A stretch of 64,000 nt of DNA, from sequence record OR980947; one strand, given 5' to 3'. This DNA is from Shigella phage Tf. Shown here in pieces: positions 1 through 64,000 of this stretch. The notes under the pieces are model-generated. The model was given only the letters and a program-made list of their open reading frames with translations. It was not told where the DNA came from and did no database searches. The position numbers were made by a program, and so were the translations under genes. Positions within the stretch are counted from its first letter, which is position 1, and each line of letters opens with the position of its first letter.

Positions 1-74
1 GGGCTTATAGTTCGATAAAGTAAGCCCCAGATAAAGAGCTTTACCACTAAATCCTTAAACTAGGAGATTCAAAA
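1..74 (+). repeat. early-gene upstream module copy a (hairpin + ccactaaat + ccttaaactaggagattcaaa)
   Basis: shares ccactaaat-ccttaaactaggagattcaaa with copies at 931, 1699 and 2288. Confidence 0.6.
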
Positions 75-617
75 ATGAAATGCTTTCACGGTACTACTCA
101 AGAAAACTTCACCAACCTGATTAATAACGGTGATAAGCCATCAGGTGCATGGAATTGTTCGGATATGGATGGGAATTTTTACGTTTATCCGGAAAATAAA
201 ATCTATGGCAACGATGCGGAAGAGATAGCATCTGAAGGTATCCAGCAAGCGTTAGGCAATGCCGCTATCACCGCAGCTTTCCAGATGAAAACTCAAAACA
301 TTGTTATCTTGGAACTTGATATTCCAGAAGATGACCTAAATGATGATTATTCTTGTGATAATATGGCTGGCGTAGCAAGTTTTACAGAATACTTCGATTT
401 AAATTGGATTAAAAAGGTTTACATCACTGAATTTAATGCTATGTTTTCACCATTTTGTCTGCCTTCACTGGATAACCCGAATTTGAACTATCTTGATGAG
501 TCTCTGGAACTTCTCGCTAAAAGTGTTCAACAGGTGGACAGTATTCAGGTTTTTTGTGACATCATGGACACACTGACAGAAAACATTACAGAAGAGGATT
601 TAAAGAGCTTTTTCTAA
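75..617 (+). CDS. hypothetical early protein (180 aa)
   Basis: ORF-track ORF; AGGAGA RBS 8 nt upstream; preceded by repeated early module; no motif recognised. Confidence 0.5.
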   Translation: MKCFHGTTQENFTNLINNGDKPSGAWNCSDMDGNFYVYPENKIYGNDAEEIASEGIQQALGNAAITAAFQMKTQNIVILELDIPEDDLNDDYSCDNMAGVASFTEYFDLNWIKKVYITEFNAMFSPFCLPSLDNPNLNYLDESLELLAKSVQQVDSIQVFCDIMDTLTENITEEDLKSFF

Positions 618-649
618 AAACCTATGCAATCACCTTATAAACACTGATT

Positions 650-670
650 AGCCCCTTCTAGGGGCTTTTA
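650..670 (+). terminator. rho-independent terminator-like hairpin
   Basis: agccccttctaggggct followed by ttt. Confidence 0.45.
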
Positions 671-683
671 GGAGGCTTAAATC

Positions 684-917
684 ATGCTTACAACCGTTTA
701 CCTCATCCTTTCCATTTGTAACGGTCATTCATGTGATTTTAAAGGGCTTGAGGAGTTTACAGGGAGTAAAGAAAACGCTATTCAGGTTTGTCAGATAGCA
801 AGACAAGACTACCCCGCCAGTGATGATATAAAATGTTACTTTAAGACAGAAGACAGCGACGGCGTTTATTTTGACAGTGTTGACGGGCAAGATGAAATTA
901 TCATAGAAAAAGACTAG
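684..917 (+). CDS. hypothetical protein (77 aa)
   Basis: ORF with AGGAGG RBS directly after terminator-like hairpin. Confidence 0.45.
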   Translation: MLTTVYLILSICNGHSCDFKGLEEFTGSKENAIQVCQIARQDYPASDDIKCYFKTEDSDGVYFDSVDGQDEIIIEKD

Positions 918-930
918 ACAAGCCTGATAG

Positions 931-1006
931 AAATCTGTAAATTGTCAATTAACGGGGAGGGAATGACCTTCCCCACTAAGTAAAGTCCTAAACTGGAGTT
1001 TTCACA
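931..1006 (+). repeat. early-gene upstream module copy b
   Basis: aaatctgtaaattgtcaattaacggggagggaatgaccttccccactaagtaaagtcctaaactggag; near-identical to copy at 2288. Confidence 0.65.
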
Positions 1007-1153
1007 ATGTCAAATGCAGTTGAAACGGTTTTTAACAATCCGGTATTTTCAGAGATGACTTTCTCGTTTATCATGATGTTACTTGTTAAAACCATGAAAA
1101 AGGCCGAAAAATTACACTCAAAGAAAAAAGCTATTGCAAACCGTTTTAAGTAA
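1007..1153 (+). CDS. small hydrophobic protein (48 aa), not in ORF track
   Basis: ATG at 1007 preceded by the same conserved taaactggag module as neighbouring genes; translation MSNAVETVFNNPVFSEMTFSFIMMLLVKTMKK... has a hydrophobic core. Confidence 0.35.
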   Translation: MSNAVETVFNNPVFSEMTFSFIMMLLVKTMKKAEKLHSKKKAIANRFK

Positions 1154-1168
1154 AGCTATAGTATCAAT

Positions 1169-1203
1169 CAAGCCCACTTCCTAAACTGGAGATTCAAAAA
1201 AAA
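1169..1203 (+). repeat. early-gene upstream module copy c (3' part only)
   Basis: cccacttcctaaactggagattcaaaaa immediately before ATG 1204. Confidence 0.55.
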
Positions 1204-1545
1204 ATGGCTTATGTAACCGTAGTAACCGATAAGGTGGATTCATCTTGGTCAACTCAAGTAAGTGACAAGATGTCACCTATGCAGTGCCTAAAATACTTTG
1301 AACAGTGGAATAAAGGCGAGGACACAAGCCCCTTTCAAGTGATGCAGATTATCCATGTAAGTAAGGAAGGGACTAAAACGGTTTTAAATAGTGAGTACTA
1401 TGCAACCAGATTTGAGACGAGATGTAAAACGATGAAACTATTACGTGAATCCGGCTATACTCATATTGCCGCGCTAATCTGGGATGATTTGCTAAAAAGT
1501 CAGCGTATCAGTTACGTAAAACCTGAAAAAATATTCATCAGTTAA
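1204..1545 (+). CDS. hypothetical early protein (113 aa)
   Basis: ORF; conserved upstream module ctaaactggagattcaaa then ATG. Confidence 0.5.
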   Translation: MAYVTVVTDKVDSSWSTQVSDKMSPMQCLKYFEQWNKGEDTSPFQVMQIIHVSKEGTKTVLNSEYYATRFETRCKTMKLLRESGYTHIAALIWDDLLKSQRISYVKPEKIFIS

Positions 1546-1577
1546 TCAATAACTTACAAAAAACTTTCAAAAAAGTG

Positions 1578-1606
1578 TTGACAATGCCCCTTGACATTGG
1601 TAATGT
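1578..1606 (+). promoter_or_regulatory. sigma70-like promoter (TTGACA-17-TAATGT)
   Basis: aaaagtgTTGACAatgccccttgacattggTAATGT; consensus -35 with second TTGACA inside spacer. Confidence 0.5.
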
Positions 1607-1698
1607 TGTTCGAGGGGGTTTATCTTAAAGGGATTCACTTAAAAGATTCTTTATAGATAAGCTTAAAAAATTGCTTGCAATCAGATATCAAAACAAGT

Positions 1699-1766
1699 AA
1701 ATTACTAATCAACGGGAGGTCATTACCTCCCCACTAAATAAAAGCCCTTAAACTAGGAGATTCAAA
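1699..1766 (+). repeat. early-gene upstream module copy d
   Basis: aatcaacgggaggtcattacctccccactaaataaaagcccttaaactaggagattcaaa; hairpin arms changed in a compensatory way. Confidence 0.65.
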
Positions 1767-2297
1767 GTGAACAAGTTCAAAGCCATCAATTACATTCGTT
1801 CAAATGCTGTAATGTCTAAGCCTGTTAAAGATACCTATGAATTTCGTTGTAATGGGGTACACTTTGCAACCATTACCAAATCAGAAAACGGGGTTTATTA
1901 CGTCCATCGTCGTAATGTTGCAACCGTTGTAGTCCGTCACTTTATGCAAGCTGTAGCGGAACTATTACCGCTATTCTTAGAAATTTACTTGGATGAGTGT
2001 AAAAACGTTCACAATCACGTTAAAAACCTTTTAAATAGTTATAAAATGGCTTATGAGCGTTCTATCAAGTCATTGAACAAGTTTTATAAAGCCCCTGTAA
2101 ACACTGTTTCAATGGCTTACAATGTAAGCGGTGAGTTGGTTAGTCTCTTCGAAGTGGAAGAAATCGAACTATATAACTCACGTCCTAGCGGTTACTCTAA
2201 GACACTGGGAGAAGGCTTATCTTTCAATATCAAGAACTTAGAAAAAACTTTAAAAGATATTGAAAAAGATATTGACGAGACAATAAAAAATCTGTAA
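1767..2297 (+). CDS. hypothetical early protein (176 aa, GTG start)
   Basis: ORF; conserved upstream module with AGGAGA RBS; sigma70-like promoter at 1578. Confidence 0.5.
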   Translation: MNKFKAINYIRSNAVMSKPVKDTYEFRCNGVHFATITKSENGVYYVHRRNVATVVVRHFMQAVAELLPLFLEIYLDECKNVHNHVKNLLNSYKMAYERSIKSLNKFYKAPVNTVSMAYNVSGELVSLFEVEEIELYNSRPSGYSKTLGEGLSFNIKNLEKTLKDIEKDIDETIKNL

Positions 2298-2377
2298 ATT
2301 GTCAATCAACGGGGAGGGAATGACCTTCCCCACTAAATAAAACCCTTAAACTACTTCCTAAACTGGAGATTCAAAAA
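2288..2377 (+). repeat. early-gene upstream module copy e
   Basis: aaatctgtaaattgtcaatcaacggggagggaatgaccttccccactaaataaaacccttaaactacttcctaaactggagattcaaa. Confidence 0.65.
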
Positions 2378-2626
2378 ATGGCAACTATCCGCGCAATTGT
2401 AAATTCTTATGGCTGCTACACTCTGGACGTTAAATTTGATATAGGCGGGACTGATGAGTGTTTCGAACTGGTGAAGACGGTCATTAAACAAGTTATCCCA
2501 GATTATAACCCTACTGATGACTTCTGGAAAGATGCTGTAAAAGAGGCATTAAACGACGAGCATCACTATCATTACTGGGGTGACTTGATTGTTTCCCTGT
2601 ACTACAATAAACAAGGTTACAACTAA
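2378..2626 (+). CDS. hypothetical early protein (82 aa)
   Basis: ORF; conserved upstream module; followed by two hairpins and a T-run. Confidence 0.5.
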   Translation: MATIRAIVNSYGCYTLDVKFDIGGTDECFELVKTVIKQVIPDYNPTDDFWKDAVKEALNDEHHYHYWGDLIVSLYYNKQGYN

Positions 2627-2666
2627 TCGACGCAACGGGGCTAAATAGCCCCAGATACCTTTATAC

Positions 2667-2693
2667 AGCCCCTTTCCCATAGGGGCTTTTTTA
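2667..2693 (+). terminator. rho-independent terminator ending the rightward early block
   Basis: agcccctttcccataggggc + tttttt; preceded by second hairpin ggggctaaatagcccc at 2637-2652. Confidence 0.65.
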
Positions 2694-2699
2694 CGTCTT

Positions 2700-3400
2700 A
2701 TCAAATCCTATACAATCCTTTTCCTTTCCTTTCCAGAATCTATCCCACTGATTCGATAGAATCTATCTCGTACCTTAAAAGCAATAACTCTATAGCTTAC
2801 TCTATAGCCCCTTATCAAATCAACTTAAATAAAAGCCAATAACCCCAGAAAGGGGATGGCCCATTAATTGGTATTGTTACCAATCCCTAAAACGCTCTAT
2901 AAAGCTCTATAACAGCCTTATCAACCTAACTTAAGGGATTGCATTACCTCACCCTTAAAAGCCCTTTATAAAGCTTCTGAGAGCCTTAAAAGAATCTTAT
3001 AAGGGTGTAAGCTTATAGGCTGATTAGTATCTTGTGAATGGTTAAACAATCCCTTGATAGTCACTAAAAAGTATGTTATAGGGGCTTAAAAGTTGCTTAA
3101 AAGTAGCTTAAAAGTTACTTCAAAGTTACGTAAATGCTAGCCCCCTTAACATTTTCTTAACAATTTCTTAACAAACCCTACATAGTTATGCTTGTTAGGA
3201 ACTTGTCAGCACCTTGTTAAATCTTTGTTAAAACCATGTAAAAACCTTGTAAGAACCTTCGACATAGCCTTAAAAGCTCCTGTAAAGCCCTATAAAGAGC
3301 TATCCATACAGTTGAGGGGTAAATACTAGGGAGAGCCTTAAAAGAGCTTACAAGGGGCTATAGAGAGCTTTTAAGAGGTATGTTTAAGAAGTCACTAAGA
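2700..3400. repeat. array of CTTAAAAG / CTATAAAG / CTTATAAG-type short repeats in ORF-free region
   Basis: many copies, e.g. ttgcttaaaagtagcttaaaagttacttcaaag (11-bp phasing), gccttaaaagctcctgtaaagccctataaagagc. Confidence 0.7.
2865..2888. promoter_or_regulatory. palindrome-containing site taattggtattgttaccaatccct (copy 1), operator-like
   Basis: inverted repeat ttggta..taccaa; exact 24-nt duplicate at 3516-3539. Confidence 0.45.
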
Positions 3401-4260
3401 AGCAAAGGGAACGATAAGACCAGAGATAGTGACCATGTTAATAGCTTGTTAAAAAGATTAAACACTTGTTAGAGACTTGTTAATTATCTTAACAAAATAA
3501 CTCCTAAAAATTAACTAATTGGTATTGTTACCAATCCCTGTTAGCTCTTGTTAGTCATCTGTTAAGAAACTATAAAGACCATGTATCGACTGTTAAGAAC
3601 TTGTTACACCCTTGTTAGTTCTGTTAAGAATCTGTTAAGACCTTTGGAGAGATGTTAAGAGCTTGTGAGAACTGTTAAGAGATTGTTAAGGATATTTTAA
3701 AATTTTGCAAAGGGGATGTTAAGGAGCTGTTAAGGGCTACCAAGCAGATATACATCCTAATCAGATATTTTCAGTTCCTTCAAAGACCCTAAAAAATGAC
3801 TTGACAGTCCTATTTTATAAAAATTTTAAGATTCTGAATAATTACCTATACAGCCTTTTAAAAATACAGGTAGAAACAGGCTTATAAGATACCTTGTTAG
3901 TACCGTGTTAGACCTTGTGAGATAAGGTCTGTAAAGATATTCCTGTTAAGTTTGTTAAAACAGTCTATATAGAGGCTTAGTAAACCTAGTGAACACCTAT
4001 AGAGAGTGTCATAGGTAACATAATGGGTTACTGTTAAGTAACACAGTTAACCTAGAGATTAAGAGGTGTATAGAGGCTTCTAAGAGCGTATAGAGGGATG
4101 GTTAAGGTGATTGTATAGGTTGTTAAGAAGGCTTGTTAGAAGAGTGTTTAGAAGGGCTATACAGAGGGGGCTATTAAGACCACTAGATAGTTACTAAGAT
4201 ACTATATAGTACTATATAACTATATAGAGAGTAAGATTAAGAAGGTTGTTAAGAAGGATA
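3130..4260. repeat. array of (C)TTGTTA / TGTTAAG(A) repeats at about one helical turn spacing
   Basis: roughly 35-40 copies, e.g. cttgttacacccttgttagttctgttaagaatctgttaagacc and gatgttaagagcttgtgagaactgttaagagattgttaagg. Confidence 0.75.
3516..3539. promoter_or_regulatory. palindrome-containing site taattggtattgttaccaatccct (copy 2)
   Basis: exact duplicate of 2865-2888. Confidence 0.45.
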
Positions 4261-4344
4261 GATATTTTATTCACATATGATGGTGACCCAGAGGTTGGGA
4301 CAACCGATAAAATTTTATAAAAATATAAATTTCGTAAATTTTAC

Positions 4345-4374
4345 TCAATAAAAAGCCCCCGATTAAGGAGGCTC
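4345..4374 (-). terminator. rho-independent terminator (minus strand)
   Basis: minus-strand agcctccttaatcgggggct followed by ttttt. Confidence 0.5.
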
Positions 4375-4384
4375 TTAAGATATT

Positions 4385-5062
4385 TTAAATCAGTGTTTCC
4401 AGAACTGTTTTTAGGGATGACTTGGTTGTCTGATAAAAATGAGTAAATCCATTATTGTTATCAAATACCTGCATCATGATATCATCTCCCTTGATTGGGT
4501 AAACTCGGATATCATAGTGAAAACCATTAAAGACACAAGAACCACTACAGAATGCTCTAAAGTCACTTGCTGAGATATACTCTTCATGACCTGTGATTTT
4601 TATACAAACACCTTTACTCGGCCTCTTAGGGTTGATATCTTCCATCACAGACATACTTTGTCCACCAAGAGATACCATAGTGACCACTTTACGATTCTGC
4701 TGTTTAACATACATCTCAAGTTTCTTCAAAGTATCTTCATAGAACGGATAAGACTTCTTGACAAAGATACCATCAAGTGGTTCTTTACAATCTTCCATAC
4801 GTTCATTATAAAGCTTGCTAGTAATACTATTAAGAGAGAGCTTCTCATCATCTGTCAAATATGTGTTGATATCATCCAGACTAAGTACCAGATACTTTCT
4901 TTCAAGTTCAAACTTTTTCATATCTATTAAGTCCTGAAAACATTTCTTAGTAATTGCTTCCCATTCTTCGGAGTTCTTCTTCTTCCTCCTCTTCAGATGG
5001 GGAACCATATCTTTCAAGTTCATCCAATTCATCCTGCGAAGGTGTCCCGTAAGATTCTTCAT
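4385..5062 (-). CDS. hypothetical protein (start uncertain)
   Basis: ORF-track ORF; terminator-like hairpin just downstream on minus strand. Confidence 0.4.
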   Translation of the reverse strand: MKNLTGHLRRMNWMNLKDMVPHLKRRKKKNSEEWEAITKKCFQDLIDMKKFELERKYLVLSLDDINTYLTDDEKLSLNSITSKLYNERMEDCKEPLDGIFVKKSYPFYEDTLKKLEMYVKQQNRKVVTMVSLGGQSMSVMEDINPKRPSKGVCIKITGHEEYISASDFRAFCSGSCVFNGFHYDIRVYPIKGDDIMMQVFDNNNGFTHFYQTTKSSLKTVLETLI

Positions 5063-5227
5063 CGTACAATTTCATAGTGTGGTATAGAGTAAGTTTTATT
5101 TCCAGATGACATGGCTAAATCTTCTTTAGTAGAGTTATCCAGTATTGCTTTACGAACAATTTCTTTAAGTTTCATTTTCACTACCTTGTTTGGTTAAGAG
5201 GGGCTATCAAGTAACCCCTTCAAGATT

Positions 5228-5455
5228 TTACTCAGAATCCTCAGATTTCTTTTCAGTCTTCTTCGTTTTCTTTTCAGCTTTCTTCTCAACTTCTGGTTTT
5301 GATTCTACAGTAGCTTCAATAGCAATGTCCAGAAGTTTTGAAAGGTCAGCTTTAAGAACCGTTACAGGTTGTTCATTGTAGTAGTTCTTGTCAAGGTGCT
5401 CTTTCAGTTCGTTCAGAGAGCTAAAGCCGAATGGCTGGATAGGTGTCTTAATCAT
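5228..5455 (-). CDS. hypothetical protein with lysine-rich C-terminus (75 aa)
   Basis: ORF-track ORF. Confidence 0.4.
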   Translation of the reverse strand: MIKTPIQPFGFSSLNELKEHLDKNYYNEQPVTVLKADLSKLLDIAIEATVESKPEVEKKAEKKTKKTEKKSEDSE

Positions 5456-5531
5456 TACTTAGTCTCTCCATAGGCATCTTTTAAGATTGCCTTGTTAATC
5501 ATTTCAGAGATTGCAAAACGAACACATACAG

Positions 5532-6065
5532 CTATAATTGTAGGTTGCATTCTTTACTTACCTCTTCAAGTTTAACCTCAGAGTCCTTGAGTCGTTTCTT
5601 ATGAACTCTGAATCTCATTAGTGAGATGATGATACCAGCTAAAGGAACAGTATACAAGTACCAGATATCATGTACCTTTGCAGTAATCTGCGTAATGGTT
5701 AAGTCTTGAGCTATGGAACTGATTGCTGATACTGCCAGTAATGTTGCTAGGAAAAATGCCAGTACCATAACAATGCTTAGGCAGCCTCTGGCATGGTGTT
5801 CATGCTTAATACACTTGTTCTTTTCGTCAACAACCCTGTTGTAGTCATTTGTAAAGTCTCTGTAGAAGGCTTTCAAGTATTCTTGACTGTAGCCTTCAAA
5901 GCAACCTGTACCGTACCAATAATCACCACCAAAGTGTGCTATGATACCAGTATCTCCGTTTGGTTTAGTTACTCTTAGAGAGACGTGATGACCAGTCTTC
6001 TGATAATCTATCTTATATCTTTCTTCGTAAATCATTTTCCAACCCCTCTCAATCGTTTGTTCCAC
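5532..6065 (-). CDS. hypothetical membrane protein
   Basis: ORF; long hydrophobic segment (LSIVMVLAFFLATLLAVSAISSIA) and second hydrophobic stretch. Confidence 0.45.
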   Translation of the reverse strand: MEQTIERGWKMIYEERYKIDYQKTGHHVSLRVTKPNGDTGIIAHFGGDYWYGTGCFEGYSQEYLKAFYRDFTNDYNRVVDEKNKCIKHEHHARGCLSIVMVLAFFLATLLAVSAISSIAQDLTITQITAKVHDIWYLYTVPLAGIIISLMRFRVHKKRLKDSEVKLEEVSKECNLQL

Positions 6066-6250
6066 TCAAGGTCAACAAGTCTTTGCAGGACTTTCCCTCT
6101 AGGTGTTACACCTTTTAAATCTGCATCGTAACAATGGTAAAAGTCACCTTCAGCATGTTTACCATAGCATTTTCTGATATTCTGGCTTCTGCGATACTGT
6201 TCTAACAAGGACAGTTTGTAGTAATCTTCAACTGTAGTTAGTTTTTTCAT
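6032..6250 (-). CDS. hypothetical protein (72 aa)
   Basis: ORF-track ORF overlapping neighbours by a few codons. Confidence 0.35.
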   Translation of the reverse strand: MKKLTTVEDYYKLSLLEQYRRSQNIRKCYGKHAEGDFYHCYDADLKGVTPRGKVLQRLVDLEWNKRLRGVGK

Positions 6251-6792
6251 TCTTTCACCATAGCGTTTCTGAACTGACGTTGAGTCTCTCTTGTAATTTC
6301 GTTTGGAGTAAAGCCAGCTTTTAACATATGTCTGAAAAGATGCTCTAAGTGATTCTCTTCAATAATATAAGTAGTCTTTGTAACTGATGTTTTAAGTTCA
6401 TCTAAGTTGCTATGTAGCTCCTTACACTTACTGGTAAGTTCTGTATCAACTCTCTTAAATACTGGCATCAGATGTGTATGACCACCTTTAGCAGCATCCA
6501 TGAAAAATTTAAAAGATTCTTCAGAGTCCTTTAAAGCAATCCCTATAAAGTTCTTGTAAACACCTGTGAAAGCTAAAGACTCAATCTCAGCAGTTGAGTA
6601 TACAGTCCCTGCGCACAGTCTTGCAGAGGTACTAAATGTGTGGTTTGGTGTTGTGTCAAAGTCTAAGTTCTTCAGTGGTCGAAAATAAACTGTACCATTG
6701 TGTGATATGTGTGTTACAACAGCCTCAACACTCTTCGAAGGGTTCTGTTTCACATACAAAATAATTTTATCGTGCTCTTTCACTTTAGCCAT
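6247..6792 (-). CDS. hypothetical protein (181 aa)
   Basis: ORF-track ORF, tightly packed with neighbours. Confidence 0.45.
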   Translation of the reverse strand: MAKVKEHDKIILYVKQNPSKSVEAVVTHISHNGTVYFRPLKNLDFDTTPNHTFSTSARLCAGTVYSTAEIESLAFTGVYKNFIGIALKDSEESFKFFMDAAKGGHTHLMPVFKRVDTELTSKCKELHSNLDELKTSVTKTTYIIEENHLEHLFRHMLKAGFTPNEITRETQRQFRNAMVKE

Positions 6793-6864
6793 ATCTACTC
6801 TCCAGAAACTAAAAAGGGAACTACCTCTCGATAGCTCCCATCATAGTCAATATTGTATACTCGG

Positions 6865-7446
6865 TCAAGAGTATTTTTTAGGCAGTAATGCACTGCGCTT
6901 GTTACTCTCTTCACTCAATAGTGCGATAAATTCATCACCTTTACCCTTCCACGGGCTGAATGTCGGAATGTGCTCTCTGATAGCATCAATCACTGTTTTA
7001 AGGGCGTTGTTCTTTAACCACCAATCAGATACCGCTGAAGCTACAATGTAATAAGCACCGTCATCTGTGAAGATTGGCTCAGAGATACATGGTGAAATCA
7101 TAGTGGTAATGATAGAACCATTATTCATGTAGTATGTTCTTTTTTCAACCTTATCAAGAAGTTTATGAAGGTCTGCAAAGAGACTTACCACATCTTTATG
7201 GTCAATATCTTTTTCAAGATTTGCTCTGTATTTCAGTAGTGCAGCATCAACCTCTTTATCATTGAATTTGAAGTATTGGACTTCTTCATTCACGCATACA
7301 CTGATGTTGTTAGTGTTTATCGTCAATTTGCACAGTTTGACTGGAGAATTGATGTTGGTCTGAAAAAGTGCTACACAGCCTTCTACATTTCCAAAATGTT
7401 TGACTAATGTAACTTCTGGTTGGATATGCTCATGTTCTTCTGACAT
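6865..7446 (-). CDS. hypothetical protein (193 aa)
   Basis: ORF-track ORF. Confidence 0.45.
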   Translation of the reverse strand: MSEEHEHIQPEVTLVKHFGNVEGCVALFQTNINSPVKLCKLTINTNNISVCVNEEVQYFKFNDKEVDAALLKYRANLEKDIDHKDVVSLFADLHKLLDKVEKRTYYMNNGSIITTMISPCISEPIFTDDGAYYIVASAVSDWWLKNNALKTVIDAIREHIPTFSPWKGKGDEFIALLSEESNKRSALLPKKYS

Positions 7447-7790
7447 TACAGTTTCCTCATTAAATACTTTTTAAGTTGTGTGTTAGGTTTCTCAAAAACT
7501 TCTATAGAAGATATCTTAACAGATTCACCACGCATACCTGTATGTTTGAATATATAGTACTCTAACATACCTATATACTTTGCTGGTAAGTCATACTTGA
7601 CATACACCGTTACAGAATCTTCAAATTCAACAACCTTTGTACCATCTTTGTAGTTAAACTCTTTAGGATGGTCGTAGTTGTCGATATCGTACATTAAAAA
7701 GAGTCTTTTCCGTTGCATATCAAGCTTATTTGTTAAAGACTCTTTTATATCTGAGAAGTTTTTGTACACTGTGACATGGAGCTTACTCAT
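7446..7790 (-). CDS. hypothetical protein (114 aa)
   Basis: ORF-track ORF; stop/start overlap with neighbours. Confidence 0.45.
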   Translation of the reverse strand: MSKLHVTVYKNFSDIKESLTNKLDMQRKRLFLMYDIDNYDHPKEFNYKDGTKVVEFEDSVTVYVKYDLPAKYIGMLEYYIFKHTGMRGESVKISSIEVFEKPNTQLKKYLMRKL

Positions 7791-8076
7791 CGTTAAACTC
7801 TCTGACGAAGAAATAGTTGACTTTATTATTACCTACCATAAGGTCAAAGCAGGTATTCTCAAAAGGCTTGTTGTAGGCATCGTATGAAACATATGGGTCA
7901 GCCACTTGCTTAGTGCTTAACTTCTTACTTGATGGATTTAAGAGGCCACCATACAGATTCTTGATAGCCTCTTCTACAACAGACCAGATGATTTCGTCAG
8001 TAATTTCTTCGTACAGGTCAAGTTCACGCTCTAGTGAGAAGTCACAAATAGGGAAAATAACCTGTACTTTACTCAT
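7783..8076 (-). CDS. hypothetical protein (97 aa)
   Basis: ORF-track ORF. Confidence 0.4.
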   Translation of the reverse strand: MSKVQVIFPICDFSLERELDLYEEITDEIIWSVVEEAIKNLYGGLLNPSSKKLSTKQVADPYVSYDAYNKPFENTCFDLMVGNNKVNYFFVREFNDE

Positions 8077-8477
8077 TAGCGAATAACCTGTGTTACCTGA
8101 ATAGCTTCAGTTACGGACAAGTCACCCACTTTCTCTTCTTTGATAAAAGTGAAGGTGAGTTCAACAGGTTCTTCTTCTTCTTCTTCTTGCTCAACTGGAA
8201 CACCATTAAGCTCATCAAAGATTGATTGGGTTGTCCAGTCTTCACCACCATCTGGGTAGTGGATTGCATACAGAGGTAACTCTAAATTATACCAAGCAAA
8301 AACAGGACAACCATCTACATCATCTCGACATCTGTGTAGATATGAGTTTGCACCTTCAAAATGTAAATACAGATTACCACTCTTCTCATAGATAATCGCA
8401 TCTCGCAGGTCTAATTCTTCATCTCCACTATAACGGCTAACATCGACTTTAACTTTAATCTGATTGATATTATTCAT
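8076..8477 (-). CDS. hypothetical protein with poly-Glu stretch (133 aa)
   Basis: ORF-track ORF; EEEEEEE run. Confidence 0.45.
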   Translation of the reverse strand: MNNINQIKVKVDVSRYSGDEELDLRDAIIYEKSGNLYLHFEGANSYLHRCRDDVDGCPVFAWYNLELPLYAIHYPDGGEDWTTQSIFDELNGVPVEQEEEEEEPVELTFTFIKEEKVGDLSVTEAIQVTQVIR

Positions 8478-8868
8478 AAAAACCTCTCTCTGCTAGTTTT
8501 ATCTTTTCTTTGAGAGTTTCACAACGCTCTATGTGGTATTTTGCTTCACACTCATGGGTTGCTAACTCTCTTTCAAGTAGAGTTTTATAATAACCTGACA
8601 ATTGCTCTGCTGTCAATGGGTGTTCAGAAATAATATCTAATCCACTCTCTCCAAGAGGGTTGAACCGACCGTACTCATCTACTTTGTAAATCTCGAACCT
8701 GAAAAACCCATTCTTAGCACGGGTAATAGGTGATAGTTCAGATAACTCTACAGTGAACTTTGTAGAAACCTCATCACCGCTTACTACAATCTGGCTGCCA
8801 ATAATCCTCACCATTGAGCCATCACGAGTGTACTTAAAAGTTCCAAAGTCACTAGCCCAAAGCTTCAT
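8470..8868 (-). CDS. hypothetical protein (132 aa)
   Basis: ORF-track ORF. Confidence 0.45.
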   Translation of the reverse strand: MKLWASDFGTFKYTRDGSMVRIIGSQIVVSGDEVSTKFTVELSELSPITRAKNGFFRFEIYKVDEYGRFNPLGESGLDIISEHPLTAEQLSGYYKTLLERELATHECEAKYHIERCETLKEKIKLAERGFYE

Positions 8869-8880
8869 AGTTTTCTCCTT

Positions 8881-15697: not shown

Positions 15698-15855
15698 CCT
15701 AATAAGATTTAAAGCCAAGCTTCATTCGGATGTTGCTTTGGTATACCGCGTGTATTGTTGTACACATTGATAAAACACCTAGTAGGTGTCACGGAGAAGA
15801 GATAATATCAAGCTCTCCAAAGGTTCTAGTCACCGGATTAAACAAGACTATGCAA

Positions 15856-15876
15856 AGACCTAAATAGGTCTTTTTA
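15856..15876 (+). terminator. terminator-like hairpin inside tRNA cluster
   Basis: agacctaaataggtct + ttttt. Confidence 0.45.
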
Positions 15877-15954
15877 GAGGGCTTCTAAGGTTATTACAGC
15901 TTGTTGTGGAACCTTGTTGCTTAGGTTCTTAGAAGTTCTCTAAAAAGATTTAAT

Positions 15955-16029
15955 GGGAGATTGATGGTAATTGGTAAACCTATCTCGCTTAGAACGAGAT
16001 GTTTGAGGGTTCGAATCCCTTGTCTCCTA
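15955..16029 (+). tRNA. tRNA with Leu-type anticodon TAG but short variable region
   Basis: acceptor gggagat/gtctcct, anticodon stem tctcg/cgaga loop ctTAGaa, T-loop GGTTCGAATCC, A73, CCA encoded; only 5 nt between anticodon and T arms. Confidence 0.5.
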
Positions 16030-16039
16030 CCAAATTAAT

Positions 16040-16112
16040 GCAGGTGTAGCAAAATGGTTATGCGGCTGACTCTTAATCAGTAAGACGATGGGTTCAATTC
16101 CCTCCACCTGTA
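16040..16112 (+). tRNA. tRNA-Lys (anticodon CTT)
   Basis: paralogue of the TTT tRNA at 14806; anticodon stem ctga/tcag loop ctCTTaa; T-loop GGTTCAATTCC; CCA encoded. Confidence 0.6.
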
Positions 16113-16121
16113 CCAGACATT

Positions 16122-16194
16122 GGGGATGTAGTTTACATGGTTAAAACATAAGTTTTGCAAACTTAAGTACAGGGTTCAATTCCCTGCTTCTCCA
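16122..16194 (+). tRNA. tRNA-Ala (anticodon TGC)
   Basis: D-stem gttt/aaac, anticodon stem taagt/actta loop ttTGCaa, T-stem cagg/cctg, CCA encoded. Confidence 0.7.
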
Positions 16195-16203
16195 CCAATT
16201 AGT

Positions 16204-16275
16204 GCATCCATAGTTTAAACGGGAAAATTACAGTCTTCCAAACTGAGGTTGAGGGTTCGATTCCCTCTGGATGCT
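16204..16275 (+). tRNA. tRNA-Gly (anticodon TCC)
   Basis: perfect acceptor gcatcca/tggatgc, anticodon loop ctTCCaa, T-loop GGTTCGATTCC, CCA encoded. Confidence 0.75.
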
Positions 16276-16284
16276 CCAAACAAT

Positions 16285-16358
16285 GCTGCTTTCGTATAAT
16301 TGGCTATTACACATCCCTTGTAAGGATGGAAATGCAGGTTCGAGTCCTGTGAGCAGCA
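16285..16358 (+). tRNA. tRNA-Thr (anticodon TGT)
   Basis: acceptor gctgctt/gagcagc, anticodon stem catcc/ggatg loop ctTGTaa, T-loop GGTTCGAGTCC, CCA encoded. Confidence 0.75.
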
Positions 16359-16456
16359 CCAATTCAGAGGTCAAGTGAAAGACCGCTGGTGTCAACTGAA
16401 GACCGTAACAAATTCCACGGAGTTGAGTTAGCGGCACAACTTCAGACCTCTTTCAC

Positions 16457-16528
16457 ACTCGCTTAGTTTATATGGTAAAACATCACCCTTACAAGATGAA
16501 GAAAAAGGTTCAAGTCCTTTAGTGAGTA
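16457..16528 (+). tRNA. tRNA-Val (anticodon TAC)
   Basis: acceptor actcgct/agtgagt, anticodon loop ctTACaa, T-loop GGTTCAAGTCC, CCA encoded. Confidence 0.7.
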
Positions 16529-16532
16529 CCAT

Positions 16533-16607
16533 GTTCCAGTATCCCAATTGGCAGAGGATGCAAGCTCAAACCTTGTATTAGTGACGGTTCGAATCCGTCT
16601 TGGAACA
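16533..16607 (+). tRNA. tRNA with Leu-type anticodon CAA but short variable region
   Basis: acceptor gttccag/ttggaac, Leu-like D-loop aattggcaga, anticodon stem gcaag/cttgt loop ctCAAac, T-loop GGTTCGAATCC, A73, CCA encoded. Confidence 0.55.
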
Positions 16608-16629
16608 CCAATTTTAAGAGGCTATTTAG

Positions 16630-17187
16630 ATGAGATACTTAAAGTATGCTTCATGGATTTTCTTAGCTTTGTTAGAGCCATTCGCAGCAATCTTAGCAGT
16701 TATCTTAGCACCTTTTGTAGTTCCATTCTATAGTGAGAAGAAAGGACATCTACCTTTCGGATTCAGATGGATGGAGACATATGACAACCCAATTGATGGT
16801 GATGAAGGTCACGTTAAAAGATGGGCTAAGATTAGAAAGATTGGTAATCTTGGTGTCTATTTGCAGAGAGTTGGATGGCTCTGGAGAAACAAAGCTTATA
16901 ACTTCTCTTACCATGTGTTAGGAAGAGACGTAAAAGATGTTACTAAGTGGAAAGGTAATATCAACGTGAGTTCTGACCCTGAAGATAATCAGACAGGTTA
17001 TCTCCTAATGTGGAACAGTAATGCTTGGGGATTATTCGCTTTTGTCCCATCAATTAAAATCTTTGGTAAACAATTCTACTGGAGAATTTATGTTGGATGG
17101 AAACTAAAAAGTGTTGTCCCAGAAGAAAGAGCATTCTCAAGGGAAAGAGTTATGTTGGCATTCTTTATTCATCCACTGAGAAAGTAA
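16630..17187 (+). CDS. hypothetical membrane protein encoded inside the tRNA cluster
   Basis: ORF 185 aa; N-terminal hydrophobic segment (IFLALLEPFAAILAVILAPFVVPF); Trp/Tyr-rich. Confidence 0.45.
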   Translation: MRYLKYASWIFLALLEPFAAILAVILAPFVVPFYSEKKGHLPFGFRWMETYDNPIDGDEGHVKRWAKIRKIGNLGVYLQRVGWLWRNKAYNFSYHVLGRDVKDVTKWKGNINVSSDPEDNQTGYLLMWNSNAWGLFAFVPSIKIFGKQFYWRIYVGWKLKSVVPEERAFSRERVMLAFFIHPLRK

Positions 17188-17195
17188 AGATTTAA

Positions 17196-17268
17196 AGGGG
17201 ATTAGTTTACAAGGTTAAAACCTCGGTCTTTGAAATCGAAGAAGTTGGTTCAATTCCAACATCCCCCG
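17196..17268 (+). tRNA. tRNA-Gln (anticodon TTG)
   Basis: anticodon stem tcggt/atcga loop ctTTGaa, T-stem gttgg/ccaac, CCA encoded. Confidence 0.7.
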
Positions 17269-17273
17269 CCAAT

Positions 17274-17349
17274 GCTCCATTACTCCAATTGGCAGAGAGG
17301 CCAGACTTAAAATCTGTGTTATGTATCGGTTCGAATCCGATATGGAGTA
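17274..17349 (+). tRNA. tRNA with Leu-type anticodon TAA but short variable region
   Basis: paralogue of 16533-16607 (shared aattggcaga D-loop); anticodon stem caga/tctg loop ctTAAaa; T-loop GGTTCGAATCC; A73; CCA encoded. Confidence 0.5.
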
Positions 17350-17357
17350 CCAAATTT

Positions 17358-17430
17358 AGCGGTATAGCATAACTGGCAATGCAGCAGTCTCTGAAGCTGT
17401 CTTATTAAGGTTCAAATCCTTATGCCGCTG
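17358..17430 (+). tRNA. tRNA-Gln (anticodon CTG)
   Basis: D-stem gcat/atgc, anticodon stem gcagt/gctgt loop ctCTGaa, T-loop GGTTCAAATCC, CCA encoded. Confidence 0.7.
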
Positions 17431-17434
17431 CCAC

Positions 17435-17464
17435 TTCTAAGGGTTCTTACGAGAGTCTTTAAAT
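17435..17464 (+). promoter_or_regulatory. conserved motif cttctaagGGTTCTTACGAGagTCTTTAAAtg (copy 3)
   Basis: just upstream of tRNA-His. Confidence 0.35.
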
Positions 17465-17537
17465 GTGGCCTTATCATAAATGGTAATGACCCATGCTGTG
17501 AACATGGTCTATACGGGTTCAAATCCCGTAGGTCACC
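17465..17537 (+). tRNA. tRNA-His (anticodon GTG)
   Basis: D-stem tcat/atga, anticodon stem ccatg/catgg loop ctGTGaa, T-loop GGTTCAAATCC, C73, CCA encoded. Confidence 0.75.
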
Positions 17538-17545
17538 CCAATTTA

Positions 17546-17620
17546 TAGTCCAAGTAGCTTATATGGTTAAAGCGCGTGTCTGAAAAACATGAGAAGAGGG
17601 TTCAAATCCCACTGGACTAC
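17546..17620 (+). tRNA. tRNA-Phe (anticodon GAA)
   Basis: perfect acceptor tagtcca/tggacta, anticodon stem cgtgt/acatg loop ctGAAaa, T-loop GGTTCAAATCC; D region slightly irregular. Confidence 0.6.
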
Positions 17621-17638
17621 CAATTTCAAAGGTGCTTA

Positions 17639-18373
17639 ATGAAAGAGATGACAGGACAAGGTAAGGAGATTTTTAATCTCTTAAAAACCGGTAAAGGGTT
17701 CTCTAACCCGCTTATTACTGGTGCAGCAGTTCTCGGTGGAACCGTAGCTGCTTCTACATCACTTGTAAGCTCTATTAGTTCTGTAACAGACCCTACAATG
17801 AAGGAGAAACTTGTTGCTGCTGGACTTACAACAGCCCTTCTAAACAGCTTTACAACAAGCCTGACAAGTACTACAGCAACTACTAAGACCCTAACAGACT
17901 ATGGTCAAAAGTCTATTGATGAGTTTTCATCACGTATGCAGGTAGCAAAGGGATACTCCAATGTTATGGGTGCAGCAGGAGAACAAGTTGGTTGTACACC
18001 ATTCAGTGGTATCATGGGTGTTGCTACAGAGTATGGTCAAAAAGCTATTGACATGATGAACAGTGCACTAGATAGTGTTAACGATGTATTAAGTGACTTA
18101 CAAGACGCTATTGACAAGGGTCTTGATACTGTTTCTGATTTAGCTAACCAAGCTGTCAGTAAGATTAATGAAGGTATCTCGAAGATTACAGCTTATGCAG
18201 ATGAAGTTGTGCAGATGATTGAAGAAGAAGCTGCCCTTATTGCAGAGTACCTTAAAACGAATATCAATGGGTTCTTAGCAGGTATCTTACCAGACTGGTT
18301 TGATGATGCTTGTAAAACTGGTGTAATTGACACTATTGCAACACCAGAAATGAAGAACGCATTACAGAAATAA
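17639..18373 (+). CDS. hypothetical protein, Ser/Thr/Ala-rich (start trimmed to avoid tRNA-Phe)
   Basis: ORF-track ORF 17576-18373 overlaps tRNA-Phe; in-frame ATG at 17639 preceded by aaaggtg. Confidence 0.5.
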   Translation: MKEMTGQGKEIFNLLKTGKGFSNPLITGAAVLGGTVAASTSLVSSISSVTDPTMKEKLVAAGLTTALLNSFTTSLTSTTATTKTLTDYGQKSIDEFSSRMQVAKGYSNVMGAAGEQVGCTPFSGIMGVATEYGQKAIDMMNSALDSVNDVLSDLQDAIDKGLDTVSDLANQAVSKINEGISKITAYADEVVQMIEEEAALIAEYLKTNINGFLAGILPDWFDDACKTGVIDTIATPEMKNALQK

Positions 18374-18375
18374 AT

Positions 18376-18465
18376 GGAAGATTAACCCTAAAAGGTAAGG
18401 GAGCAGTTTGCTAAACTGCCAGTAGCTGAGAAATCGGTGTACCAGTTCAAGTCTGGTATCTTCCT
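18376..18465 (+). tRNA. tRNA-Ser (anticodon GCT), long variable arm
   Basis: 90 nt; acceptor ggaagat/atcttcc, anticodon stem gcagt/actgc loop ttGCTaa, long variable arm, T-arm accag-TTCAAGT-ctggt, CCA encoded. Confidence 0.7.
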
Positions 18466-18472
18466 CCAATTT

Positions 18473-18545
18473 GAATCCGTGACAGAAACGGCTATGTGCC
18501 TGTCTGCAAAACAGGTTTATAAGGGTTCGAGTCCCTTCGGATTCT
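18473..18545 (+). tRNA. tRNA-Cys (anticodon GCA)
   Basis: acceptor gaatccg/cggattc, anticodon stem cctgt/acagg loop ctGCAaa, T-arm aaggg-TTCGAGT-ccctt, CCA encoded. Confidence 0.7.
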
Positions 18546-18593
18546 CCAAGTTATTTTACTCTCTCTCAATTAAAATAATAATAATGCCCTGCT

Positions 18594-18655
18594 ATAAGTA
18601 TTCTTCCTTTCGCTACCGAAGAGTATTTTTAGACAGGGCTTTTTTACAGAGTTAT
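18594..18655 (+). terminator. terminator ending the tRNA cluster
   Basis: long hairpin gccctg...cagggc followed by ttttttac, directly after tRNA-Cys. Confidence 0.5.
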
Positions 18656-18770
18656 ACTTTATAGGAAGACTTATACAGTATGTCTCTGACGTACATTGTG
18701 GTTTCTCCTTGACGGTCTCTGTGCCGTCTTTTTTAAGGGGAAACAGTATTAATTATTTGGAGAAAACATA

Positions 18771-18971
18771 ATGAGTGAGAACGTTTATAAAGAACTTTAT
18801 GAAGCTAACAAGAAGTTAGAGTTTATGCAGAATACTATCATGGCAATTGCAGACAGATTATCTGTAGCAACAGGTATTGATATTAAAGAAGCATCTATGG
18901 ATGCACTTCTTGATGCTGTTGATGCAAAGTTCGAAGTTAAGAAAGAAGAGACTGCTACAGACTCTGAATAA
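18771..18971 (+). CDS. hypothetical small protein upstream of terminase (66 aa)
   Basis: ORF with GGAGAA RBS; position immediately before terL. Confidence 0.4.
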   Translation: MSENVYKELYEANKKLEFMQNTIMAIADRLSVATGIDIKEASMDALLDAVDAKFEVKKEETATDSE

Positions 18972-18977
18972 TTCTAT

Positions 18978-20594
18978 TTGCGGAGGTGCTTAATGGACTT
19001 AAATGCTATTAAGCAGAAGCGAGTGGAAGATGTTAGGAAAGTCCTAGCTGGAGAGTTGGGGCTTTCTGATGAAGTAAAAGAAATTATTAAATCATTCGGT
19101 AAAGACCCCTCTAAATTCCTTCCAACTCAAATTCTGACTTTATTAAGATACACACCAGACCAAGTTCGCCTCATCTTTAAATTGATGACTGATAAGAACT
19201 ATGTAGCCCCTCAACCGGGTTCTCAAGAGGTCTTTTTAAATACTAATGCTGACTTGGTTCTCTATGGTGGTGCTGCTGGTGCTGGTAAGACTGCCGCATT
19301 GTTAATGGACTCTTTAAGATTTATTGAAGACCCTAACTATAATGCTGTATATTTCCGTCGAAATACAACACAGTTACAAGGTGGTTTATGGCCTGCTGCA
19401 AAGAAACTATTTGGTAAGTTTGGTGGGGTTCCTCACGAGCAGAAGATGACTATCACATTCCCTTCTGGGGCAACTATCAAGTTTACCTACCTAGAACTTG
19501 AAAAGCACGCTGAAGGTCATCAGGGTATTGAATACTCAGCTATCTACTTTGACGAAGGTACACACTTCTCTGCTTCACAGATTTCATACCTACAAACCCG
19601 TCTGCGTTCTGGTGCTGAAGGTGATTCATACATGAAGATTTCTATGAACCCAGATAGAGACCACTTTATTTACGATTGGGTAGAACCATTCTTAGATGAA
19701 GAAGGTTACCCAGACCCTGAAAAGTGTGGTCGTATTCGTTGGTATGTTATGAATGATGGTGTGATGGTTTCTGATTGGGAGAGAGACAAGATTCTTGAAA
19801 TGTTCCCTCTTGAGATTCCTCAGACATACACCTTCATCTCTGGTACGATTGATGATAACCCAATTCTTGACTTCTTAGAACCTAAATATCGTGGTAAGTT
19901 GGAAAACAACACACCTGTAAACGTTGCAAGACTTCGTTTCGGTAACTGGAAGGCTCGCGCAGAAGGTTCAAACTATTGGCAAAGACAATGGTGTGAGATT
20001 GTTGATTCACTCCCAGAAGATGTGTTTGATGTCAGAGCATGGGACTTAGCAGCAACTTTACCATCTGAGGTTAACCCTAATCCAGACTGGACAGCAGGTG
20101 TTAAGATGGGTAAATCTAAAAAAGACGGTTGCTATTATATCATTGATGTAGTAAGATTTAGAGATAGACCCTCTGGAGTCGAAACACAAATTAATTTGAC
20201 TGCTGAAAGTGACGGTAAGCGAACTGGTATTTTTATCCCTCAAGACCCAGGCGCTGCTGGTAAATCCTACGCGACATCCCTCATCAGGAAACTTGCCGAG
20301 AAAGGCTATCGTGCAAGAGCTAAACCAACAAATAAAGACAAAGTTACCCGCTTTGCGGGATTTTCTGCTGCTTCTGAGGCTGGACTTGTAAAAGTCTTGA
20401 GAGGTAGTTGGAATGAAGCTTACTTTCAAGAACTTGAAGGCTTTTGTGGTGACGGTAAAACTAAAGATGACCAAGTGGATGCTACCAGTGATGCTTTCAA
20501 CAGTCTTAACGAAGTTAAATTATTCAAGCCACCATCAATGGGTGCTCACACAGACTTAGTGAGAGGAAACCCATATGAGGGGCTTAGACGTTGA
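18978..20594 (+). CDS. terL: terminase large subunit
   Basis: Walker A-like LYGGAAGAGKTAAL, size 538 aa, followed by portal-sized gene. Confidence 0.85.
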   Translation: MRRCLMDLNAIKQKRVEDVRKVLAGELGLSDEVKEIIKSFGKDPSKFLPTQILTLLRYTPDQVRLIFKLMTDKNYVAPQPGSQEVFLNTNADLVLYGGAAGAGKTAALLMDSLRFIEDPNYNAVYFRRNTTQLQGGLWPAAKKLFGKFGGVPHEQKMTITFPSGATIKFTYLELEKHAEGHQGIEYSAIYFDEGTHFSASQISYLQTRLRSGAEGDSYMKISMNPDRDHFIYDWVEPFLDEEGYPDPEKCGRIRWYVMNDGVMVSDWERDKILEMFPLEIPQTYTFISGTIDDNPILDFLEPKYRGKLENNTPVNVARLRFGNWKARAEGSNYWQRQWCEIVDSLPEDVFDVRAWDLAATLPSEVNPNPDWTAGVKMGKSKKDGCYYIIDVVRFRDRPSGVETQINLTAESDGKRTGIFIPQDPGAAGKSYATSLIRKLAEKGYRARAKPTNKDKVTRFAGFSAASEAGLVKVLRGSWNEAYFQELEGFCGDGKTKDDQVDATSDAFNSLNEVKLFKPPSMGAHTDLVRGNPYEGLRR

Positions 20595-20611
20595 TAGCTA
20601 GGTGAAGAAGA

Positions 20612-22078
20612 ATGGCAGATATTACAGAAACACAAGAAAGCTTACCACCATTTAGAATGGGTGAAGTAGGTTCTTTGGGTCTGAAGGTTAAGAATGGTAG
20701 AATCTATGAAGAACCTCGTCAGGCACTAAGGTTCCCTGAAAGTATTAAAACTTTCCAATTAATGATGCGTGACCCTGCTGTAGCAGCATCTGTAAATATT
20801 ATTAAGATGTTTGTCAGAAAAGTCAACTGGAGATTCGTACCTCCAAAGGGAAAAGAGCAAGACCCTAAAATGCTTGAAAGAGCAGACTTCTTTAATTCTT
20901 TAATGGATGACATGGAGCATGATTGGTCAGATTTTATTAACTCTGTAATGTCATTCTGCACTTATGGGTTCTGTGTTAACGAAAAGGTTTATAAGAAACG
21001 TCATGGTAAAAAAGGAAAGTACCAGTCAAAATTTGATGATGGTCTAATTGGGTGGGCTAAATTACCAATCAGAAACCAGTCAACACTTGATAAGTGGTAT
21101 TTTGACGAAGACTTTAGAAAAGTTACTGGTGTTAGACAGAATCTGAGAAATGTTTCACATATTGCTGGAGCAATTAATCTTGGAGAAAGACCTCTAACAA
21201 GAAAACTTCCACGAGCTAAATTCATGCTATTTAAGTATGATGATGAATATGGAAACCCAGAAGGTCGTTCACCATTACTTAATGCTTATGTACCGTGGAA
21301 ATATAAAGTACAGATTGAAGAGTATGAAGCTGTTGGTGTTTCAAGAGACTTAGTAGGTATGCCAAAGATTGGTTTACCACCAGACTATCTGGATGAAAAT
21401 GCAGAGCCTGAAAAGAAAGCTTTCGTACAATACTGCAAAACTGTTGTTAATGACATGATTGCTAATGACAGAGCAGGTTTAATCTGGCCTAGATATATCG
21501 ACCCAGAAACTAAAGAGGATATTTTCGAGTTCTCATTAGTTTCTAGACAGGGTGCTAAAGCATATGACACAGGCTCTATTATTGACAGATATTCCAAGCA
21601 AATTATGATGGCATTTATGTCAGATGTTCTTGCTATGGGTCAGTCAAAATACGGTTCATTCTCTCTTGCAGATTCTAAGACAAGCTTATTAGCAATGTCA
21701 GTAGATATTCTGCTGAAGCAAATTAAGAACGTAATTAACCGTGATTTAGTTGCACAGACTTATGCTCTTAATATGTGGGATGATGAAGAACATGTACAAA
21801 TCACATATGATGATATCGAAACTCCAGACCTTGAAGCAATTGGTTCTTATATTCAGAAGACTGTTGCAGTAGGTGCTTTGGAAGTTGACAAAGAGCTATC
21901 TAACAAGCTTAGAGAGCATATTGGTCTTCCTCCTGCTGATGAGTCTCAGCCAGTATCTGAAAAGCTTTCTCCAAATAGTCAAAGCCGCTCAGGAGATGGT
22001 TATAAGACCGCTGGAGAAGGTACTGCAAAGACACCTTCAGCGAAAGACCCAAGCACAGCAAATAAGGCAAATAAATAA
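20612..22078 (+). CDS. portal protein (putative)
   Basis: 488 aa ORF directly downstream of terL; call rests on size and synteny. Confidence 0.6.
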   Translation: MADITETQESLPPFRMGEVGSLGLKVKNGRIYEEPRQALRFPESIKTFQLMMRDPAVAASVNIIKMFVRKVNWRFVPPKGKEQDPKMLERADFFNSLMDDMEHDWSDFINSVMSFCTYGFCVNEKVYKKRHGKKGKYQSKFDDGLIGWAKLPIRNQSTLDKWYFDEDFRKVTGVRQNLRNVSHIAGAINLGERPLTRKLPRAKFMLFKYDDEYGNPEGRSPLLNAYVPWKYKVQIEEYEAVGVSRDLVGMPKIGLPPDYLDENAEPEKKAFVQYCKTVVNDMIANDRAGLIWPRYIDPETKEDIFEFSLVSRQGAKAYDTGSIIDRYSKQIMMAFMSDVLAMGQSKYGSFSLADSKTSLLAMSVDILLKQIKNVINRDLVAQTYALNMWDDEEHVQITYDDIETPDLEAIGSYIQKTVAVGALEVDKELSNKLREHIGLPPADESQPVSEKLSPNSQSRSGDGYKTAGEGTAKTPSAKDPSTANKANK

Positions 22079-22578
22079 TGGCTGAAGTTATCTCTATTTC
22101 AAATGCTACACGAGTGCATTCGTATAGGGGTGTTCTTATTATCACTGACAAATTATCTGTAGAGGCTGGCTCAAGGGTCAGCCTTTCAGGTTATGTAAGT
22201 GATGGTGGAATCTCTGACGTTTTCACTATTTGTAGGTTACTTGATGCACCAATGAGTGGAAAACCGTTTATTTCAGGAAATTGTAGTGAAATTGTTAAAA
22301 TTCCATTTGACAGTTCATGCCTTTTGGGTGTAAAGTTATATAACTGCGAGAATAAACGTATCAATGTTAATAGCATTGAAGCCGCTTTCATTACCCTCGA
22401 CACTGCATTTCAATCCCCAATGACAGTTAACAAAGAAACAAACAGACTTGAATACATTTTTTCACAAAATGATTACAAAGTACTTGTCAAAGGTAAAGTA
22501 TATGATATGATTGTAAATGTGGTAGATGAATCTGGTAACCATTCAACAGTCCTTAAACAAAAAGTAAGGTTTAATTAA
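22078..22578 (+). CDS. hypothetical head-module protein
   Basis: ORF with stop/start overlap to portal gene. Confidence 0.45.
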   Translation: MAEVISISNATRVHSYRGVLIITDKLSVEAGSRVSLSGYVSDGGISDVFTICRLLDAPMSGKPFISGNCSEIVKIPFDSSCLLGVKLYNCENKRINVNSIEAAFITLDTAFQSPMTVNKETNRLEYIFSQNDYKVLVKGKVYDMIVNVVDESGNHSTVLKQKVRFN

Positions 22579-22910
22579 TGGGAACATTAACTATTGATGG
22601 TAAGAATAAAATCCTCGCCACGCTAACCCCAACGACTATTATTTTACACAATGTAGACCCAACGGCAGACCCTACAGCAAATAAGGTTACTCAGCCAGTG
22701 GCTATTTATTTTTCTGAACCGGATAATGGCTTACTTGCCTCAGAAGATACAGTTAATATTACTGTTCCAGCTTCTGCAACGGTCTCACACTATAGCTTGT
22801 GGGATGCTAACGGTAAATGCGTGGCAACTGGTGCTCTTAGCAAACCTCAATTCTTCGCTGAAGAAGGTATCTATGTTATCTCTTCAGTCTCTGTAGATTT
22901 AAACAAATAG
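22578..22910 (+). CDS. hypothetical head-module protein
   Basis: ORF in operon context. Confidence 0.45.
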   Translation: MGTLTIDGKNKILATLTPTTIILHNVDPTADPTANKVTQPVAIYFSEPDNGLLASEDTVNITVPASATVSHYSLWDANGKCVATGALSKPQFFAEEGIYVISSVSVDLNK

Positions 22911-22921
22911 GGTGAGTAAAA

Positions 22922-24268
22922 ATGAGTTCGAATATCTTCAGACTTGCTGATAGATTATTCAACCAACCTTTACTAGCCACTGAATCATTAGCTCACTCAG
23001 CAGCAACTTATGTGAATAACAGATTGCTGGGTGATGTCCAAGCAGCAGTAAACTTTGATAAACCCAAAGGTGAAGCAAGAAGTCTTTTAAAAGTGAAAGA
23101 TGACATTGCTATTATCCCTATTATGGGTGGTTTAACCCATCGTATGACATTCATTGATGCAATGTGTACAGGTGGATTAAGCTCTTATGAAGGTTTGCGT
23201 AGAGGCTTTGACGAAGCTTTAGCAGATGAGTCAATCAAGACTATTGTTCTGCATATTGATTCTGGTGGTGGTGAAGCTTCAGGTTGCTTTGAATTAGCAC
23301 GTCACATTATGGCTTCAAGAGGCCAAAAGAAAATTATTGCTTATGTAGATGAGTTCGCTTGTTCCGCTGCATACGCTCTTGCATCTTCTGCTGAAGAAAT
23401 TATTGCATCACCAGATGCAGATGTTGGTTCTATTGGTGTAATTATGGTTCATCAGGAATTAACTAAGGCATTTGAAAAGAATGGCGTAACAATTAACGTC
23501 ATCAAAGCTGGTGAGTTTAAAGGTATGGGTTCACCATTCCAAGCACTCTCAGAAGAAAGCAAAGAAAGACTTCAAAAGAGAATTAATGATACCTACGCAA
23601 CCTTTACAGGTTTTGTAGCCGAATCTCGTAATCTCTCTGAAGAAGCTGTAAAGAATACTGAGGCGAATGTTTATTCTGCTCAGGAAGCTCTTGAACTTGG
23701 TTTAATTAACTCAATCATGTCTCAAGATGATTTCTTAAATTACTTACAAGGTTCTGAAGAGGCTCCTGTAAGTTTAAACGTTAACAATTCAGGTGAAGAA
23801 ATGACTGAACAAGAAAAGCAAGAACTAGAAGCTTTGCGTCTTCAGGTTGCTCAAATGAAAGCTAAAGAACAGGAAGCTGCTTTGTCAGATTTGACTAATA
23901 AGATTTCTGCTTCTGCTGAAGCTTTTGGATTTGATGCAAAAGAATCTGCAACGACTATTTTAGGTGCTGGTCTTGATAACCCTCTGAGTGTTCTGTTTAT
24001 GAATGCTATGGAAGGTGCTAACCAGAAACTTAATGAAACTATCGCGTCCCATGCTTCTGCAATGGAAGAAAAAGAATCAGAAATTACCAAGCTGAAAGAA
24101 ACTGCTGGTGCTGTTCTTGAACATTCCAACGCTATGGAAGAAGTGGGTAATGACGGCGAAGCTGATTTGGTTGAAGAAGAAAAAGAACCAGCTAAGAATG
24201 CTTCCGAAGACACCGCTGAACAACGCAAACTGGCTCTCCAGAATGCTCTAAAATCTCTTATCAAATAA
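22922..24268 (+). CDS. prohead protease / scaffold fusion (S49/ClpP-like, lambda gpC-Nu3-like)
   Basis: peptidase-like region (GGGEASGCF...SAAYALAS) followed by Glu/Ala/Lys-rich coiled-coil C-terminus; sits between portal and capsid genes. Confidence 0.55.
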   Translation: MSSNIFRLADRLFNQPLLATESLAHSAATYVNNRLLGDVQAAVNFDKPKGEARSLLKVKDDIAIIPIMGGLTHRMTFIDAMCTGGLSSYEGLRRGFDEALADESIKTIVLHIDSGGGEASGCFELARHIMASRGQKKIIAYVDEFACSAAYALASSAEEIIASPDADVGSIGVIMVHQELTKAFEKNGVTINVIKAGEFKGMGSPFQALSEESKERLQKRINDTYATFTGFVAESRNLSEEAVKNTEANVYSAQEALELGLINSIMSQDDFLNYLQGSEEAPVSLNVNNSGEEMTEQEKQELEALRLQVAQMKAKEQEAALSDLTNKISASAEAFGFDAKESATTILGAGLDNPLSVLFMNAMEGANQKLNETIASHASAMEEKESEITKLKETAGAVLEHSNAMEEVGNDGEADLVEEEKEPAKNASEDTAEQRKLALQNALKSLIK

Positions 24269-24279
24269 GGAACACAATA

Positions 24280-24657
24280 ATGGCATATCAAGGTTTTACT
24301 AAGTTAGGTAACAGAGAACCTCTGAATGATATCATTCTTTGGGAACAGATTACCCCAACAGGCCACTCTCGCAAAGAGTACACTCCGGTTGCTTCAACAG
24401 AATACCGTGTAGGTGAAGTTCTGAAAGCAGATGGTACTAAGGTTACAGCAGGGCAAGAAGCTCAGGCTGACTCTGTATGTATCGTTAACTTTTATGCAGA
24501 CTCACAACTGTCTTATCACGGTCAGTTGAAAGTGGTAGGTATCTACCGCGATGCAGAACTGAAAGACATGCTGACTCTTGAATCAAGCGTTAATGCTGAT
24601 GAAGTCAAGAAGGCTCTGGCTGCTAAAGGTATTGATTTCGTACCAACTGGCCTGTAA
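24280..24657 (+). CDS. head decoration protein (lambda gpD-like, putative)
   Basis: 125 aa ORF immediately upstream of major capsid gene; synteny only. Confidence 0.4.
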   Translation: MAYQGFTKLGNREPLNDIILWEQITPTGHSRKEYTPVASTEYRVGEVLKADGTKVTAGQEAQADSVCIVNFYADSQLSYHGQLKVVGIYRDAELKDMLTLESSVNADEVKKALAAKGIDFVPTGL

Positions 24658-24690
24658 TAACAATAATAAGACATTCTGGAGAATTTTACA

Positions 24691-25794
24691 ATGTTGACTA
24701 ATTCTGAAAAAAGCAGATTTTTCCTTGCTGACCTGACTGGTGAAGTCCAGTCTATCCCAAATACTTATGGGTATATTTCCAACTTAGGTCTGTTCCGTTC
24801 AGCACCAATCACCCAAACTACTTTCCTGATGGACTTGACTGATTGGGATGTTAGCTTGCTTGATGCGGTAGACCGTGATAGCCGTAAAGCAGAGACTAGC
24901 GCACCTGAGCGTGTTCGTCAAATCAGCTTCCCAATGATGTACTTCAAAGAAGTTGAAAGCATTACTCCTGATGAGATTCAGGGTGTACGTCAGCCAGGCA
25001 CTGCAAACGAACTGACTACTGAAGCTGTAGTACGTGCTAAGAAGCTGATGAAGATTCGTACCAAGTTCGATATTACTCGTGAGTTCCTGTTTATGCAAGC
25101 TCTGAAGGGTAAAGTTGTTGATGCTCGTGGTACTCTGTATGCTGACCTGTACAAACAGTTCGACGTTGAGAAGAAGACTATTTACTTCGACCTTGACAAC
25201 CCTAATGCTGATATCGACGCTTCTATTGAAGAACTGCGTATGCACATGGAAGACGAAGCTAAGACTGGCACTGTAATCAACGGTGAAGAAATTCACGTAG
25301 TTGTTGACCGCTTATTCTTCAGCAAACTGGTTAAACACCCTAAGATTCGTGACGCTTATCTTGCACAGCAGACTCCGCTGGCTTGGCAACAGATTACTGG
25401 TTCTCTGAGAACTGGTGGTACTGACGGCGTTCAGGCTCACATGAACACTTTCTACTACGGTGGTGTTAAGTTTGTCCAGTACAACGGTAAGTTCAAAGAC
25501 AAGCGTGGTAAGGTTCACACTCTGGTGAGTATTGATAGTGTAGCAGCAACTGTTGGTGTTGGTCATGCCTTCCCTAACGTATCTATGCTGGGTGAAGCTA
25601 ACAACATCTTCGAAGTGGCATATGGCCCATGTCCTAAGATGGGTTATGCAAATACACTTGGTCAGGAACTGTACGTATTCGAATACGAAAAAGACCGTGA
25701 CGAAGGTATTGACTTCGAAGCTCACTCTTACATGCTGCCATACTGTACTCGTCCTCAGTTGCTGGTAGATGTTCGTGCTGACGCCAAAGACTAA
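24691..25794 (+). CDS. major capsid protein (lambda gpE-like, putative)
   Basis: 367 aa ORF after protease/scaffold and decoration genes; strong RBS; codon usage typical of highly expressed genes. Confidence 0.6.
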   Translation: MLTNSEKSRFFLADLTGEVQSIPNTYGYISNLGLFRSAPITQTTFLMDLTDWDVSLLDAVDRDSRKAETSAPERVRQISFPMMYFKEVESITPDEIQGVRQPGTANELTTEAVVRAKKLMKIRTKFDITREFLFMQALKGKVVDARGTLYADLYKQFDVEKKTIYFDLDNPNADIDASIEELRMHMEDEAKTGTVINGEEIHVVVDRLFFSKLVKHPKIRDAYLAQQTPLAWQQITGSLRTGGTDGVQAHMNTFYYGGVKFVQYNGKFKDKRGKVHTLVSIDSVAATVGVGHAFPNVSMLGEANNIFEVAYGPCPKMGYANTLGQELYVFEYEKDRDEGIDFEAHSYMLPYCTRPQLLVDVRADAKD

Positions 25795-25815
25795 TATTCT
25801 TAAGGAGGGTTATGA

Positions 25816-26265
25816 ATGTGTTATACAGGCGACCCAGCCAATAACCCTCTTGATAGAGTAAGAATCCTCTGCACAGACACCAATAATGATGAAATTCTTA
25901 TTGAACAGTCTGTGCTAGAGTGGTTCTATCTAGAATCTGGAAAGGATGAAAAGAAAGCAGCCATCAAAGCTCTTAAATATTTACTCTTTCAAGTAGCCAA
26001 GATGGGAGATGAGAAGGTTGGTGGTGTTTATTTACGTAACTCTTCCAGATTCAAATCTCTGAAAGCTGTTTATGACGACCTTGTTAAAAGCTCTGTTTCA
26101 GGACTACCTTATGCAGGTGGTATTAATCAGTGTGAAATTGATATGCGTCGTCAGAATCCTTGCTCTGTCAAGAAATACACAGAATATGGTGATGCTGCCA
26201 GATACGAAGGCAGAGATTACTGCAACCGTGTTAATGGCGTATTTATTATCGAGCGAGATGAATAA
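25816..26265 (+). CDS. hypothetical head-tail joining protein
   Basis: ORF between capsid and tail genes. Confidence 0.4.
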   Translation: MCYTGDPANNPLDRVRILCTDTNNDEILIEQSVLEWFYLESGKDEKKAAIKALKYLLFQVAKMGDEKVGGVYLRNSSRFKSLKAVYDDLVKSSVSGLPYAGGINQCEIDMRRQNPCSVKKYTEYGDAARYEGRDYCNRVNGVFIIERDE

Positions 26266-26747
26266 TGGTTAAAAGGGTTATTCACCCCGCTAGAGCAAAA
26301 TTAGTCGGGGCTATGAAGAACTTGCAGACGGCTAATGCTCAAGTTGGGTATTTTCAAGAACAAGGTCAACATAGCTCTGGTTTTTCTTATCCTGCTTTAA
26401 TGTATTTACAAGAAGTTATTGGGGTTCCTTCAGCTTCTGGTAAAGTATATCGTAGGTTGTTTGAAATCACTATGATGCTAAACAAACAGACCTTGTTAGA
26501 GCAGACTAAGAAGAATCTATATAAGCAACTTAGTAGTCTCAACACAGACCCTTCAGATACCTTAGAAGCATTTGCAAAGAATGCTCAAAAGGCAATTAAA
26601 AGGGGCTTTGGTAATTCTGCTATCCTCCCTCCTAACGCACCTTCCACAGTCAAGAAAAAAGGCTTTAATGCACCTCTTGTTGAGACAGGTGACTTAAGGG
26701 ATAACCTTGCTTATAAAATTTCTACTAAGAAGGGTATTAAGAAATGA
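26265..26747 (+). CDS. hypothetical head completion protein
   Basis: ORF; translational coupling with neighbours. Confidence 0.4.
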   Translation: MVKRVIHPARAKLVGAMKNLQTANAQVGYFQEQGQHSSGFSYPALMYLQEVIGVPSASGKVYRRLFEITMMLNKQTLLEQTKKNLYKQLSSLNTDPSDTLEAFAKNAQKAIKRGFGNSAILPPNAPSTVKKKGFNAPLVETGDLRDNLAYKISTKKGIKK

Positions 26748-27145
26748 GACTCTTAAACAGACACAGCTTTGTAGTAAAGCGTAAAGTCTCTGAAGACGGT
26801 TATTATAACGATGATGGTGATTGGGTAGCTTCACAAGATGTTGTAGAGGTTAACTGTAAAGGTAATATCCAGCCATATATCAAAGGTTCTGTAAAGAACG
26901 GTACACAGATTGCTTTACCGGAAGGTATTAGACTTACTGATACAAGAATCCTGTATACCACATATAAACTTAGAACTTCAGATGATGTAGAGTGGAATGA
27001 GTCTGACATTGTTATGATTGATGGTCATGAGTATGAAGTATTTATGACTATGGATTGGTCACAGCAATTAGCCCATACGTCCCATTATGAATATATCATT
27101 ATTAGAAGGGATAAAATGAATGCAGTTAGAAACAGCAGAACTTGA
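26744..27145 (+). CDS. hypothetical neck protein
   Basis: ORF; overlapping stop/start. Confidence 0.4.
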   Translation: MRLLNRHSFVVKRKVSEDGYYNDDGDWVASQDVVEVNCKGNIQPYIKGSVKNGTQIALPEGIRLTDTRILYTTYKLRTSDDVEWNESDIVMIDGHEYEVFMTMDWSQQLAHTSHYEYIIIRRDKMNAVRNSRT

Positions 27146-27719
27146 AAAAGGTCTAGTTAGAACCTTAGTGGATGTTATTGGTCACAGACTAGCTCGTGAT
27201 AAGAATAATAGACCAAACGTAATTAGAGCTTACCCTTCTGATAACTCAAATGACAAAGGTTTAAAACCTGACCAGCCATTTATTACCGTATATTGTCAAG
27301 ATGCTGCAACACCTTATGGTTGGGTTCTTGATAAGTTTGTTGAGGATGATGTAGTTTGCTACAGAATTGCTTTTCAGATTCCAGTATTAATTACGGTGAA
27401 TGGTAAAGGTGCTCACAGTATTATGCTTGAGCTTAAACAACGATTAGAGATGAGTTCAGTCAGGGATTTAATTCTTGAAGAGACAGGAGCTACAGTTTTA
27501 GACACTGGAGCTATTCCAAATGACTATACTTATCTTAATACAGATTTCGAAAATTCTGCGCCTCTTGTTGTAACTCTTGTAAAAAATTCAGTCCTGAAAG
27601 ATGAACGTGGAAGTATTATTGAGCGTGTCATTGTTGATGGTGAATTAGTTTACGAAGAAGGACAAGAGCCACCAGAATATACTATCCATCTAGATGTAGA
27701 CTCCAAAGGGGTAAAATAA
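27120..27719 (+). CDS. hypothetical tail completion protein
   Basis: ORF; overlapping stop/start. Confidence 0.4.
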   Translation: MQLETAELEKGLVRTLVDVIGHRLARDKNNRPNVIRAYPSDNSNDKGLKPDQPFITVYCQDAATPYGWVLDKFVEDDVVCYRIAFQIPVLITVNGKGAHSIMLELKQRLEMSSVRDLILEETGATVLDTGAIPNDYTYLNTDFENSAPLVVTLVKNSVLKDERGSIIERVIVDGELVYEEGQEPPEYTIHLDVDSKGVK

Positions 27720-29072
27720 ATGTGGAATCCAATTGTTAATGTAGATATTACATTGAACACCGCAGGAACTACAAGAGAAGGTTTTGGGCTACCACTATTT
27801 TTAGCTTCAACAGATAACTTTGAAGAAAGAGTCCGTGGTTACACTTCCTTAACTGAAGTTGCTGAAGATTTCGATGAGAGGTCTGCTGCATATAAGGCTG
27901 CTAAACAACTTTGGAGTCAGACTCCTAAAGTAACTCAGCTTTATATTGGTAGACGTGCTATGCAGTACACTGTATCAATTCCTGATGCCGTTACTGAGAG
28001 CACTGATTATTCTTTAACTGTAGCTGTGAGCGGTGGAATCTCTCAGCCATTCCAGTACACTTCACAGGCATCAGATACCGCTGAGAAGGTGTTACAGCAG
28101 ATTAAAACACAGATTGAAGCAGAACCTTCTGTAAAAGACCTTGTTACTGTCAATGTAACTGGTACTGGTGGTTCAGCGACAATGGTAATCACCAAAGCTG
28201 GTGTGAACGACTTCGTGAAGGTTACTACTACAGCACAAACAGTGTCAATTGCAAGTACAACTGCTGACACAGCATCGACTGCTCTGGCAGCTATTGAAGC
28301 TTATTCAACTGACTGGTATTTCATTGCAGCGGAAGACAGAACTCAACAGTTTGTCTTAGCAATGGCTTCTGAGATTCAAGCTCGTAAGAAGATTTTCTTT
28401 ACAGCTAACTCTGATGTAACAGCCCTACAAGGTACAGAATTAGCCAGTGCAAATGATGTTCCAGCACAGCTTGCTAAGAATATGTACACTCGTACAGTTT
28501 GCTTGTGGCATCACACAGCAGCAGAGGATTATCCAGAAATGGCATACATTGCTTATGGTGCTCCATATGATGCAGGTTCGATTGCTTGGGGTAATGCACA
28601 GTTAACTGGTGTAGCTGCTTCTCTACAGCCAGCTAATAAGAGACCTCTGACAAGTATTCAGAAGTCAGCTTTAGATGCACGTCACTGTAACTTTATTGAC
28701 CTTGATGGTGGTGTTCCAGTGGTTCGTAGAGGGATTACTTCTGGTGGGGAATGGATTGATATCATCCGTGGTGTTGACTGGTTAGAATCAGACCTGAAAA
28801 CTTCTCTGAGAGACTTGCTAATTAACCAGAAGGGTGGTAAGATTACTTATGATGATACTGGTATTACCCGTATTCGTCAAGTCATTGAAACCTCTCTGCA
28901 AAGAGCAGTCAACAGAAACTTCCTGTCATCTTACACAGTTAATGTTCCTAAAGCCTCTCAAGTTGCTTTGGCAGACAAGAAAGCACGTATCCTGAAAGAC
29001 GTTACCTTCGCAGGTGTCTTAGCAGGGGCTATCTTGGATGTTGACTTGAAAGGTACAGTGGCTTACGAATAA
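27720..29072 (+). CDS. tail sheath protein (putative)
   Basis: 450 aa ORF immediately upstream of a ~150 aa tube-sized ORF and the tape measure gene; Mu/P2-like order. Confidence 0.5.
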   Translation: MWNPIVNVDITLNTAGTTREGFGLPLFLASTDNFEERVRGYTSLTEVAEDFDERSAAYKAAKQLWSQTPKVTQLYIGRRAMQYTVSIPDAVTESTDYSLTVAVSGGISQPFQYTSQASDTAEKVLQQIKTQIEAEPSVKDLVTVNVTGTGGSATMVITKAGVNDFVKVTTTAQTVSIASTTADTASTALAAIEAYSTDWYFIAAEDRTQQFVLAMASEIQARKKIFFTANSDVTALQGTELASANDVPAQLAKNMYTRTVCLWHHTAAEDYPEMAYIAYGAPYDAGSIAWGNAQLTGVAASLQPANKRPLTSIQKSALDARHCNFIDLDGGVPVVRRGITSGGEWIDIIRGVDWLESDLKTSLRDLLINQKGGKITYDDTGITRIRQVIETSLQRAVNRNFLSSYTVNVPKASQVALADKKARILKDVTFAGVLAGAILDVDLKGTVAYE

Positions 29073-29087
29073 TAGAGGTAAATTGGA

Positions 29088-29534
29088 ATGGCTATGTATC
29101 AGCAATATTCCCCTAAAGACGTTGTATGTAGCTGGAATGGTATTGCCATTGAAGGCTTTGCCCCAGACTCATTCTTGCGTCTACAGAGAACATCACCACT
29201 TATCACACCAGTTGTAGGTGCAGGTGGTCAAGTTGCTCTGACAAGAAATGCAGACAAGACAGGTACTATTGAGATTGAGCTAATGCAGACTTCTCTCTCT
29301 AACCAGATGCTTTCTGCAATTCAAGCTAAACAAGACAATATGGAACTTGAAGAAGATATCTCTTCTAACTTCGTAATCTACGACCCATCAGGCTCTGTTC
29401 TGGCAACTGGTATTAATGCTTGGTTGCAGGAATTACCACAGATTGAACTTGGTCGTGACCAGAACTCTAAAACTTGGATTTTTGGTTGTGAGAAGTTAGA
29501 CTACACTTCTACAATTCCAGCGTCAAGTGTTTAA
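29088..29534 (+). CDS. tail tube protein (putative)
   Basis: 148 aa ORF after sheath candidate; strong terminator follows. Confidence 0.5.
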   Translation: MAMYQQYSPKDVVCSWNGIAIEGFAPDSFLRLQRTSPLITPVVGAGGQVALTRNADKTGTIEIELMQTSLSNQMLSAIQAKQDNMELEEDISSNFVIYDPSGSVLATGINAWLQELPQIELGRDQNSKTWIFGCEKLDYTSTIPASSV

Positions 29535-29546
29535 TAAATCCTATAA

Positions 29547-29578
29547 GGGGGAGACTTTAAAAGGTCTTCCCCTTTTTT
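29547..29578 (+). terminator. rho-independent terminator after tail tube gene
   Basis: gggggagactttaaaaggtcttcccc + tttttt. Confidence 0.75.
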
Positions 29579-29607
29579 GTTTCTTTTAAAAGTATTAAGG
29601 AATCACA

Positions 29608-30006
29608 ATGAAAACAGAATCTAGAGTAATTAATGGTAAGAAAGTAAATATCGTTCTGCTTGGGGCGAGAGATGGTATTAAGATGTCTATGAAGTTGGGT
29701 AAAATTGTTGTTCCAACCTTTGCACAGATGCTGTCAAGTCTGACTGATAAAGATAAGAAAGAAGCTCCAATGGTTCCATTTAAAGAACTTGTTGAAGCTT
29801 GTTTTGACAGAATTGAAGAAATTAACCTTGAAGAAATGGCTACACTATTATTTCAAGGGGCAACTGTTGATGACTTCCCACTTAATATTGATACATACTT
29901 CCAAGCAAACTACGGTGAATTTATTGATTACTTAGCATTTGCGCTGGAGGCAAACTTCGGAAGTTTTTTCGAAGCAAGCATTTTCAAAAGCCTAACTTCT
30001 CAGTAA
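29608..30006 (+). CDS. tail assembly chaperone (putative)
   Basis: 132 aa ORF immediately upstream of tape measure gene. Confidence 0.4.
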   Translation: MKTESRVINGKKVNIVLLGARDGIKMSMKLGKIVVPTFAQMLSSLTDKDKKEAPMVPFKELVEACFDRIEEINLEEMATLLFQGATVDDFPLNIDTYFQANYGEFIDYLAFALEANFGSFFEASIFKSLTSQ

Positions 30007-30008
30007 AC

Positions 30009-30246
30009 ATGGGTAATACTCTACAGACACCACTGACTGATGCTGCTGTAGAGGCAACCTATGAAGAAGCAGACGAGATGAAATTTGTGCTTGCTATTTA
30101 TGGTATGGAAGGGTGTAAAGAAACACTTGACCAACTCTTTGCTATGACATTCTCTGATTTATTATCATTGAGACAATTTCTTGAAATTCAGAGGTCGTAT
30201 AAAGAGGAAATTGCTTACAACGAACTTAGAAGAGCAGGAAAATGTA

Positions 30247-30266
<20 letters not shown>
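30009..30266 (+). CDS. tail assembly protein (putative, second chaperone ORF)
   Basis: 85 aa ORF overlapping the tape measure start. Confidence 0.35.
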
Positions 30267-35610
<5,344 letters not shown>

Positions 35611-35611
<1 letters not shown>

Positions 35612-37080
35612 TGGCAGGACTAACTACAACAGGATTACAAACTCTAAGATATCAGGAGATTTTTGATAATATCAAATCAAGGCTTCTTAGAGATATTTCA
35701 CCCAACCTTGACGTGTCTGAAGATAGTCAATTAGGACTCTTCCTAGCTTCAATTGCAAGGTCTTTAGCAGATACTCATGAGATTCTATCAGAAATCTACG
35801 ATGGGGGTACAATTGATAAGGCTGAAGGCTTTAACCTTGATGATATTACCGCTTTAAACGCTGTATATAGGTATGTTGCACAGGCAACAAGAGGTCAGGT
35901 GGAGTTTACTGGAACCACTGGTGCTACTATTCCTTCAACAACAAGATTAAGAAGTACTGCCGGAAACATCTTTTACCCAGTTAACAACATTACCCTTACC
36001 CCATCATATTGTGTTGAAGCTGTCCTTGAAGTTAACTCTTTACGAACTGATGCAGATTATGTTATTATTATTGATAACGTCATTTTCTCATATAAACCAA
36101 CCTCATCAGACACAATCACCATACTTCTAACAAAATTAGCAGAAGCTATTAATGGTGGTATTGTAGCAAAGGCAGAAGTAATTAATGACGGAGCCTCATT
36201 AAGAATCTATAAAGATGAGGGTGATATCATTGCAAGAACAAACCCTATGGTTGTCACTGCGACAACGTTTCTTACCTTTACAAAAATTACAACTATTTCA
36301 GATGTAGTAGCTGAAGAGGTGGGTGCTACCCCTGCTTTAGCTGGTACGCTTATTGAGATTGAGACAACTGTTGATGGTCTTGACAGTATTTATAACAGGT
36401 ATGATTTAACAACTGGTAGAAACGAAGAAACTGACACAGAACTCAGACAGAGATATTTAGAGTCTTTAGCAGTTACTGGTGTAGGTACTTTGGATGCAAT
36501 TGTAGCTGCTGTTAAAAGAGTTCAAGGGGTCTCAGATGCTTCAGGTGTTGAAAATGATACTGAAGAGACAAACTCAGAAGGTCTTCCACCAAAATCTTTT
36601 AAGATTGTTGTAGTTGGTGGTCAAAATGATAATGTTGCTCAAGCAATCTGGGATACAAAACCTGCTGGTATCAGGGCTTATGGCTCAATTTTTGGTACAG
36701 CCTATGATTTAGGTGGTCTGGCACATAATATCTATTTTAGCAGACCAACACCAAAATACGCATTTGTTAAGGTGTCTTACTCATTATATGACGAAGAAAG
36801 TTTGACAATCCCTGAAGAGGATATCAGAGACAGCATTGTACAAGGTATTAATGCTTATGGGAGAACTCTTAAGGTTGGTAATGATGTTATCCCTAACAGA
36901 ATCTATGGATATATCTATGACGTAATTAAAGGTATTGAGATTAATGAGGTTAAAGTAGCCTTATCAAACAGCCAATCAGTTCCACCTAGTGACGGGCAGT
37001 ATACTACAGCAAGAATTACTGTTGACGGTGACCAATATACTGTATGGGAAAGTAGTCAGTACACCATTGCTAAGGAGTAA
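35611..37080 (+). CDS. baseplate J-like protein (putative)
   Basis: 489 aa ORF following W-like gene. Confidence 0.45.
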
Positions 37081-37082
37081 TA

Positions 37083-37937
37083 ATGTTTCAGAAAATTGAT
37101 GATGTCTACTATAAGACTCTTGACGAAAGAACTGTAACACAGTTTAAAGATAAATTTATCTATACAAGTATCTTGAAAGCAATCACTGATGAATTACAAA
37201 CTCTAGAAGATGTTTGCTGGCAGATGCACACAGAGAGAAATATCAGGACGTCAGTAGGCCAACAACTTGATAACATTGGCTCACTGATTAAAGTTCCTAG
37301 ACCTTTAGGTGCAGATGATGAAACATATAGGGCTATGCTTTATATTCAAATCTTCCTAAGACGCTCTGACACTACTCCAACATTCTTGCAAAAAGCAATT
37401 ATGACACTATATGGTGCAACTTTCTCTCAGATTTTTGAGCATATTACTCCTAAGACTGGTGGTATCGTTATCCGTATTAACACCAGAAAGAGCGTTCTTG
37501 ATGCTGCATATACACTGTCAAAGATTTCTGCAACAACTACTGGTTCTGCTGTTATCTTAAGAGATGTTACTTTAAATGGAACTGCTTGGACACCTGTAGA
37601 GGTTGCTGATTCAGCACTTGCCATTGTTGATGATAAAGAGAACTGGTTTGTAACTGATGCTAACAGAGGTCTGGTAACAAATAACACTGGTGGCTCTCTG
37701 GAGTCCAACCTAGTAGGGAGTCTTACAGATGCTGGTGTTATTGATGGTTACTTTAAGGTTGACAGAACAGCAAACTCACAGAGTGATGATTATATGACTG
37801 TAGATAGGTCCAATAATAGTGGCTATTTCATCGTTGGTAAAGAAGCTATTGCAGGTGGTGCATATGGAATCATGGCTGAGGTTGCACAAATTGTCAAAGG
37901 CAGAAAAGATAAATCACAACAAGAAGGAAATTCTTAA
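37083..37937 (+). CDS. baseplate/tail fibre attachment protein (putative)
   Basis: 284 aa ORF between J-like gene and tail fibres. Confidence 0.4.
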
Positions 37938-38239
37938 TGGCAGTTTTAAATTGGTCTACAAATGAAGTAGATACTGATGGTAACCAGTTAAAAGTTTTAC
38001 CACCACCGGAAGTTCAAGAGACAGGTCTTTTAAAGGGTGAACCTATGGGTAGACAGTGGTTCAACTATATTATCAACTACCTGCTTAATAAAGTAAACGG
38101 CACTGTTGGTGAAGTTCGCTCATATGCAACTCAGCAACCAGATTTAGTAGCCAATGGCTGGAAACTAATTAAGTCTGAGACAGGGACTGCAACAACAAGT
38201 ACAAAGAACCTTTACACATATGAATATGTAGGAGCTTAA
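37937..38239 (+). CDS. hypothetical tail protein (100 aa)
   Basis: ORF with overlapping stop/start. Confidence 0.4.
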
Positions 38240-38241
38240 TA

Positions 38242-39417
38242 ATGGCAGTCGGTGAAATTCAAATTAGTGCCTTGCCACAAGCGGCATTACCAGTTGATTT
38301 AAGTGATATCTTCCATCTTAAGCAAGGTGTTGAAGATAAAAGATGTACACTTGAACATTTGTTAGCACCTCACGCATCTTTAAGGAATAACCCCCATGGC
38401 GTAACCAAATCGCAAGTGGGTCTTGATAATGTTATTAACTCTCTTCAATTAGTTGCAGATAATAACTTGTCAGATATTGTAAATGTTGCTGAGGCAAGAG
38501 CAAATCTACAAATTATGTCGTCAGAAGAAGTGAATAGTTTAATTCAGCGACATATTGACGACAAAAGTAACCCACACAATACAACGAAAGCACAGGTCGG
38601 TTTAAGTAATGTTCAGAACTGGACAACATCCAATCTGTACAATGAAGATGCTGATAAATATGCTACCGCGAAAGCAGTTAATAATTTATACAAAGCTATC
38701 CAAGCGTCATATCCAGTAGGGACTATTCATCTATCTGTTAACTCTGCTAACCCATCCACTTACTTACTTTGTGGAGGTACTTGGGAGTTAGTCTCTAAAG
38801 GTAGAGCACTAGTTGGTTATGATACAGATTCTAGACCTGTTGGTTCAACGTTTGGTTCTCAGACTGTAGCATTAACAAATAATAATTTACCAGCACATAC
38901 ACACTCTATCTATTTAACAGGTGGTGGTCACACACACTCTGCAAGCGTATCTATCTCTAGTTTTGATTATGGTTCAAAAAGTACATCAACTTTTGATTAC
39001 GGTACAAAAACGACTAATAGTGCTGGTGCTCATACTCACACGTTTAGTGGCACAACAAGTAATGCTGGTAACCACAACCACAGAGTACCTATGAGGGGTA
39101 ATGATAGAGGTGGTACAAATGCTATTACTGCATCTGCTGATGCTGGTGTTGGTAATGCTATGTATACTGATTTAGCTGGTGCTCACACCCATAGCTTCTC
39201 AGGCACAACTGCATCATCTGGTGCTCATAGTCATACTGTTGCAATTGGTGCTCATAGTCACACTGTCAATATTGGTTCACACAGTCATACTGGCACTGTT
39301 ACTGTTTCTAGCTCTGAGCATACACACTCAGGGACATCTGGTTCTGTTGGTGGTGGTCAAGCTTTCAGTGTTGAGCAACCATCTTTTGTAGTATATGTAT
39401 GGCAGAGAACAGCTTAA
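38242..39417 (+). CDS. tail fibre protein with collar-like domain and His-x-His repeats
   Basis: collar-like segment (CGGTWELVSKGRALVGY...NNNLPAHTHS) and repeated HTH/HSH/HNH motifs; C-terminus ...AFSVEQ...VWQRTA shared with next gene. Confidence 0.65.
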   Translation: MAVGEIQISALPQAALPVDLSDIFHLKQGVEDKRCTLEHLLAPHASLRNNPHGVTKSQVGLDNVINSLQLVADNNLSDIVNVAEARANLQIMSSEEVNSLIQRHIDDKSNPHNTTKAQVGLSNVQNWTTSNLYNEDADKYATAKAVNNLYKAIQASYPVGTIHLSVNSANPSTYLLCGGTWELVSKGRALVGYDTDSRPVGSTFGSQTVALTNNNLPAHTHSIYLTGGGHTHSASVSISSFDYGSKSTSTFDYGTKTTNSAGAHTHTFSGTTSNAGNHNHRVPMRGNDRGGTNAITASADAGVGNAMYTDLAGAHTHSFSGTTASSGAHSHTVAIGAHSHTVNIGSHSHTGTVTVSSSEHTHSGTSGSVGGGQAFSVEQPSFVVYVWQRTA

Positions 39418-39427
39418 TTTCTTTACA

Positions 39428-39447
39428 GGGGCTTTGTAGCCCCTTTT
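39428..39447 (+). terminator. rho-independent terminator between the two tail fibre genes
   Basis: ggggctttgtagcccc + tttt. Confidence 0.65.
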
Positions 39448-39463
39448 AAGAGGAAAATTTATA

Positions 39464-41824
39464 ATGGCAGATTACAAATTGAGTCAATTAAACTCAATCG
39501 ACACAATTCGTTCAGAAGACCTATTGCACATCAGAGTTAAGAAAAGACCTGAAATGTTGGGTGACGAAGACCGTCGAATGACCTATCAAGACTTCTTAGC
39601 ATCTTTTAAACTAGAAAGATTTGTTCAGATTGCTGGTAGCACTATGACGGGTGACTTAGGAATTGTTAAGTTACTTTATGGTGGTAAGGCAGTCTTTGAC
39701 CCAACAGGCTCTTCTGAGATTAATATTGGTGATGTTTTAAAGACTTTTAAAATCAACGCAAATGGTCTTAAGTTAACCGTTGCAGATGCTTCAAGGTCTG
39801 CAACTGTTTATCATACTCTTAATAAACCAAGCCCTAATGAACTTGGGATGAGAACCAATGAAGAGAACGATGCAAGGTATGCAAAACTATCTGCAAATAA
39901 CATCTTTACATCCCAACAAACTATCCAAGCAAATGGTGAAGCTATTAGGTTAAAAAACTCTTCTGAGAACTCACCGTTGTATATCAGAGGTCAGGATAGT
40001 GCTGGTGAGAATAGATGGTATATCGGTAATGGTTCAGGGGGTGATAATGTTACTATCCGCAACCACAAGACAGACTGTGAAGTTATTCTATCTAGTGTCG
40101 TGGCTATCAATAAAACATTAAGCATCACGGGTCAAGTCAAACCTTCTGACTTCTCTAACTTAGATGCTAGATATTTCACTCAGACAGTCGCTAATCAGAG
40201 ATTTGCACAGTTAGCTGGCAATAACACCTTTACAGGTGCTAACACATTTAGGACTATGAGTGTTATTTCAAATGCTGCTGCCATCACACTGCAATGTGCA
40301 TCAGCAAACGAATCCCTGTATCTACTTGCAAAAGATTATGAAGGTGGAAACTTATGGTATCTTGGTAAAGATAGTTCAGGTGCTGGTGTAACTATCTACA
40401 ACTATACCACTAACACCTCTTTGTTCTTAGATGCTGCTGGGGTATCAGCAAATAAAAATGTCAGAATCACTGGACAAGTTCAACCTTCAGATTGGACTAA
40501 CATTGACTCTAGATACATTCCAGTAGCTACTTTGAGCAATCTTGCTAAAATTAATGTGTCTAACACTTTCACAAATGTGCAGACTATTGTATCAAATAAT
40601 GAAGGTGTAGTATTAAAGAACTTAACACAGGGACAGCCGCAATATATCCGTGGTGTTGATACTGCGAACGTATCTAGGTGGTGGGTAGGTGTAGGTGATG
40701 CAAATTCTACTGATGTAGCCTTAAACAACAGCTTCTCTGGGACTCAAATTACTCTTATGACTTCAGCGATTAAGGCTAATAAGAATCTAACCATTACTGG
40801 TCAAGTACAACCTTCTGATTGGTCTAACTTAGATGCTAGATATTTCTTGAAAACAAAACTATTAAACCAATCTTTAATGACAAGGACAGCTAATAGACTG
40901 GATGACCCATCATCATTCAACAAAGATTATTCAGGGTTTGTAAGAAATAATAACATAGAGCAGGGTCTGAAAGATTTAGCCATCCATGTAGCACATGCTG
41001 CTGGTATTGCTCATGCCAGAGGTATTGCTTTTGAATATGGGTCTACAGGTCTTAATGTCTTCACATATGCCTATGGCAAAAATGGTGACTATGCCGGAGA
41101 AGCACAGATTTATACAACTGCTTTTAAACCAACCCCTTCAGAAATTGGTGCATACACTAAAGCTGAAACTGACCAGAAGATTGCAGAAGCGATTAGTGAC
41201 TCTACAGACCTTAATAAAATCTATCCAGTAGGTATTGTAACGTGGTTTAACAGTAATGTTAACCCTAATACAGCACTTCCTGGTCTAACTTGGACGTACC
41301 TGAATAATGGTGTTGGTAGAACTATTAGAATTGCAGCAGCAAACGGTTCAGATGTTGCTACAACTGGTGGTTCAGACTCTGTAACGTTGTCTGTTGGTAA
41401 CTTACCTTCACACACGCATAGTTTCTCTGGAACGACTTCTTGGTTTGACTATGGAACTAAGTACACAGACGGTCAGGGTGCTCACGACCATGACAGAGGT
41501 AACATGGAAATCTCTGGTGACTTTGGTTTCTTCAGAAGTGATGCAAATAACTTTTATACAGCAAGTGGGGCATTCGCTATCTCAGGTTCACAAGCCTCTA
41601 GGGGTTTTACTGGCTCTAAGTTCACTTATGGTACACCTGTCAACTTCTACGCATCAAGAACTTGGACAGGGAGAACAAGCTGGGTAGGTGCTCATGCACA
41701 TGGTGTAGGTATTGGTGCTCACAACCATACGGTAAGTGGTAACACAGGTGTCACAGGTTCTGGTTCAGCATTTAGTGTCACTAACCAATTCTATAAGTTA
41801 ATGGCTTGGGTAAGAACTGCTTAA
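39464..41824 (+). CDS. long tail fibre protein with internal repeats and His-x-His motifs
   Basis: 786 aa; three copies of ...ITGQV(K/Q)PSD(F/W)(S/T)N(L/I)D(A/S)RY...; C-terminal HTHS, HDHD, HAHG, HNHT motifs; conserved C-terminal ...AFSV...WVRTA. Confidence 0.7.
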   Translation: MADYKLSQLNSIDTIRSEDLLHIRVKKRPEMLGDEDRRMTYQDFLASFKLERFVQIAGSTMTGDLGIVKLLYGGKAVFDPTGSSEINIGDVLKTFKINANGLKLTVADASRSATVYHTLNKPSPNELGMRTNEENDARYAKLSANNIFTSQQTIQANGEAIRLKNSSENSPLYIRGQDSAGENRWYIGNGSGGDNVTIRNHKTDCEVILSSVVAINKTLSITGQVKPSDFSNLDARYFTQTVANQRFAQLAGNNTFTGANTFRTMSVISNAAAITLQCASANESLYLLAKDYEGGNLWYLGKDSSGAGVTIYNYTTNTSLFLDAAGVSANKNVRITGQVQPSDWTNIDSRYIPVATLSNLAKINVSNTFTNVQTIVSNNEGVVLKNLTQGQPQYIRGVDTANVSRWWVGVGDANSTDVALNNSFSGTQITLMTSAIKANKNLTITGQVQPSDWSNLDARYFLKTKLLNQSLMTRTANRLDDPSSFNKDYSGFVRNNNIEQGLKDLAIHVAHAAGIAHARGIAFEYGSTGLNVFTYAYGKNGDYAGEAQIYTTAFKPTPSEIGAYTKAETDQKIAEAISDSTDLNKIYPVGIVTWFNSNVNPNTALPGLTWTYLNNGVGRTIRIAAANGSDVATTGGSDSVTLSVGNLPSHTHSFSGTTSWFDYGTKYTDGQGAHDHDRGNMEISGDFGFFRSDANNFYTASGAFAISGSQASRGFTGSKFTYGTPVNFYASRTWTGRTSWVGAHAHGVGIGAHNHTVSGNTGVTGSGSAFSVTNQFYKLMAWVRTA

Positions 41825-41903
41825 TCCCTTGTTGACTGATTGTTAAGATGGTGTTAATATTCTTTATGGGTATTCTCACCATCTTGGCTGATGAGGTGAT
41901 TAA

Positions 41904-42098
41904 ATGCCTACAATCCTAGCAATTCTTCTAAAAAATCTAGGTAGCTTCTTCTGGAAACTCATTTTATCCCTTCTAAGTGAATACATGATTGAGAAAGTGT
42001 TCTTTAAGCTTGCAAGATATCTTGCGAGTAAAACAGACACACCTATTGATGATGAGTTCGTAGATAACTTAGAAAAAGCTTTTAAGGGGGAGAAATAA
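41904..42098 (+). CDS. small membrane protein (holin-like, putative)
   Basis: 64 aa with hydrophobic N-terminal segment and charged C-terminus. Confidence 0.35.
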   Translation: MPTILAILLKNLGSFFWKLILSLLSEYMIEKVFFKLARYLASKTDTPIDDEFVDNLEKAFKGEK

Positions 42099-42470
42099 AT
42101 GAAGTGGCTAGAGGAAGCTTTTAAAAATAATATTGGTGCAATTGTAGTTGGTATTTTTAGTGTTATCGGAATGTATACCACGATGCAAGTGTCAAGTGGT
42201 AAACAAGAGGTGTCTGTCAAAACAAAGTTACAACAGTTGGATAATTACACAAGTAGTAACTATTCAGCTATTCGTGATTTACAGTCTGACATTAGACTTA
42301 TTCAGTTAGGGATGGAGAACCAGAAAGTTCAGTTAGAGAATGTTAAGGGTGAGAACGCAAAACTTACTAAAACCCTTGATAAATTTTCTGATAGTGTGAA
42401 CAATCTGGCTCAATCAGTATCAGCCCTCCAAGCTATTACTGAAAAGAACACAAAGAATACTGAAAAATAA
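42099..42470 (+). CDS. membrane-anchored coiled-coil protein (spanin-like or lysis-associated, putative)
   Basis: N-terminal TM (IGAIVVGIFSVIGMY) followed by Gln/Leu-rich coiled coil; start abuts previous stop. Confidence 0.35.
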   Translation: MKWLEEAFKNNIGAIVVGIFSVIGMYTTMQVSSGKQEVSVKTKLQQLDNYTSSNYSAIRDLQSDIRLIQLGMENQKVQLENVKGENAKLTKTLDKFSDSVNNLAQSVSALQAITEKNTKNTEK

Positions 42471-42478
42471 AATTTTAA

Positions 42479-42510
42479 GGCTCCCGTAAAAAGGAGCCTT
42501 TTTTGTTTTT
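42479..42510. terminator. bidirectional terminator at convergence of structural (+) and metabolism (-) blocks
   Basis: ggctcccgtaaaaaggagcc flanked by T-run on plus strand and A-run upstream. Confidence 0.7.
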
Positions 42511-43409
42511 TACTTACCTACTGATAAAGGTGCTTCAATCTTCCCTGCATGTTGGTAGTTGTTAATGCCACCAATAAAATCACTTGCAGTAAGATGTTTA
42601 AGGTCACTTAGAGTGTTAAGCTGTACACCAATCTCAAAAGTTGGTGCATGGAACTCTTCGTTGTTCAGTAGTTCATAAACCTGTTTCATGTGGTTCTGAT
42701 AAATCTGAGTATCTCCAAAGACACCTATCAAGTACCGTGGAGTGTATCCAGTCATCTTACAAAGAACTTCCAGAATAAAACCGTAAGATGCAATATTAAA
42801 CGGAAGTCCTAAAAAGGTATCTACTGAACGTTGATACCATTGTAAGTCAACTTCACCTTCGTTGGTGATATAAATCTGAAACAGAACATGACAAGGTGCT
42901 AAAGCCATTGAGTTAGTTGCAATATCTGCTGCATTCCAAGCATTAACAAGCATGTAACGGTCTGTGATATCACCTTTCATCTTCGTTACTAAGGTTTCTA
43001 ACTGGTCTACAACACAACCATTATGACCTTCAAAGTTTCTCCACTGAACCCCGTAGATTCTCCCACCTGCATCTTCTAACCAGTCTTGTTCAGAAGAATA
43101 GTTAGAGCTTAACCATCGTTTAAAATCATCTGACCAGATAGTCCAGCGTTCTCCATCATTTTCACCCCAAGTACGGTAACGAAGTTCACCAAGCTTATTC
43201 TCACCGTTCAGGAACCATAAAGCTTCACCAATAACTTGCCGTGTAAACACCTGTTTAGATGTTAAGAGCGGGAAACCAGTACGCATATCAAAACGAAACT
43301 GTGGTGGAGCAAATGCAGAGATAACATCTCCAGTTCGTGTAGTACGCAGTTCACCAACGGATAAAACATGGTTCAGGATATTTTTGTAACTTGAATCTGC
43401 TTGTGACAT
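42510..43409 (-). CDS. thyA: thymidylate synthase
   Basis: active-site region MALAPCHVLFQ and LPFNIASY motif; N-terminal TRTGxxxxS fold-binding region. Confidence 0.9.
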   Translation of the reverse strand: MSQADSSYKNILNHVLSVGELRTTRTGDVISAFAPPQFRFDMRTGFPLLTSKQVFTRQVIGEALWFLNGENKLGELRYRTWGENDGERWTIWSDDFKRWLSSNYSSEQDWLEDAGGRIYGVQWRNFEGHNGCVVDQLETLVTKMKGDITDRYMLVNAWNAADIATNSMALAPCHVLFQIYITNEGEVDLQWYQRSVDTFLGLPFNIASYGFILEVLCKMTGYTPRYLIGVFGDTQIYQNHMKQVYELLNNEEFHAPTFEIGVQLNTLSDLKHLTASDFIGGINNYQHAGKIEAPLSVGK

Positions 43410-43410
43410 A

Positions 43411-43956
43411 TCAAAAGTGTCCTTTTACTTGTGGAACATAAATTTCAAAAGTTGCTTTACCATCCTCTGATGGTTTTGACTGTACCTTTGTAAATACACG
43501 GTTATCATACAACTTCTCAAAAAAGTTTTCAAAAGGTAAATGCACAGTGGCCTCTTCAGTAACTTTATGGAAAACAGTATGGAACACCACACTAGCATAC
43601 GGTAAAGCATTGACAAGGACACCTACACCACCAATTACAAAGACATCTTCATCAATAGAGCTATCAAGATACTTTAAAAATGCTCCAAAGGACTCTTTAC
43701 TAGCCTTAGCATACATTACATTGTCTTTGCCAAAGTCTATGCCTAAGTATGGTACAGAATTTGTTAAGATTAGGTTTGCACGTTCTGGTAGAGGTTTACT
43801 ACCCAGAGTCTTAAAAGTCTCATTACCCATGACTACTAAGTTATTTTTAGTGAGTCTCTTAAACTCTTGCATATCCTGTTTATGTCGAGGCCACGGCATA
43901 CCAGTTGGAGTACCAAACTCCCCATTTTCACCACTTGCAAAGATTAATTTAATCAT
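43411..43956 (-). CDS. frd: dihydrofolate reductase
   Basis: N-terminal MIKLIFA...GMPW and VVMG..TF.S motifs; adjacent to thyA as in T4 frd-td. Confidence 0.8.
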   Translation of the reverse strand: MIKLIFASGENGEFGTPTGMPWPRHKQDMQEFKRLTKNNLVVMGNETFKTLGSKPLPERANLILTNSVPYLGIDFGKDNVMYAKASKESFGAFLKYLDSSIDEDVFVIGGVGVLVNALPYASVVFHTVFHKVTEEATVHLPFENFFEKLYDNRVFTKVQSKPSEDGKATFEIYVPQVKGHF

Positions 43957-44213
43957 TTTGTAAATCCTTTCTTAATGAACCAGTTGATAACATTCTTCAC
44001 AGCTTTATTGCTATAGTAGATAAAATGTGGAGATGGTTGGTATGAACCATAAGCCCAGAAAGCGATAATTTCATTACACCCTGTACACCTTGTACTCTCT
44101 TCAGCAATATGACCGTTGACTATTTCACTTACCTCACCTTGCAAGTCTGTACACCCACAATGTGGACATCGGATAGGTGTTCCATCAGACTCGTAGCAGT
44201 GTTCAATTTTCAT
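43953..44213 (-). CDS. zinc-ribbon protein (86 aa)
   Basis: CPHCGC ... CTGCN cysteine pairs. Confidence 0.45.
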   Translation of the reverse strand: MKIEHCYESDGTPIRCPHCGCTDLQGEVSEIVNGHIAEESTRCTGCNEIIAFWAYGSYQPSPHFIYYSNKAVKNVINWFIKKGFTK

Positions 44214-44735
44214 CTATTTAACCTCAAAAACTGGCTCAAGAACCAATATAAAGTCTACACAGTCATCTTCTTCATCCAGAATACCATCAAAGTTCTTAGG
44301 AACGAAGTCGAAGAGGCTCATAACAAAACAGTCAGAAGTAACCCTGATAGCTCCTCCCATGTTCTCTACAGTTAACACTGTACGACTTTCTTTTACCTCC
44401 CTCAGAAGATTACCCACAAAGTCATCTAAGAAGTACTTCATCAGTGACTTAAAACCTTTAGGGTAATCTGTACCAGAGTATGTTTCAATCTGAGGCACAA
44501 GCTTAACATTTATACTAGTCTTTGTTAAGAATGCACTAGAGAACATACTATCAGGTAGCTTACAAACAGTCTTTCCAGTACCTTCATGTTCAATCTCAAC
44601 AAAACCAGCTTCATCGCCACATGTAACTATTTTAAAAGATGCTTCATTCTCATACTGTGAAGCCATAAACTTTTTAAGCATCACTTTAAGGAAGTCTGCA
44701 TGAGCATCTTGTAAGTAGATATCAATCATAATCAA
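44214..44735 (-). CDS. hypothetical protein (173 aa)
   Basis: ORF-track ORF. Confidence 0.45.
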   Translation of the reverse strand: MIMIDIYLQDAHADFLKVMLKKFMASQYENEASFKIVTCGDEAGFVEIEHEGTGKTVCKLPDSMFSSAFLTKTSINVKLVPQIETYSGTDYPKGFKSLMKYFLDDFVGNLLREVKESRTVLTVENMGGAIRVTSDCFVMSLFDFVPKNFDGILDEEDDCVDFILVLEPVFEVK

Positions 44736-44742
44736 TCACCTA

Positions 44743-45102
44743 TTATGGGAACAAGCACTTAATGTCATCGTTTTTGAAAACGAAACTTGTGTAGTTGTGA
44801 CCATCAACATCCAACCAGACAGCCTGAACATCTACACCATCAAGGTTGTGGTAAAGCTCTTTGATGAAGTGGTCTTTTACAATCTGGCTGCTAGTTGTTT
44901 CCAGCTTAATGTTTGAGATTGCTGAACCTACAGCCATATAGCCCATGACACGTTTCTTCTCAGTATGCTTAATCTTACCATCTTTGTAAGCCATAATGAG
45001 ATTGGAGAGAATCTTCACACCATAATGCTTTTCAAGGTGAGTAGGTACACCATAAAAGCCTAATGCAAAGTTTTCAGAGTGGATAATGTTTTCACGTTTC
45101 AT
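44743..45102 (-). CDS. hypothetical protein (119 aa)
   Basis: ORF-track ORF. Confidence 0.45.
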   Translation of the reverse strand: MKRENIIHSENFALGFYGVPTHLEKHYGVKILSNLIMAYKDGKIKHTEKKRVMGYMAVGSAISNIKLETTSSQIVKDHFIKELYHNLDGVDVQAVWLDVDGHNYTSFVFKNDDIKCLFP

Positions 45103-45103
45103 A

Positions 45104-45403
45104 TTAATCTGCCAACCTTAAATTAAAATTAACACCAAATTTTTCACATACTTCCAACATATACTCAAGGGAGACATTACCAGTGAGATGGATTATGTTG
45201 GATACACGAGCTTGAGAGATACCACAAATTTTAGCGACTTGCTCTTGAGAAAGACCTCTGGATTTAATCTCTCTCTTAAAACGATGTGCAACGAAGTCTC
45301 TCATTTCGTCTACATCCATTGGACAAATATAACTCTCCATTTCAGCCTCTCTGTCAGCCTCCCAATCATCTTGTGGAGCATAAGGGTCAAAGAACTCATT
45401 CAT
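45104..45403 (-). CDS. helix-turn-helix DNA-binding protein (XRE-like, putative)
   Basis: LSQEQVAKICGISQARVSNI HTH signature; start trimmed to internal Met (MNEFF). Confidence 0.5.
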   Translation of the reverse strand: MNEFFDPYAPQDDWEADREAEMESYICPMDVDEMRDFVAHRFKREIKSRGLSQEQVAKICGISQARVSNIIHLTGNVSLEYMLEVCEKFGVNFNLRLAD

Positions 45404-45608
45404 CTTTCTTCTTCCGTTTGCGTGGAGTATCAATCAATGAATCTATGTTTGTAGCCCTAACCTTTTCACGTTCATCATTAAGATAATCATCAAGAGCCTT
45501 CTCAATCTGTGAATCATCTTGACAGATAACTGTAAAGACTGTAAAGCCATCTGTATCGTCAATTATCTTACCATAACCGCTTCTGGGATGTAACTTTTTA
45601 AGAGCCAT
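45396..45608 (-). CDS. hypothetical protein (70 aa)
   Basis: ORF-track ORF. Confidence 0.35.
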   Translation of the reverse strand: MALKKLHPRSGYGKIIDDTDGFTVFTVICQDDSQIEKALDDYLNDEREKVRATNIDSLIDTPRKRKKKDE

Positions 45609-45609
45609 A

Positions 45610-45993
45610 TCAAATACCTGTGCAGCTTCTGTTTTCTAAGAAATACTCAACACCATACATAGCTTTTTGCATCAAATCTTCTTTAAACTGGATACGATGA
45701 TTGAGCATAGCTTGTACATCAATATCGTCATGGTGTTTCTCTTTGATATTTGCAGATTGTAAGAAATACTCTGCAAGGACACGATACTGATAGTCAGTTA
45801 CCTTATCAGTCATCTCTGTTAAAGACTCTTCAGAGATTGGTTTAAGTAGCTCGCCATTAGCTAGAGCAACACCTTTAACAATCTGACAAGTGTCTTCTGG
45901 AACACCTGATAAGTTCACATTTGGAAGTTCTGTTGCATTGACTGGTAAATTCATTGCCATAACCATTGCAGCAGATAATAAAATCTTTTTCAT
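45610..45993 (-). CDS. secreted/periplasmic protein with signal peptide (putative)
   Basis: N-terminus MKKILLSAAMVMAMNLPVNA resembles a Sec signal peptide. Confidence 0.45.
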   Translation of the reverse strand: MKKILLSAAMVMAMNLPVNATELPNVNLSGVPEDTCQIVKGVALANGELLKPISEESLTEMTDKVTDYQYRVLAEYFLQSANIKEKHHDDIDVQAMLNHRIQFKEDLMQKAMYGVEYFLENRSCTGI

Positions 45994-46281
45994 AATGACC
46001 TCAAAGTTATATTAAATTTTGTATTACGTTGAGTATAAAAATAAGCTATAACACCTGACTTGTCAACAGACTTTATAGCTTATTTGGCAGATTTTTTATA
46101 AGGCTACTGCCATCCTTCCATACATTACCATACCTCACCGGACCCTACCCGACCGGGCCTCACCCTGCCTTGCCAAACATCACTTAAAAATCCTCTTAGA
46201 AGACTCTTAAGTGATGCTGGTGAGTACCCGTTGGTTTATGCTGCTCAGTATACTCACCAAATTTTCTATGTCAACAACTTT

Positions 46282-47421
46282 TTATTCGTAATCTCGAATA
46301 ACTAACCCAACAGGGAACTGTAAAGACCCCTTACGAGTCATCTTCTGGAACTGTACCGTCAAAGGTTTCCCGATAAACTCTTCAGGATGTTCAGCAAGAT
46401 ACTGTTTTTTCTCGTGTGTAGTTTTCCATGAAACATCTACAAAGACGTTAGGAAGAGTCTCTACAACGAACTTGCCATGACCACGTTTATCAGTCTTTAC
46501 ACCAGTCACTTTAAACTCTTCAGTGTGCATCTTCTTGTGCTTAATCAAGAAGTATGAACGGTGACAACACTCATAGAAGGAGTCTTCAGAGATTGAACGG
46601 TACATTGCACCTTCAAACTGAGCTTCAACCCACTTATCATGGGCTTCATCAAACTCTTCCCAAGAATTTACACGACGAGACTTAACAGGAACAACTTTAC
46701 AGCCGTCTCTGAAGTCATTCAATGGTGAAGTCTCGATAATATCTCTACGCTCAGGCCACGTCTTAGTGCTGTCACAGATATCGTACCAGTAGAACTTAAG
46801 TAAGTGTCTGTCAGGATTGTCTTCATTTTTAATCATGGAGACAATATCTTCTAAGTCCCACCCATGAGCATAAATCTCTCCATCAAATTCATCAACATCT
46901 TTGTGGAGCCTTAACATTGCCATAATGTCGGGTATTAGTTCAGTAGGGATTTTATAAACAGTATTCTCACGAGAGTATGCTGTGAATACACTACCAATGC
47001 TTAAGTGTCTTGAAATTCTACAACGTACACCATCAAGCTTCGGTTGGGCATCAGCAGGAAATTTCAAATACTTTGCATGGCTAACCTTTGCAGCATCATG
47101 AGCAAGCTGTACACCTACCTTTTCAGTATTCTGTGCAGACTCTTTTGTGTAAGCATAACCTTTGCGGTCAACCTGCTTTTTATACTTAGCAGCAACTTCA
47201 AAGAGAGCTTGCTGTTCAGCGTTACGCTCATTCTTTTTACCGATGTTTTTAGGTTCTGCTGTATACTCTTCAAACATCATCTTGCCATTTTCTTTACCGT
47301 AGGTTGTAATAACTTTGTCACCTACAGCAACGCATGACCAGACGTTAAAAGAGCCATCTTTATTTTGTTTGTACAGAATTGTCATTTTTAACCTCTGAGT
47401 GATACCAAGTGTAACAAGCAT
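46282..47421 (-). CDS. ATP-dependent DNA ligase
   Basis: motif I KLDGVR (adenylation lysine), ~380 aa as in T7/T4-type ligases. Confidence 0.8.
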   Translation of the reverse strand: MLVTLGITQRLKMTILYKQNKDGSFNVWSCVAVGDKVITTYGKENGKMMFEEYTAEPKNIGKKNERNAEQQALFEVAAKYKKQVDRKGYAYTKESAQNTEKVGVQLAHDAAKVSHAKYLKFPADAQPKLDGVRCRISRHLSIGSVFTAYSRENTVYKIPTELIPDIMAMLRLHKDVDEFDGEIYAHGWDLEDIVSMIKNEDNPDRHLLKFYWYDICDSTKTWPERRDIIETSPLNDFRDGCKVVPVKSRRVNSWEEFDEAHDKWVEAQFEGAMYRSISEDSFYECCHRSYFLIKHKKMHTEEFKVTGVKTDKRGHGKFVVETLPNVFVDVSWKTTHEKKQYLAEHPEEFIGKPLTVQFQKMTRKGSLQFPVGLVIRDYE

Positions 47422-47578
47422 TACATGCGTAAAGCTCTAAGTCATTTTTATCTGGTTTATGGAAACAGTTTGACCCACAACGACACCGGAATAGTTTACC
47501 ATCAACACGAAGAATGAATGTTTCAAGCTCACCATCTTCTGTAAGAACTGCGTTCTTAAATTTATCTTCTACAGTCAT
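47360..47578 (-). CDS. zinc-ribbon protein (72 aa)
   Basis: CRCGSNC ... CNAC cysteine pairs. Confidence 0.4.
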   Translation of the reverse strand: MTVEDKFKNAVLTEDGELETFILRVDGKLFRCRCGSNCFHKPDKNDLELYACNACYTWYHSEVKNDNSVQTK

Positions 47579-47781
47579 TTTCTCTTACCACCAATCTCTA
47601 CGTCAATCACTTGAACATCACCAGCAACATCAAACTTATGAATGATGCTTTCCACAGTGTAAGTCCAACCCTCGATTCGAACCAACTCACCTTCTCGTGG
47701 GACGATTGGGTTACGTTGAGCTACGGTTGTAGTGGAGTGAACAACATCATAACAGTAGATATAGTTTACTAGGACTTCCAT
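47575..47781 (-). CDS. hypothetical protein (68 aa)
   Basis: ORF-track ORF. Confidence 0.35.
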   Translation of the reverse strand: MEVLVNYIYCYDVVHSTTTVAQRNPIVPREGELVRIEGWTYTVESIIHKFDVAGDVQVIDVEIGGKRK

Positions 47782-47790
47782 ATCTTCACC

Positions 47791-48045
47791 TTAAAAGAAT
47801 AAGTCAGATGCTTTTGGGTTGATTAAACTCATGCAGTTTTGAAGCATGGCTTCATTGTACCCATCTTGGCAAACTACGTAGAGTTTATCGAAAGTTTCTT
47901 TTGATACTGGGTAGACTGATAACTCTTGGCATACACTAAGATACCATTCGTAATCTAAGCCTCTGCTCCAAGCGTCAGCGATTAGGGCTGTAGCTTTGTC
48001 TTTGCTTCTGATAACTTCATCAGACTTTTCAATTTTACTGTTCAC
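47791..48045 (-). CDS. hypothetical protein (84 aa)
   Basis: ORF-track ORF. Confidence 0.4.
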   Translation of the reverse strand: MNSKIEKSDEVIRSKDKATALIADAWSRGLDYEWYLSVCQELSVYPVSKETFDKLYVVCQDGYNEAMLQNCMSLINPKASDLFF

Positions 48046-48207
48046 GATGTTCTACCTCTCTGTACGTTCGTCGATAGTATATGATAAGCTGTGCTAACTC
48101 GTTGCTTTTAACATCTGAACGTAGCAGTTGCCAATCAAAACCTTTACCGACTCTTCCATATAAGCTAAATAATTTTACTTTGCGTTTCATTTTGGTACTC
48201 CCAATAC

Positions 48208-48435
48208 TCAGAGACCAATACTAATACGTTCACCCTTAAGAACTCCAGTACGGTCTTTTGCAATCTTCCCTTCAACAATAAGAATGTGTGCAGACCTTAA
48301 AGTGTCACTGTTAAAACCTTTTACGAACTTACTAGGCATCACTACAATAGACATCTCCTGAATCAAATCTGGAGTGTAGCAATTGTCGTGAAGTTGCTGA
48401 ATAACGTCTGCAAGTGTCATTTTTGATGTCTCCAA
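48208..48435 (-). CDS. hypothetical protein (75 aa)
   Basis: ORF-track ORF. Confidence 0.35.
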   Translation of the reverse strand: METSKMTLADVIQQLHDNCYTPDLIQEMSIVVMPSKFVKGFNSDTLRSAHILIVEGKIAKDRTGVLKGERISIGL

Positions 48436-48626
48436 TACTCAATGTCAATAAGTTCTTGTGCAATGCTTTTCAGATTACCTTTCAAGAAAACCTTCTCAGA
48501 ACCTGAAAGAGATGAATTGTCAATTAACCTGTTCATTCTCTCAAACAACTTCTGCTTACGATTCTTGATAGTTTCCTTTGAAGCACCTTTCATCATCGCT
48601 GCATGGGTTCTTCCACGGTGGCTCAT
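48417..48626 (-). CDS. hypothetical protein (69 aa)
   Basis: ORF-track ORF. Confidence 0.35.
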   Translation of the reverse strand: MSHRGRTHAAMMKGASKETIKNRKQKLFERMNRLIDNSSLSGSEKVFLKGNLKSIAQELIDIEYWRHQK

Positions 48627-48677
48627 AAGCCCTCCTATACAAGATATAGTATAAGGTACTCTTCCATGAGCACCTTG

Positions 48678-49229
48678 TCAAATTAGTTTTGCAAACTCTC
48701 CGTGGAGTTTAATAGCAGCTTCACAGTAAGCTTTATGGGCTTCTTCAGGCGTGTCAAACATACCAAGATGATAGTTTTTACCTTGTAAACGTATCATTGC
48801 TCGAAACCTTTTATTTATCTTCTGTACACCTTTTGGCAACCCAGATAGGGACTTTCTTGACCGATTGCAAGAGTTTTGTGAAGCTGTACAAACCCTTAAA
48901 TTCAAGTACCTATTGTCCCAACCATCCCCATTCTTATGGTCAACCTGTAAGGTTTTATCAGGCAGATATCCATCAATATACAAGATAACTAAACGATTTG
49001 CTTGGTAACTCCTTCCATCAATCAGCAACTGAACTGACTTGTGTCCATCAGTATTTGTTCTGTAGTTTCCAGCCCTCTTACCTCCAAATCTAGAGTTAAA
49101 ATTTGCATTACCTTCTCTAAACTTCCAAGTAAAGACCCCTGTTTCGGGGTCGTAGTCCAATAGCTCCTTAAGACGAATTTCTGTAATCATTTCAACACCA
49201 TCAATGTACCTCATACCAGCTCTTACCAA
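48678..49229 (-). CDS. HNH homing endonuclease with AP2 DNA-binding domain (free-standing)
   Basis: HNH core QVDHKNGDGWDNRYLNLRVCTASQNSCN and AP2-like LPKGVQKINKRFRAMIRLQGKNYHLGMFDTPEEAHKAY; overlaps 3' end of DNA polymerase exon 2. Confidence 0.8.
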   Translation of the reverse strand: MVRAGMRYIDGVEMITEIRLKELLDYDPETGVFTWKFREGNANFNSRFGGKRAGNYRTNTDGHKSVQLLIDGRSYQANRLVILYIDGYLPDKTLQVDHKNGDGWDNRYLNLRVCTASQNSCNRSRKSLSGLPKGVQKINKRFRAMIRLQGKNYHLGMFDTPEEAHKAYCEAAIKLHGEFAKLI

Positions 49230-49757
49230 CCTTACCTGTGCCAGTTACAAGCGTCTCACTCTTCAAACCTAAATTCTTAGATGCCTGACCATACATCCAG
49301 TCAGTTATGGCTTTAACTTCTTGAGTCATACTTTCTGGGCATTCCCAACTGTTCTCATCGTGGTATGCCAGCAAAAGTCTAGCACCAATTGCTGGTTTCC
49401 GTCCATTTAATTTTGTCAACCCTTCTTCACATGCTCTTCTACAAGCAAGGTTAATTGCCTCGTTCTGAATCTGACTTTCCGAACCCATGAGCAAATAATT
49501 CAACAACTTATGTGGAGATTTACACCACAACCAAGCTCCAGCAACCTTTACAAAACCCCCTTTAGAGATTGCAGCAGTCTTACCAAACACCTCTTCAAGA
49601 GCCTTTTTAGTTGCTTTGTAGTCAGCTTCCAAGTCATCTAGCAGCTTCTTAATCTTTGGCAAACGCACAAAGTAAGTCTGTTTAGTTAATGCACCTTCCT
49701 GAGTAGTGGCTGCCTTAATAGTTTTAGCAAACTTTTCATCACCTGCACCGAACAATA
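49201..49757 (-). CDS. DNA polymerase (family A), exon 2: C-terminal part from motif B second half through motif C
   Basis: starts ..LFGAGDEK (T7 pol LYGAGDEK), contains motif C LLAYHDE and ends ...WYEVH like T7 DNA polymerase. Confidence 0.8.
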
Positions 49758-50068
49758 CATCTGGTCAATACACTCGCAAGGTGTACCAGTTCTCTTATGA
49801 ACTTCTCCGCATTTCTACGGAGTGTCGGACTATATCACGTAGTAGTAATACTACCGTTGCACTTGGGAATGGTCATTAGCTTACCACCCTACTCTACTCA
49901 GTTCATACATTAAGTATGCTTTTCGATAGTCTCTGAACGTTTCTCTGTTAGGAATCTCTATAGTTATGTTATTTGCTTTAGGAGTCCTAACAGAGACTTC
50001 GCTGCTGATTACCATATCTTTACAGACTTAGGCTTCCAGCAATTCACAACGTTTTACATGCGCCACTG
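49758..50068 (-). ncRNA. group I self-splicing intron interrupting the DNA polymerase gene
   Basis: on the minus strand: exon 1 ends in U pairing with G of internal guide gcgcat (P1), terminal G before exon 2, and P/Q/R/S-like core elements aattgctggaagcc, aatcagcagc, gttcagagacta, gatatagtcc in canonical order; no long ORF inside. Confidence 0.75.
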
Positions 50069-52244
50069 ACGCATAGATACCATTCTTAGCCTTCTTGCGG
50101 CCTTTACTAATCTCATGAAGAAGATTCTCATCCTGAGTAGCTCGACAAGTCAAGATGTCCTGCTCATCATTCAAGCTAAAGTAAATACTGTTCAGTGTAT
50201 GTGCATCAGTCCCTGAATAGACAACGTACAGGTCATTCTCAGAGTCATAGCGCAGGTACTTATCAATCTCTGGGTTGAGGTACTCATCAAAATGTTTACA
50301 GTAATAACGTCCATCTTCTTGACGAATAAACTCAATCTCTTCTTTACCTTGCGTTACCGCTTTGGTGAACTCTTTATCACCCATAAAGTTACAAAGTAGA
50401 ACTAACTGGGCTGAGTTCATATCAACAGAGACTACGTTGGTTCCCTCTTCACAAATCCACACCTCCCTCATAGGTGCTCCATAGACAGCAGCACCAGACG
50501 GTACGTTTACAATACCATATTGTGTCATTCGTCCAGTTGAAGTACCAAACACCATTGCACCAGCACTAAGGCGACCATCAGGACGAATCTGGTTCAACCA
50601 ACCTTTTTCACCATCCTTTGAGTTCTCAATAGTTCTGCGTCGGTGCATCAAAGTATAGTACTTAGCAATCTTCTGTCCAAGCTCACCTTCAATCGTATCA
50701 TAAGAAGACTCAGTAAGTTTTGGTGAAGTACGGATTAAGCAAGGTTCAAGCAAATCTGTGTACTTCTTCACAGACCAGTTATGCTCAATGTACTGTACAC
50801 CTTCATGTTCAACATAGCTCAAACCACACCGCTCAACCATTTCCTGCCACTTAGGATGTTTTGTAATCATCTTTTTATTGTCTTTGAAACGACAAACTTT
50901 GACAGGGCGACCGTCTGAGTCTTTCTTGTAGTTCCAGTCATCTGGAATCCAACCAACTGATTTCAAGTAGTCTTTAACAACTGCTACCTGAGTCATACGA
51001 GAAACTTCAAAATCAATTGGTGTATATGGTGCATCAATCAAACCTGTGTAGCGACTTGACTCAAGTTCAAAGTGGTTAACAACGTGACTGTTATAGTACT
51101 TCACAGTTTTAACTGTTTTTACTGGCTTCCAGTCTTTGCATTTCTTACCAATCTTTGCATTCAACTCATTGCAAATTGCACGAGCATCCTTCATTGCTAC
51201 AAAGCCTTCCTTGTACTCTTCACCAGTTACAGAGTTGGTTGGTGTATAGCAATTTCTCTTTTCAATGTTAAAAATCTTTGTAGTTGGCTTACCAAATGGC
51301 TTGATTTCATATGTCTGCATCTCACCGTTACGTACCTGCTGACGATACTTTGTCTTAGGGTACTTGGTAATTCTTTTCAGTCCATCTGCATGACCAAATG
51401 TTTCAACATACTCATTCCAAGCTTTTGCAAACTCTTCTCCAGTGACTTTACCTTTGGTCTTAATAGTTGGAGGAAGATGTGGTTCAACTTCTGAAGCAAG
51501 CTCATTAGTCAACTTGTCAAGTTCCTTTACATGGAACTCCATAAGTTCTTTATCAGCTTTCCAACCATTGATAGCCTGTTGACTCATCCAGAAAGATGTT
51601 TCTTTAGCTCGCATGTAGGTTTCATAAGTGTCTATGCCACACTTCTTAAGCTTGAGATACTCATTATCAAGTGCCCGTTTAGTTTTGGCGTTAATACGGA
51701 TATCTTCTACAACACGAGTGAAGATTTCTGCATTCCACACACCCCAATGCTCAATCTCTGGTTTACGAACACCAACACGAGCACCCCATGCAGCCAAACC
51801 ATGAGCACCTTTATAACCCTTTGGAGTTGGTCTATCCATCCACTGAACACGAGACTGGATAAGAGAGTCCTGAAAGAAATTACTCCACGGTTTACACTTT
51901 GGGTTATCAAAGTTCCATAAATCAGGTGCAATGTGATTGAAAACCCACCAGTCATAACCGAGACCGTTATGGATGCAAAGACGTTTTGCCTTTAACGCAA
52001 ATTCAACGCCTTCACGCAAACCACCTTTAATGTACTTGGTATACTTGTGACCGAGGATAGGCTCATCTGTAAAGACCCATACAGGCGGCTCTTCATCGTC
52101 AGATTTATAGTCTGCGAAAGCCATTACGTGCACTTTAGTGAACTCAAGGAGTAAACCATCAGTTTCTGTATCACCAACCAAATGTAAGTTTTTAAAATCT
52201 ACGTTTTCCATTTCTACTCCCTCTAAATCATTAACCTCATACAT
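50069..52244 (-). CDS. DNA polymerase (family A), exon 1: 3'-5' exonuclease and polymerase domains up to first half of motif B
   Basis: Exo I motif VGDTETDGL; motif A-like VSVDMNSAQL; ORF-track ORF ends RKKAKNGIYAS... with stop 12 codons into the intron. Confidence 0.85.
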
Positions 52245-52270
52245 TACTGCAAAAAATTATAAAAAGCAAG

Positions 52271-52299
52271 TTGACAATGCACTTGACAAGGTGTTAATC
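52271..52299 (+). promoter_or_regulatory. sigma70-like promoter for rightward replication operon
   Basis: aaaaagcaagTTGACAatgcacttgacaaggtgTTAATC. Confidence 0.45.
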
Positions 52300-52467
52300 T
52301 TTGCGAAGTGGGTTTTTACTTAAAAGGTTACTTAACAGTTTAACTATACAGATACTTTAAAACTCTTAAAAGATTATTTAAAAGCTTTTAAAAAGCTTTA
52401 AAGTATAACGTATAGAATACGTTAAGATAAAAGATTAAAACTTAATAGTTACTTAAAAGAGGCTTAC

Positions 52468-52890
52468 ATGCAGAAAATGTTTGTTCACCCAGACATAGCT
52501 GACTTTGTTAGAGCTTTGCAGAAGTTGGAAGAACTTGACATTGCTGCTCAACGGGAATATGCTCACCATCACAGGAGAATGGTTGATATACAACATGAAA
52601 TAGAGTTGTCTGAAAACTATGAAGATGACTTAAAATGCTCTGTATTTGAGCATATGAAAGATGTTGCTACAGCTAGACGTAAAGCCAAAGACACAGTTGC
52701 TTTACTAGATTCTCTTAAAAAGAGGTTGCAAAGTGGTACAGACCTGTGTAATCTAGCGTCACTGATTAACGATGTTGAAACTTCTTGGGATAGACATTAC
52801 TATCCACGTTCTGAAAAGACACTTGACTTTTCTTCATCCGAAAACTTAAAATGTTCTAGAAAGAAACTTAACCAACTGAGAGAGAAATAA
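52468..52890 (+). CDS. hypothetical protein (140 aa)
   Basis: first ORF of rightward replication operon. Confidence 0.45.
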   Translation: MQKMFVHPDIADFVRALQKLEELDIAAQREYAHHHRRMVDIQHEIELSENYEDDLKCSVFEHMKDVATARRKAKDTVALLDSLKKRLQSGTDLCNLASLINDVETSWDRHYYPRSEKTLDFSSSENLKCSRKKLNQLREK

Positions 52891-52891
52891 T

Positions 52892-53692
52892 ATGAATATC
52901 GATGTAGAAAAGATGCTTGAAGAAAAAGGTGTTGATGAAGCATTCTTAATCAATGCTGTAGAAAGCATGGCTATGATTCTTCGTGGTAACAACTACACAG
53001 AGCAGTTTATGCCTGCAAGCTATAACTTGCCTGAAGACAAGTCTGATAACGGTGCTTTTGCAGAACAGGTCAACATGATGCTGTGTGACAAAAAACTTGC
53101 TTTAGCATCTATCGTTGTAGGTGTTGATGCTCTTGCAGAGTTCATTTTTTATGAGATGCAGAAAAATGACTATATTGCCATGACCTCTGAAGAAAAAGAC
53201 TCGCTACTACTCGCAGGTAATGATGAGCTAATTGACCTGTTAATTTCATCAACGAGTGCTGTTATGGCTGTTCTTGAGAAGCGCATGGAAGAGAAACTTT
53301 CACGATATGAAAAACTTGATTGGGGTGTAGAAGAACTAAACCCACGAATCAAGGAGATTATCCAGCAAACTAAAGAGTCTTTGGAAGAAGCTGTTGAAAA
53401 TGACTCTGTAGCTGACATCGAACCACTTCAGGTGAAAGTTGCACTGATGATTCCAGCTATCTCTACGATGATGAATATCGTTGCACTAATCCAACTGTCA
53501 CAGATGATGGATGTGAGTATTGAGTTCATTGAAGAGATGACTGGTGGTGTCAGTATGCAAGCAATCAATGATGTTTTGGTGAACATTGGTGCTTCAATCA
53601 TTGAAGAGAAACTACGCATTAACTTCGGTGATGATTTTGTGAAGCAAATCTCAGCTATGGCTGAAAAAGAGTATGCTGACCAACTGCACTAA
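52892..53692 (+). CDS. hypothetical acidic protein (266 aa)
   Basis: ORF-track ORF with adjacent start to previous gene. Confidence 0.45.
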   Translation: MNIDVEKMLEEKGVDEAFLINAVESMAMILRGNNYTEQFMPASYNLPEDKSDNGAFAEQVNMMLCDKKLALASIVVGVDALAEFIFYEMQKNDYIAMTSEEKDSLLLAGNDELIDLLISSTSAVMAVLEKRMEEKLSRYEKLDWGVEELNPRIKEIIQQTKESLEEAVENDSVADIEPLQVKVALMIPAISTMMNIVALIQLSQMMDVSIEFIEEMTGGVSMQAINDVLVNIGASIIEEKLRINFGDDFVKQISAMAEKEYADQLH

Positions 53693-53710
53693 GTCTTTAT
53701 AAATCTTACA

Positions 53711-53735
53711 AGCCTCCTTAGTTGGGGGCTTTTTA
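53711..53735 (+). terminator. terminator-like hairpin
   Basis: agcctccttagttgggggct (imperfect stem) + ttttt. Confidence 0.4.
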
Positions 53736-53753
53736 GCAATTAATGGAGATAAA

Positions 53754-54497
53754 ATGAGTAGTATTATTGCATTTACTGGAAAGGCACGTTCTGGAAAAGA
53801 CACCTCGTGTTCTATTGTGAAGAACATCTTAGAGGATGAGTATGGCTACAATGTTGCTGTAATGGCCTTTGCAGACAACCTTAAGCTATCTGCATCAAAG
53901 ATATTTGACCTGACTTGGAATGACCTGTATGGTGAAACTAAAGAGACTCCACAGGTTTTTGACTTATCATATCCTGAACTGATGTTCAAAGTTACAGAAG
54001 CTATGGAGTTCACCTTCAAAGGTGAGCGTTACCATATGGATTTTAAGCTTATGTCAGAACTAACCGGACGATTAATTATGGAATTGAAGAAGGTTGCTAA
54101 ACCGACTCTATTGACACGTCTGGGATTTAGCAATAAGTATAAATTCTCATCAAGACAAATTCAACAGATTTGGGGTACTGAAGTCATCCGTAAAGTTATG
54201 GGTGACAAATTCTGGGCTAAAGACCTTGAAAAACGAATGGCTCGCTTCTTTGAATCTTGTTCACTTATGAATCAAGAAGGTGTTGTTTTAATCAGTGATT
54301 TAAGATTTGATTCTGAAGCTGAGTGGCTGAGTAGATTTGCACACCAAACCATTGAAGTAAAAAGAGACAATGTGGACAAAGTTTCGTCACATGTTTCAGA
54401 AAATGGGATTTCTACAAAATATGAGCGTGACATTATCCATAATAATGGTACTCTTGCAGACCTTGAAAGTAAGCTAAGAGCTATCCTGAAGATTTAA
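53754..54497 (+). CDS. deoxynucleoside monophosphate kinase (T4 gp1-like, putative)
   Basis: N-terminus IIAFTGKARSGKDT resembles T4 dNMP kinase P-loop. Confidence 0.55.
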   Translation: MSSIIAFTGKARSGKDTSCSIVKNILEDEYGYNVAVMAFADNLKLSASKIFDLTWNDLYGETKETPQVFDLSYPELMFKVTEAMEFTFKGERYHMDFKLMSELTGRLIMELKKVAKPTLLTRLGFSNKYKFSSRQIQQIWGTEVIRKVMGDKFWAKDLEKRMARFFESCSLMNQEGVVLISDLRFDSEAEWLSRFAHQTIEVKRDNVDKVSSHVSENGISTKYERDIIHNNGTLADLESKLRAILKI

Positions 54498-54505
54498 AAG
54501 AGAGA

Positions 54506-54706
54506 ATGAAGATGAGAGTAAAAGACAATTTTAAAGTTATTGACCACCGTTTAGTGGAACTCTCATCTCTTTCCAATGAGGTAATGATTGAACGTCTTAA
54601 GAGAGTTGAATCACGAAGGAAAGAGATTGCAGATGAAATTCATGAACTGGACAAGATTGAAAATGGATTGAAGGCAGAACTACAACGAAGAGGTGCTAAT
54701 GTCTAA
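54506..54706 (+). CDS. hypothetical coiled-coil protein (66 aa)
   Basis: ORF-track ORF overlapping primase start. Confidence 0.35.
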   Translation: MKMRVKDNFKVIDHRLVELSSLSNEVMIERLKRVESRRKEIADEIHELDKIENGLKAELQRRGANV

Positions 54707-56684
54707 AGGTCGTAAATTGAAAGAGGCTGGTCAGTTTATTGGTCATTGTGCATGTCCACGTTGTGGTTCATCAGATGCTGGTTCAATCTATCATCATGAC
54801 GATGATTCTTATTCGATGACTTGCTTTAGCTGTAACAAAGGTTTCCCAGAGTGGGATTTTGATAAAGGACAAATCGTGAGCACTTATTCTACTGGTTCAG
54901 ATAACAAAAACCGTACTTTCCGTGGAATGGATTTAGACGATGTAAAAGAAAACCTTGAAGCAATGGACTTAAAAGACAGGAAAATCCCTGCAAAAGTCCT
55001 TGAACGCTTAGGTATCAAGGTTGACATTGACAGTGATGGTGAAATTGACGCACATTTCTATCCAACTTACAAACGTAATGAAGATGGCAAGCTAGAACAT
55101 GTTGGCTACCGTGTTCGTCACCGTTACCCAGAAGACCATCCAAAAGAGCACCTACGTGGTAAGTTAAAGGACTTTTCTGGTGGTGTTGGAGACATTAAAG
55201 GTGAACTGGCAATGTTCGGTTCATGGATTGCTCCAGAAGGTGGTAACCGTCTATTCATCTGGGAAGGTGAGATGGAATGTGCGACAGCAATCTACATGAC
55301 TTCTCTGGCAATTAAGGACAAATCTCGTCGTAAGAATTACTGTCACGTATCTGTTCCATCAGGTGCAAACATCAAGTCTATCAAAGATAACTATCAGTAC
55401 ATTACATCATTTGATGAGATTTACTTGTGCTTTGATAACGATGAAGCAGGTGCTAAAGCCACTAAAGAGGCTGCTGGCATTCTCCCTATCGAGAAGGTTC
55501 GTTTATTCCAGTATCCAGAGGGTGTGAAAGACCTTAACGAGTGGTGGACAAAGTTCTATAAAGAGAAAGACACAGTTCTGGAAGGATTTAAGCAGCGTAT
55601 CTACAACGCACCTCGTTACTGTCCTGCTGGTATCAAGAACTTTGCAGATGGTTTTGAGGCAATGAAGAATCGTGGTCAGATTCCATTGATTCCTTTCCCA
55701 GAATCTTTCGGGGATTTGAACAGACTGACTTATGGTGGTTACGGTTTAGGTGAGATTACAACTCTGGCAGCACCATCTTCAGTGGGTAAATCTGCATACA
55801 CTCGTGAAATGATTTACACTGCTTGGAAAGATACCGATTACAATATTGGTGTAATTCCAGTTGAAGATACCTATGAAGAGTTGATGGAGATGCTCTGTGC
55901 AATTCACCTGAGCAAGCAGATTTCTGAGATTCCTTATGACGAACGTGATTGGGATGAATTGAAGGAAGCACATGCAGAACTGTCTAAAGGTCGTCGTATC
56001 CATATCGTTGACCATCAAGGGGCAATTGACCAAGATAACCTGCTGGAATTTGTTGACTATCTTGTTAACAGTTTAGACTGTAAGATTATCATTCTTGACC
56101 CTATCACGTTAGCTCTGTCACGTTCTGATACGGATGAAGAAGAAGTTTTGTCTGAGCTATTGCGTCGTTGCAAACGCTACCAGTATGCGCAGGTAAACGT
56201 ATGTCACGTTCGTAAGAGTGCAGGTGGCCAGAAAGCTAACTCTGAAGGTGGGGATATCTCTGAAGAGGATATCAAGGGTTCTGGTGCGTATTTCCAGATT
56301 TCCATGAATAATATTTTGTTAATGCGTAACAAGGTTGACCCAGACCCTGTTAAGAAAAACTTGACAAAAATCAAGTTAACTAAATGTCGTCGTCACGGTA
56401 AGTCAACGGGTATTGCTGGTCATACTTGGTACAATCCAGATACAGGACGTCTTATCAAAGCTTCTGGATGTGGTGTTGATATTGATGGTGCAGCAGAAAA
56501 TATCCGTCAACAGTTTGGTATTGGTGAAGCTGAAGACCATTACGATGACTCTTTGCCACATTATGAGGATGAAGTGTTTGACCGTGAGACTGGTGAAGTC
56601 TATACTGAAGAGCAGCGTCAAAGCTCAACGATTCCACCTGTATTAAGTGAGGATGCAGATGACTGCCCGTTCGAAACTGAGTGA
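54693..56684 (+). CDS. bifunctional primase-helicase (T7 gp4-like)
   Basis: N-terminal Cys4 zinc ribbon (CPRCGS...CFSCNKGF), central TOPRIM-like region, C-terminal DnaB-family helicase with Walker A APSSVGKSA. Confidence 0.85.
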   Translation: MLMSKGRKLKEAGQFIGHCACPRCGSSDAGSIYHHDDDSYSMTCFSCNKGFPEWDFDKGQIVSTYSTGSDNKNRTFRGMDLDDVKENLEAMDLKDRKIPAKVLERLGIKVDIDSDGEIDAHFYPTYKRNEDGKLEHVGYRVRHRYPEDHPKEHLRGKLKDFSGGVGDIKGELAMFGSWIAPEGGNRLFIWEGEMECATAIYMTSLAIKDKSRRKNYCHVSVPSGANIKSIKDNYQYITSFDEIYLCFDNDEAGAKATKEAAGILPIEKVRLFQYPEGVKDLNEWWTKFYKEKDTVLEGFKQRIYNAPRYCPAGIKNFADGFEAMKNRGQIPLIPFPESFGDLNRLTYGGYGLGEITTLAAPSSVGKSAYTREMIYTAWKDTDYNIGVIPVEDTYEELMEMLCAIHLSKQISEIPYDERDWDELKEAHAELSKGRRIHIVDHQGAIDQDNLLEFVDYLVNSLDCKIIILDPITLALSRSDTDEEEVLSELLRRCKRYQYAQVNVCHVRKSAGGQKANSEGGDISEEDIKGSGAYFQISMNNILLMRNKVDPDPVKKNLTKIKLTKCRRHGKSTGIAGHTWYNPDTGRLIKASGCGVDIDGAAENIRQQFGIGEAEDHYDDSLPHYEDEVFDRETGEVYTEEQRQSSTIPPVLSEDADDCPFETE

Positions 56685-56754
56685 TAGCTATAAAAGGGAG
56701 GGGTTCACACCCTTCTTTGAAGAAAAAAGTTTAAATAAATTTCAGGAAGAGTGT

Positions 56755-56783
56755 TTGACAAAGGTTGATAGGTTCTATAGAAT
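56755..56783 (+). promoter_or_regulatory. sigma70-like promoter (TTGACA-17-TAGAAT)
   Basis: gagtgtTTGACAaaggttgataggttctaTAGAAT. Confidence 0.5.
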
Positions 56784-56937
56784 GCTCTACATGAAATGTG
56801 ATGGATGCGTTGAGGCAGAAGAAAAGTTCCATCACAGCATAATCACAGTCACCATTACTATACCTAAACATAATATTGGTTGGCTCTTTATAATTAAAGA
56901 AAATGTGTTTGAATATCAAGTATATCGGAGAATATCA

Positions 56938-57084
56938 TGAAACACTCTAAAGCATTTGAAAAAGTTTTTGGGGATTCCTTAAAAGCCACTGCTGGTAAAC
57001 CAGCAAAATACTATGAAGAAAAACGTGTAAGAACTGGAAAAACTGCACGTAAAGCAGCTTCTAAAGATAAGCACAACTTCCAGT
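56938..57084 (+). CDS. small basic protein (48 aa), not in ORF track
   Basis: ATG at 56938; MKHSKAFEKVF...; downstream of promoter at 56755. Confidence 0.3.
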
Positions 57085-57093
57085 AATTAGTGT

Positions 57094-57122
57094 TTGACAA
57101 TAGAGTATCAACAAACTAGAAT
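57094..57122 (+). promoter_or_regulatory. sigma70-like promoter (TTGACA-17-TAGAAT) upstream of SSB-like gene
   Basis: agtgtTTGACAatagagtatcaacaaacTAGAAT. Confidence 0.55.
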
Positions 57123-57158
57123 TGGTACTCTTCATAAATTGAGATAGAGGTTTAAATA

Positions 57159-58016
57159 ATGTCTAAAGTTGTTAAAATGAAAGCTCCGGTAGAGAAGTAC
57201 AACGGTACTGAACGTCAAACTCTGCGTTACCTGCTGAAAGATGTCTGGTTTTATTACCTGAATACTTCACCACGTCCGGGAAAAGGTAAGTCTATTGATA
57301 AGAAATTCCCAGGAAAAGATTGTAACTACAGCGTATCAATTCTGGCAGAAGACGGTAACAAGCTCTTTAAAGAGTTTACTAAGTCTAAGAAAAATCCAGA
57401 AGGCTGGGATAAAGTCACTACTGAAGCAGTTGATGCAGACGACTTTGAAGAGAAGTTTGGTTGTAAACCACCTTTTGAAGCAGACACTTACTACATCTTG
57501 AAAGTAAGTCGTGCAGCAGCTTATAAAGATGGTGCTGTGTGGACAGCTAAACAGTCATTCCCTGTAATGCTGATTGAAGAAGTAAATGGTAAGCGTGTAG
57601 CTGTTAAGCAGCCGATGAAGAAAATCAAAGCTCAAGCATCTGACAAACATGAAGATGATAAGAACTATGATGTAATTCATCCAGATATTGCAGTTGGTAA
57701 CGGTTCTTTTGGTAGTGTGATTCTTTCTACTCACTTCTACACTTTTGAGAACAATGTCTTGACAAAGCCTATTCAGGAACAGTTTATCATTGATACTCTT
57801 GTACCTTACACTGGTGGTAACGGTGCTAACGGTGAACCTGAACTGGATGAAGATGAACTGGCTATGCTTGGTCTTGATGGTGTTGAAGATAACGGTGAAA
57901 TCACTGAAGAAGATGCAAAAGACCACAAACCTTCGAATGATTCTGATGATGGTGACGATGAAGACTTGCCAGACCCAGATGACGAAGGAGATGAAGGCTT
58001 CGATACAGAAGACTAA
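57159..58016 (+). CDS. single-stranded DNA-binding protein (T7 gp2.5-like, putative)
   Basis: 285 aa with highly acidic C-terminal tail ending ...EGDEGFDTED; strong promoter upstream and terminator downstream. Confidence 0.5.
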   Translation: MSKVVKMKAPVEKYNGTERQTLRYLLKDVWFYYLNTSPRPGKGKSIDKKFPGKDCNYSVSILAEDGNKLFKEFTKSKKNPEGWDKVTTEAVDADDFEEKFGCKPPFEADTYYILKVSRAAAYKDGAVWTAKQSFPVMLIEEVNGKRVAVKQPMKKIKAQASDKHEDDKNYDVIHPDIAVGNGSFGSVILSTHFYTFENNVLTKPIQEQFIIDTLVPYTGGNGANGEPELDEDELAMLGLDGVEDNGEITEEDAKDHKPSNDSDDGDDEDLPDPDDEGDEGFDTED

Positions 58017-58035
58017 TCTCTAAAAGTTACTTTAA

Positions 58036-58062
58036 AGCCCTGTACTTAGTATGGGGCTTTTT
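58036..58062 (+). terminator. rho-independent terminator after SSB-like gene
   Basis: aagccctgtacttagtatggggctt + tttt. Confidence 0.6.
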
Positions 58063-58078
58063 CATATGGAGAGTCACA

Positions 58079-59119
58079 ATGGAGAAGTATACGTTAACAA
58101 AACTTCCCGATTCAGTTACACATGTCTTTATTGACTCTGACAGTATTGCCTATAAAGGTGCTTGTGTAGTTGAGAAAGCAAAATATAAATACGTCAATAA
58201 ACTCACAGCAGAAGAATCTGAATCATTTGATAATGCGAAAGATGCTGCAAGATGGTTAGCAGACCAGAGAATCCTTGTGGAAGAACTTGGCCTGACATTT
58301 GATGAAGATGAATGGGAAAGACAGACTTGGAAAGAAGCTAAGAGTGAAAAAGAAGCTATCATGGCTACTCAACAGGTGCTTCAGGAATGGCTTAAGGTTG
58401 TTGGTAAAGAGAGAACTTGGGTAGGTTATTTAACAGAGAAAGGTGTGCATAAACATAAAGACATTAAAGGTCTTGAGCACCAATATCAAGGGAACCGTAA
58501 AGATGCTGTCACACCAACACACTTAGTCGCTTGTCGTGAATACCTTCTGTCAAGACCAGAGTTCAAGCTCTTAAGGGGCGGCTTCGAAGCCGATTCAATC
58601 GTAATTGCTAAAGCTGAAAAGATGGGTAAGAAAGCTGCTCTGATGAGTATTGACAAAGACCTTCGACAAGCTGAAGGAACTTATTGCATTGATATGACTT
58701 ATGAAAAGTCACCACTAATTTTTATCGCTGATAATAATGTTGGTGATATCTGGGATTGCCCTATCAAGTCAAAACCAAAAGCTGCAAAAACAGTTGGTGT
58801 AGGTTTTAAATTCTTGTGCTATCAGGCTGTTGCTGGAGATAATGCAGACAACTACTTCGGCCTTAAAGGTGCTGGAAAAGTAGCTGTGATGAATGCTTTA
58901 GATGGTAAAGAGACCTATAAAGAGTGTCTTGACGCTATCTATGAACTCTATGCTAAAAAAGACTCTTACACCTATGTATCATGGGATGGACAGACTGTTA
59001 CAAAGACACCGTTAGAGCTAATGGAACAGCATTTCTTCCTAGCTTATCAAGAAAGAAATCCAAAAGATAATTTCTCTTTTAAGAAATATAATTGGGAGCC
59101 GTGTATGAATGAAGATTAA
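58079..59119 (+). CDS. 5'-3' exonuclease / flap endonuclease (FEN family)
   Basis: PIN-like N-terminus VFIDSDSIAYKG and H3TH motif GDNADNYFGLKGAGKVA. Confidence 0.7.
   Translation: MEKYTLTKLPDSVTHVFIDSDSIAYKGACVVEKAKYKYVNKLTAEESESFDNAKDAARWLADQRILVEELGLTFDEDEWERQTWKEAKSEKEAIMATQQVLQEWLKVVGKERTWVGYLTEKGVHKHKDIKGLEHQYQGNRKDAVTPTHLVACREYLLSRPEFKLLRGGFEADSIVIAKAEKMGKKAALMSIDKDLRQAEGTYCIDMTYEKSPLIFIADNNVGDIWDCPIKSKPKAAKTVGVGFKFLCYQAVAGDNADNYFGLKGAGKVAVMNALDGKETYKECLDAIYELYAKKDSYTYVSWDGQTVTKTPLELMEQHFFLAYQERNPKDNFSFKKYNWEPCMNED

Positions 59120-64000: not shown

What the first reader, a model, noticed from the sequence alone, without database searches (positions are those of the whole stretch)
1..2400. 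Every early gene is preceded by the same stem-loop plus RBS cassette
At least five rightward early ORFs (starts 75, 1007, 1204, 1767, 2378) are preceded by a shared module: a GC-rich hairpin (ggggagg-gaatgac-cttcccc, or gggaggt-catt-acctccc with compensatory changes), then ccactaa(a/g)taaa, then (c)ccttaaact(a/g)gag(a/t)ttcaaa and the start codon. Two copies (931-1006 and 2288-2377) also share aaatctgtaaattgtcaat upstream. This resembles the repeated early stem-loop/promoter cassettes in other virulent phages that are thought to drive gene shuffling and uniform early expression. The hairpin lacks a U-tract, so it is more likely a processing or stability element than a terminator.
Basis: seen in the sequence. 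Interest (0 to 1): 0.6.

Follow-up and report, generated by a model that had tools for sequence, protein, structure and literature searches.

The report
Promoter–hairpin–RBS gene cassettes, Felix O1-type phage
The repeated module is real: in this Felix O1-like phage most small early genes carry their own ~90-base plug-in unit (host-type promoter, GC hairpin, standard leader and ribosome site), the same kind of cassette known as PeSL in T4-like phages, and relatives show genes being gained, lost and swapped at these units.

Summary
The window is a Felixounavirus (Felix O1-like myovirus). Positions 1-2700 are the right end of a cluster of small rightward genes of unknown function. The repeat is real but not uniform. 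All five named starts share the leader/RBS (CT(T)AAACT(A)GGAG, 7-12 nt, start). Only three (1007, 1767, 2378) have the GGGGAGG-type hairpin. The copy before 75 has a different hairpin, the copy before 1204 has none, and the gene at 684 lacks the module. In type A, a -35 (TTGACA-like), 17 bp and TAAATT lie exactly 10 nt before the hairpin. In type B, an invariant TTTACA, 17 bp and TAnnnT are present, with the hairpin spanning spacer and -10. Across about 28 related contigs and 250-290 GenBank phages (Felixounavirus, Mooglevirus, Suspvirus, Erwinia Kolesnikvirus) both hairpins show compensatory changes. G·U pairs make them sense-strand RNA structures. Gene content, gene order and crossover points differ exactly at the cassettes. 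This matches the architecture of PeSLs (promoter-early stem-loops) of T4-type phages, without sequence similarity. I found no paper making this link for Felix O1-like phages. Promoter activity and the hairpin's role are inferred, not measured.

The parts
1..74 (+). Type B cassette before gene 75-617. Its 5' end, including the -35 TTTACA, is cut off by the window edge. Hairpin 1-28 (GGGCTTAT...GTAAGCCCC), predicted -10 TAAAGT 16-21 inside the hairpin, leader AGATAAAGAGCTTTACCACTAAATC 29-53, RBS block CTTAAACTAGGAG 54-66, ATG 75.
   Evidence: The full form with TTTACA is seen in relatives. Stem covariation.
75..617 (+). Gene of 180 aa (family F3), unknown function.
   Evidence: PHROG 3303, unknown function. 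No Pfam match.
650..683 (+). Not a cassette. Terminator-like hairpin AGCCCC-TTCTA-GGGGCT with TTTT (650-669) running into an AGGAGG ribosome site (670-675) for gene 684-917.
   Evidence: The homologous site is annotated as a rho-independent terminator in wV8.
684..917 (+). Gene of 77 aa, unknown function. Its TAG stop (915-917) forms the first three bases of the next cassette's -35.
915..1006 (+). Type A cassette: -35 TAGACA 915-920, 17-bp spacer, -10 TAAATT 938-943, GTCAATTAAC 944-953, hairpin 954-974, leader ACTAAGTAAAGTC 975-987, RBS CTAAACTGGAG 988-998, ATG 1007.
1007..1153 (+). Gene of 48 aa (family F15). It is an optional gene: present in some relatives (SP116-type) and absent from Felix O1, fjerdesal and KhF2.
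1134..1203 (+). Degenerate cassette without a hairpin: -35 TTGCAA 1134-1139, 17 bp, -10 TATAGT 1157-1162, remnant 'ATCAATCAAGCCCACTTC' (3' arm of a small GGGC..GCCC hairpin whose 5' arm is lost), RBS CTAAACTGGAG 1181-1191, ATG 1204.
1204..1545 (+). Gene of 113 aa (family F4, Felix O1 ORF21).
   Evidence: ORF21 was maximally expressed at 5 min in Felix O1 RT-PCR.
1675..1766 (+). Type A cassette: -35 TTGCAA 1675-1680, 17 bp, -10 TAAATT 1698-1703, ACTAATCAAC 1704-1713, hairpin GGGAGGTCATTACCTCCCC 1714-1732, leader 1733-1746, RBS CTTAAACTAGGAG 1747-1759, GTG 1767.
1767..2297 (+). Gene of 176 aa (family F7, Felix O1 ORF22). Its last codons contain the next promoter, and its TAA stop (2295-2297) is the start of the -10 TAAATT.
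   Evidence: ORF22 was early (5 min) in Felix O1.
2272..2377 (+). Type A cassette with a chimeric long leader: -35 TTGACG 2272-2277, 17 bp, -10 TAAATT 2295-2300, GTCAATCAAC, hairpin 2311-2331, leader 2332-2357 holding a partial second RBS block (CCCTTAAACT 2343-2352) joined to ACTTC, RBS CTAAACTGGAG 2358-2368, ATG 2378.
   Evidence: Positions 2353-2378 are 26/26 identical to 1176-1201.
2378..2626 (+). Gene of 82 aa (family F6, Felix O1 ORF23), the last gene of the cluster.
2637..2659 (+). Cassette-type hairpin with neither promoter nor RBS, placed after the last gene: CAAC-GGGGCTAAATAGCCCC-AGATACC.
   Evidence: Conserved in KhF2.
2667..2693 (+). Canonical intrinsic terminator (7-bp GC stem followed by TTTTT) that closes the cluster.
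   Evidence: Corresponds to t23 of Felix O1.

Best explanation
These are composite regulatory cassettes of the PeSL type, each about 70-105 bp long. Each packs four things between the stop codon of one small gene and the start codon of the next. (1) A host sigma-70-type promoter, often built partly from the last codons and the stop codon of the upstream gene. (2) A G-first/C-last stem-loop that forms in the sense RNA. (3) An A/U-rich leader. (4) A standard ribosome-binding block at a fixed distance from the start codon. Inferred working: on infection, host RNA polymerase starts at every cassette, so each small early gene is expressed on its own. The hairpin always lies 12-57 nt after the upstream stop codon. 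There it acts on RNA coming from upstream as a partial terminator (attenuator) and/or as a barrier that protects the 3' end. In type A cassettes the hairpin also sits about 2-4 nt from the predicted 5' end of the cassette's own mRNA, where a stem-loop is known to protect against RNase E-dependent decay. Because the same ~70 nt recur 10-18 times within about 6 kb, the cassettes also serve as sites of homologous recombination. They delete, insert, swap and reorder the genes between them and homogenise each other. What is shown: repeat structure, hexamer regularity, stem covariation, strand asymmetry, and cassette-bounded gene differences. What is inferred: promoter activity, transcription start sites, and what the hairpin does.
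For: Promoter. In 181 type A instances (55 distinct hairpins; some contigs duplicate GenBank phages) a TAnnnT hexamer ends 10 nt (170), 11 nt (10) or 9 nt (1) before the hairpin. The hexamer exactly 17 nt further upstream is TTGCAA, TTGACA, TTGACG, TAGACA, TTGACT or TTGATT in 178/181, although it lies in the tails of different, unrelated upstream genes. Hexamers and spacing are kept between genera where the coding tail has diverged. In 151 type B instances TTTACA is invariant. TAnnnT follows at 17-18 nt, with only the T, A and last T conserved. The same holds in Erwinia phages. A-rich tracts precede the -35. Hairpin. Type B stem: 97.9% of cells paired, 4 of 9 pairs changed on both sides, covariation 0.388 vs 0.149 in shuffles (0/500), and at most 57% paired when slid. 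Erwinia copies change GGGG/CCCC to GGTG/CACC. Type A stem: 86.9% paired, 4 of 7 pairs changed on both sides. G·U pairs give 8 bp on the + strand but 5 bp on the - strand. 3'-of-gene role. The type B hairpin overlaps its own -10 and predicted start site, so it can be present only in RNA from upstream. A cassette-type hairpin without promoter or RBS follows the last gene (2637-2652). Recombination. The same gene family is preceded by different cassette types in different phages. Optional genes (F11, F12, F14-F20) sit in cassette-bounded slots, and F11/F14 order is inverted in L114 vs L002. At least three different crossover points lie inside the cassette at F7-F6 junctions that lack F12, and the L060 junction lacking F7 has its crossover in 'atcaaaa'. 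Leaders are homogenised within genomes. Timing. Felix O1 ORFs 16, 20, 21 and 22 peak at 5 min. Architecture matches the PeSL description.
Against: No transcript data exist for any Felix O1-like phage in the searched literature, so promoters and start sites are predictions. A generic promoter scan of 1-4500 is not significantly enriched (18 sites vs 13.4 ± 4.0 in shuffles), and it missed the 1675-1703 site; the case rests on positional regularity and conservation. The hairpins have no U-tract, so efficient intrinsic termination by E. coli RNA polymerase is doubtful. Felix O1 RT-PCR places ORFs 17, 19 and 23 at 25 min rather than 5 min. Instance counts include duplicate genomes and related sequences, so shuffle statistics overstate independence. 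The type A stem register was set with RNAfold, which biases towards pairing.
Confidence: 0.75

Rival explanations
1. The hairpins are true transcription terminators, as the PeSL authors proposed. Each gene is then a closed monocistronic unit, promoter to hairpin, and termination is the hairpin's main function.
For: Each hairpin sits 12-57 nt after the upstream stop codon. The type B hairpin can only be in upstream transcripts. An RB49 PeSL stem-loop reduced downstream lacZ expression as strongly as rrnB T1. A hairpin also follows the last gene of the cluster.
Against: No U-tract follows any cassette hairpin; the downstream sequence is ACTAAATAAA or AGATAAAGAG. The same phage uses canonical U-tract terminators where the cluster ends (2667-2693) and at 650-669. 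The cassette-type hairpin after the last gene is itself followed by such a terminator, which suggests it does not terminate efficiently alone.
Confidence: 0.3
2. The cluster is one long early transcript, the module is only 'hairpin + RBS', and the hairpins mark processing sites or stabilise the processed mRNAs. There are no internal promoters.
For: The hairpins lack U-tracts. A/U-rich single-stranded leaders follow each hairpin, which resembles RNase E-type contexts. The first cassette of the cluster, after terminator t13, has a strong TTGACT/TTGACA promoter that could drive the whole cluster.
Against: It does not explain several regularities. TTTACA is invariant. TAnnnT hexamers keep only the T, A and last T. 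The spacing is exactly 17 bp. TTGnnn is maintained inside the coding tails of unrelated upstream genes and across genera.
Confidence: 0.12
3. The hairpin works at the DNA level. It could be part of a hairpin-type promoter read by a phage RNA polymerase (as in N4 early promoters), or a cruciform or recognition site for a site-specific recombinase or homing nuclease that moves the gene cassettes.
For: The type B hairpin overlaps the promoter. The PeSL authors left site-specific recombination open. Cassette-bounded gene mobility is observed.
Against: The stems rely on G·U pairs that exist only on the sense strand: 8 bp on + vs 5 bp on -. A cruciform needs both strands. Crossover points are scattered along the cassette rather than at one site, as expected for homologous exchange. 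Felix O1 is reported to encode no RNA polymerase. The hexamers fit sigma-70 spacing.
Confidence: 0.04
4. The repeats are leftovers of recent tandem gene duplication with no function of their own.
For: Repeats in a compact cluster could in principle come from duplication.
Against: The flanked genes fall into 24 unrelated families. The cassettes are conserved across four Ounavirinae genera, with compensatory stem changes and conserved hexamers, while the loops and coding flanks diverge.
Confidence: 0.01

Closest known systems
PeSLs (promoter-early stem-loops) of T4-type phages RB49/phi1, T4/PST and KVP40/nt-1 (Arbiol et al. 2010, PMC2839356; Comeau et al. 2014, PMC4122927)
   Same: They share a ~100-bp composite unit between small ORFan genes. 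The unit holds the upstream stop codon in an A/T-rich stretch, a sigma-70-like -35/-10, a polyG...polyC stem-loop with G·T pairs, then a Shine-Dalgarno site and start codon. The stem-loop position relative to the promoter defines subclasses; here it lies between -35 and -10 overlapping the -10 (type B) or downstream of the -10 (type A). Density is comparable (8 PeSLs per ~5 kb in RB49; 10-18 per ~6 kb here). Differences between relatives are gene insertions, deletions and replacements, with crossovers between the -10 and the ATG.
   Different: The host lineage differs (Ounavirinae, ~87-kb genomes, not T4-like). There is no detectable sequence similarity: blastn with either cassette returned organism names dominated by enterobacterial and Erwinia phages, and every record listed was ~84-90 kb or a partial Salmonella record. 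In type A the hairpin lies after, not just before, the predicted start site. The leader/RBS is far more standardised. Promoter and terminator activity and mini-circle formation were measured for PeSLs but not here.
5'-terminal stem-loops that stabilise mRNA (ompA 5' UTR; phage T7 gene 10 leader GGGAGACC...) - from general knowledge
   Same: Type A cassettes place a stable GC hairpin about 2-4 nt from the predicted 5' end of the mRNA. This is the geometry known to hinder 5'-end-dependent RNase E attack.
   Different: The start site is only predicted. Type B cassettes cannot give their own mRNA such a hairpin, so this cannot be the common function.
Direct repeats already listed for Felix O1 and wV8 (Whichard et al. 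2010, PMC3185647; DR_1-DR_9 features in GenBank EU877232)
   Same: These are the same sequences. The Felix O1 57-bp repeat CTTTACATGGGGCTTAAAAGTCTGTAAAGTAAGCCCCAGATAAAGAGCTTTACCACT is the type B cassette, and the 39-bp repeat TTGACACTGGTTTTTAGATAGATTAAATTACACATCAAC is the type A promoter half.
   Different: They were reported only as direct repeats, with no function assigned and no promoter called there. The paper states that how transcription is organised is not known.
Start-associated sequences (SAS) of Cluster K mycobacteriophages - from general knowledge
   Same: A short conserved block lies immediately upstream of many start codons within one phage genome.
   Different: SAS are 13-bp translation-associated motifs without a promoter-hairpin composite, and they are not tied to cassette-bounded gene shuffling.

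Membership tests
PeSL-type composite cassettes | Sigma-70-like -35 and -10 hexamers at canonical spacing inside the repeated motif | tested here: met
   Type A: TTGnnn/TAGACA, 17 bp, TAnnnT in 178/181 instances. Type B: TTTACA, 17-18 bp, TAnnnT in essentially all of 151 instances. Window sites are given. This is sequence-level evidence only.
PeSL-type composite cassettes | A/T-rich stretch with the upstream stop codon just before or within the promoter | tested here: met
   A-tracts lie upstream of the -35. The stop codon sits in the -35 (TAGACA), in the -10 (TAAATT), or 4-5 nt before TTTACA.
PeSL-type composite cassettes | Stable stem-loop, often polyG...polyC with G·T pairs, at a variable position relative to the promoter | tested here: met
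   GGGG...CCCC stems of -6 to -17 kcal/mol. Two positions occur. Covariation is shown, and G·U-dependent strand asymmetry.
PeSL-type composite cassettes | Shine-Dalgarno site and start codon at the 3' end of the motif | tested here: met
   GGAG/AGGAG lies 7-12 nt before the start in all cassettes.
PeSL-type composite cassettes | Concentrated in a plastic region of small genes of unknown function; insertions, deletions and replacements between relatives are bounded by the motifs | tested here: met
   Gene-order table. Junction sequences with different crossover points. Genes have no Pfam match and fall in PHROGs of unknown function. Within the window the motifs occur only at 1-2700.
PeSL-type composite cassettes | Measured promoter activity and measured attenuation or termination by the stem-loop | not testable with these tools
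   Needs reporter fusions or transcript mapping. No such data were found for Felix O1-like phages.
PeSL-type composite cassettes | Formation of excised mini-circles by recombination between neighbouring cassettes | not testable with these tools
   Needs inverse PCR on infected cells or virions.
PeSL-type composite cassettes | Sequence homology to the T4-type PeSLs (common descent) | tested here: not met
   blastn (word 11) with either cassette against 50,697 phage records returned organism names dominated by enterobacterial and Erwinia phages, and every record listed was ~84-90 kb or a partial Salmonella record. The similarity is in architecture, not in sequence.
Canonical intrinsic (rho-independent) terminators | GC-rich hairpin immediately followed by a U-tract | tested here: not met
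   The cassette hairpins have 1-2 T in the next 8 nt and are not picked up by the terminator scan, unlike 2667-2693. The minus-strand 'terminator' annotations in KhF2 and wV8 lie where no minus-strand gene exists.
Known RNA families (Rfam 15) | Match to a curated covariance model | tested here: not met
   No relevant match at E ≤ 1 in 1-4500.

The most novel reading that the evidence does not exclude
The standard leader may be more than a good ribosome site. It may contain a small conserved operator: a 3-4-bp mini-hairpin in which a CCU-type anti-SD pairs with the Shine-Dalgarno bases. The forms seen are CC-UAAACU-GG, CCU-UAAACU-AGG and, in Erwinia phages, CCUU-AUA-AAGG, CCUC-AAA-GAGG and CCU-UAAAC-AGG. 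It is shared by all 10-18 cassette genes of a genome and homogenised within genomes. It could be the handle by which one phage- or host-encoded RNA-binding protein or nuclease switches the whole early gene set off (or on) together. That would be a regulon-wide post-transcriptional switch comparable in logic to T4 RegA or RegB, but with a structured target.
Probability: 0.15. Interest if true: 0.6.

Novelty: new member of a known kind. Interest (0 to 1): 0.4.

Why it matters
The result gives a concrete, testable transcription map for the early region of Felix O1-type phages, which are widely used for Salmonella typing and biocontrol. The genome paper stated that their transcription pattern was not understood. 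It shows that the 'promoter + stem-loop + RBS' gene-cassette design, with the gene shuffling it allows, is not peculiar to T4-like phages. It recurs, apparently independently, across a second subfamily (Felixounavirus, Mooglevirus, Suspvirus, Kolesnikvirus). Practically, the cassette boundaries mark where accessory early genes can be removed or inserted when engineering these phages; these are likely host-takeover or anti-defence genes, all of unknown function. They also explain much of the gene-content variation among the roughly 250-290 sequenced relatives. Finally, existing GenBank annotations of these hairpins as minus-strand terminators are probably wrong.

Tried and rejected
1. An Rfam scan of 1-4500 at E ≤ 1 gave only two chance-level hits outside the modules.
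2. Pfam found nothing for the six proteins, and PHROGs gave only families of unknown function, so gene function gave no help.
3. A loose viral-contig scan (ATCAAC N17-23 ACTAAATAAA) returned mostly chance matches. The specific 17-mer worked.
4. The MAFFT alignment of whole type B hairpins (A1) put a gap in the 3' arm of the 28-nt subfamily, which would have broken the pair register. I therefore counted pairs on arm-anchored constructs with the loop replaced by AAAA (A2, A3), and I state this as a manipulation.
5. I considered an alternative -10 for type B (the TAAAGT just upstream of TTTACA, which would put the hairpin at the 5' end as in type A). I rejected it because no -35 lies 16-18 nt upstream, and because that hexamer is not conserved in Felix O1 ORF17's cassette or in Erwinia phages, whereas TTTACA is invariant.
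6. An N4-type hairpin promoter or DNA cruciform was rejected on strand asymmetry and the absence of a phage RNA polymerase.
7. I tried to place the 608-bp terminal repeats reported for UAB_Phi87 relative to the non-coding region, but the GenBank record is not opened at the physical ends, so I dropped this.
8. The 'scar' in the leader before 2378 is not unique to this genome; radambza-type relatives have a similar long chimeric leader.
9. The predicted probability that SD guanines are paired is higher in cassette leaders than in 56 other genes of the window (0.77 vs 0.54). The control value is already high and the cassettes are not independent, so I treat this only as a hint.
10. Literature searches for transcript mapping in Felix O1-like phages, or for any PeSL-Felix link, found nothing.

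Full report
WHAT THE WINDOW IS. Megablast of positions 1-4200 finds 258 phage records, almost all Felixounavirus (Felix O1-like myoviruses of Escherichia, Salmonella and Shigella). The best matches are about 89% identical. Positions 1-2700 correspond to the right end of the rightward cluster of small hypothetical genes that Felix O1 numbers roughly ORF14-23. The cluster continues to the left of the window. It is closed by a canonical terminator at 2667-2693. A ~1.7-kb non-coding, repeat-rich stretch follows, and then leftward genes.

CHECK OF THE OBSERVATION. The repeats are real and far beyond chance.
- Positions 53-73 and 1746-1766 are 21/21 identical.
- Positions 1176-1201 and 2353-2378 are 26/26 identical.
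- Positions 931-992 and 2288-2349 are 92% identical over 62 nt.
- The motifs occur nowhere else in the 64 kb.

All five named starts share the block CT(T)AAACT(A)GGAG, 7-12 nt, start codon. The module is nevertheless not uniform:
- Three copies (before 1007, 1767 and 2378) have the GGGGAGG/GGGAGGT hairpin followed by ACTAA(A/G)TAAA.
- The copy before 75 has a different hairpin (GGGCTTA...TAAGCCCC, cut by the window edge) and a different leader.
- The copy before 1204 has no hairpin.
- The gene at 684 has no module at all. It has a U-tract hairpin and an AGGAGG site.

'Every early gene' is therefore too strong.

ANATOMY. Reading the copies together with those of relatives shows that each module contains a sigma-70-type promoter.

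Type A has this order:
- -35 (TAGACA 915-920; TTGCAA 1675-1680; TTGACG 2272-2277);
- exactly 17 bp;
- -10 TAAATT (938-943; 1698-1703; 2295-2300);
- 10 nt ending in (A/T)TCAAC;
- the hairpin, then a 13-26-nt A-rich leader, the RBS block and the start codon.

The hairpin-less copy before 1204 has TTGCAA, 17 bp and TATAGT (1134-1162). It also carries the remnant of a small GGGC..GCCC hairpin whose 5' arm has been lost.

Type B is the copy before 75, with more copies upstream in relatives. It reads (A)AAGTAC-TTTACA-N-GGGGYTTA...TAAGCCCC-AGATAAAGAGCTTTACCACTAAATC-RBS. A TAnnnT hexamer (TAAAGT at 16-21 in the window) lies 17 nt after TTTACA, inside the hairpin. The promoter halves are often made of the last codons of the upstream gene. 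The TAA stop of gene 1767-2297 is the first three bases of TAAATT, and the TAG stop of gene 684-917 starts TAGACA.

COMPARATIVE EVIDENCE. I collected the cluster from six GenBank phages and about 28 IMG/VR contigs of 51-94 kb. Some of these duplicate GenBank genomes, so numbers of distinct sequences are more meaningful than instance counts.
- Type A: 181 instances and 55 distinct hairpins. TAnnnT ends 10 nt (170), 11 nt (10) or 9 nt (1) before the hairpin. The hexamer 17 nt upstream is TTGCAA 51, TTGACA 48, TTGACG 24, TAGACA 22, TTGACT 22 and TTGATT 11.
- Type B: 151 instances and 56 distinct hairpins. TTTACA is invariant. The -10 position reads TAAAGT, TAAGAT, TATCTT, TAGTAT, TATGAT, TACAGT and others, so only T, A and the last T are fixed. 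This is the signature of a -10 element.
- Hexamers and spacing persist in Mooglevirus, where the upstream coding tails have diverged, and in Erwinia Kolesnikvirus.
- By blastn the type A cassette is in 251 phage records (1225 places). The type B cassette is in 288 records (1534 places), including 29 Erwinia phages and SUSP2. The organism tallies are dominated by enterobacterial and Erwinia phage names, and every record listed was ~84-90 kb or a partial Salmonella record.

THE HAIRPINS ARE SELECTED STRUCTURES IN THE SENSE RNA. For type B I anchored the two arms from their ends and replaced the loop with AAAA. This avoids a MAFFT gap that breaks the register. On 21 distinct arm pairs:
- 97.9% of cells are paired;
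- 4 of 9 pairs change on both sides (U-A↔A-U, A-U↔U-A, and C-G/A-U/U-A/U·G);
- the covariation score is 0.388 against 0.149 ± 0.024 in shuffles (0/500);
- pairing is at most 57% when the partner is slid.

Erwinia copies replace GGGG/CCCC by GGTG/CACC. For type A the register was set by RNAfold, which is a bias. There, 86.9% of cells are paired and 4 of 7 pairs change on both sides (G-C/A-U/G·U/U-A; A-U/G-C/C-G). The score is 0.335 against 0.176 (0/500). The commonest stems contain G·U pairs. They therefore form 8 bp on the + strand but only 5 bp on the - strand. This argues for an RNA structure in the sense transcript and against a DNA cruciform. None of the cassette hairpins is followed by a U-tract.

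WHAT THE HAIRPIN DOES (INFERENCE). The type B hairpin overlaps its own -10 and predicted start site, so it can be present only in RNA that starts further upstream. A cassette-type hairpin with neither promoter nor RBS follows the last gene (2637-2652, GGGGCTAAATAGCCCC then AGATACC). All hairpins begin 12-19 nt (type B) or 13-57 nt (type A) after the upstream stop codon. The common denominator is therefore a 3'-of-gene RNA element. It could be an attenuator or partial terminator, as the PeSL authors proposed and measured for one RB49 element. It could also be a barrier against 3' exonucleases, possibly after cleavage in the A/U-rich leader.

In type A the same hairpin also lies about 2-4 nt from the predicted 5' end of its own mRNA. 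That is the geometry known to protect mRNAs from 5'-end-dependent decay (general knowledge: the ompA and T7 gene 10 leaders). The missing U-tract, together with the canonical terminator placed right after the last hairpin, makes me doubt efficient termination. I cannot decide between attenuation and stabilisation from sequence.

THE CASSETTES ARE RECOMBINATION MODULES. I clustered the genes that follow cassettes into 24 families. This gives a common backbone: F13-F9-F10-F8-F5-(F16)-F1-F2-(F11/F14)-F3-[684-type gene]-(F15 / F18 / F17+F19)-F4-(F20)-F7-(F12)-F6, with optional genes in cassette-bounded slots.
- The same gene is preceded by different cassette types in different phages. F3 follows B, A or a small-hairpin type. 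F4 follows A, B or a hairpin-less cassette. F9, F11, F14 and F15 follow A or B.
- F11 and F14 occur in either order (L002 vs L114) while the cassette order A-B-B stays the same.
- Junctions where F7 is followed directly by F6 (F12 absent) have different crossover points. In Felix O1 the crossover is at TAAATT. In L137 it lies between CAAC and the hairpin. In the window and radambza-type phages it is in the leader/RBS, leaving a partial second RBS block (2343-2352).
- In L060 F7 is absent, with a crossover in the shared 'atcaaaa'.
- Leaders are homogenised within genomes: CCAACAATC|CTAAACTGGAGAATC in both cassette types of Moogle-like genomes, AACAAAGTC|...ATTCTAAAATG five times in SP116, and GCCCACTTC four times in L167. 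This points to gene conversion among cassettes.

In the window itself, the 48-aa gene 1007-1153 is one such optional insert.

COMPARISON WITH WHAT IS KNOWN. The published description of PeSLs in RB49/phi1 lists these features:
- the upstream stop codon in an A/T-rich stretch;
- sigma-70-like -35 and -10 hexamers;
- a polyG/polyC stem-loop with G·T pairs, most often between -35 and -10 or overlapping the -10, sometimes downstream of the -10;
- a Shine-Dalgarno site and ATG at the 3' end;
- about 100 bp in length and eight copies per ~5 kb;
- flanking of ORFans, with crossovers between the -10 and the ATG.

This fits feature by feature. The cassettes are not sequence-related to T4-type PeSLs. 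In type A the hairpin lies after the predicted start. The leader/RBS is unusually uniform.

The Felix O1 genome paper lists the same sequences as 57-bp and 39-bp direct repeats without assigning a function. It says the organisation of transcription is unknown. wV8's GenBank record marks them as DR_1-DR_9. KhF2 and wV8 annotate some hairpins as minus-strand terminators, which is unlikely because there are no minus-strand genes there. I found no paper linking PeSLs to Felix O1-like phages and no transcript mapping for them. Felix O1 RT-PCR places ORFs 16, 20, 21 and 22 at 5 min and ORFs 17, 19 and 23 at 25 min.

A SMALLER, UNEXPLAINED REGULARITY. The two RBS variants CTAAACTGGAG and CTTAAACTAGGAG differ by a T insertion and an A insertion. 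These are perfectly coupled: there are 0 mixed forms among about 380 instances. Both variants keep a mini-hairpin, CC(U)-UAAACU-(A)GG, that pairs part of the Shine-Dalgarno site. It appears in every fold. Erwinia phage cassettes have CCUU-AUA-AAGG, CCUC-AAA-GAGG and CCU-UAAAC-AGG at the same place. The two insertions are only 6 nt apart, so linkage alone could explain the coupling within Felixounavirus. The Erwinia variants make a selected anti-SD/SD stem more likely. This underlies the 'novel case'.

VERDICT. The interpretation as PeSL-like early cassettes is right in kind, but it missed the promoter. The system is a new member, in Ounavirinae, of a known kind of element. Confidence in the cassette architecture and its role in gene shuffling is high. 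Confidence in promoter activity is good but sequence-based. The hairpin's mechanism remains open between attenuation, 3' protection and (for type A) 5' protection.

Noticed in passing
window 2700-4380: A ~1.7-kb stretch with no convincing ORF lies between the rightward cluster and the leftward genes. It is packed with short repeats at 10-11-nt and ~20-nt spacing (CTTAAAAG, CTTGTTAA, CTGTTAAG, CTATAAAG). It is conserved in relatives, where parts are annotated as repeat_region. It looks like an array of protein-binding sites (an origin, a packaging site or the genome ends?). I tried to relate it to the 608-bp terminal repeats reported for UAB_Phi87 and failed.
   Followed up: partly
window 2865-2888 and 3516-3539: An exact 24-nt repeat, TAATTGGTATTGTTACCAATCCCT, occurs twice, 651 nt apart. 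It contains an inverted repeat TTGGTA..TACCAA.
   Followed up: no
window 54-66, 988-998, 1181-1191, 1747-1759, 2358-2368; L170 (Erwinia phage Rouille) 2900-8750: The ribosome-site block forms a 3-4-bp mini-hairpin that pairs a CCU-type sequence with the Shine-Dalgarno bases. The T and A insertions that distinguish the two variants are perfectly coupled (0 mixed in ~380). Erwinia phages have CCUU/AAGG and CCUC/GAGG versions.
   Followed up: partly
window 1578-1618: The intergenic region before the 1675-1766 cassette contains a second promoter-like site, TTGACA-17-TAATGT (1578-1606). It lies inside a C-first/G-last hairpin (CCCCTTG...CGAGGGG, about 1587-1617) followed by GTTTATCTT. This is the reverse polarity of the cassette hairpins. 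It is conserved in relatives.
   Followed up: no
window 1767: The 176-aa gene starts with GTG here, whereas Felix O1, KhF2, fjerdesal and others have ATG at the same position.
   Followed up: no
window 39418-39450: The sequence TTTACA-GGGGCTTTGTAGCCCC-TTTTAAGAGG lies far from the cluster. It has the same opening (CTTTACAgGGGGCT) as a type B cassette, but with a short loop and a T-run, and without the leader/RBS.
   Followed up: no
L002 (KhF2) 31-51, 896-916, 2454-2474, 3613-3633; L124 (wV8) 7093-7113: Public records annotate the cassette hairpins as rho-independent terminators on the minus strand. No minus-strand genes lie there, and the stems are weaker on that strand. This is probably an artefact of automatic terminator prediction.
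   Followed up: partly
(search tallies): One record whose organism name starts with 'Staphylococcus' (and one 'Campylobacter') matches these enterobacterial phage sequences. They are probably mislabelled or contaminated records. I did not inspect them.
   Followed up: no

Follow-up and report, generated by a model that had tools for sequence, protein, structure and literature searches.

Predicted host sigma-70 promoters in a Felixounavirus genome, three of them with a doubled -35 hexamer and a common structured leader

Introduction

The DNA of Shigella phage Tf (sequence record OR980947) was analysed over a stretch of 64,000 nucleotides, referred to here as the window, which is a Felixounavirus genome with 95-96.5% identity to the Felix O1-like phages of E. 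coli and Salmonella. Perfect copies of the hexamer TTGACA recur in this window, some followed by a second copy and some buried in inverted repeats. Are these sites strong promoters for the host RNA polymerase, and are the palindromes operators at which a dimeric DNA-binding factor occludes the -35 element, as the initial annotation had proposed?

Results

Taken alone, TTGACA is not enriched in the window (77 copies observed versus 64.7 ± 7.8 expected), and relaxed -35/-10 scans were not enriched either (58 versus 52.7 and 34 versus 32.2). TTGACA followed by TAnnnT at 16-18 bp was found 19 times versus 4.3 ± 2.1 expected. The same composite was preceded within 25 nt by one or more A4 tracts 9 times versus 0.65, and by two A4 tracts 5 times versus 0.04, and none of 300 dinucleotide shuffles reached any observed value. 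The non-coding 10% of the window holds 15 of the 77 hexamers, 13 of which face downstream genes, and about ten intergenic sites are aimed into downstream genes or tRNAs. The promoter family reported in the initial annotation is thereby supported as a class and all coordinates named there are correct, but only seven of the nine A-tract sites are intergenic and correctly oriented (1578, 11518, 12052, 13556, 13647, 52271 and, on the minus strand, 46274), two being intragenic (22307 and, on the minus strand, 48681). The spacer of 17 bp given for all of them applies to some sites and is 18 bp at 12052, 13647 and 52271. Three further sites (15056, 57094 and, on the minus strand, 46066) fit the promoter family with a weaker or absent A-tract (Table 1).

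Table 1. Predicted promoters, leaders and associated features in the window
Feature	Span	Strand	Elements and context
P1578	1553..1606	+	A-tracts 1558-1563, 1569-1574; -35 TTGACA 1578-1583; second TTGACA 1591-1596; 17-bp spacer; TGG precedes -10 TAATGT 1601-1606
P1578 conserved leader	1613..1760	+	CTTAAAGG at 1624; CTTAAAAG at 1638; TATAGATA; hairpin cassette 1714-1735; z -3.1
TTGACA 3801, doubtful promoter	3801..3806	+	in ORF-free repeat region
Leftward promoter	11464..11492	-	back-to-back with P11518; TTGACT 11492-11487; 17-bp spacer; TACCAT 11469-11464
P11518	11493..11546	+	starts rightward transcription unit; A-tract 11506-11511; -35 11518-11523; second TTGACA 11530-11535; -10 TAGGCT 11541-11546
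P11518 conserved leader	11548..11667	+	CTTAAAAG at 11567; CTAAAAAG at 11581; z -2.7
P12052	12027..12091	+	A-tracts; -35 12052-12057; 18-bp spacer; -10 TAAAGT 12076-12081
P12052 inverted repeat	12048-12061 / 12079-12091	+	fold z -3.4
P13556, first tRNA-cluster promoter	13531..13584	+	-35 13556-13561; -10 TAATAT 13579-13584
P13556 hairpin	13548-13557 / 13570-13579	+	fold z -2.3; immediately after stop codon of gene 12122-13537
P13647, second tRNA-cluster promoter	13622..13680	+	near-consensus UP element; -35 13647-13652; -10 TAAAGT 13671-13676
P13647 weak inverted repeat	13652-13658 / 13674-13680	+
P15056, within tRNA region	15056..15084	+	TTGACA; 17-bp spacer; TATAGT
HTH protein gene, Cro/CI-type	45104..45433	-	Pfam HTH_3; 'transcriptional regulator' in Mordin, SUSP2, ASO1B
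P46066(-)	46038..46085	-	-35 46066-46061; -10 TATTTT 46043-46038
P46066(-) inverted repeat	46085-46073 / 46051-46039	-	13-nt arms; fold z -2.7
P46274(-)	46247..46274	-	TTGACA; 16-bp spacer; TATACT; hairpins next
P52271	52246..52300	+	starts replication-gene unit; A-tracts 52251-52256, 52261-52265; -35 52271-52276; second TTGACA 52283-52288; 18-bp spacer; -10 TAATCT 52295-52300, TGT before it (extended -10)
P52271 conserved leader	52302..52467	+	CTTAAAAG at 52319, 52365, 52452; TATACAGATA; z -1.6
P57094	57094..57131	+	TTGACA; 17-bp spacer; -10 TAGAAT 57117-57122
P57094 inverted repeat	57102-57111 / 57122-57131	+	fold z -1.6

The promoters have a common upstream layout of two phased A-tracts (-55 to -50 and -45 to -40) resembling an UP element, and base counts over the promoters yield the pattern A6-T4-A6-G, which matches the positions of the UP sub-sites (PMC2613000). 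For seven promoters, 10-24 distinct homologues each were compared from Felixounavirus, Suspvirus, Mooglevirus and IMG/VR contigs; the -35 hexamer and T1, A2 and T6 of the -10 hexamer showed 0% variation, versus 6-24% in the spacers and 2-30% at -10 positions 3-5. Fixation of the -35 and of -12, -11 and -7 with drift elsewhere is the pattern expected of sigma-70 promoters. In ASO1B and SUSP2 the orthologues of P1578 retain the second hexamer and TAnnnT (TAACTT and TACATT), the leftward promoter block next to P11518 is invariant across five genomes, and P46066(-), which heads the operon holding the HTH_3 gene, is conserved in SUSP2, while no conservation of P46274(-) was seen in Mordin or SUSP2. 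The hexamer at 3801 is not followed by TAnnnT at a distance of 16-18 bp; Mooglevirus has lost it, and Felixounavirus relatives carry a degraded form.

Sister genomes already have these promoters annotated, independently of this analysis. P11518 and P15056 correspond to 'P41' and 'P45' of Felix O1, and the palindrome 13548-13579 to its rho-independent terminators t42/t43 (Whichard et al., 2010, PMC3185647), and promoter annotations of ASO1B (GenBank MZ726792) match 1578, 11518, 12052, 15056, 46066, 52271 and 57094. Both sources give single -35/-10 matches only, and UP-like tracts, the doubled hexamer and a common leader are not described. P41 was published as TTGACA-N15-TATAGG, whereas conservation favours N17-TAGGCT, since most relatives have G in place of the A in TATAGG, and Whichard et al. 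gave no promoter in the 96-97 gap, where P52271 is located.

New here are the doubled -35 at P1578, P11518 and P52271 and the structured leader that follows each of them. The second TTGACA that the initial annotation had placed within the spacer is indeed present (at 1591, 11530 and 52283), 12-13 bp downstream of the first, and these three exact tandem pairs compare with about 0.04 by chance (a hand estimate, ~77 sites × 2 spacings / 4096). Just three such sites exist per genome, and two of the three promoters start the long divergent transcription units. Among nine sequence variants of P11518 both hexamers are fixed and all 6 nt between them are variable, with T1, A2 and T6 of the -10 invariant, and ten variants of P52271 retain both hexamers and TGnTAnnCT. 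A distant Hafnia phage likewise has doublets at the same two loci, where the periods are 10 and 11 bp. In all doublet promoters, those of the Hafnia phage included, the distance from the first hexamer to TAnnnT is 17-18 bp. The first hexamer would be the working -35. In an Erwinia relative the hexamers at the DNA-polymerase locus are single, and the other locus has two separate promoters about 34 bp apart; the second hexamer is therefore dispensable. The three promoters have in common a module of about 120 bp with CTTAAAAG repeats, a motif present in 28 copies in the window versus 5.7 expected, and a structured leader in which CTTAAAAG stands at about +12 and +26; the leader of P11518 forms a long imperfect hairpin that takes in 11629/11638.

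Palindromes apply to three to five of about 12 promoter sites. The inverted repeats reported at 12052 and 13556 are real, but the initial annotation's 'often' goes too far for the class, as promoter windows show no folding advantage over genomic windows of matched GC content (Fisher p = 0.13). Left-arm changes of P12052 in relatives (A>G, C>U) leave G·U pairs possible on the plus strand, and arm changes of P13556 are likewise G·U-compatible. At P57094, GGAGTA..TACTCC in Mooglevirus and Suspvirus versus AGAGTA..TACTCT in the window is a compensatory change of A-T to G-C; the independent changes behind the hairpin covariation are very few. Orthologues of P13556 and P57094 occur in the Hafnia phage as promoters that lack the palindromes, and in the former the right arm and the upstream gene are absent. 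With no U-tract in the P12052 hairpin and loops of 10-22 nt in most of them, the hairpins are poor canonical intrinsic terminators. Breakpoints of indels between the window and ASO1B coincide exactly with repeated promoter/hairpin cassettes; the only repeated cassettes in the window are TAAATT/GGGGAGGG-hairpins at 954, 1714 and 2311.

Discussion

The sites are likely to be host sigma-70 promoters, with palindromes that act as stem-loops at the RNA level and with the three doubled -35 promoters as a separate class. That they are strong promoters for the host polymerase is well supported by a consensus -35 and TAnnnT at optimal spacing, phased A-tracts, intergenic and oriented positions and sigma-70-type conservation, although the poor -10 hexamers of several promoters (TAGGCT, TAATCT, TATTTT) count against it. 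The alpha C-terminal domains are expected to bind the A-tract pair and sigma region 4 the perfect -35, with TAnnnT as the -10 after a 17-18 bp spacer, preceded at some promoters by TGn; very strong contacts upstream would make up for the often weak -10, an arrangement also seen in T4 early promoters. The design resembles that of E. coli full-UP sigma-70 promoters and T4 early promoters (also T5 and T7 A1) in its consensus -35, 17-18 bp spacer, TAnnnT and A/T tracts from -40 to -60, matches the 'UP/-35/TGn/-10' design of T4 early promoters (PMC2988021), with TGn here at two sites, and likewise serves a virulent phage without an RNA polymerase of its own. T4 early promoters differ in pairing a strong -10 with TGn, where here a perfect TTGACA often meets a weak -10, and no Alt-like modifier is known here, where promoter activity is predicted. 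Since no transcription start-site or RNA-seq data were found in the literature for any Felixounavirus, we infer polymerase use, start sites, strength and timing from the sequence. In Felix O1, RT-PCR showed genes 41 and 42 to peak at 25 min and not at 5 min, and an 'early' class for the promoters is therefore not established.

That the sites have no promoter function and merely reflect chance matches or repeats might be suggested by the unenriched bare hexamer and relaxed scans and by the two intragenic A-tract sites, but the composite motif lies 14-fold to more than 100-fold above expectation, conservation tracks sigma-70 contacts and the sites are intergenic and aimed at downstream genes; the composite enrichment and the conservation effectively refute this explanation, which we consider extremely improbable. 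For the palindromes, the proposal that they are operators for a dimeric phage protein, such as the HTH_3 protein, whose binding would block the -35 and silence the promoters, draws on the presence of a Cro/CI-type gene, whose product is the only recognisable candidate DNA-binding regulator found, on its place in the P46066 operon, where the palindrome with 13-bp arms brackets the -35 in a layout compatible with autoregulation, and on palindromes at 12052, 13556 and 46066 that are significant individually. It is quite unlikely nonetheless. No half-site is common to any two palindromes, no palindromic k-mer recurs among the promoters, arm sequences differ at each, and no enrichment of the P46066 arm motif was seen elsewhere; the centre-to-centre distance of the arms varies from about 20 to 35 bp; the arms change by compensation or wobble and are not conserved in sequence; one palindrome is a published terminator; and orthologous Hafnia phage promoters do without palindromes. 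With a Cro/CI-type HTH protein encoded by the phage, some repression may still occur.

As a protein target the doubled TTGACA is more plausible than the palindromes. It might be a direct-repeat site for a class-specific phage or host regulator that switches just the three unit-heading promoters off (or on), perhaps with the CTTAAAAG copies near +12 and +26 taking part. This possibility is tentative: invariance of both hexamers amid changing sequence, the restriction to three sites per genome, the recurrence at two loci in a distant genus and the common module with its excess of CTTAAAAG speak for it, but a repeat period varying from 10 to 13 bp is incompatible with a rigid dimer, no protein that might bind direct repeats was identified, the doublet is missing from the Erwinia relative, and CTTAAAAG copies also base-pair with inverted copies within leaders that fold well, which means that they may act as RNA. 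Alternatively, sigma region 4 could re-bind the second TTGACA after a 10-13 bp advance, producing a sigma-dependent pause at about +11 to +14 that would set promoter escape or let an antitermination device, protein or structured leader RNA, load. At PR' of phage 82, sigma region 4 on a -35-like element causes a pause at +14/+15, and can do so only before the RNA has reached a length of about 15 nt (PMC3326312); all five offsets here (10, 11, 12, 12 and 13 bp) are under that limit, the three leaders are structured, and, as at lambdoid PR', a -35-like hexamer lies downstream of the true -35 and the transcription units hold many intrinsic terminators that must be bypassed. Unlike at PR', no conserved -10-like pause element, Q-like or N-like gene or Q-binding element was recognised, the likeness is one of geometry only, and pausing would cut the output of promoters otherwise built for strength; such a pause is unlikely.

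Regarding the preferred RNA-level reading of the palindromes, at about four internal promoters they would be promoter-specific stem-loops in short spacers between co-directional genes and not operators, acting most likely on read-through RNA from the upstream unit as terminator, attenuator or 3'-end hairpins, with the next promoter's -35 or -10 packed into the hairpin arms or loop. The closest known analogue is a promoter/stem-loop cassette of T4-type phages named PeSL, for promoter-early stem-loop (Arbiol et al., 2010, PMC2839356; Comeau et al., 2014, PMC4122927). It likewise has a near-consensus TTGACA-N17-TATAAT with AT-rich upstream DNA, a stem-loop with G·U pairs that covers the -10 or sits between it and the -35, a position between small co-directional genes, in short spacers whose ends are formed by the next gene's Shine-Dalgarno sequence and start codon, and indels between close relatives that break at cassettes; the A3G3-loop-C3T3 stem of the phage nt-1 PeSLs resembles the AAAGGG..CCCTTT stem at 13548-13579. 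PeSLs have tested terminator activity (PMC2839356, PMC4122927), whereas terminator activity and mini-circles are only hypothetical here. The present phage differs in belonging to the Ounavirinae, its stems are shorter and its loops longer, and its palindrome-bearing promoters are unique sequences and not a repeat family. In this Felix O1-like virulent phage, the host sigma-70 RNA polymerase would drive expression of non-structural genes and tRNA clusters.

Composite promoter motif and its enrichment

Over its full length, a 5-kb piece of the window is 95-96.5% identical to about 250 phages of the Felix O1 type (genus Felixounavirus) that infect E. coli, Salmonella and Shigella, and the gene layout, with 23 tRNA genes at 13.7-18.5 kb, is the four-unit arrangement described for Felix O1 (see Table). 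Rfam adds a further tRNA to this cluster, and in the corresponding part of the ASO1B cluster a tRNA-Asp is annotated. Felix O1-type phages are widely used in Salmonella typing, biocontrol and therapy, and to our knowledge their transcription programme has never been mapped; literature searches returned no usable start-site or RNA-seq data for Felix O1 or Felixounavirus. Neither an RNA polymerase nor any known factor that modifies one is encoded by Felix O1, and the authors of its genome paper left temporal control and the traversal of its many internal terminators unexplained (Whichard et al., 2010, PMC3185647).

The initial annotation had described a promoter family in which a perfect TTGACA is preceded by an A-tract and followed by a -10-like hexamer, and its coordinates were all correct when rechecked on the sequence. 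TTGACA by itself is not enriched in the window (77 occurrences versus 64.7 ± 7.8 expected) and neither are the relaxed -35/-10 combinations (58 versus 52.7 and 34 versus 32.2), so that only the strict composite motif is informative. TTGACA followed by TAnnnT at 16-18 bp was found 19 times versus 4.3 ± 2.1 expected, the same composite with an A4 tract in the upstream 25 nt 9 times versus 0.65, and with two A4 tracts 5 times versus 0.04; not one of these counts was equalled in 300 dinucleotide shuffles, and the family as described is therefore far above chance. Its proposed spacer of 17 bp applies to some sites, whereas others have 18 bp. Non-coding DNA makes up about 10% of the window yet contains 15 of the 77 TTGACA hexamers, 13 of them facing a downstream gene, and about 12 sites are intergenic or at an intergenic edge, upstream of and oriented towards a gene or RNA gene. 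When members with an imperfect -35 were sought with a position weight matrix, hardly any were added to the training set. The hexamer at 3801, which has no -10 at the proper spacing and is not conserved, was rejected as a reliable promoter.

Table. Coordinates of predicted promoters and other features in the window
Feature	Position	Strand	Description
P1578	1578	+	working set; second TTGACA at 1591
P11518	11518	+	working set; second TTGACA at 11530
P12052	12052	+	working set; palindrome
P13556	13556	+	working set; palindrome
P13647	13647	+	working set
P15056	15056	+	working set
P46066	46066	-	working set; palindrome
P46274	46274	-	working set
P52271	52271	+	working set; second TTGACA at 52283
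P57094	57094	+	working set; palindrome
TTGACA at 3801	3801		doubtful member
P56755	56755		doubtful member
Rightward unit	1-2626	+	end of long rightward unit
Leftward unit	4385-11439	-
tRNA/structural unit	11668-42470	+	tRNAs, then structural genes
Replication unit	42510-52211	-	replication genes
Further unit	from 52468	+	additional replication and nucleotide-metabolism genes
Repeated cassette	931-1001, 1690-1766, 2288-2377		TAAATT, 10 nt, hairpin GGGGAGGGAATGACCTTCCCC, ACTAAATAAA, Shine-Dalgarno sequence
ORF-free region	2700-4385		1.7 kb
Array	3084-3127		GCTTAAAAGTT x4
Array			CTTAACAATTT
Array	3211-3259		ACCTTGTTAAA x4.5
Array	3622-3690		TGTTAAGAGAT x6.6
Exact 24-nt repeat	2865 and 3516
Promoter-like site and terminator at endolysin gene 3' end	8893-8942	-	TTGACA-N17-TATCTT, then AGGCTCCTTCGGGAGCCT-T6
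Leftward promoter-like site	11492-11464	-	TTGACT-N17-TACCAT
Candidate antisense promoter	12059-12088	-	GTGACA-N18-TAGAGT
Additional tRNA	14289-14371	+	Rfam, 44.2 bits; absent from ARAGORN list
Promoter-like site ahead of late operon	18630-18658		TAGACA-N17-TATACT
Intrinsic terminator	18711-18728		followed by T6
HTH_3 protein gene	45104-45433	-	Cro/CI-type
Hairpin and G-rich stretch	46100-46250	-	downstream of P46274
Group I intron	49805-50080	-	RF00028, 62.9 bits, full length
DNA polymerase ORFs	50028-52244, 49201-49755		split by intron; 48678-49229 adjoins

Conservation of sigma-70 contact positions

Alignment of 12 sites on the -35 hexamer gave an upstream consensus of A6 (-55 to -50), a T-rich stretch (-49 to -46), A6 (-45 to -40) and G (-39), with A at 8-11 of the 12 sites for -55 to -52 and -44 to -40; P57094 and P56755 have no upstream A-tracts. 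These tract positions coincide with the distal (about -58 to -45) and proximal (about -45 to -37) sub-sites through which the alpha C-terminal domains bind UP elements (PMC2613000), and T4 early promoters have the same 'UP/-35/TGn/-10' design (PMC2988021).

Orthologous segments of ASO1B (Felixounavirus, GenBank MZ726792), SUSP2 (Suspvirus), Mordin and Sf14 (Mooglevirus) and contigs from IMG/VR were aligned. For 7 of 7 promoters, each represented by 10-24 distinct sequences, variation was 0% in the -35 hexamer and in -10 positions 1, 2 and 6 (-12, -11 and -7), and in the same alignments 6-24% of cells varied in the spacers and 2-30% in -10 positions 3-5. This is the pattern expected for sites read by sigma-70, and it is the strongest evidence in favor of that reading. 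The initial proposal that host RNA polymerase uses these predicted promoters is thus supported by composite enrichment, UP-like tracts, orientation and invariant sigma-contact bases. In a phage that brings no RNA polymerase of its own, strong promoters of the host type are what one would expect.

Because conservation fixes the registers, the -10 of P11518 could be corrected: its conserved form is TAGGCT, TAGCCT, TAAGTT or TAGTGT at 17 bp from the first hexamer, whereas in the -10 published for this promoter as P41 (TATAGG at 15 bp) the A is a G in most relatives. The -10 of P52271 is of the extended type, with TGnTAnTCT conserved. A leftward promoter-like site, invariant in five genomes, lies back-to-back with P11518. 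A search of 52212-52467 for the leftward promoter of the DNA polymerase gene gave no convincing candidate; the minus strand there has a perfect TATAAT (52261-52256) between the P52271 A-tracts, with neither a -35 nor a TGn; a weak TTTAAA-N18-AATAAT is also present. The start codon of this gene is probably the ATG at 52211, with AGGGAG ahead of it, and not 52244. The gene is split by a group I intron in the window and is uninterrupted, at about 2.7 kb, in SUSP2, Mordin and ASO1B.

Palindromes as probable promoter/terminator overlaps

Inverted repeats overlapping some promoters had been interpreted initially as operators of a dimeric factor. Those at P12052 (12048-12091) and P13556 (13548-13579) are real (fold z -3.4 and -2.3), and additional ones were detected at P46066 (46085-46039 on the minus strand, z -2.7) and P57094 (57102-57131, z -1.6), while the promoter windows as a class fold no better than GC-matched windows (p = 0.13). 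The phage encodes one HTH_3 protein, a candidate DNA-binding regulator. The idea of one dimeric factor fails on several counts. No palindromic k-mer or half-site is shared among the promoters, every palindrome having its own sequence, the arm motif of P46066 is not enriched elsewhere, and the geometry varies (arms of 6-13 nt, gaps of 10-22 nt, about 20-35 bp between arm centres). Mooglevirus and Suspvirus have GGAGTA..TACTCC at P57094 against AGAGTA..TACTCT in the window, a compensatory change, and at P12052 and P13556 the arms of relatives differ by transitions, with G·U pairing maintained on the transcribed strand alone; judging from these few covariation events, it is pairing and not sequence that appears to be preserved. 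The palindrome at 13548-13579, which starts 11 nt past the stop codon of gene 12122-13537, has been published as the rho-independent terminators t42/t43 (TransTerm prediction) and is the only one of these palindromes to pass a terminator-like scan. The P12052 hairpin has no U-tract. In Hafnia phage SarahDanielle, where the upstream gene is absent, the promoter AAAAAGGGTA-TTGACA-N17-TATAGT is kept and the right arm is missing, and the orthologue of P57094 in the Hafnia phage has no palindrome.

These observations suggest that the palindromes are better explained as overlaps of terminator and promoter resembling PeSLs, the promoter-early stem-loop cassettes of T4-type phages, whose stem-loop terminates upstream transcription and which mark indel breakpoints (PMC2839356, PMC4122927). 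As in PeSLs, a near-consensus promoter with AT-rich upstream DNA is combined with a stem-loop, which covers the -10 or occupies the -35/-10 interval, at 12052, 13556, 46066 and 57094, all four of which sit in short spacers separating co-directional genes; the layout is weakly matched at 13647 and is not a class-wide property. PeSLs are conserved cassettes of about 100 bp in many copies; the palindrome-bearing promoters of the window are unique sequences, and the only repeated elements are the three doubled-hexamer modules and the TAAATT/GGGGAGGG-hairpin cassette (954, 1714, 2311). This cassette has the form TAAATT-hairpin(GGGGAGGG..CCTTCCCC)-Shine-Dalgarno sequence and was noted in the Felix O1 paper as direct repeats of 39 and 57 bp. 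When positions 1-2800 were compared with ASO1B, both indels were found to break exactly at cassette copies, in apparent resemblance to PeSL-style gene shuffling. Two genes, present in ASO1B and SUSP2, were gained or lost between P46274 and P46066. A literature search for PeSL together with Felix gave nothing relevant.

Several further arrangements were observed. The P12052 palindrome yields a mirror-image GTGACA-N18-TAGAGT on the opposite strand, facing into gene 11668-12039, which could be an antisense promoter. P46274 points into the hairpins GGTGAGTA..TACTCACC and CACTTAA..TTAAGTG, which are followed by an unusually G-rich stretch (GGTGAGG repeats) with no ORF until P46066; as ASO1B and SUSP2 have two extra genes there, this segment may have been left by a deletion or may be a small RNA unit. 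A further promoter-into-terminator arrangement is formed by a conserved TTGACA-N17-TATCTT, located at the endolysin gene's 3' end, and the strong terminator AGGCTCCTTCGGGAGCCT-T6 just downstream of it. Ahead of the structural (late) operon there is a single promoter-like site, and between it and the first late ORF (18771) lies a good intrinsic terminator; with such a layout, read-through or antitermination would be required. The ORF-free region at 2700-4385 is dense in short motifs arrayed with an 11-bp period and has similar gaps as counterparts in ASO1B, SUSP2, Mordin and Sf14; it may be an origin, an array of protein-binding sites or a region of ncRNA.

Doubled-hexamer promoters and their leaders

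The doubling of TTGACA noticed initially at P1578, P11518 and P52271 is present in the sequence, and the three promoters share a module of about 120 bp in the order A-tracts, TTGACA, 6-7 nt, TTGACA, 4-6 nt and TAnnnT, followed by CTTAAAAG-like octamers at about +12 and +26 and then TATACAGATA. Both hexamers are invariant in all variants, and at P11518 all six positions between them vary (AAGGAC, AAGTAC, AATGAC, TTCCTC, AGCCTC, AGGGGA). In the ASO1B genome, scanned outside the late-gene segment at 38-56 kb, doublets occur at these three sites only. Doublets are also present in the distant Hafnia phage, again at the same two divergent regions; their periods are 10 and 11 bp, and in both a TAnnnT lies 17 bp from the first hexamer. 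In place of the doublet, an Erwinia Kolesnikvirus shows one hexamer only, or two promoters apart from each other. The second hexamer is under selection but loosely placed, its distance being 10-13 bp to the first and 4-7 bp to the -10. Since a TAnnnT lies 17-18 bp from the first hexamer, the latter is the working -35; a second promoter using the downstream TTGACA was rejected, as no conserved TAnnnT is found 16-18 bp beyond it.

The second TTGACA may be the site of a class-specific regulator, or it may allow re-capture of polymerase by sigma region 4 during early elongation. Re-capture has a precedent in the pause at +14/+15 of phage 82 PR', which can occur only as long as the RNA stays below about 15 nt (PMC3326312), and all five observed doublet offsets fall within this limit; unlike lambdoid PR', the doubled promoters have no conserved TAnnnT 16-18 bp beyond the second hexamer to act as a -10-like pause element. 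The leaders of P1578, P11518 and P52271 fold better than shuffles (z -3.1, -2.7 and -1.6), and CTTAAAAG is over-represented in the window (28 versus 5.7 expected). Rfam detected only tRNAs and the group I intron and no known leader, put or nut-type RNA family, Pfam found no domain except DUF5681 in the first genes downstream of the doubled promoters, and a Q-like antiterminator is annotated in none of ASO1B, SUSP2, Mordin and Sf14. It is conceivable, although we consider it improbable, that doubled promoters and leaders form dedicated entry points for terminator-resistant transcription. Sigma region 4 would there shift onto the second TTGACA, so that polymerase is kept at about +11 to +14, and during this pause a put-like leader RNA or an unrecognised phage protein would modify it.

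Relation to prior annotation and significance

Five putative host-type promoters, two of them P11518 and P15056, were reported by Whichard et al. (2010, PMC3185647), and promoters 'similar to TTGACA(N15-18)TATAAT' are marked in the ASO1B GenBank record at positions equivalent to 1578, 11518, 12052, 15056, 46066, 52271 and 57094, so that the basic finding is already public as a prediction and novelty is low. The ASO1B paper counted 18-19 promoters per genome, and 42 BPROM promoters were reported for UAB_Phi87. The outcome is a curated map of predicted promoters in the 64-kb window, backed by conservation, which assigns a promoter to the DNA-polymerase/gene-97 gap (one is annotated there in the ASO1B record, none was found in the Felix O1 paper), amends the -10 register of P41, and recasts the palindromes as probable PeSL-like overlaps instead of operators. 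These results will not surprise a specialist, and the conserved second hexamer and leader are a modest new detail. The invariant second -35 hexamer and the shared leader at the heads of transcription units are the feature most worth an experiment; if the entry-point reading were true, it would explain both the read-through of many internal terminators and the timing of expression in Felix O1-type phages.

What the first reader, a model, noticed from the sequence alone, without database searches (positions are those of the whole stretch)
2700..4384. 1.7 kb ORF-free region packed with two families of short phased repeats
Between the convergent early (+) and leftward (-) gene blocks there is no ORF of 60 aa or more in any frame over about 1.7 kb. 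The sequence is dominated by (i) CTTAAAAG/CTATAAAG/CTTATAAG units (2700-3400, some as 11-bp tandem units) and (ii) about 35-40 copies of (C)TTGTTA / TGTTAAGA (3130-4260), often spaced 10-11 bp apart, i.e. on one face of the helix. Such phased arrays are typical of cooperative protein-binding loci (replication-origin iterons, partition/centromere-like sites, packaging-site repeats or transcription-factor sinks). Which it is cannot be decided from sequence. The TGCTTAAA-containing units also loosely resemble T4 MotA-box middle-promoter elements, a weaker possibility.
Basis: seen in the sequence. Interest (0 to 1): 0.75.

Follow-up and report, generated by a model that had tools for sequence, protein, structure and literature searches.

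The report
Phage genome ends with phased repeats
The gene-free 1.7 kb stretch is where this Felix O1-like phage's linear chromosome begins and ends: it holds the ~600 bp terminal repeat, which is built from short motifs lined up on one face of the DNA helix, probably as a landing pad for the DNA-packaging machinery.

Summary
Window 2700-4384 has no ORF above 45 aa. It holds 31 TGTTA (3.2 expected) and 8 CTTAAAAG (0.2 expected), and it is the only long tract in the window with a 10-11 bp period.

The window is a Felixounavirus (Felix O1-like myovirus). Three independent GenBank relatives carry exact direct terminal repeats (DTR) of 580, 613 and 694 bp. Their two boundaries map to the same window positions, 3140 and 3741. 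Published PhageTerm results give 581 and 613 bp for other relatives. So the region is the concatemer junction: left flank 2700-3139, a 602 bp DTR, and right flank 3742-4384.

Both boundary sequences are nearly invariant. TGTTA cores are better conserved than their spacers (0.97 against about 0.85). They keep one helical phase (period 10.4-10.45 bp) across the DTR. Indels come in ~11 bp multiples, and the two flanks are mirror images. Erwinia phages of another genus keep the TGTTAAGA arrays at their termini.

The MotA-box idea failed its test, and no support was found for origin or partition readings. That the arrays bind a packaging protein is inferred; no small terminase subunit was found.

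The closest analogue is the T7 terminal repeat with its flanking short-repeat arrays. Interest is moderate.

The parts
2667..2687 (+). Rho-independent terminator closing the rightward (early) gene block
   Evidence: stem-loop AGCCCCTTTCCCATAGGGGCT followed by a T-run. A homologous terminator is annotated in AYO145A.
2700..3139 (.). Left flank of the junction. In the virion this is the unique DNA just inside the right-end copy of the terminal repeat. It is C-rich and carries 8 CTTAAAAG/CTATAAAG-type units and 4 CTCTATA units.
   Evidence: motif counts; GC skew -0.21. (11-bp tandem array at 3084-3134, 4.5 copies).
3123..3139 (.). Near-invariant sequence just outside the left repeat boundary, AAGTTACGTAAATGCTA. 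It contains the palindrome TTACGTAA.
   Evidence: Nearly invariant across 18 aligned genomes (only the two Mooglevirus and the Suspvirus sequences differ, at 1-3 positions) and identical in 7 metagenome contigs. Partly conserved in an Erwinia Kolesnikvirus.
3140..3741 (.). Direct terminal repeat (DTR) equivalent, 602 bp. It is present once here, as in a concatemer junction, and would be duplicated at both virion ends.
   Evidence: Exact terminal duplications of 580, 613 and 694 bp in PP886229, ON868915 and MN994503 begin and end at the positions homologous to 3140 and 3741. PhageTerm DTRs of 613 and 581 bp are published for relatives (PMC6454146; PMC8303462).
3145..3174 (.). Three CTTAACA units (TGTTAAG in reverse orientation) at 11-bp spacing just inside the left boundary. 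They make the two ends of the DTR inverted copies of each other.
   Evidence: Inverted repeats I1/I2, 3143-3175 against 3704-3736 (73%) and 3146-3173 against 3673-3700 (86%).
3193..3732 (.). Forward TGTTA(A/G) array, 21 copies, all on one helical face (period 10.45 bp, R 0.79)
   Evidence: Core conservation is 0.97 against 0.80-0.87 for adjacent positions.
3742..3756 (.). Near-invariant sequence just outside the right repeat boundary, AAGCAGATATACATC
   Evidence: only position 3755 varies, T or C. AAGTAGATATACA is conserved in the Erwinia phage. This boundary lies in the only stretch of the region that blastn aligns to Kolesnikvirus (window 3628-3754).
3742..4384 (.). Right flank of the junction. 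In the virion this is the unique DNA just inside the left-end copy of the repeat. It is G-rich, with 8 TGTTA and 5 TATAGAG units, and is a mirror image of the left flank.
   Evidence: counts; GC skew +0.23. (left and right flanks share 86 inverted 7-mers against 29 direct; chance 33+/-9). The best-conserved part is 3801-4000, at 0.96 identity.
4356..4370 (-). Terminator closing the leftward gene block
   Evidence: Homologous terminators are annotated in AYO145A and Moogle.
2865..2887 (.). 23-bp palindromic cassette TAATTGGTATTGTTACCAATCCC (copy 1), present or absent among relatives
   Evidence: (D12)
3516..3538 (.). The same 23-bp palindromic cassette (copy 2), inside the DTR. NBSal004 has three copies, which accounts for its longer DTR.
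4016..4047 (.). 32-bp presence/absence cassette TAACATAATGGGTTACTGTTAAGTAACACAG, with a TGTTAAG in the loop of a 6-bp inverted repeat
18978..20594 (+). Large terminase subunit gene, the enzyme expected to cut at the DTR boundaries
   Evidence: PHROG 979, E 1e-233. Pfam Terminase_6N and Terminase_6C.

Best explanation
The region is the genome terminus, or concatemer junction, of a Felix O1-like phage that packages DNA with fixed ends and a short direct terminal repeat.

Window 3140-3741 (602 bp) is the repeat. 2700-3139 and 3742-4384 are the non-coding flanks that sit next to it at the right and left virion ends. The site lies where two convergent transcription units terminate, so cutting there interrupts no gene.

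Shown:
- the position of the termini, by homology to relatives whose ends are sequenced
- the near-invariant boundary sequences
- the one-face (10.4-10.45 bp) phasing of about 30 TGTTA(A/G) units
- stronger conservation of these cores than of their spacers
- gain and loss of units in ~11-bp steps
- the mirror symmetry of the flanks
- conservation of the TGTTAAGA arrays in a different genus

Inferred:
- In replicating concatemers the terminase (TerL at 18978-20594 plus an unidentified recognition factor) cuts at the two boundary sites, which are partial inverted copies (GCTA|GCCCCCTTAACA and TGTTAAGGGCTACC|). The repeat between them is then duplicated by DNA synthesis, as in T7.
- The phased arrays are a cooperative, one-face binding platform for the recognition factor. 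This factor could be a small terminase subunit or another phage protein that binds head-to-tail. It would bend or wrap about 600-1100 bp of DNA and so mark and position the cuts.
For: Termini:
- Records PP886229, PP952733 and MN994503 start, and ON868915 ends, at the position homologous to window 3140.
- Exact terminal duplications of 580, 613 and 694 bp map to 3140 and 3741.
- PhageTerm DTRs are published for Felix O1-like phages: 613 bp, 581 bp, and DTRs stated for PP886229 and PP952733.
- The Erwinia phage record PP079184 starts with the 8 bases TCCGATCT, which I read from my own knowledge as an Illumina adapter tail, directly joined to the homologous end sequence.
- Felix O1 itself was predicted to have short terminal repeats.

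Constraint on the sequence:
- The boundaries are nearly invariant in 18 genomes and in metagenome contigs.
- The region is as conserved as, or more conserved than, the flanking genes.
- Motif cores are more conserved than non-motif positions; 0 of 2000 circular shifts reached the observed difference.
- Long-range helical phase is kept in all relatives although DTR lengths range from 559 to 694 bp.
- Of 41 indels of 9 nt or more, 32 have lengths of 10-12, 22-24 or 32-33 nt.
- TGTTAAG occurs 12 times and GTTAAGA 15 times in the otherwise unalignable Erwinia phage junction.

Geometry: the two DTR ends are inverted copies and the two flanks are mirror images.

Analogy: T7 has arrays of CCTAAAG-type units directly beside its terminal repeat on both sides.
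Against: The termini are inferred by homology. The window holds one copy of the repeat and no reads were available for this phage.

No protein that binds the arrays is identified. No small terminase subunit was recognised near terL or in a Pharokka-annotated relative. The genes next to the region have no known function.

The cut positions are not symmetric within the shared boundary motif. They lie 6 and 8 nt from the first TTAACA.

CTTAAAAG-type units also cluster near early promoters elsewhere in the window (1580-1670 and 52270-52460), so that family may have a transcriptional role instead.

In the Erwinia phage the long-range phase signal is not significant.

11-bp indels are also what replication slippage alone would produce.
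Confidence: 0.55

Rival explanations
1. The arrays have no function of their own. Only the boundary sequences matter for terminase. The repeats are by-products of slippage and unequal recombination in a spacer that tolerates them. The spacer could also act as sacrificial buffer DNA protecting genes from exonucleases at the chromosome ends.
For: Indels come in whole 11-bp units, as slippage predicts. DTR length varies freely from 559 to 694 bp. Small cassettes come and go. About 1.0-1.2 kb of non-coding DNA lies between each virion end and the first gene.
Against: TGTTA cores are conserved at 0.97 against 0.80-0.87 for adjacent bases. A single helical phase is held over about 57 turns, whereas pure 11-bp tandem duplication would drift out of phase. 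The same motif is kept in a genus whose junction no longer aligns. The region is at least as conserved as neighbouring genes.
Confidence: 0.2
2. The region is, or also contains, the origin of replication. The short repeats would act as iterons for a phage initiator.
For: There are dense phased repeats, AT-rich stretches (3790-3870, 4270-4345) and a local minimum of cumulative GC skew near 3000-3200.
Against: There is only one 8/9 DnaA-box match (0.45 expected). No initiator or helicase-loader gene is recognisable next to the region. The units are 5-8 bp cores at one-turn spacing rather than 17-22 bp iterons. The skew change follows motif orientation and gene direction.
Confidence: 0.1
3. The arrays are binding sites for a transcription regulator or a host nucleoid protein. 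They would act as a sink or a silencer between the two convergent transcription units, unrelated to packaging.
For: CTTAAAAG-type units also cluster just downstream of tandem TTGACA promoters at 1580-1670 and 52270-52460. TTAACA, the reverse complement of TGTTAA, matches the -35 hexamer in 5 of 6 positions.
Against: Promoter-like sites are not above chance (10 against 7.4+/-2.8). TGTTAAG shows no clustering elsewhere in the window. The arrays start and end at the repeat boundaries and their orientation flips there, which ties them to the termini.
Confidence: 0.1
4. The units are T4-type MotA-box middle promoters.
For: Only a loose resemblance of TGCTTAAA to the MotA box.
Against: There is no TGCTT[TC]A in the region on either strand, and only 4 full MotA-type promoter patterns in the whole window, none of them here. 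Felix O1 is reported to encode no T4-like modifiers of RNA polymerase specificity.
Confidence: 0.01

Closest known systems
Concatemer junction of phage T7/T3: short direct terminal repeat with the flanking short-repeat arrays (called SRL and SRR in my recollection) and the pac sites
   Same: Both have fixed genome ends with a short exact terminal repeat in non-coding DNA. The repeat is present once per junction and duplicated during packaging (general mechanism: PMC10438801). Both have arrays of 7-8 bp units directly beside and inside the repeat on both sides. In T7, CCTAAAG/CTTAAAG/CATAAAG units lie at 175-340 and CCTATAGAG/CCTAAAGAG units at 39600-39740. Some unit sequences look alike (T7 CTTAAAG and CTATAGAG against CTTAAAAG and CTATAGAG here).
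   Different: The phages are unrelated (a myovirus with a T4-type TerL, no phage RNA polymerase). The repeat is 602 bp against 160 bp and the junction is 1.7 kb. The T7 units are spaced 13 bp apart, so they are not in helical phase, whereas these hold a 10.4-10.45 bp phase over hundreds of bp. The dominant motif here is TGTTA(A/G). From my own knowledge, the function of the T7 arrays is also unknown, so the analogy gives no mechanism.
Terminase recognition sites built from repeated elements: lambda cosB (R sites plus an IHF site), SPP1 pacL/pacR, and P1 pac (hexamer repeats flanking the cut)
   Same: Repeated short motifs flank a terminase cleavage site, and DNA bending or wrapping by a small terminase subunit is part of recognition (from my own knowledge of these systems).
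   Different: Those sites have 3-7 repeats over 100-250 bp and a known small subunit encoded next to terL. Here there are about 40 units over more than 1 kb, two cut sites 600 bp apart, and no recognisable small subunit. Binding was not tested.
Tandem direct-repeat boxes of winged-helix regulators (PhoB Pho boxes, OmpR sites)
   Same: A 7-bp direct repeat plus a 4-bp spacer gives an 11-bp period with head-to-tail, one-face binding. CTGTTAAGAATCTGTTAAGA resembles the Pho box CTGTCATAAAACTGTCATA. This is recalled from memory and is a lead only.
   Different: CTGTCA occurs essentially not at all in the region (sequence). No OmpR/PhoB-type protein was identified in the phage. Regulator sites have 2-6 units, not about 40.
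Iteron arrays of plasmid and phage replication origins
   Same: Clustered direct repeats in non-coding DNA, some of them phased.
   Different: Unit size and spacing differ. There is no DnaA-box cluster and no adjacent initiator gene. The region coincides with the genome termini.

Membership tests
Short-DTR (T7-type) fixed genome termini | The same exact sequence is present at both ends of the virion DNA | tested here: met
   Met in relatives, not in this phage directly. PP886229, ON868915 and MN994503 carry exact 580, 613 and 694 bp terminal duplications. The window holds the homologous 602 bp once.
Short-DTR (T7-type) fixed genome termini | The ends are fixed and not circularly permuted | tested here: met
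   Three independent records share identical boundaries on both sides. PhageTerm calls of the DTR class are published for Felix O1-like phages. An 8-base sequence read as an adapter remnant abuts the homologous end in PP079184. Reads for this phage itself were not available.
Short-DTR (T7-type) fixed genome termini | The junction carries one repeat copy between the unique ends in replicative or assembled DNA | tested here: met
   The window, 14 GenBank records and several metagenome contigs read through left flank, one repeat and right flank.
Short-DTR (T7-type) fixed genome termini | The repeat is duplicated by staggered nicks plus strand-displacement synthesis | not testable with these tools
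   Needs analysis of packaging intermediates.
Terminase recognition site with small-subunit binding repeats (cosB or pac type) | Repeated motifs next to the cleavage site | tested here: met
   TGTTA and CTTAACA units abut both boundaries.
Terminase recognition site with small-subunit binding repeats (cosB or pac type) | An identifiable small terminase subunit that binds them | tested here: not met
   Upstream of terL there is a tRNA array, a 244-aa protein of unknown function and a 66-aa protein. No TerS family matched and none is annotated in the first 45 kb (including the terL neighbourhood) of a Pharokka-annotated relative. Binding itself is not testable here.
Replication-origin iterons | DnaA boxes or an AT-rich unwinding element together with an adjacent initiator gene | tested here: not met
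   One 8/9 DnaA-like site against 0.45 expected. The flanking genes have no known function. AT-rich stretches exist, but that is not specific.
Replication-origin iterons | Replication starts here | not testable with these tools
   Needs marker-frequency or 2D-gel data.
T4 MotA-dependent middle promoters | A MotA box (a/t)(a/t)TGCTT(t/c)A 11-13 bp upstream of a TAnnnT -10 element | tested here: not met
   No TGCTT[TC]A in 2700-4384 on either strand.
T4 MotA-dependent middle promoters | MotA and AsiA genes in the phage | not tested
   From the literature only: Felix O1 apparently encodes no T4-like modifiers of RNA polymerase specificity (PMC3185647).
Partition (centromere-like) site | Adjacent parA/parB-type genes and a plasmid-like lifestyle | tested here: not met
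   No Pfam or PHROG hit of that kind in the flanking genes. This is a virulent phage with a linear genome.
Structured non-coding RNA | A match to a known RNA family or significant folding | tested here: not met
   No Rfam match at E<0.2. Folding z-scores for 3742-4010 are -2.2 (+ strand) and -0.9 (- strand).

The most novel reading that the evidence does not exclude
The terminal repeat of Felix O1-like phages is a telomere-like nucleoprotein domain. About 30-40 TGTTA sites on one helical face would nucleate a head-to-tail filament or wrap of an unidentified phage protein. This structure would define where the two terminase cuts fall and would therefore define the repeat itself. The long-unexplained short-repeat arrays beside the T7 terminal repeat would be the same kind of device. 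The small palindromic cassettes that carry a TGTTA in their loop would be mobile extra binding sites for that protein.
Probability: 0.25. Interest if true: 0.65.

Novelty: new variant of a known kind. Interest (0 to 1): 0.45.

Why it matters
It fixes the physical ends of the chromosome for a large and widely used phage group. Felix O1-like phages are used for Salmonella and E. coli typing, biocontrol and therapy. Most of their GenBank records are opened arbitrarily and leave this region unannotated or filled with spurious tiny ORFs.

How fixed-end phages recognise and duplicate their terminal repeats is poorly understood outside T7. A 600 bp repeat built almost entirely from one helically phased motif, conserved across genera, offers a tractable cis element. 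It can be used to find the recognition protein and to test whether repeat arrays beside terminal repeats have a general role in packaging.

Knowing the junction also matters for engineering these phages and for building packaging or transduction vectors.

Tried and rejected
- Promoter scan: sigma-70-like sites are not above chance, so the region is not a promoter cluster.
- Rfam at gathering and at permissive thresholds: nothing credible.
- RNA folding of the best-conserved block 3742-4010: at most a weak signal.
- Single-strand DNA folding of both boundaries: no hairpin beyond chance, so there is no evidence for a hairpin-based cutting signal.
- DnaA and MotA box searches: negative.
- Search for the binding protein: PHROG and Pfam on ten flanking genes plus TerL, and on the two ORFs upstream of terL, gave only unknown-function families. 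A Pharokka-annotated relative lists no small terminase subunit in its first 45 kb.
- IMG/VR scan with the 16-mer TTGGTATTGTTACCAA: returned mostly unrelated contigs, and only about seven loci were usable.
- Exact-protein contig look-ups for three window proteins: nothing found. Look-ups via homologues gave contigs that read through the junction or break inside the repeat, which says nothing about physical ends.
- Literature searches: found no description of this region's repeats. The Felix O1 genome paper does not discuss it. A search for the T7 unit CCTAAAG was useless.
- A curvature model was considered but not run, because I could only recall the parameters from memory.
Full report
**1. What the window is**

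The 1.8 kb around the finding matches 255 phage records, and 171 of them cover most of it. Nearly all are Felix O1-like myoviruses (Felixounavirus, Suspvirus, Mooglevirus; best identity 90.9%). A more sensitive search adds Erwinia Kolesnikvirus phages, which match only window 3628-3754. In the numbering of the Felix O1 genome paper the region lies between ORF23 and ORF24. This is where the transcription units 97-131/1-23 and 40-24 converge (PMC3185647). That paper lists other direct repeats and suspects 'short terminal repeats', but it does not discuss this region.

**2.

No ORF above 45 aa lies inside 2700-4384, and the coding 3-base periodicity is absent.

- Against 500 dinucleotide-preserving shuffles, TGTTA occurs 31 times against 3.2 expected, TGTTAAG 13 against 0.3, CTTAAAAG 8 against 0.2, the wider CTTAAAAG family 16 against 1.0, and TATAGAG 6 against 0.4.
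- Tandem Repeats Finder reports 11-bp arrays at 3084-3134, 3145-3174 and 3211-3259.
- Base autocorrelation peaks at lags 10-11, 20-22, 31-32 and 43-44, with z up to 9.7.
- No other extended tract of this kind exists in the 64 kb window.
- All 31 TGTTA positions fit one period of 10.40 bp over 1.4 kb (R 0.62). The 21 inside 3140-3741 fit 10.45 bp (R 0.79). None of 1000 random sets reached these values.

The sites therefore sit on one face of B-DNA over about 57 turns. This is more than a run of 11-bp tandem copies would give.

**3. What it is: the genome terminus**

In the sensitive search, several records start or end inside the region, and four of them do so at the same homologous base, window 3140. 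I fetched both ends of three records from different laboratories.

| Record | Phage | Exact terminal duplication | Maps to window |
|---|---|---|---|
| PP886229 | vB_EcoM_E9 | 580 bp | 3140 and 3741 |
| ON868915 | SPJ41 | 613 bp | 3140 and 3741 |
| MN994503 | NBSal004 | 694 bp | 3140 and 3741 |

In every case the first base maps to window 3140 (GCCCCCTTAACA...) and the last base to window 3741 (...GTTAAGGGCTACC).

- The authors of PP886229 report direct terminal repeats from PhageTerm (PMC11737134).
- Other Felix O1-like phages have published PhageTerm repeats of 613 bp (Ro111lw, PMC6454146) and 581 bp (Pr103Blw, PMC8303462).
- The Erwinia phage record PP079184 begins with TCCGATCT, followed directly by GCCACTTTTACATTTCGTTAACA. 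From my own knowledge TCCGATCT is the tail of an Illumina adapter. The following sequence is the homologue of the left end, and the record has a 418 bp terminal duplication.

Window 3140-3741 (602 bp) is therefore the direct terminal repeat. It is present once, as in a concatemer junction or a collapsed assembly. 2700-3139 is the unique DNA next to the right-end copy, and 3742-4384 is the unique DNA next to the left-end copy. Terminators close the two gene blocks at 2667-2687 (+) and 4356-4370 (-).

**4. Anatomy and constraint**

I aligned 18 genomes.

- Boundaries. The sequences AAGTTACGTAAATGCTA|GCCCCCTTAACATTTTCTTAACAATTTCTTAACAA and TGTTAAGGGCTACC|AAGCAGATATACATC are nearly invariant across three genera and in uncultured metagenome contigs.
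- Overall conservation. The region is as conserved as, or more conserved than, the flanking genes. It peaks at 0.96 identity in 3801-4000.
- Motif cores. TGTTA cores score 0.97 against 0.80-0.87 for adjacent bases. The excess of motif over non-motif positions was reached by 0 of 2000 circular shifts.
- Indels. Of 41 indels of 9 nt or more, 32 have lengths of 10-12, 22-24 or 32-33 nt. Units are gained and lost whole, mostly not in multiples of three. This also argues against a hidden gene.
- Repeat length. Predicted repeat lengths range from 559 to 694 bp, yet the 10.1-10.5 bp phase is kept in every relative.
- Orientation. Three CTTAACA units sit just inside the left boundary. All other TGTTA units point the other way up to the right boundary. 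The two ends of the repeat, and hence the two virion ends, are therefore partial inverted copies (I1/I2).
- Flanks. The flanks are mirror images: 4 CTCTATA on the left, 5 TATAGAG on the right and none in the opposite sense. GC skew is -0.21 on the left and +0.23 on the right. The flanks share 86 inverted 7-mers against 29 direct, with 33+/-9 expected by chance.
- Other genus. In the Erwinia phage the equivalent 1.45 kb non-coding junction no longer aligns, apart from the stretch ending at the right boundary. It still carries 12 TGTTAAG and 15 GTTAAGA. Its left flank uses CTTCTAAG where this phage uses CTTAAAAG.

**5. How it most likely works**

Shown: the termini, the boundaries, and selection on a helically phased motif array tied to those boundaries.

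Inferred: during packaging the terminase (TerL, 18978-20594) cuts at the two boundary sites of a concatemer junction. The 600 bp between them is copied so that each chromosome receives a full repeat. This is the general scheme for T7-type phages (PMC10438801). The arrays would be a cooperative one-face platform for the recognition factor, which bends or wraps the DNA and marks the cut sites.

I rate the terminus assignment at about 0.9 and the platform role at about 0.45. The weak points are these:
- No small terminase subunit or other DNA-binding candidate was found.
- The cuts are not symmetric within the shared boundary motif.
- CTTAAAAG-type units also occur near early promoters.
- Slippage alone gives 11-bp indels.

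**6. Rivals**

- Functionless slippage products in a buffer spacer (0.2). This is contradicted by core conservation, long-range phase and cross-genus retention of the motif.
- Replication origin (0.1). There is no DnaA cluster and no initiator gene nearby, but it is not excluded.
- Regulator or nucleoid-protein sink (0.1). Promoter-like sites are at chance level and the arrays are tied to the boundaries.
- MotA boxes (0.01). The defining sequence is absent.
- A structured RNA is not supported.

**7. Comparison with known systems**

The closest analogue is the T7 junction. I read T7's ends directly. CCTAAAG, CTTAAAG and CATAAAG units follow the left repeat at 13-bp spacing (175-340). CCTATAGAG and CCTAAAGAG units precede the right repeat. 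The architecture is the same, with a short repeat bracketed by arrays of 7-8 bp units, and some units look alike.

The differences are the phage lineage, the size (602 bp repeat, 1.7 kb junction), the dominant TGTTA motif and the strict helical phasing. From my own knowledge, the role of the T7 arrays is also unknown.

Lambda cosB, SPP1 pac and P1 pac share the idea of repeated motifs beside a terminase cut. They are much smaller and have a known small subunit. The 7+4 bp direct-repeat geometry recalls PhoB and OmpR boxes. This is a lead from memory only.

**8. Novelty and verdict**

Direct terminal repeats in Felix O1-like phages are already in the literature as PhageTerm results. I found no description of their position in this region, of the boundary sequences, or of the phased array architecture.

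I file it as a new variant of a known kind: a T7-type terminal region with flanking repeat arrays. Interest is moderate (0.45). It is a solid and useful explanation rather than a surprise, with an open and testable question about what reads the array.

Noticed in passing
window 2865-2887, 3516-3538, 4016-4047; relatives in /scratch alignment (L022, L044, L057, L138, L140, L007/L008): Small (22-33 bp) palindromic cassettes are present or absent in a patchy, non-phylogenetic pattern. In the window they occur only in the terminal non-coding region. ATTGGTATTGTTACCAATCCC occurs at six or more different insertion points in different genomes, once in reverse orientation, often inside a TTAACA or TGTTAAG unit. 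It is tandemly triplicated in NBSal004. A second family carries GATTC/GAATC palindromes. They could be tiny mobile or recombining modules.
   Followed up: partly
window 1580-1670 and 52270-52460: Two intergenic regions have a tandem promoter-like pair (TTGACAATGCnCTTGACA) followed by clusters of CTTAAAAG-type units. This resembles the 57-bp repeats noted in the Felix O1 genome paper. The CTTAAAAG family may therefore be a regulatory motif shared between early promoters and the terminal left flank.
   Followed up: partly
window 49805-50080 (-): Group I catalytic intron (Rfam RF00028, 62.9 bits, full-length match) inside the phage genome. The host gene was not examined.
   Followed up: no
window 13703-18545 (+): Array of 22 tRNA genes that ends about 430 bp upstream of the large terminase gene. 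Only a 66-aa ORF (18771-18971) and a 244-aa protein of unknown function (17639-18373) lie where a small terminase subunit might be expected.
   Followed up: partly
GenBank GU169904.1 (hit H2), positions 135330-137094: A 147 kb record named 'Staphylococcus phage SA1' contains this Felix O1-type junction at 89% identity. The record is probably chimeric or contaminated.
   Followed up: no
L009 (PP079184.1) positions 1-8: The deposited Erwinia phage genome begins with TCCGATCT, which I take to be the tail of an Illumina adapter left on the sequence. It incidentally marks a true physical DNA end.
   Followed up: yes
window 1767-2297 (+); L150-L152: The precomputed table lists PF26821 (Phage_T4_Y16F) for the 176-aa neighbour in metagenome relatives. 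My Pfam scan of the window's own copy found nothing at E<=0.01.
   Followed up: no
GenBank records PP886229, LC473039, MW006475: Several relatives annotate 30-55 aa 'hypothetical proteins' inside the junction. These are not conserved as reading frames, because indels of 11, 22 and 23 nt cut across them. They are most likely gene-caller artefacts.
   Followed up: partly

What the first reader, a model, noticed from the sequence alone, without database searches (positions are those of the whole stretch)
4385..8868. Block of ten leftward genes with no recognisable functions
ORFs from 4385 to 8868 are tightly packed on the minus strand (many stop/start overlaps) and include a membrane protein (5532-6065), a poly-Glu protein and several small acidic proteins, none with motifs I can assign. 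In virulent phages such blocks often encode host-takeover or anti-defence functions, so they are worth profile and structure searches even though sequence alone supports no specific claim.
Basis: inference. Interest (0 to 1): 0.4.

Follow-up and report, generated by a model that had tools for sequence, protein, structure and literature searches.

The report
Felix O1-type block of unassigned genes
This is the already-catalogued set of "hypothetical" genes that sits downstream of the lysis enzyme in Felix O1-like phages; it is real and still has no assigned function, but published knockout data on close relatives show it mixes at least one essential core gene with dispensable accessory genes.

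Summary
Window 4385-8868 carries ten substantial minus-strand genes plus three tiny ORFs, tightly packed and under purifying selection. The window is a Felixounavirus. The block equals Felix O1 ORF24-34, Bas63 gp112-122 and SUSP1 agp112-123, and is present in about 250 phage records.

The block is two units, each bounded by a terminator hairpin directly abutted by a sigma-70-like promoter. The hexamers are conserved across three genera.

- **Unit A (8868-6865, ORF34-30)** is conserved across Felixounavirus, Suspvirus and Mooglevirus. The Bas63 orthologue of ORF30 scores like structural genes in a published knockout screen, and ORF34 scores like the endolysin or worse. The ORF31-ORF30 pair recurs in distant phages.
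- **Unit B (6792-4385, ORF29-24)** is mosaic and indel-rich. It is dispensable in laboratory hosts, and two genes matter more on E. coli S17-1.

The host-takeover/anti-defence reading is possible for unit B only and fits unit A poorly. This is a known unknown of modest interest.

The parts
8893..8942 (-). Boundary element 1. A sigma-70-like promoter (TTGACA-17 nt-TATCTT, 8942-8914, inside the 3' end of the endolysin gene) sits 3 nt upstream of a terminator hairpin AGGCTCC-TTCG-GGAGCCT plus T-run (8910-8893). The hairpin equals Felix O1 t35.
   Evidence: The -35 hexamer (TTGAC) and the TA...T skeleton of the -10 hexamer are conserved in SUSP1 and Michonne, with the spacer changed at 5 of 17 positions. 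Promoter activity and start site are inferred, not shown.
8470..8868 (-). ORF34 homologue (132 aa) = Felix O1 ORF34 = Bas63 gp122 = SUSP1 agp123. It is a soluble protein predicted to have a small N-terminal beta domain and a 40-residue C-terminal helix.
8076..8477 (-). ORF33 homologue (133 aa, pI 4.2) with a length-variable poly-Glu linker. It equals Bas63 gp121. Some records label it 'D-alanyl-D-alanine carboxypeptidase' without support.
   Evidence: phrog_4348. No Pfam or NCBIfam hit at E<=1. The only PDB hit is E 0.57 to SAE2. Only one invariant His (H73); H39 and H48 are not conserved. Bas63 g121 fitness is noisy, 0.1 to -1.7.
7783..8076 (-). ORF32 homologue (97 aa, pI 4.4) = Bas63 gp120.
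   Evidence: phrog_4385 at E 2.6e-60. 69-73% identical in Suspvirus and Mooglevirus, and 26% in Yersinia phage P778 in the same position. No PDB relative.
7446..7790 (-). ORF31 homologue (114 aa, pI 9.1) = Bas63 gp119. It forms a conserved neighbouring pair with ORF30 in distant phages.
   Evidence: phrog_4040. ORF31-like genes lie immediately upstream of the ORF30-like gene, or one small gene away, in P778 and in two metagenomic contigs L010 and L014. No PDB relative.
6865..7446 (-). ORF30 homologue (193 aa) = Felix O1 ORF30 = Bas63 gp118 (99% identical) = SUSP1 agp119. It is the essential-like member of the block. It is soluble, not detected in virions, and has no recognised fold.
6816..6868 (-). 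Boundary element 2. A sigma-70-like promoter (TTGACC-17 nt-TATGAT, 6868-6840) directly abuts a 10-bp terminator hairpin plus T-run (6839-6816). The hairpin equals Felix O1 t29.
   Evidence: Both hexamers and their register to the hairpin are conserved in Felixounavirus, Suspvirus and Mooglevirus while the spacer sequence diverges. This and boundary element 1 are the only two promoter-plus-hairpin composites among 37 promoter-like matches in the 64-kb window.
6247..6792 (-). ORF29 homologue (181 aa). It is a variable member, absent from Bas63 and only 28-37% identical in SUSP1 and Michonne.
   Evidence: phrog_5380. Presence and absence. No significant PDB relative.
6032..6250 (-). ORF28 homologue (72 aa, pI 9.6) = Bas63 gp117.
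   Evidence: phrog_4459. Its stop codon overlaps the ATG start (6035) of ORF27 by 4 nt, the ATGA motif. Bas63 g117 is non-essential.
5532..6035 (-). ORF27 homologue, a membrane protein (167 aa from ATG 6035, or 177 aa from GTG 6065) = Bas63 gp116. It has a conserved 80-aa N-terminal domain, two transmembrane segments, and a conserved charged tail EEVSKECNL. The predicted topology is N-in/C-in.
   Evidence: phrog_4343. Hydropathy. The alignment shows basic residues on both sides of the hairpin. Homologues occur only in the Felixounavirus/Suspvirus/Mooglevirus group. Bas63 g116 fitness is +0.5 to +1.1 in MG1655 and the third host but -0.1 to -0.2 in S17. There is a weak GpsB/DivIVA-like motif: PDB E 0.03, hhalign 42%.
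5455..5550 (-). 31-aa ORF = Bas63 gp115 = SUSP1 agp115 = Michonne105. It overlaps the end of ORF27 and abuts ORF26.
   Evidence: The codon-position pattern is not decisive (15/7/16).
5228..5455 (-). ORF26 homologue (75 aa, Lys/Glu-rich tail) = Bas63 gp114. The allele is mosaic: 99% identical to Sl26 but 62-64% to Felix O1 and Bas63.
   Evidence: phrog_4457. Identities. Bas63 g114 scores lower on S17-1 than on the other hosts, and the authors note a rough XseB-like fold.
5199..5219 (-). Conserved intergenic hairpin AGGGG-TTACTTGATAG-CCCCT with no T-run, between ORF26 and ORF25.
   Evidence: Read. Identical in five Felixounavirus genomes. Role unknown.
5059..5175 (-). 38-aa remnant of Felix O1 ORF25 (154 aa). 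The N- and C-terminal ends are kept and the middle is deleted. Sl26 has the same arrangement.
4947..5075 (-). 42-aa acidic ORF (pI 4.05) that overlaps the 5' end of the ORF24 reading frame in another frame.
   Evidence: Its frame is the conserved one against Michonne, with synonymous TCT->AGT and AGA->CGA changes. Codon-position counts are 8/4/16. No relative has it fused in frame to ORF24.
4385..5062 (-). ORF24 homologue = Bas63 gp112. Up to 225 aa here, but the start is uncertain (5062, or the conserved ATG at 5008). It has an N-terminal domain shared with other phage families and a conserved C-terminal domain.
   Evidence: phrog_4330 at E 1.1e-106 from residue 27. Residues 52-130 also hit phrogs 7432, 7810 and 5992. 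This domain is also found in RB16, Vibrio and Pantoea phages. Frame analysis.
4356..4370 (-). Terminal intrinsic terminator of the block (CTCC-TTAATC-GGGGG plus T-run).
   Evidence: Conserved in relatives.

Best explanation
The block is the Felix O1-type ORF24-ORF34 region of a virulent Felixounavirus.

Shown:
- It consists of two terminator-delimited units on the leftward arm that also carries the endolysin and the Hoc-like capsid decoration gene.
- Unit A (ORF34-33-32-31-30, 8868-6865) is conserved in order and sequence across at least three Ounavirinae genera.
- Its last gene, ORF30, has an orthologue (99% identical) that behaves as essential in Bas63. ORF34's orthologue has a fitness cost equal to or greater than that of the endolysin.
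- ORF31-ORF30 recur as neighbours in distantly related phages.
- Unit B (ORF29 to ORF24, 6792-4385) is mosaic and indel-prone. It is non-essential in laboratory E. coli in Bas63, and ORF26 and the membrane protein ORF27 matter more on S17-1.

Inferred:
- Each unit is transcribed by host RNA polymerase from a sigma-70-type promoter whose -10 box abuts the preceding terminator hairpin. Transcripts from upstream would stop at the hairpin. Transcripts started at the promoter would begin inside the 5' arm of the hairpin and escape it.
- Unit A proteins are soluble, non-virion factors of the phage's basic middle-to-late reproductive programme. The most likely role is particle morphogenesis or maturation, with ORF31/ORF30 acting together. 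They are unlikely to be host-takeover or anti-defence accessories.
- Unit B is the accessory, host-specific part. ORF27 would be a membrane-anchored protein with both conserved domains in the cytoplasm, acting at the inner membrane.
For: - Identity and synteny with Felix O1, Bas63, SUSP1 and Michonne.
- Terminators identical to Felix O1 t35 and t29.
- Promoter-plus-hairpin composites: the only two in the window, with conserved hexamers (spacer strongly divergent at 6868, partly at 8942) in three genera.
- Coding status of all ORFs.
- Knockout fitness of Bas63 g112-g124 in three host sheets, from the PhageMaP preprint supplement. Authors' text on g114 and g116.
- ORF30 family breadth.
- ORF31-ORF30 pairing in P778, L010 and L014.
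- No block product in the Felix O1 virion proteome, and gp118/gp122 not named in the Bas63 cryo-EM paper.
- Felix O1 RT-PCR: ORF30 peaks at 60 min together with tail and baseplate genes, and most others at 25 min.
- Mosaicism and indels in unit B: ORF29 absent in Bas63, ORF25 cut to 38 aa here, and per-gene identities ranging from 62 to 99%.
- ORF27 topology.
Against: - The phenotypes come from relatives (Bas63, SUSP1), not from this phage, and from a preprint pooled screen whose barcode insertions could have polar effects.
- In SUSP1 CRISPRi-ART every gene of the block is 'Not Fit'. That screen also misses the endolysin and several structural genes. agp119 is a strong negative outlier there, which remains unexplained.
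- The Felix O1 RT-PCR timing is coarse and internally odd; the major capsid gene is listed at 5 min and ORF31 at 5 min.
- No fold, motif or partner supports a morphogenetic role. The ORF30 model is only pLDDT 62.
- Promoter activity and transcript start sites are predicted from consensus only, and promoter-like matches as a whole are not enriched over shuffles (31 against 29.8).
- Bas63 g119, g120 and g121 knockouts are mild or noisy, so unit A is not uniformly essential.
Confidence: 0.55

Rival explanations
1. The whole block is an early host-takeover or anti-defence cassette. On this view the small, acidic, fast-evolving proteins inhibit host or defence proteins and are dispensable in permissive hosts.
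For: - The proteins are small, several are acidic, and none is assigned.
- Unit B is mosaic and dispensable in laboratory hosts, with host-dependent effects for g114 and g116.
- Sigma-70-type promoters would allow early transcription.
Against: - g118 is essential-like and g122 costly in all three host sheets read (S17, MG1655 and a third host).
- Unit A is conserved across genera.
- Most ORFs peak at 25 or 60 min in Felix O1.
- The PhageMaP text names no validated counter or confirmed trigger within g112-g122.
- There are no PADLOC hits, though that library holds defence families, not anti-defence families.
Confidence: 0.15
2. The block is a lysis-control cluster attached to the endolysin. On this view ORF27 is the holin or antiholin, and ORF34 and its neighbours regulate lysis timing.
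For: - The block lies directly downstream of the endolysin.
- ORF27 has two transmembrane segments and a charged C-terminal tail.
- The g122 knockout fitness tracks that of the endolysin in two hosts.
- The Felix O1 paper could not identify a holin next to the lysin.
- The CRISPRi-ART authors note unusual lysis phenotypes in this subfamily.
Against: - A strong terminator separates the endolysin from the block.
- ORF27 lies 3 kb away in the other unit and carries an 80-aa conserved N-terminal domain that is atypical for class II holins.
- The Bas63 g116 knockout is neutral to beneficial in MG1655 and the third host.
- Other holin candidates and the spanins are annotated elsewhere: Bas63 g29, g153 and g89/90.
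- ORF34 has no transmembrane segment.
- The g118 phenotype is far stronger than that of the endolysin.
Confidence: 0.15
3. Some members are ordinary enzymes that have simply diverged, notably ORF33 as a D-alanyl-D-alanine carboxypeptidase acting on the cell wall together with the endolysin.
For: Several GenBank records and the PhageMaP BLASTp-based relabelling carry this product name for the orthologues.
Against: - There is no Pfam or NCBIfam peptidase hit, even at E<=1.
- Its PHROG is 'unknown function'.
- There is no PDB relative.
- Only one invariant histidine is present, so no two-His-plus-Asp metal site is conserved.
- The protein is 133 aa with a poly-Glu linker.
Confidence: 0.03

Closest known systems
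Felix O1 ORF24-ORF34 (Felix01p050-p068) = Bas63/JohannRWettstein gp112-gp122 = SUSP1 agp112-agp123 = Michonne gp97-gp110
   Same: The gene order, strand and position are the same: downstream of the endolysin and the Ig-like capsid decoration gene. The PHROGs are the same. The t35 and t29 terminators are identical. Nucleotide identity is 87-89% overall to many Felixounavirus genomes.
   Different: In this window ORF25 is reduced to a 38-aa remnant, followed by a 42-aa acidic ORF, as in Sl26 and partly in Michonne. ORF29 is present, unlike in Bas63. Each gene has a different closest relative: ORF30 is 99% identical to Bas63, ORF34 98% to ESCO50, and ORF26 99% to Sl26. The poly-Glu run of ORF33 is longer here.
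Clusters of small non-essential genes of unknown function in T4-like and other large virulent phages (plastic or accessory regions); comparison from general knowledge
   Same: Unit B shares the tight packing, small products, indels, mosaic alleles, dispensability in laboratory hosts, and host-dependent effects.
   Different: Unit A does not behave this way. It is conserved across genera and contains an essential-like gene. Neither unit has a member with a known T4 counterpart in any search run here.
Class II holins (two transmembrane segments, N-in/C-in)
   Same: ORF27 has two hydrophobic segments, predicted N-in/C-in topology and a charged C-terminal tail.
   Different: ORF27 is 167 aa with a conserved 80-aa cytoplasmic N-terminal domain. 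It is not adjacent to the endolysin. Its orthologue is dispensable, even mildly deleterious, in Bas63 on MG1655.
GpsB/DivIVA N-terminal domain
   Same: There is a short motif match, GY..E...AF..D...DY....N, in ORF27 residues 45-80.
   Different: The match covers only 28-36 columns, with E 0.03 and hhalign probability 42%. The Pfam DivIVA model is not hit. ORF27 continues into a membrane hairpin rather than a coiled coil. This is a lead only.

Membership tests
Felix O1-type ORF24-34 block of Ounavirinae | Each product is homologous to the corresponding Felix O1/Bas63 protein family | tested here: met
   There is one PHROG per ORF at E 1e-37 to 1e-106. tblastn identities are 62-99% to Felixounavirus and 28-88% to Suspvirus and Mooglevirus.
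Felix O1-type ORF24-34 block of Ounavirinae | Same order and strand, downstream of the endolysin and the Ig-like decoration gene, bounded by the t35, t29 and terminal terminators | tested here: met
Class II holin (for ORF27) | Small membrane protein with at least two transmembrane segments and a charged C-terminus | tested here: inconclusive
   Two hydrophobic segments and a basic/acidic tail are present. However, the protein is 167 aa with a large conserved N-terminal domain.
Class II holin (for ORF27) | Required for timed lysis or normal plaque formation | tested here: not met
   This rests on published data for the orthologue, not on this phage. Bas63 g116 fitness is +0.5 to +1.1 in MG1655 and the third host. 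Direct lysis timing was not measured.
D-Ala-D-Ala carboxypeptidase (VanY / peptidase M15, LAS fold) (for ORF33) | Match to a peptidase M15/VanY or S11/S13 profile | tested here: not met
   There is no Pfam or NCBIfam hit at E<=1 and no PDB sequence relative.
D-Ala-D-Ala carboxypeptidase (VanY / peptidase M15, LAS fold) (for ORF33) | Conserved metal-binding residues (two His and one Asp) | tested here: not met
   Only H73 is invariant among six orthologues. H39 and H48 are replaced by Arg or Lys in SUSP1 and Michonne.
GpsB/DivIVA domain (for ORF27 N-terminal domain) | Significant profile match to the DivIVA domain | tested here: inconclusive
   PDB hmmsearch gives E 0.03 to three GpsB chains. 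hhalign gives 42% over 28 columns, against sequences written from memory. Pfam DivIVA is not among the hits at E<=10.
Pfam DUF5092 (for ORF30) | Score above the Pfam gathering threshold (27 bits) | tested here: not met
   The score is 18.6 bits at E 0.002 for the window protein. Six of 17 family members match, with a best E of 5.9e-5. The family has no known function and no literature.
Virion structural proteins | Detected in purified particles | not testable with these tools
   From the literature: none of ORF24-34 is among the Felix O1 virion proteins found by mass spectrometry, and gp118/gp122 are not named in the Bas63 cryo-EM paper.
Known anti-defence (counter-defence) proteins | Loss of the gene reduces plating on a host carrying a defined defence system | not testable with these tools
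   From the literature: the PhageMaP text names validated counters g77, g79, g80, g84, g85 and g130, and none lies in g112-g122. I did not read the full defence table. No anti-defence profile library was available.

The most novel reading that the evidence does not exclude
The ORF31-ORF30 pair (7790-6865) may encode a previously undescribed, essential, non-virion assembly factor with a fold unlike any solved structure, possibly needed for tail-fibre or late particle maturation. ORF30's orthologue is essential-like in Bas63. In the SUSP1 knock-down screen it shares a rare extreme negative phenotype with the long tail fibre gene. The pair recurs in distant phages. A second part of this reading is that the promoter-inside-terminator junctions act as insulators that reset transcription between units.
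Probability: 0.25. Interest if true: 0.45.

Novelty: already known. Interest (0 to 1): 0.28.

Why it matters
Felix O1-like phages are used for Salmonella and E. coli typing, biocontrol and therapy, yet about two thirds of their genes have no assigned function.

This check shows the block should not be treated as one accessory cassette that could be deleted or replaced when engineering such phages. The orthologue of ORF30 is as important as capsid genes, and ORF34 also carries a clear fitness cost. The ORF29-24 half is the flexible region where payloads or host-range determinants are more likely to be tolerated.

The check also removes a misleading enzyme label (D-Ala-D-Ala carboxypeptidase) that is spreading through database records. 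It points to a small, testable target, ORF31/ORF30, for finding a missing essential function in this phage subfamily.

Tried and rejected
**Searches that assigned nothing**
- PHROGs, Pfam, NCBIfam and PADLOC on all ten proteins gave only unknown-function PHROGs and sub-threshold noise.
- PDB sequence searches, with profiles for ORF27, ORF30 and ORF34 and single sequences for ORF24, 29, 31, 32 and 33, found nothing significant.
- Rfam found nothing credible across 2000-9000.

**Context searches that failed or were uninformative**
- The search for related loci failed with the diverse ORF30 alignment (no conserved stretch) and found nothing in IMG/VR for two distant homologues.
- Gene neighbourhoods of distant ORF30 homologues contain mostly unannotated small genes.

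**Hypotheses considered and set aside**
- ORF30 as a T4 gp55-like late sigma factor (a comparison made from memory). I rejected it because the model is alpha/beta and no sigma profile matches.
- ORF30 as small terminase. I rejected it because the DUF5681 gene at 11668-12039 is the better candidate (that link is from memory) and is itself essential in Bas63.
- A programmed +1 frameshift fusing the 42-aa acidic ORF to ORF24. No relative has an in-frame fusion and no slippery site is conserved in Sl26, so this is unresolved and leans towards overlapping genes.
- The GpsB/DivIVA similarity of ORF27 stayed inconclusive.
- DUF5092 has no literature.

Full report
**What the window is**

Window 4385-8868 matches 253 phage records by megablast, nearly all Felixounavirus (Felix O1-like myophages of Salmonella, E. 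coli and Shigella). The best full-length matches are 87-89% identical. The rest of the window fits this: 23 tRNA genes, a structural module, and about 39% G+C.

The block corresponds gene for gene to Felix O1 ORF24-ORF34, Bas63/JohannRWettstein gp112-gp122, SUSP1 agp112-agp123 and Michonne gp97-gp110. Immediately upstream in the direction of transcription are the endolysin (8920-9384) and an Ig-domain protein (9384-10265). Older records call the latter a tail protein. The Bas63 cryo-EM study showed it to be a Hoc-like capsid hexamer decoration protein.

**Check of the observation**

They are genuine genes:
- Each hits a single PHROG at E 1e-37 to 1e-106.
- Substitutions against six relatives pile up at third codon positions, with totals such as 139/90/428 for ORF30, 82/54/194 for ORF27 and 52/36/179 for ORF33.

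Three small ORFs add to the count:
- a 31-aa ORF (5455-5550) that relatives also annotate;
- a 38-aa ORF (5059-5175) that keeps only the two ends of the 154-aa Felix O1 ORF25;
- a 42-aa acidic ORF (4947-5075).

The membrane protein, the poly-Glu stretches and the acidic products are as described.

**Function searches**

Nothing assigns a role. All ten PHROGs are 'unknown function'. No Pfam or NCBIfam hit reaches its cut-off, and PADLOC has none. PDB sequence searches are empty or insignificant.

The product name 'D-alanyl-D-alanine carboxypeptidase' carried by ORF33 orthologues in several records has no support. There is no peptidase profile hit and no PDB relative. Only one histidine is invariant among six orthologues.

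**Anatomy: two units**

Three intrinsic terminators on the minus strand frame the block. They lie at 8910-8893 after the endolysin, at 6839-6816 after ORF30, and at 4370-4356 after ORF24. The first two are identical to the Felix O1 terminators t35 and t29. Michonne has terminators annotated at the same three places.

Each internal terminator is directly preceded by a sigma-70-like promoter. TTGACA-17-TATCTT ends 3 nt before the first hairpin. TTGACC-17-TATGAT ends at the base before the second hairpin.

Among 37 TTGAC-N16-18-TAnnnT matches in the 64-kb window, these are the only two followed at once by a terminator hairpin. In an alignment across Felixounavirus, Suspvirus and Mooglevirus, the hexamers and their register to the hairpin are conserved. 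The spacer at the second site diverges strongly and that at the first site only partly (5 of 17 positions), which is the pattern expected of functional -35 and -10 elements.

A start site about 7 nt after the -10 box would fall inside the 5' arm of the hairpin. Transcripts arriving from upstream would therefore terminate, while transcripts started there could not form the hairpin and would read on. This last step is inference. No transcript ends were available.

**Conservation**

Unit A (ORF34, 33, 32, 31, 30) is present in the same order in Suspvirus and Mooglevirus at 60-73% protein identity.

ORF30 reaches further. A profile search of 1.84 billion representative proteins found 14 members; the 10 distant ones I scanned all fall in phrog_4109. 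The family has an invariant WW...F.PW motif. It occurs in:
- Hafnia phage Zyzzx, again a few genes downstream of the lysin;
- Yersinia phage P778;
- Erwinia phages;
- unrelated metagenomic contigs.

An ORF31-like gene lies immediately upstream of the ORF30-like gene, or one small gene away, in P778 and in two metagenomic contigs. P778 also keeps an ORF32-like gene.

Unit B is different:
- ORF29 is missing from Bas63 and only 28-37% identical in other genera.
- ORF25 is internally deleted here.
- ORF26 is 99% identical to Sl26 but about 63% to Felix O1.
- ORF27 and ORF28 drop to about 50% outside the genus.

Within unit A, too, the closest relative changes from gene to gene. ORF30 is 99% identical to Bas63 and ORF34 98% to ESCO50, so recombination has shuffled alleles.

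**Published phenotypes of the orthologues**

The PhageMaP preprint (10.1101/2024.10.10.617714) made barcoded insertion knockouts across Bas63 and scored them on four E. coli strains. Its supplementary table gives the following.

| Bas63 gene | Window equivalent | MG1655 | Third host sheet | S17 |
|---|---|---|---|---|
| g118 | ORF30 | -2.7 to -2.9 | -2.4 to -2.9 | -1.3 to -1.6 |
| g122 | ORF34 | about -0.9 | -2.5, -3.0, -0.8 | -1.1 to -1.3 |

- The g118 values are in the range of capsid, tail and DNA polymerase genes.
- g122 is equal to or worse than the endolysin g123.
- g121 is noisy and mildly negative.
- g119 and g120 are near zero to mildly negative.
- g113-g117 are at or above zero in MG1655 and the third host.

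The authors single out g114 (ORF26) and g116 (ORF27) as more important on S17-1, the only strain tested that carries conjugative transfer genes. The validated counters they name are g77, g79, g80, g84, g85 and g130, and the confirmed triggers are g40 and g123. None is in the block, although the endolysin next to it (g123) triggers retron Ec67. I did not read the full defence table.

In the SUSP1 CRISPRi-ART screen (PMC11879866), all of agp112-agp124 are 'Not Fit'. That screen also misses the endolysin and several structural genes. Curiously, agp119 (ORF30) scores -4.81. It is one of two extreme negative outliers among agp001-agp123. The other is the long tail fibre agp026 at -4.59. The authors do not comment on this.

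In Felix O1, RT-PCR placed ORF24-26, 28, 29 and 32-35 at 25 min, ORF31 at 5 min, and ORF30 at 60 min together with tail and baseplate genes. None of ORF24-34 was found in the virion proteome. The Bas63 cryo-EM paper does not name gp118 or gp122.

**Interpretation**

Taken together, the block is not a uniform accessory cassette.

Unit A behaves as part of the subfamily's core programme. It contains one essential-like and one costly-to-lose soluble, non-virion protein. I think a role in particle morphogenesis or maturation is most likely, with ORF31 and ORF30 working together. The evidence for that specific role is indirect: late expression of ORF30, absence from virions, and the screen phenotype it shares with the tail fibre. 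A regulatory role is not excluded.

ORF27 is predicted to sit in the inner membrane with both conserved domains in the cytoplasm, because basic residues flank both ends of the hairpin. Its N-terminal domain has a weak GpsB/DivIVA-like motif (E 0.03; hhalign 42% over 28 columns; Pfam DivIVA not hit). I treat this only as a lead.

A holin role for ORF27 is unlikely because its orthologue is dispensable and the protein is atypical. A lysis-control role for ORF34 cannot be excluded.

**The 5' end of ORF24**

Upstream of a GAA repeat, the frame conserved against Michonne is that of the 42-aa acidic ORF, shown by multi-nucleotide synonymous changes TCT->AGT and AGA->CGA. Downstream of the repeat, the ORF24 frame is the conserved one.

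A +1 shift would fuse the two. However, no relative encodes a fused protein in frame, and Sl26 lacks a comparable site. Overlapping genes, with ORF24 starting at the conserved ATG at 5008, seem more likely, but this is unresolved.

**Novelty and score**

The block is a known set of conserved hypothetical genes, present in about 250 sequenced phages and already covered by two genome-wide functional screens of relatives. This window adds only local variants.

The useful outcomes are the split into a core unit and an accessory unit, the conserved promoter-terminator junctions, the removal of a spurious enzyme label, and the pointer to ORF31/ORF30 as an essential function with no recognisable fold. 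I rate the interest as low to moderate.

Noticed in passing
window 9384-10265 (-): The gene called 'tail protein' or 'major tail protein' in older Felix O1-type records is the Hoc-like hexamer decoration protein (Hex-Dec, Bas63 gp124) with Ig-like repeats. It is 293 aa here, against 460 aa in Bas63 and 377 aa in ESCO50, so the number of Ig repeats varies.
   Followed up: partly
window about 2700-4385: About 1.7 kb has no ORF longer than 51 aa. It lies between the rightward early genes and the end of the leftward block. The same gap exists in Felix O1 (12305-13928) and Bas63 (70492-72155). There is no credible Rfam match. A conserved non-coding stretch of this size is unusual for a phage.
   Followed up: partly
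window 12122-13537 (+) and 13703-18548: A 471-aa DUF2828/Ro60-like RNA-binding protein is the orthologue of Bas63 gp130, a published counter of the ppl defence. It lies directly upstream of the cluster of 23 tRNA genes.
   Followed up: no
window 11668-12039 (+): A 123-aa protein is the orthologue of Bas63 g129 (DUF5681). It has one of the strongest knockout defects in PhageMaP, -2.7 to -3.8 in MG1655 and the third host sheet (milder on S17, -0.9 to -1.5). It is possibly the small terminase subunit; that link is from memory and was not tested.
   Followed up: no
window 4947-5075 and 5008-5062 (-): Two reading frames overlap across a GAA/AAG repeat. The frame of the 42-aa acidic ORF is conserved upstream of the repeat and the ORF24 frame downstream. 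The choice between overlapping genes and a +1 frameshift is unresolved.
   Followed up: partly
SUSP1 agp119 (= window 6865-7446) and agp026 (= window 39464-41824): In the published SUSP1 CRISPRi-ART table these two genes are the only extreme negative outliers (-4.81 and -4.59) among agp001-agp123. The paper does not discuss this.
   Followed up: partly
window 8150-8180 (poly-Glu codons of ORF33): The Glu run is longer here (EQEEEEEEP) than in Felix O1 and ESCO50 (EQEEQEP), and it differs again in Bas63. This is a length-variable GAA repeat inside a coding region.
   Followed up: yes
GenBank GU169904 and OK283618 (relatives, not the window): 'Staphylococcus phage SA1' (147 kb) contains a Felix O1-like segment 88% identical to this block. 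'Listeria phage LPML1' carries an Ounavirinae genome close to Hafnia phages. The host labels or assemblies look unreliable.
   Followed up: no
window 5199-5219 (-): A hairpin AGGGG-N11-CCCCT without a T-run lies between ORF26 and ORF25 and is identical in five Felixounavirus genomes. It may be an RNA processing or stability element, or a weak terminator.
   Followed up: partly

What the first reader, a model, noticed from the sequence alone, without database searches (positions are those of the whole stretch)
15955..17349. Three tRNAs with leucine-type anticodons but short variable regions
The tRNAs at 15955-16029 (TAG), 16533-16607 (CAA) and 17274-17349 (TAA) have well-formed acceptor, anticodon and T-arms, a Leu-like D-loop (aattggcaga in two of them), discriminator A73 and encoded CCA. 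They appear to have only 5-8 nt between the anticodon and T-arms instead of the long variable arm typical of bacterial tRNA-Leu. If the manual fold is right, the phage supplies type-I-shaped Leu isoacceptors for UUA/UUG/CUA codons, which would be unusual.
Basis: inference. Interest (0 to 1): 0.55.

Follow-up and report, generated by a model that had tools for sequence, protein, structure and literature searches.

The report
Short-armed leucine tRNAs in a phage
A Felix O1-type phage of E. coli/Salmonella carries three leucine tRNA genes that keep every feature the bacterial leucine-charging enzyme is known to read but lack the long extra arm that bacterial leucine tRNAs normally have, and this arm-less form turns out to be common in phages and rare in bacteria.

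Summary
ARAGORN and Rfam call three tRNA-Leu genes at 15955-16032 (UAG), 16533-16610 (CAA) and 17274-17352 (UAA). Each is 75-76 nt before its encoded CCA, with only 5, 6 and 7 nt between the anticodon and T arms. The window is a Felixounavirus. The same genes were listed as tRNA-Leu for Felix O1 in 2010, with no comment on their shape.

They are not decayed genes. They keep the tRNA-Leu body: a 3-bp D stem, an 11-nt D loop with A14, A15, G18G19 and A20a, plus U48 and A73. That is the published E. coli LeuRS identity set minus the arm.

In 98 distinct short viral Leu tRNAs the cloverleaf is kept by compensatory changes in all 20 pairs. In an unbiased pattern scan, 32 of 112 viral Leu tRNA genes were short against 3 of 88 bacterial ones. 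Ser and Tyr tRNAs in the same loci keep their arms.

The most likely reading is that these are functional Leu isoacceptors for UUA, UUG and CUA/CUN, codons the AT-rich phage over-uses, charged by host LeuRS. Charging is inferred, not shown: E. coli LeuRS failed to charge the Streptomyces type I tRNA-Leu in vitro.

Seen in passing in the same cluster: a Ro60 orthologue, a tmRNA-tag-like element and odd tRNA-like RNAs.

The parts
15955..16032 (+). tRNA-Leu(UAG), short variable region (UGUUU), A73, encoded CCA. It has a 3-nt 8-9 connector (UGA) and a weak D stem (U10.U25, G11-C24, G12-C23, possible U13-A22). Anticodon loop CUUAGAA, with A37 where the host tRNA has G37.
   Evidence: ARAGORN. Rfam tRNA 44.7 bits. 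100% identical to the Felix O1 tRNA-Leu at 26975-27052. Orthologues keep the acceptor and anticodon stems through compensatory changes, and there is a 77% identical 77-nt homologue in Tequintavirus FFH1.
16533..16610 (+). tRNA-Leu(CAA), variable region AUUAGU, D arm UCC-CAAUUGGCAGA-GGA (3 bp + 11 nt), A14, A15, G18G19, A20a, U48, A73, CCA.
   Evidence: ARAGORN. Rfam 44.0 bits. At least 99% identical in 159 phage records across Felixounavirus, Mooglevirus and Suspvirus. Anticodon-masked HMM 36.7 bits.
17274..17352 (+). tRNA-Leu(UAA), variable region GUUAUGU, D arm CUC-CAAUUGGCAGA-GAG, G1.U72, A73, CCA, C27.U43 mismatch.
   Evidence: ARAGORN. Rfam 47.5 bits. At least 99% identical in 215 phage records including Felix O1. 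Anticodon-masked HMM 42.6 bits, the best hit in the window.
13703..18548 (+). The tRNA gene cluster that holds the three Leu genes: 23 ARAGORN tRNAs plus non-canonical tRNA-like elements. The Leu genes abut their neighbours (Val ends at 16531 and Leu-CAA starts at 16533; Gln ends at 17271 and Leu-UAA starts at 17274).
   Evidence: Sigma-70-like promoters at 13647-13676 and 15056-15084.
14196..14283 (+). tRNA-Tyr(GUA), 88 nt, long variable arm retained (internal comparator).
15610..15699 (+). tRNA-Ser(UGA), 90 nt, long variable arm retained (internal comparator).
18376..18468 (+). tRNA-Ser(GCU), 93 nt, long variable arm retained (internal comparator).

Best explanation
The three genes are functional phage-encoded leucine tRNAs that have lost the long variable arm and kept the rest of the bacterial tRNA-Leu body. 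They are transcribed as part of the phage tRNA cluster and processed at their closely abutting ends. [quoted passage not shown] By published biochemistry it does not require the arm.

They decode UUA/UUG (UAA), UUG (CAA) and CUA plus other CUN codons (UAG). The 39% G+C phage uses these codons two to four times more often than its host does.

The arm can be lost only in Leu. SerRS and bacterial TyrRS use the arm as an identity element, which is why Ser and Tyr tRNAs of the same cluster keep it.

Shown here: the shape, the identity nucleotides, conservation, covariation, codon usage and the phage-versus-bacterium distribution. Inferred: transcription, leucylation by host LeuRS and use on the ribosome.
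For: 1. Shape and anticodons: ARAGORN and Rfam.

2. D-arm geometry: the CAA and UAA tRNAs have the same 3-bp stem plus 11-nt loop as E. coli leuZ, leuW and leuX (loci L001-L003).

3. Identity set: all positions listed for E. coli LeuRS in the identity review PMC9976931 are present in all three tRNAs. These are A73, A15-U48, G18G19, A20a, U8:A14 and U54:A58. The same review states that the long arm is not required and that truncated tRNA-Leu lacking it stays active.

4. Specificity of the signature: an 11-nt D loop matching .AA..GG.A.. together with U48 and A73 occurs in 82 of 112 short Leu tRNAs, 192 of 249 long Leu tRNAs and 0 of 1360 other tRNAs.

5. Family membership: an anticodon-masked HMM built from 90 short viral Leu tRNAs, none from Ounavirinae, ranks exactly these three genes first in the window.

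6. Covariation: across 98 distinct short viral Leu tRNAs, 96.6% of cells are paired against 57% in shuffles, and all 20 pairs show compensatory changes. A14, A15, U48 and A73 are invariant although the search pattern did not force them.

7. Conservation: the Leu genes are better conserved than their surroundings. They are at least 99% identical in 159 (CAA) and 215 (UAA) records, against 2 records for the 1.8-kb region. The UAG orthologues show compensatory changes.

8. Codon usage: in window ORFs UUA is 28.6%, CUA 11.8% and CUU 26.6% of Leu codons. In a 50-kb E. coli sample the values are 11.0%, 2.4% and 12.4%.

9. Arm loss is specific to Leu: 101 of 104 viral Ser tRNAs have long arms and 44 of 45 viral Tyr tRNAs keep an extended variable region.

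10. Independent classifier: tRNAscan-SE isotype models score Leu highest for all three orthologues in phage Sf14 (PMC12482277).
Against: No aminoacylation or expression data exist for these tRNAs.

Fan et al. 2019 (PMC6614811) found that E. coli LeuRS did not charge the type I tRNA-Leu(CAA) of Streptomyces coelicolor and described EcLeuRS as charging only type II. That tRNA has C48 rather than U48, however.

Crystal structures show that the arm does contact K809 and R811 of the EcLeuRS C-terminal domain (PMC12360207), so arm loss may reduce charging efficiency.

The UAG tRNA has an irregular D arm and A37 instead of the m1G37-type G37. Its HMM score (35.9 bits) is barely above that of tRNA-Glu (34.1), and its Leu score in tRNAscan (67.4) is close to Ile2 (65.7).

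The UAA tRNA has a C27.U43 mismatch and an unusually long 7-nt variable region.
Confidence: 0.75

Rival explanations
1. The tRNAs are made but are poor or non-substrates of the host LeuRS because the arm is missing. They would then act outside decoding, for example as decoys or competitors for host or phage tRNA-directed nucleases, modification enzymes or other tRNA-binding factors. Alternatively they are charged by another synthetase.
For: EcLeuRS failed on a Streptomyces type I tRNA-Leu. The arm contacts EcLeuRS in crystal structures. The cluster also holds clearly non-canonical tRNA-like RNAs and a Ro60 orthologue, so not every tRNA-shaped gene here need be a decoder. Anticodon loops differ from the host's at positions 32, 37 and 38.
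Against: The full EcLeuRS identity set is conserved, including A15-U48 and A73, which a decoy would not need.

None of the three has G3.U70 (Ala). None has a long arm or G73 (Ser). Synthetases that read the anticodon would not accept NAG or YAA anticodons.

The anticodons match the Leu codons the phage over-uses. Three isoacceptors with complementary decoding are kept together across genera.
Confidence: 0.12
2. Arm loss is itself adaptive. It would make the phage's Leu tRNAs invisible to a nuclease or defence system, of the host or the phage, that recognises type II tRNAs or the tRNA-Leu extra arm. Phage Leu decoding would then survive when host tRNA-Leu is cut. This concerns why the arm was lost and is compatible with the best explanation of what the genes do.
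For: Short Leu tRNAs are about 11-fold enriched in viral over bacterial contigs (32/112 against 3/88, Fisher p = 1.2e-6). They sit in tRNA-rich phage loci, with a median of 13 tRNAs per locus against 4 for long Leu tRNAs.

Several D-arm subfamilies exist. Two of them also have long-armed members, which suggests repeated loss.

Phage tRNAs are known to evade tRNA-targeting defences (PMC10264068 and others). Human SLFN11 cleaves type II tRNAs (cited). From my own memory, not checked here: T4 infection cleaves a host tRNA-Leu.
Against: No bacterial system that targets the Leu arm specifically turned up. [quoted passage not shown]

Relaxed constraint explains the Leu specificity without any defence: LeuRS is the one type II synthetase that tolerates arm loss. 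Many phages, T5 and PD06 among them, keep long-armed Leu.
Confidence: 0.15
3. They are decaying tRNA pseudogenes, or type II tRNAs that the reader misfolded.
For: Rfam scores (44-47.5 bits) are in the lower part of the range for this cluster. The stems contain mismatches (U10.U25 in UAG, C27.U43 in UAA).
Against: A length of 75-76 nt excludes a long arm. Identity is near-perfect across hundreds of phages. Compensatory changes occur in orthologues and in the wider family. All universal and Leu-specific nucleotides are intact.
Confidence: 0.03

Closest known systems
E. coli tRNA-Leu isoacceptors leuZ (UAA), leuX (CAA), leuW (UAG), which are type II
   Same: Same anticodons. Same D arm (3-bp stem, 11-nt loop with A14 A15.. 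G18 G19. A20a. A22). U8, U48 and A73 are shared. G1.U72 is seen in leuZ and in two of the phage tRNAs. The T loop is UUCGAAU or UUCAAGU.
   Different: The host tRNAs are 85-87 nt with a 12-15-nt variable region that forms a stem-loop in leuZ and leuW. The phage tRNAs have 5-7 unpaired nt. The phage CAA and UAA tRNAs have A9 and C13; C13 was seen in 0 of 104 long Leu tRNAs and 25 of 64 short ones. Anticodon-loop positions 32, 37 and 38 differ (A37 instead of G37 in UAG, C38 in CAA).
Streptomyces coelicolor type I tRNA-Leu(CAA) (Fan et al. 2019, PMC6614811)
   Same: [quoted passage not shown] The short Leu tRNAs found here in the Actinobacteria Gordonia and Herbiconiux carry the same CCCAAUUGGCAGAGG D arm as the phage CAA tRNA; the phage UAA tRNA has UCCAAUUGGCAGAGA.
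   Different: It is chromosomal, not phage-borne. Its variable loop is ACAGC (C48), not ...U48. Its own LeuRS does not use A73 and needs a particular leucine-specific domain. EcLeuRS did not charge it. The phage tRNAs keep the E. coli-type determinants A73 and A15-U48 and must work with an enterobacterial LeuRS.
Animal mitochondrial tRNA-Leu(UUR/CUN)
   Same: A type I shape with Leu anticodons. A73 and A14 are identity elements.
   Different: Mitochondrial tRNAs have degenerate D/T loops and a dedicated mitochondrial LeuRS. The phage tRNAs have fully canonical elbows (G18G19, U54U55C56).
Engineered minimal E. coli tRNA-Leu lacking the variable arm (Larkin et al. 2002; Asahara et al. 1998), as summarised in PMC9976931
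   Same: The arm is removed and the D/T tertiary core and A73 are retained. These constructs remain LeuRS substrates, which is the mechanistic precedent for the phage tRNAs.
   Different: They are laboratory constructs, some also lacking the anticodon arm. The phage genes are natural, conserved and carry complete anticodon arms. I could not read the primary paper.
Long-armed tRNA-Leu of phage T5 (UAG, 85 nt)
   Same: A phage-encoded Leu isoacceptor in a large tRNA cluster of a virulent coliphage, with the same anticodon as the window's UAG tRNA.
   Different: T5 keeps the long arm. Its congener Tequintavirus FFH1 has a 77-nt short version that is 77% identical to the Felix O1-type UAG tRNA.

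Membership tests
Bacterial tRNA-Leu (E. coli LeuRS identity set) | Leucine anticodon (NAG or YAA) | tested here: met
   UAG, CAA and UAA by ARAGORN, each in a 7-nt loop with U33.
Bacterial tRNA-Leu (E. coli LeuRS identity set) | Discriminator A73 | tested here: met
   A73 followed by CCA in all three. A73 in 103 of 106 short viral Leu tRNAs.
Bacterial tRNA-Leu (E. coli LeuRS identity set) | Tertiary pairs U8:A14 and A15-U48 (trans-Levitt pair) | tested here: met
   U8, A14, A15 and U48 are present in all three. A14, A15 and U48 are invariant in alignment A1, although the search pattern did not impose them. This is presence of the nucleotides only; the 3D pairs were not modelled.
Bacterial tRNA-Leu (E. 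coli LeuRS identity set) | G18G19 and A20a placed in an 11-nt D loop closed by a 3-bp stem | tested here: met
   The match is exact for CAA and UAA. For UAG the loop sequence UAAUUGGUAAA fits, but the stem has a U10.U25 mismatch and the 8-9 connector has an extra nucleotide. The signature is found in 0 of 1360 non-Leu tRNAs.
Bacterial tRNA-Leu (E. coli LeuRS identity set) | Canonical T loop (U54, U55, C56, A58) for the D/T elbow | tested here: met
   UUCGAAU in all three.
Bacterial tRNA-Leu (class II / type II tRNA) | Long variable arm (more than 10 nt, usually a stem-loop) | tested here: not met
   5, 6 and 7 nt. They are therefore not type II tRNAs, although they carry the rest of the tRNA-Leu body.
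Bacterial tRNA-Leu (functional) | Leucylation by LeuRS and use in translation | not testable with these tools
   Needs aminoacylation assays or charged-tRNA sequencing. Published data point both ways.
Type I tRNA-Leu (S. coelicolor CAA; mitochondria) | Leu anticodon combined with a short variable loop in an otherwise complete cloverleaf | tested here: met
   The 6- and 7-nt loops of CAA and UAA are longer than the 4-5 nt usual in type I tRNAs.
   The anticodon-masked HMM gives 42.6, 36.7 and 35.9 bits, the three best hits in the 64-kb window. The margin for UAG over tRNA-Glu (34.1) is small.
   All 20 pairs show both-side changes. 96.6% of cells are paired against 57% in shuffles and 36-47% with slid partners. 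Compensatory changes also occur among UAG orthologues.
tRNA pseudogene | Loss of invariant nucleotides, broken stems, relaxed conservation | tested here: not met
   The invariant nucleotides are intact. The genes are at least 99% identical in 159-215 phage records while the flanks diverge.

The most novel reading that the evidence does not exclude
Loss of the long arm from tRNA-Leu is a recurrent, Leu-specific hallmark of phage-encoded tRNAs, not an oddity of one phage. It implies two things.

First, enterobacterial LeuRS charges type I-shaped tRNA-Leu in vivo, contrary to the generalisation drawn from the Streptomyces work.

Second, the arm-less form is selected because it escapes factors that recognise type II tRNAs or the Leu arm, such as nucleases of defence systems or phage-induced cleavage of host tRNA-Leu. 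The phage would then keep a private, attack-resistant set of Leu decoders.
Probability: 0.15. Interest if true: 0.75.

Novelty: new member of a known kind. Interest (0 to 1): 0.5.

Why it matters
Textbooks and recent primary work treat the long variable arm as a defining trait of bacterial-type tRNA-Leu. [quoted passage not shown]

If the Felix O1-type tRNAs are charged in infected E. coli or Salmonella, both statements need revising. The arm's role in LeuRS recognition, editing, modification and ribosome function could then be tested with natural arm-less substrates in the best-studied bacterial system.

The contrast in distribution (about 29% of matched viral Leu tRNA genes against about 3% of bacterial ones, with Ser and Tyr arms always kept) is a simple natural readout of which synthetases need the arm. 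It also offers a possible marker of phage origin for tRNA genes.

Practically, annotation pipelines sometimes label such genes tRNA-OTHER or pseudo.

Tried and rejected
Literature. Four full-text searches for any description of short-armed phage tRNA-Leu found none. The Felix O1 genome paper lists the three genes without comment, and the Sf14 tRNA paper never mentions the variable region. Larkin et al. 2002 could not be opened, so I rely on the review's summary of it.

Identity by overall similarity. Global pairwise identity of the three tRNAs to other tRNAs was uninformative. CAA and UAA are each other's best match at 75%, but UAG has no clear nearest type. I used structural signatures and a profile instead.

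Misfolded type II tRNA. Rejected on length.

A hidden type II Leu gene in the cluster. The extra Rfam tRNA hit at 14289-14371 is an Asp(GUC) homologue with an expanded loop, not a Leu gene.

Defence link. I looked for a bacterial nuclease specific for type II tRNAs or the Leu arm. The bacterial Schlafen paper reports cleavage of the anticodon arm without such specificity.

T5. I expected short Leu there as well, but T5 Leu(UAG) is long. FFH1 in the same genus is short.

Survey limits. The pattern demands TTGGYANA, YTYAR and GTTCRANTC. Scans stop at 120 stretches, 13-32 tRNA-Lys genes match by a frame shift and were removed, and IMG/VR contains host tRNAs at prophage ends. The percentages are therefore rough.

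Side issue. Sequence-only searches for the 471-aa ORF missed Ro60 (Pfam TROVE, NCBIfam, PDB phmmer and hmmsearch). Only the fold search found it.

The tmRNA-tag-like element could not be resolved into a complete tmRNA. ARAGORN calls none, and all Rfam tmRNA-family hits fall below their gathering scores.
Full report
WHAT IS THERE

The window is a Felix O1-like myovirus (genus Felixounavirus, subfamily Ounavirinae). The 1.8 kb around the finding is 97-98% identical to many Escherichia and Salmonella phages.

ARAGORN finds 23 tRNA genes on the + strand between 13703 and 18548. Three of them are tRNA-Leu: UAG at 15955-16032, CAA at 16533-16610 and UAA at 17274-17352. With their encoded CCA they are 78, 78 and 79 nt long. 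Rfam's tRNA model scores them at 44.7, 44.0 and 47.5 bits against a gathering score of 29.

ARAGORN's structure strings give a 7-bp acceptor stem, a 5-bp anticodon stem with a 7-nt loop, and a 5-bp T stem with a 7-nt loop. The CAA and UAA tRNAs have a 3-bp D stem closing an 11-nt loop. Only 5 (UGUUU), 6 (AUUAGU) and 7 (GUUAUGU) nucleotides lie between the anticodon and T stems. The discriminator is A73 in all three.

A long arm is excluded by length alone. In the same cluster tRNA-Tyr (88 nt) and both tRNA-Ser (90 and 93 nt) do carry long arms.

The UAG tRNA is the least regular. It has three nucleotides (UGA) instead of two between the acceptor and D stems, and a U10.U25 mismatch.

THE GENES ARE KNOWN, THE SHAPE IS NOT DISCUSSED

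The UAG and UAA genes are 100% identical to Felix O1. The 2010 genome paper lists Leu TAG (26975-27052), Leu CAA (27976-28053) and Leu TAA (28906-28984) from tRNAscan-SE, and says nothing about the variable region (PMC3185647).

A 2025 computational study of the tRNAs of the related phage Sf14 reports that tRNAscan-SE isotype models score Leu highest for all three orthologues. The scores are 67.4, 49.1 and 60.2. For UAG, Ile2 (65.7) and Lys (63.4) are close behind. That paper never mentions the variable arm (PMC12482277).

Four full-text searches found no description of short-armed phage tRNA-Leu.

THEY ARE tRNA-Leu BODIES MINUS THE ARM

E. coli leuZ, leuW and leuX were fetched as L001-L003 and parsed by the same program. 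They have the same D-arm geometry as the phage CAA and UAA tRNAs: a 3-bp stem and an 11-nt loop reading N-A14-A15-N-N-G18-G19-N-A20a-N-A22.

The identity review by Giege and Eriani lists the elements used by E. coli LeuRS. They are A73, the A15-U48 trans-Levitt pair, G18G19 and A20a in the D loop, U8:A14, and the G18:U55, G19-C56 and U54:A58 elbow contacts. The review states that neither the anticodon nor the long arm is crucial. It also states that truncated tRNA-Leu lacking the arm stays active as long as A73 and the D/T interactions are intact (PMC9976931). Every one of these nucleotides is present in all three phage tRNAs.

An 11-nt D loop matching .AA..GG.A.., together with U48 and A73, occurs in the following proportions:
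- 192 of 249 long Leu tRNAs
- 82 of 112 short Leu tRNAs
- 0 of 1360 tRNAs of other types

No alternative identity fits. None of the three has G3.U70 (Ala). None has G73 or a long arm (Ser). Synthetases that read the anticodon would not accept NAG or YAA.

THEY BELONG TO A LARGE PHAGE-BORNE FAMILY UNDER SELECTION

Short Leu tRNAs of the same design occur in several unrelated phage groups:
- Erwinia phage phiEa21-4 (Kolesnikvirus): CAA, AAG and UAA
- Aeromonas phage AhP_Mru1 (Demerecviridae): UAG, CAA and UAA
- Lactobacillus phage LpeD (Herelleviridae): UAG, UAA and CAA
- Tequintavirus FFH1: UAG, 77 nt and 77% identical to the window's UAG tRNA

T5 itself has an 85-nt Leu(UAG).

I aligned 98 distinct short viral Leu tRNAs as alignment A1. 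On the cloverleaf with a 3-bp D stem, 96.6% of cells are paired. The controls give 57% for shuffled partners and 36-47% for partners slid by 1-3 columns. All 20 pairs show changes on both sides, and the covariation score is 1.03 against 0.24.

A14, A15, U48 and A73 are invariant in that alignment although the search pattern did not impose them. In the wider set of 106 short sequences A73 holds in 103. G18, G19, A20a, U33, A35 and the T-loop bases were imposed by the pattern, so their invariance says nothing.

A profile HMM was built from 90 of these sequences, none from Ounavirinae, with the anticodon masked. It ranks the three window genes first among all hits in the 64 kb, at 42.6, 36.7 and 35.9 bits. 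tRNA-Glu also has a 3-bp/11-nt D arm and follows at 34.1 bits.

Within the Felix O1 group the CAA and UAA genes are at least 99% identical in 159 and 215 records. The surrounding 1.8 kb reaches that level in only 2 records.

The UAG gene varies more (87-100% identity), and it varies by compensation. Pair 27-43 is U-A or C-G. Pair 29-41 is U-A, A-U or G-C. Pair 31-39 is G-C or C-G. Acceptor pairs 2-71 and 4-69 are also swapped in FFH1. These are not pseudogenes.

COMMON IN PHAGES, RARE IN BACTERIA, SPECIFIC TO LEU

One pattern that accepts both short and long spacing (TTGGYANA N9-10 YTYAR N14-33 GTTCRANTC) was run on viral contigs and on one genome per bacterial species. Each scan stopped at 120 stretches. 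tRNA-Lys genes that match by a frame shift were removed.

The viral sample held 80 long and 32 short Leu genes (29% short). The bacterial sample held 85 long and 3 short (3.4% short). The odds ratio is 11.3 and Fisher p is 1.2e-6.

The three bacterial cases are two Actinobacteria (Gordonia, Herbiconiux) and a Planctomycetota MAG. The Actinobacteria carry the same CCCAAUUGGCAGAGG D arm as the window's CAA tRNA. The MAG has a cluster of three short Leu genes plus a Tyr gene.

Viral short Leu genes sit in tRNA-rich loci, with a median of 13 tRNAs per locus against 4 for long ones. Many of the long ones are probably host genes at prophage ends.

Leu gene lengths are bimodal, at 73-77 and 80-92 nt. 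Among the same viral loci 101 of 104 Ser tRNAs have long arms and 44 of 45 Tyr tRNAs keep an extended variable region. In the 67 loci that hold a short Leu, 60 of 61 Ser tRNAs are long and every Tyr keeps an extended variable region.

This matches the identity rules. The size of the arm is the major SerRS determinant and bacterial TyrRS also uses it, whereas E. coli LeuRS does not need it.

Short Leu tRNAs fall into at least three D-arm subfamilies, named here by positions 13, 21 and 22:
- C-G-A, which comes with A9. The window's CAA and UAA tRNAs belong here. C13 was never seen in 104 long Leu tRNAs.
- G-U-A
- A-A-A

The last two subfamilies also have long-armed members. That suggests the arm was lost more than once.

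WHAT THEY ARE FOR

In 62 long ORFs of the window (39% G+C), the shares of Leu codons compare with a 50-kb E. coli sample analysed the same way as follows:
- UUA 28.6% against 11.0%
- CUA 11.8% against 2.4%
- CUU 26.6% against 12.4%
- CUG 14.8% against 50.4%

The three anticodons therefore cover the Leu codons the phage over-uses. This is the classical codon-compensation role, which the Felix O1 paper already proposed for Leu(TTA).

WHAT IS NOT SHOWN

Charging is inferred, and published evidence cuts both ways. Fan et al. 2019 found that E. coli LeuRS did not charge the type I tRNA-Leu(CAA) of Streptomyces coelicolor at all. They traced the ability to a Streptomyces-type leucine-specific domain (PMC6614811).

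That tRNA has the variable loop ACAGC, with C48. Its own LeuRS ignores A73, so it lacks at least one E. coli determinant that the phage tRNAs keep.

[quoted passage not shown] Arm loss may therefore cost efficiency.

I put 0.75 on functional Leu tRNAs charged by host LeuRS. I put 0.12 on a non-decoding or mischarged role and 0.03 on pseudogenes.

Why the arm was lost is a separate question. Relaxed constraint explains the Leu specificity. An adaptive escape from factors that recognise type II tRNAs is possible but unsupported. The bacterial Schlafen studied so far cuts anticodon arms of host and phage tRNAs alike (PMC13056530).

VERDICT

The genes themselves are long annotated. Type I tRNA-Leu is a known kind, found in mitochondria and in Streptomyces.

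What is new is threefold. Enterobacterial phages, and many others, carry type I tRNA-Leu. These tRNAs retain the E. coli-type identity set. The trait is strongly enriched in phages and specific to Leu. I rate it as a new member of a known kind, interest 0.5.

SEEN IN PASSING IN THE SAME CLUSTER

1. ORF 12122-13537 is labelled 'RNA-binding protein' in PHROGs and carries DUF2828 and DUF7788. By fold it is a Ro60 orthologue. The AlphaFold2 model has pLDDT 87.8. The 12 best PDB matches are all Ro60/TROVE proteins, including the Ro60 of a Thermus phage. The protein has an invariant DxSxS MIDAS motif.

2. Positions 15134-15169 read GCA AAC GAC AAU GUU UUU CUG GCA GUA GCU UGA UAG, which translates to ANDNVFLAVA**. 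This resembles the tmRNA tag ANDENYALAA. The frame is kept by synonymous changes in five other phages: two further Ounavirinae genera, an Ackermannviridae phage, an unclassified Klebsiella phage and an N4-like Schitoviridae phage. It lies within a structured RNA that matched 744 phage records, unannotated in all but one of the sampled rows.

3. Positions 15289-15370 hold a conserved tRNA-like RNA without a D arm. It has anticodon UCU, G3.U70, A73 and CCA, with homologues in 121Q and PD06.

These items are listed separately and are only partly followed up.

Noticed in passing
window 12122-13537 (+): A 471-aa ORF immediately upstream of the tRNA cluster, labelled 'RNA-binding protein' in PHROG 850 and carrying Pfam DUF2828 + DUF7788. 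By predicted fold it is a Ro60 (TROVE ring + vWA/MIDAS) orthologue. The AF2 model has pLDDT 87.8. The top 12 Foldseek PDB hits are all Ro60/TROVE proteins (Xenopus 1yvp/2i91, Deinococcus Rsr 2nvo, Thermus phage phiLo 9l5y; E from 2e-8 to 5e-7). It has an invariant DxSxS motif. Sequence-only searches missed it. Ro60 with tRNA-like Y RNAs (YrlA) is known in 22 phages (PMC4201824). Rfam found no YrlA in the tRNA cluster (13500-18700), so the partner RNA may be one of the odd tRNA-like elements nearby.
   Followed up: yes
window 15091-15265 (+); tag-like frame 15134-15163, stops 15164-15169: A structured RNA with a tmRNA-like tag reading frame, ANDNVFLAVA** (E. coli ssrA: ANDENYALAA), downstream of the best sigma-70-like promoter of the region (15056-15084). 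The frame is conserved with synonymous changes in five other phages: Sf14 (ANDNVFLAVA), phiEa21-4 (ANDAQFLAVA), Vi01 (ANDNTFLAVA), Klebsiella KpV2811 (ANEEMYLAVA) and N4-like ShWW44 (ANDDVVLMAA). The stop codons lie in a hairpin, and two further hairpins show compensatory changes. blastn matched 744 phage records, unannotated in all but one of the sampled rows. Only sub-threshold Rfam tmRNA-family hits were found (16-31 bits, gathering score 47), and ARAGORN calls no tmRNA. Whether this is a split or permuted phage tmRNA or a mimic of the tmRNA coding domain is unresolved.
   Followed up: partly
window 15289-15370 (+): A tRNA-like RNA that ARAGORN misses (Rfam tRNA 31.2 bits when searched alone). 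Its acceptor stem is CGGGGCG/CGCCUCG with G3.U70, followed by A73 and CCA. It has no D arm (only UAUCUCA), an anticodon arm GCUGU-CUUCUAA-ACAGC (UCU, Arg AGA), a 23-nt extra region with a small hairpin, and a normal T arm. It sits where Sf14 has a canonical tRNA-Arg(UCU). Homologues at 87-88% identity in the jumbo phage 121Q (annotated tRNA-Leu) and in PD06 keep the stems by compensatory changes, but G3.U70 and A73 are not conserved in both. The extra region resembles the 3' part of E. coli ssrA (ACCGAGGAUGUAGGA).
   Followed up: partly
window 14289-14374 (+): A homologue of tRNA-Asp(GUC) whose 7-nt anticodon loop is replaced by a 15-nt loop (ACGUAAAAGGAUAUU). Rfam tRNA scores it at 44.2 bits and ARAGORN does not call it. 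Felix O1 lists a normal 77-nt tRNA-Asp(GTC) at the corresponding place and Si3 has a 77-nt GUC-loop version.
   Followed up: partly
window 15513-15596 (+): Another tRNA-like element (tRNA-Sec model 22 bits) with a good acceptor stem and T arm but a 9-nt 'anticodon' loop, CUUCCAACA. It may be a degenerate Trp(CCA) or Gly(UCC) gene. The window has no canonical tRNA-Trp, tRNA-Asp or tRNA-Arg.
   Followed up: no
window ORFs overall; tRNA cluster 13703-18548: AGA is used 17.7 times per 1000 codons in phage ORFs against 2.9 in the E. coli sample. Yet no canonical tRNA-Arg(UCU) is present. Only the D-armless element at 15289-15370 carries that anticodon.
   Followed up: partly
L005:5124-5202 (Salmonella phage Si3) and L006:5999-6076 (phage FG1m): Chimeric Leu tRNA genes formed by recombination between the CAA and UAA paralogues. 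Si3 joins the 5' part of CAA to the rest of UAA at the shared D loop. FG1m joins CAA to the 3' end of UAA in the T loop. Both events delete the intervening region, which in the window holds the DUF7338 ORF (16630-17187) and tRNA-Gln(UUG), and both leave acceptor-stem mismatches.
   Followed up: partly
window 13868-13892, 14035-14059, 14432-14456, 14522-14546, with partners near 14091, 14505 and 14650: Four copies of the motif CAGAAGACC(N5-6)CAGCAA. At least three are followed some 50-110 nt later by GGUCUGG, which suggests repeated hairpin-closed spacer RNAs between tRNAs.
   Followed up: no
window 14658-14801, 15249-15283, 15869-15948: Long inverted repeats (17-22-nt arms). Each ends in ...AAAGAU(A/U)... 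a few bases before the first tRNA or tRNA-like gene of a sub-cluster (Lys at 14806, the tRNA-like gene at 15289, Leu-UAG at 15955). They may be processing or termination structures.
   Followed up: no
window 16630-17187 (+) and 17639-18373 (+): Two protein genes embedded in the tRNA cluster. One is DUF7338 (185 aa), annotated as a membrane protein or holin in relatives. The other is DUF7217 (244 aa). Felix O1 has a tRNA-Arg(ACG) gene in the CAA-to-Gln interval where the window has the DUF7338 ORF.
   Followed up: no
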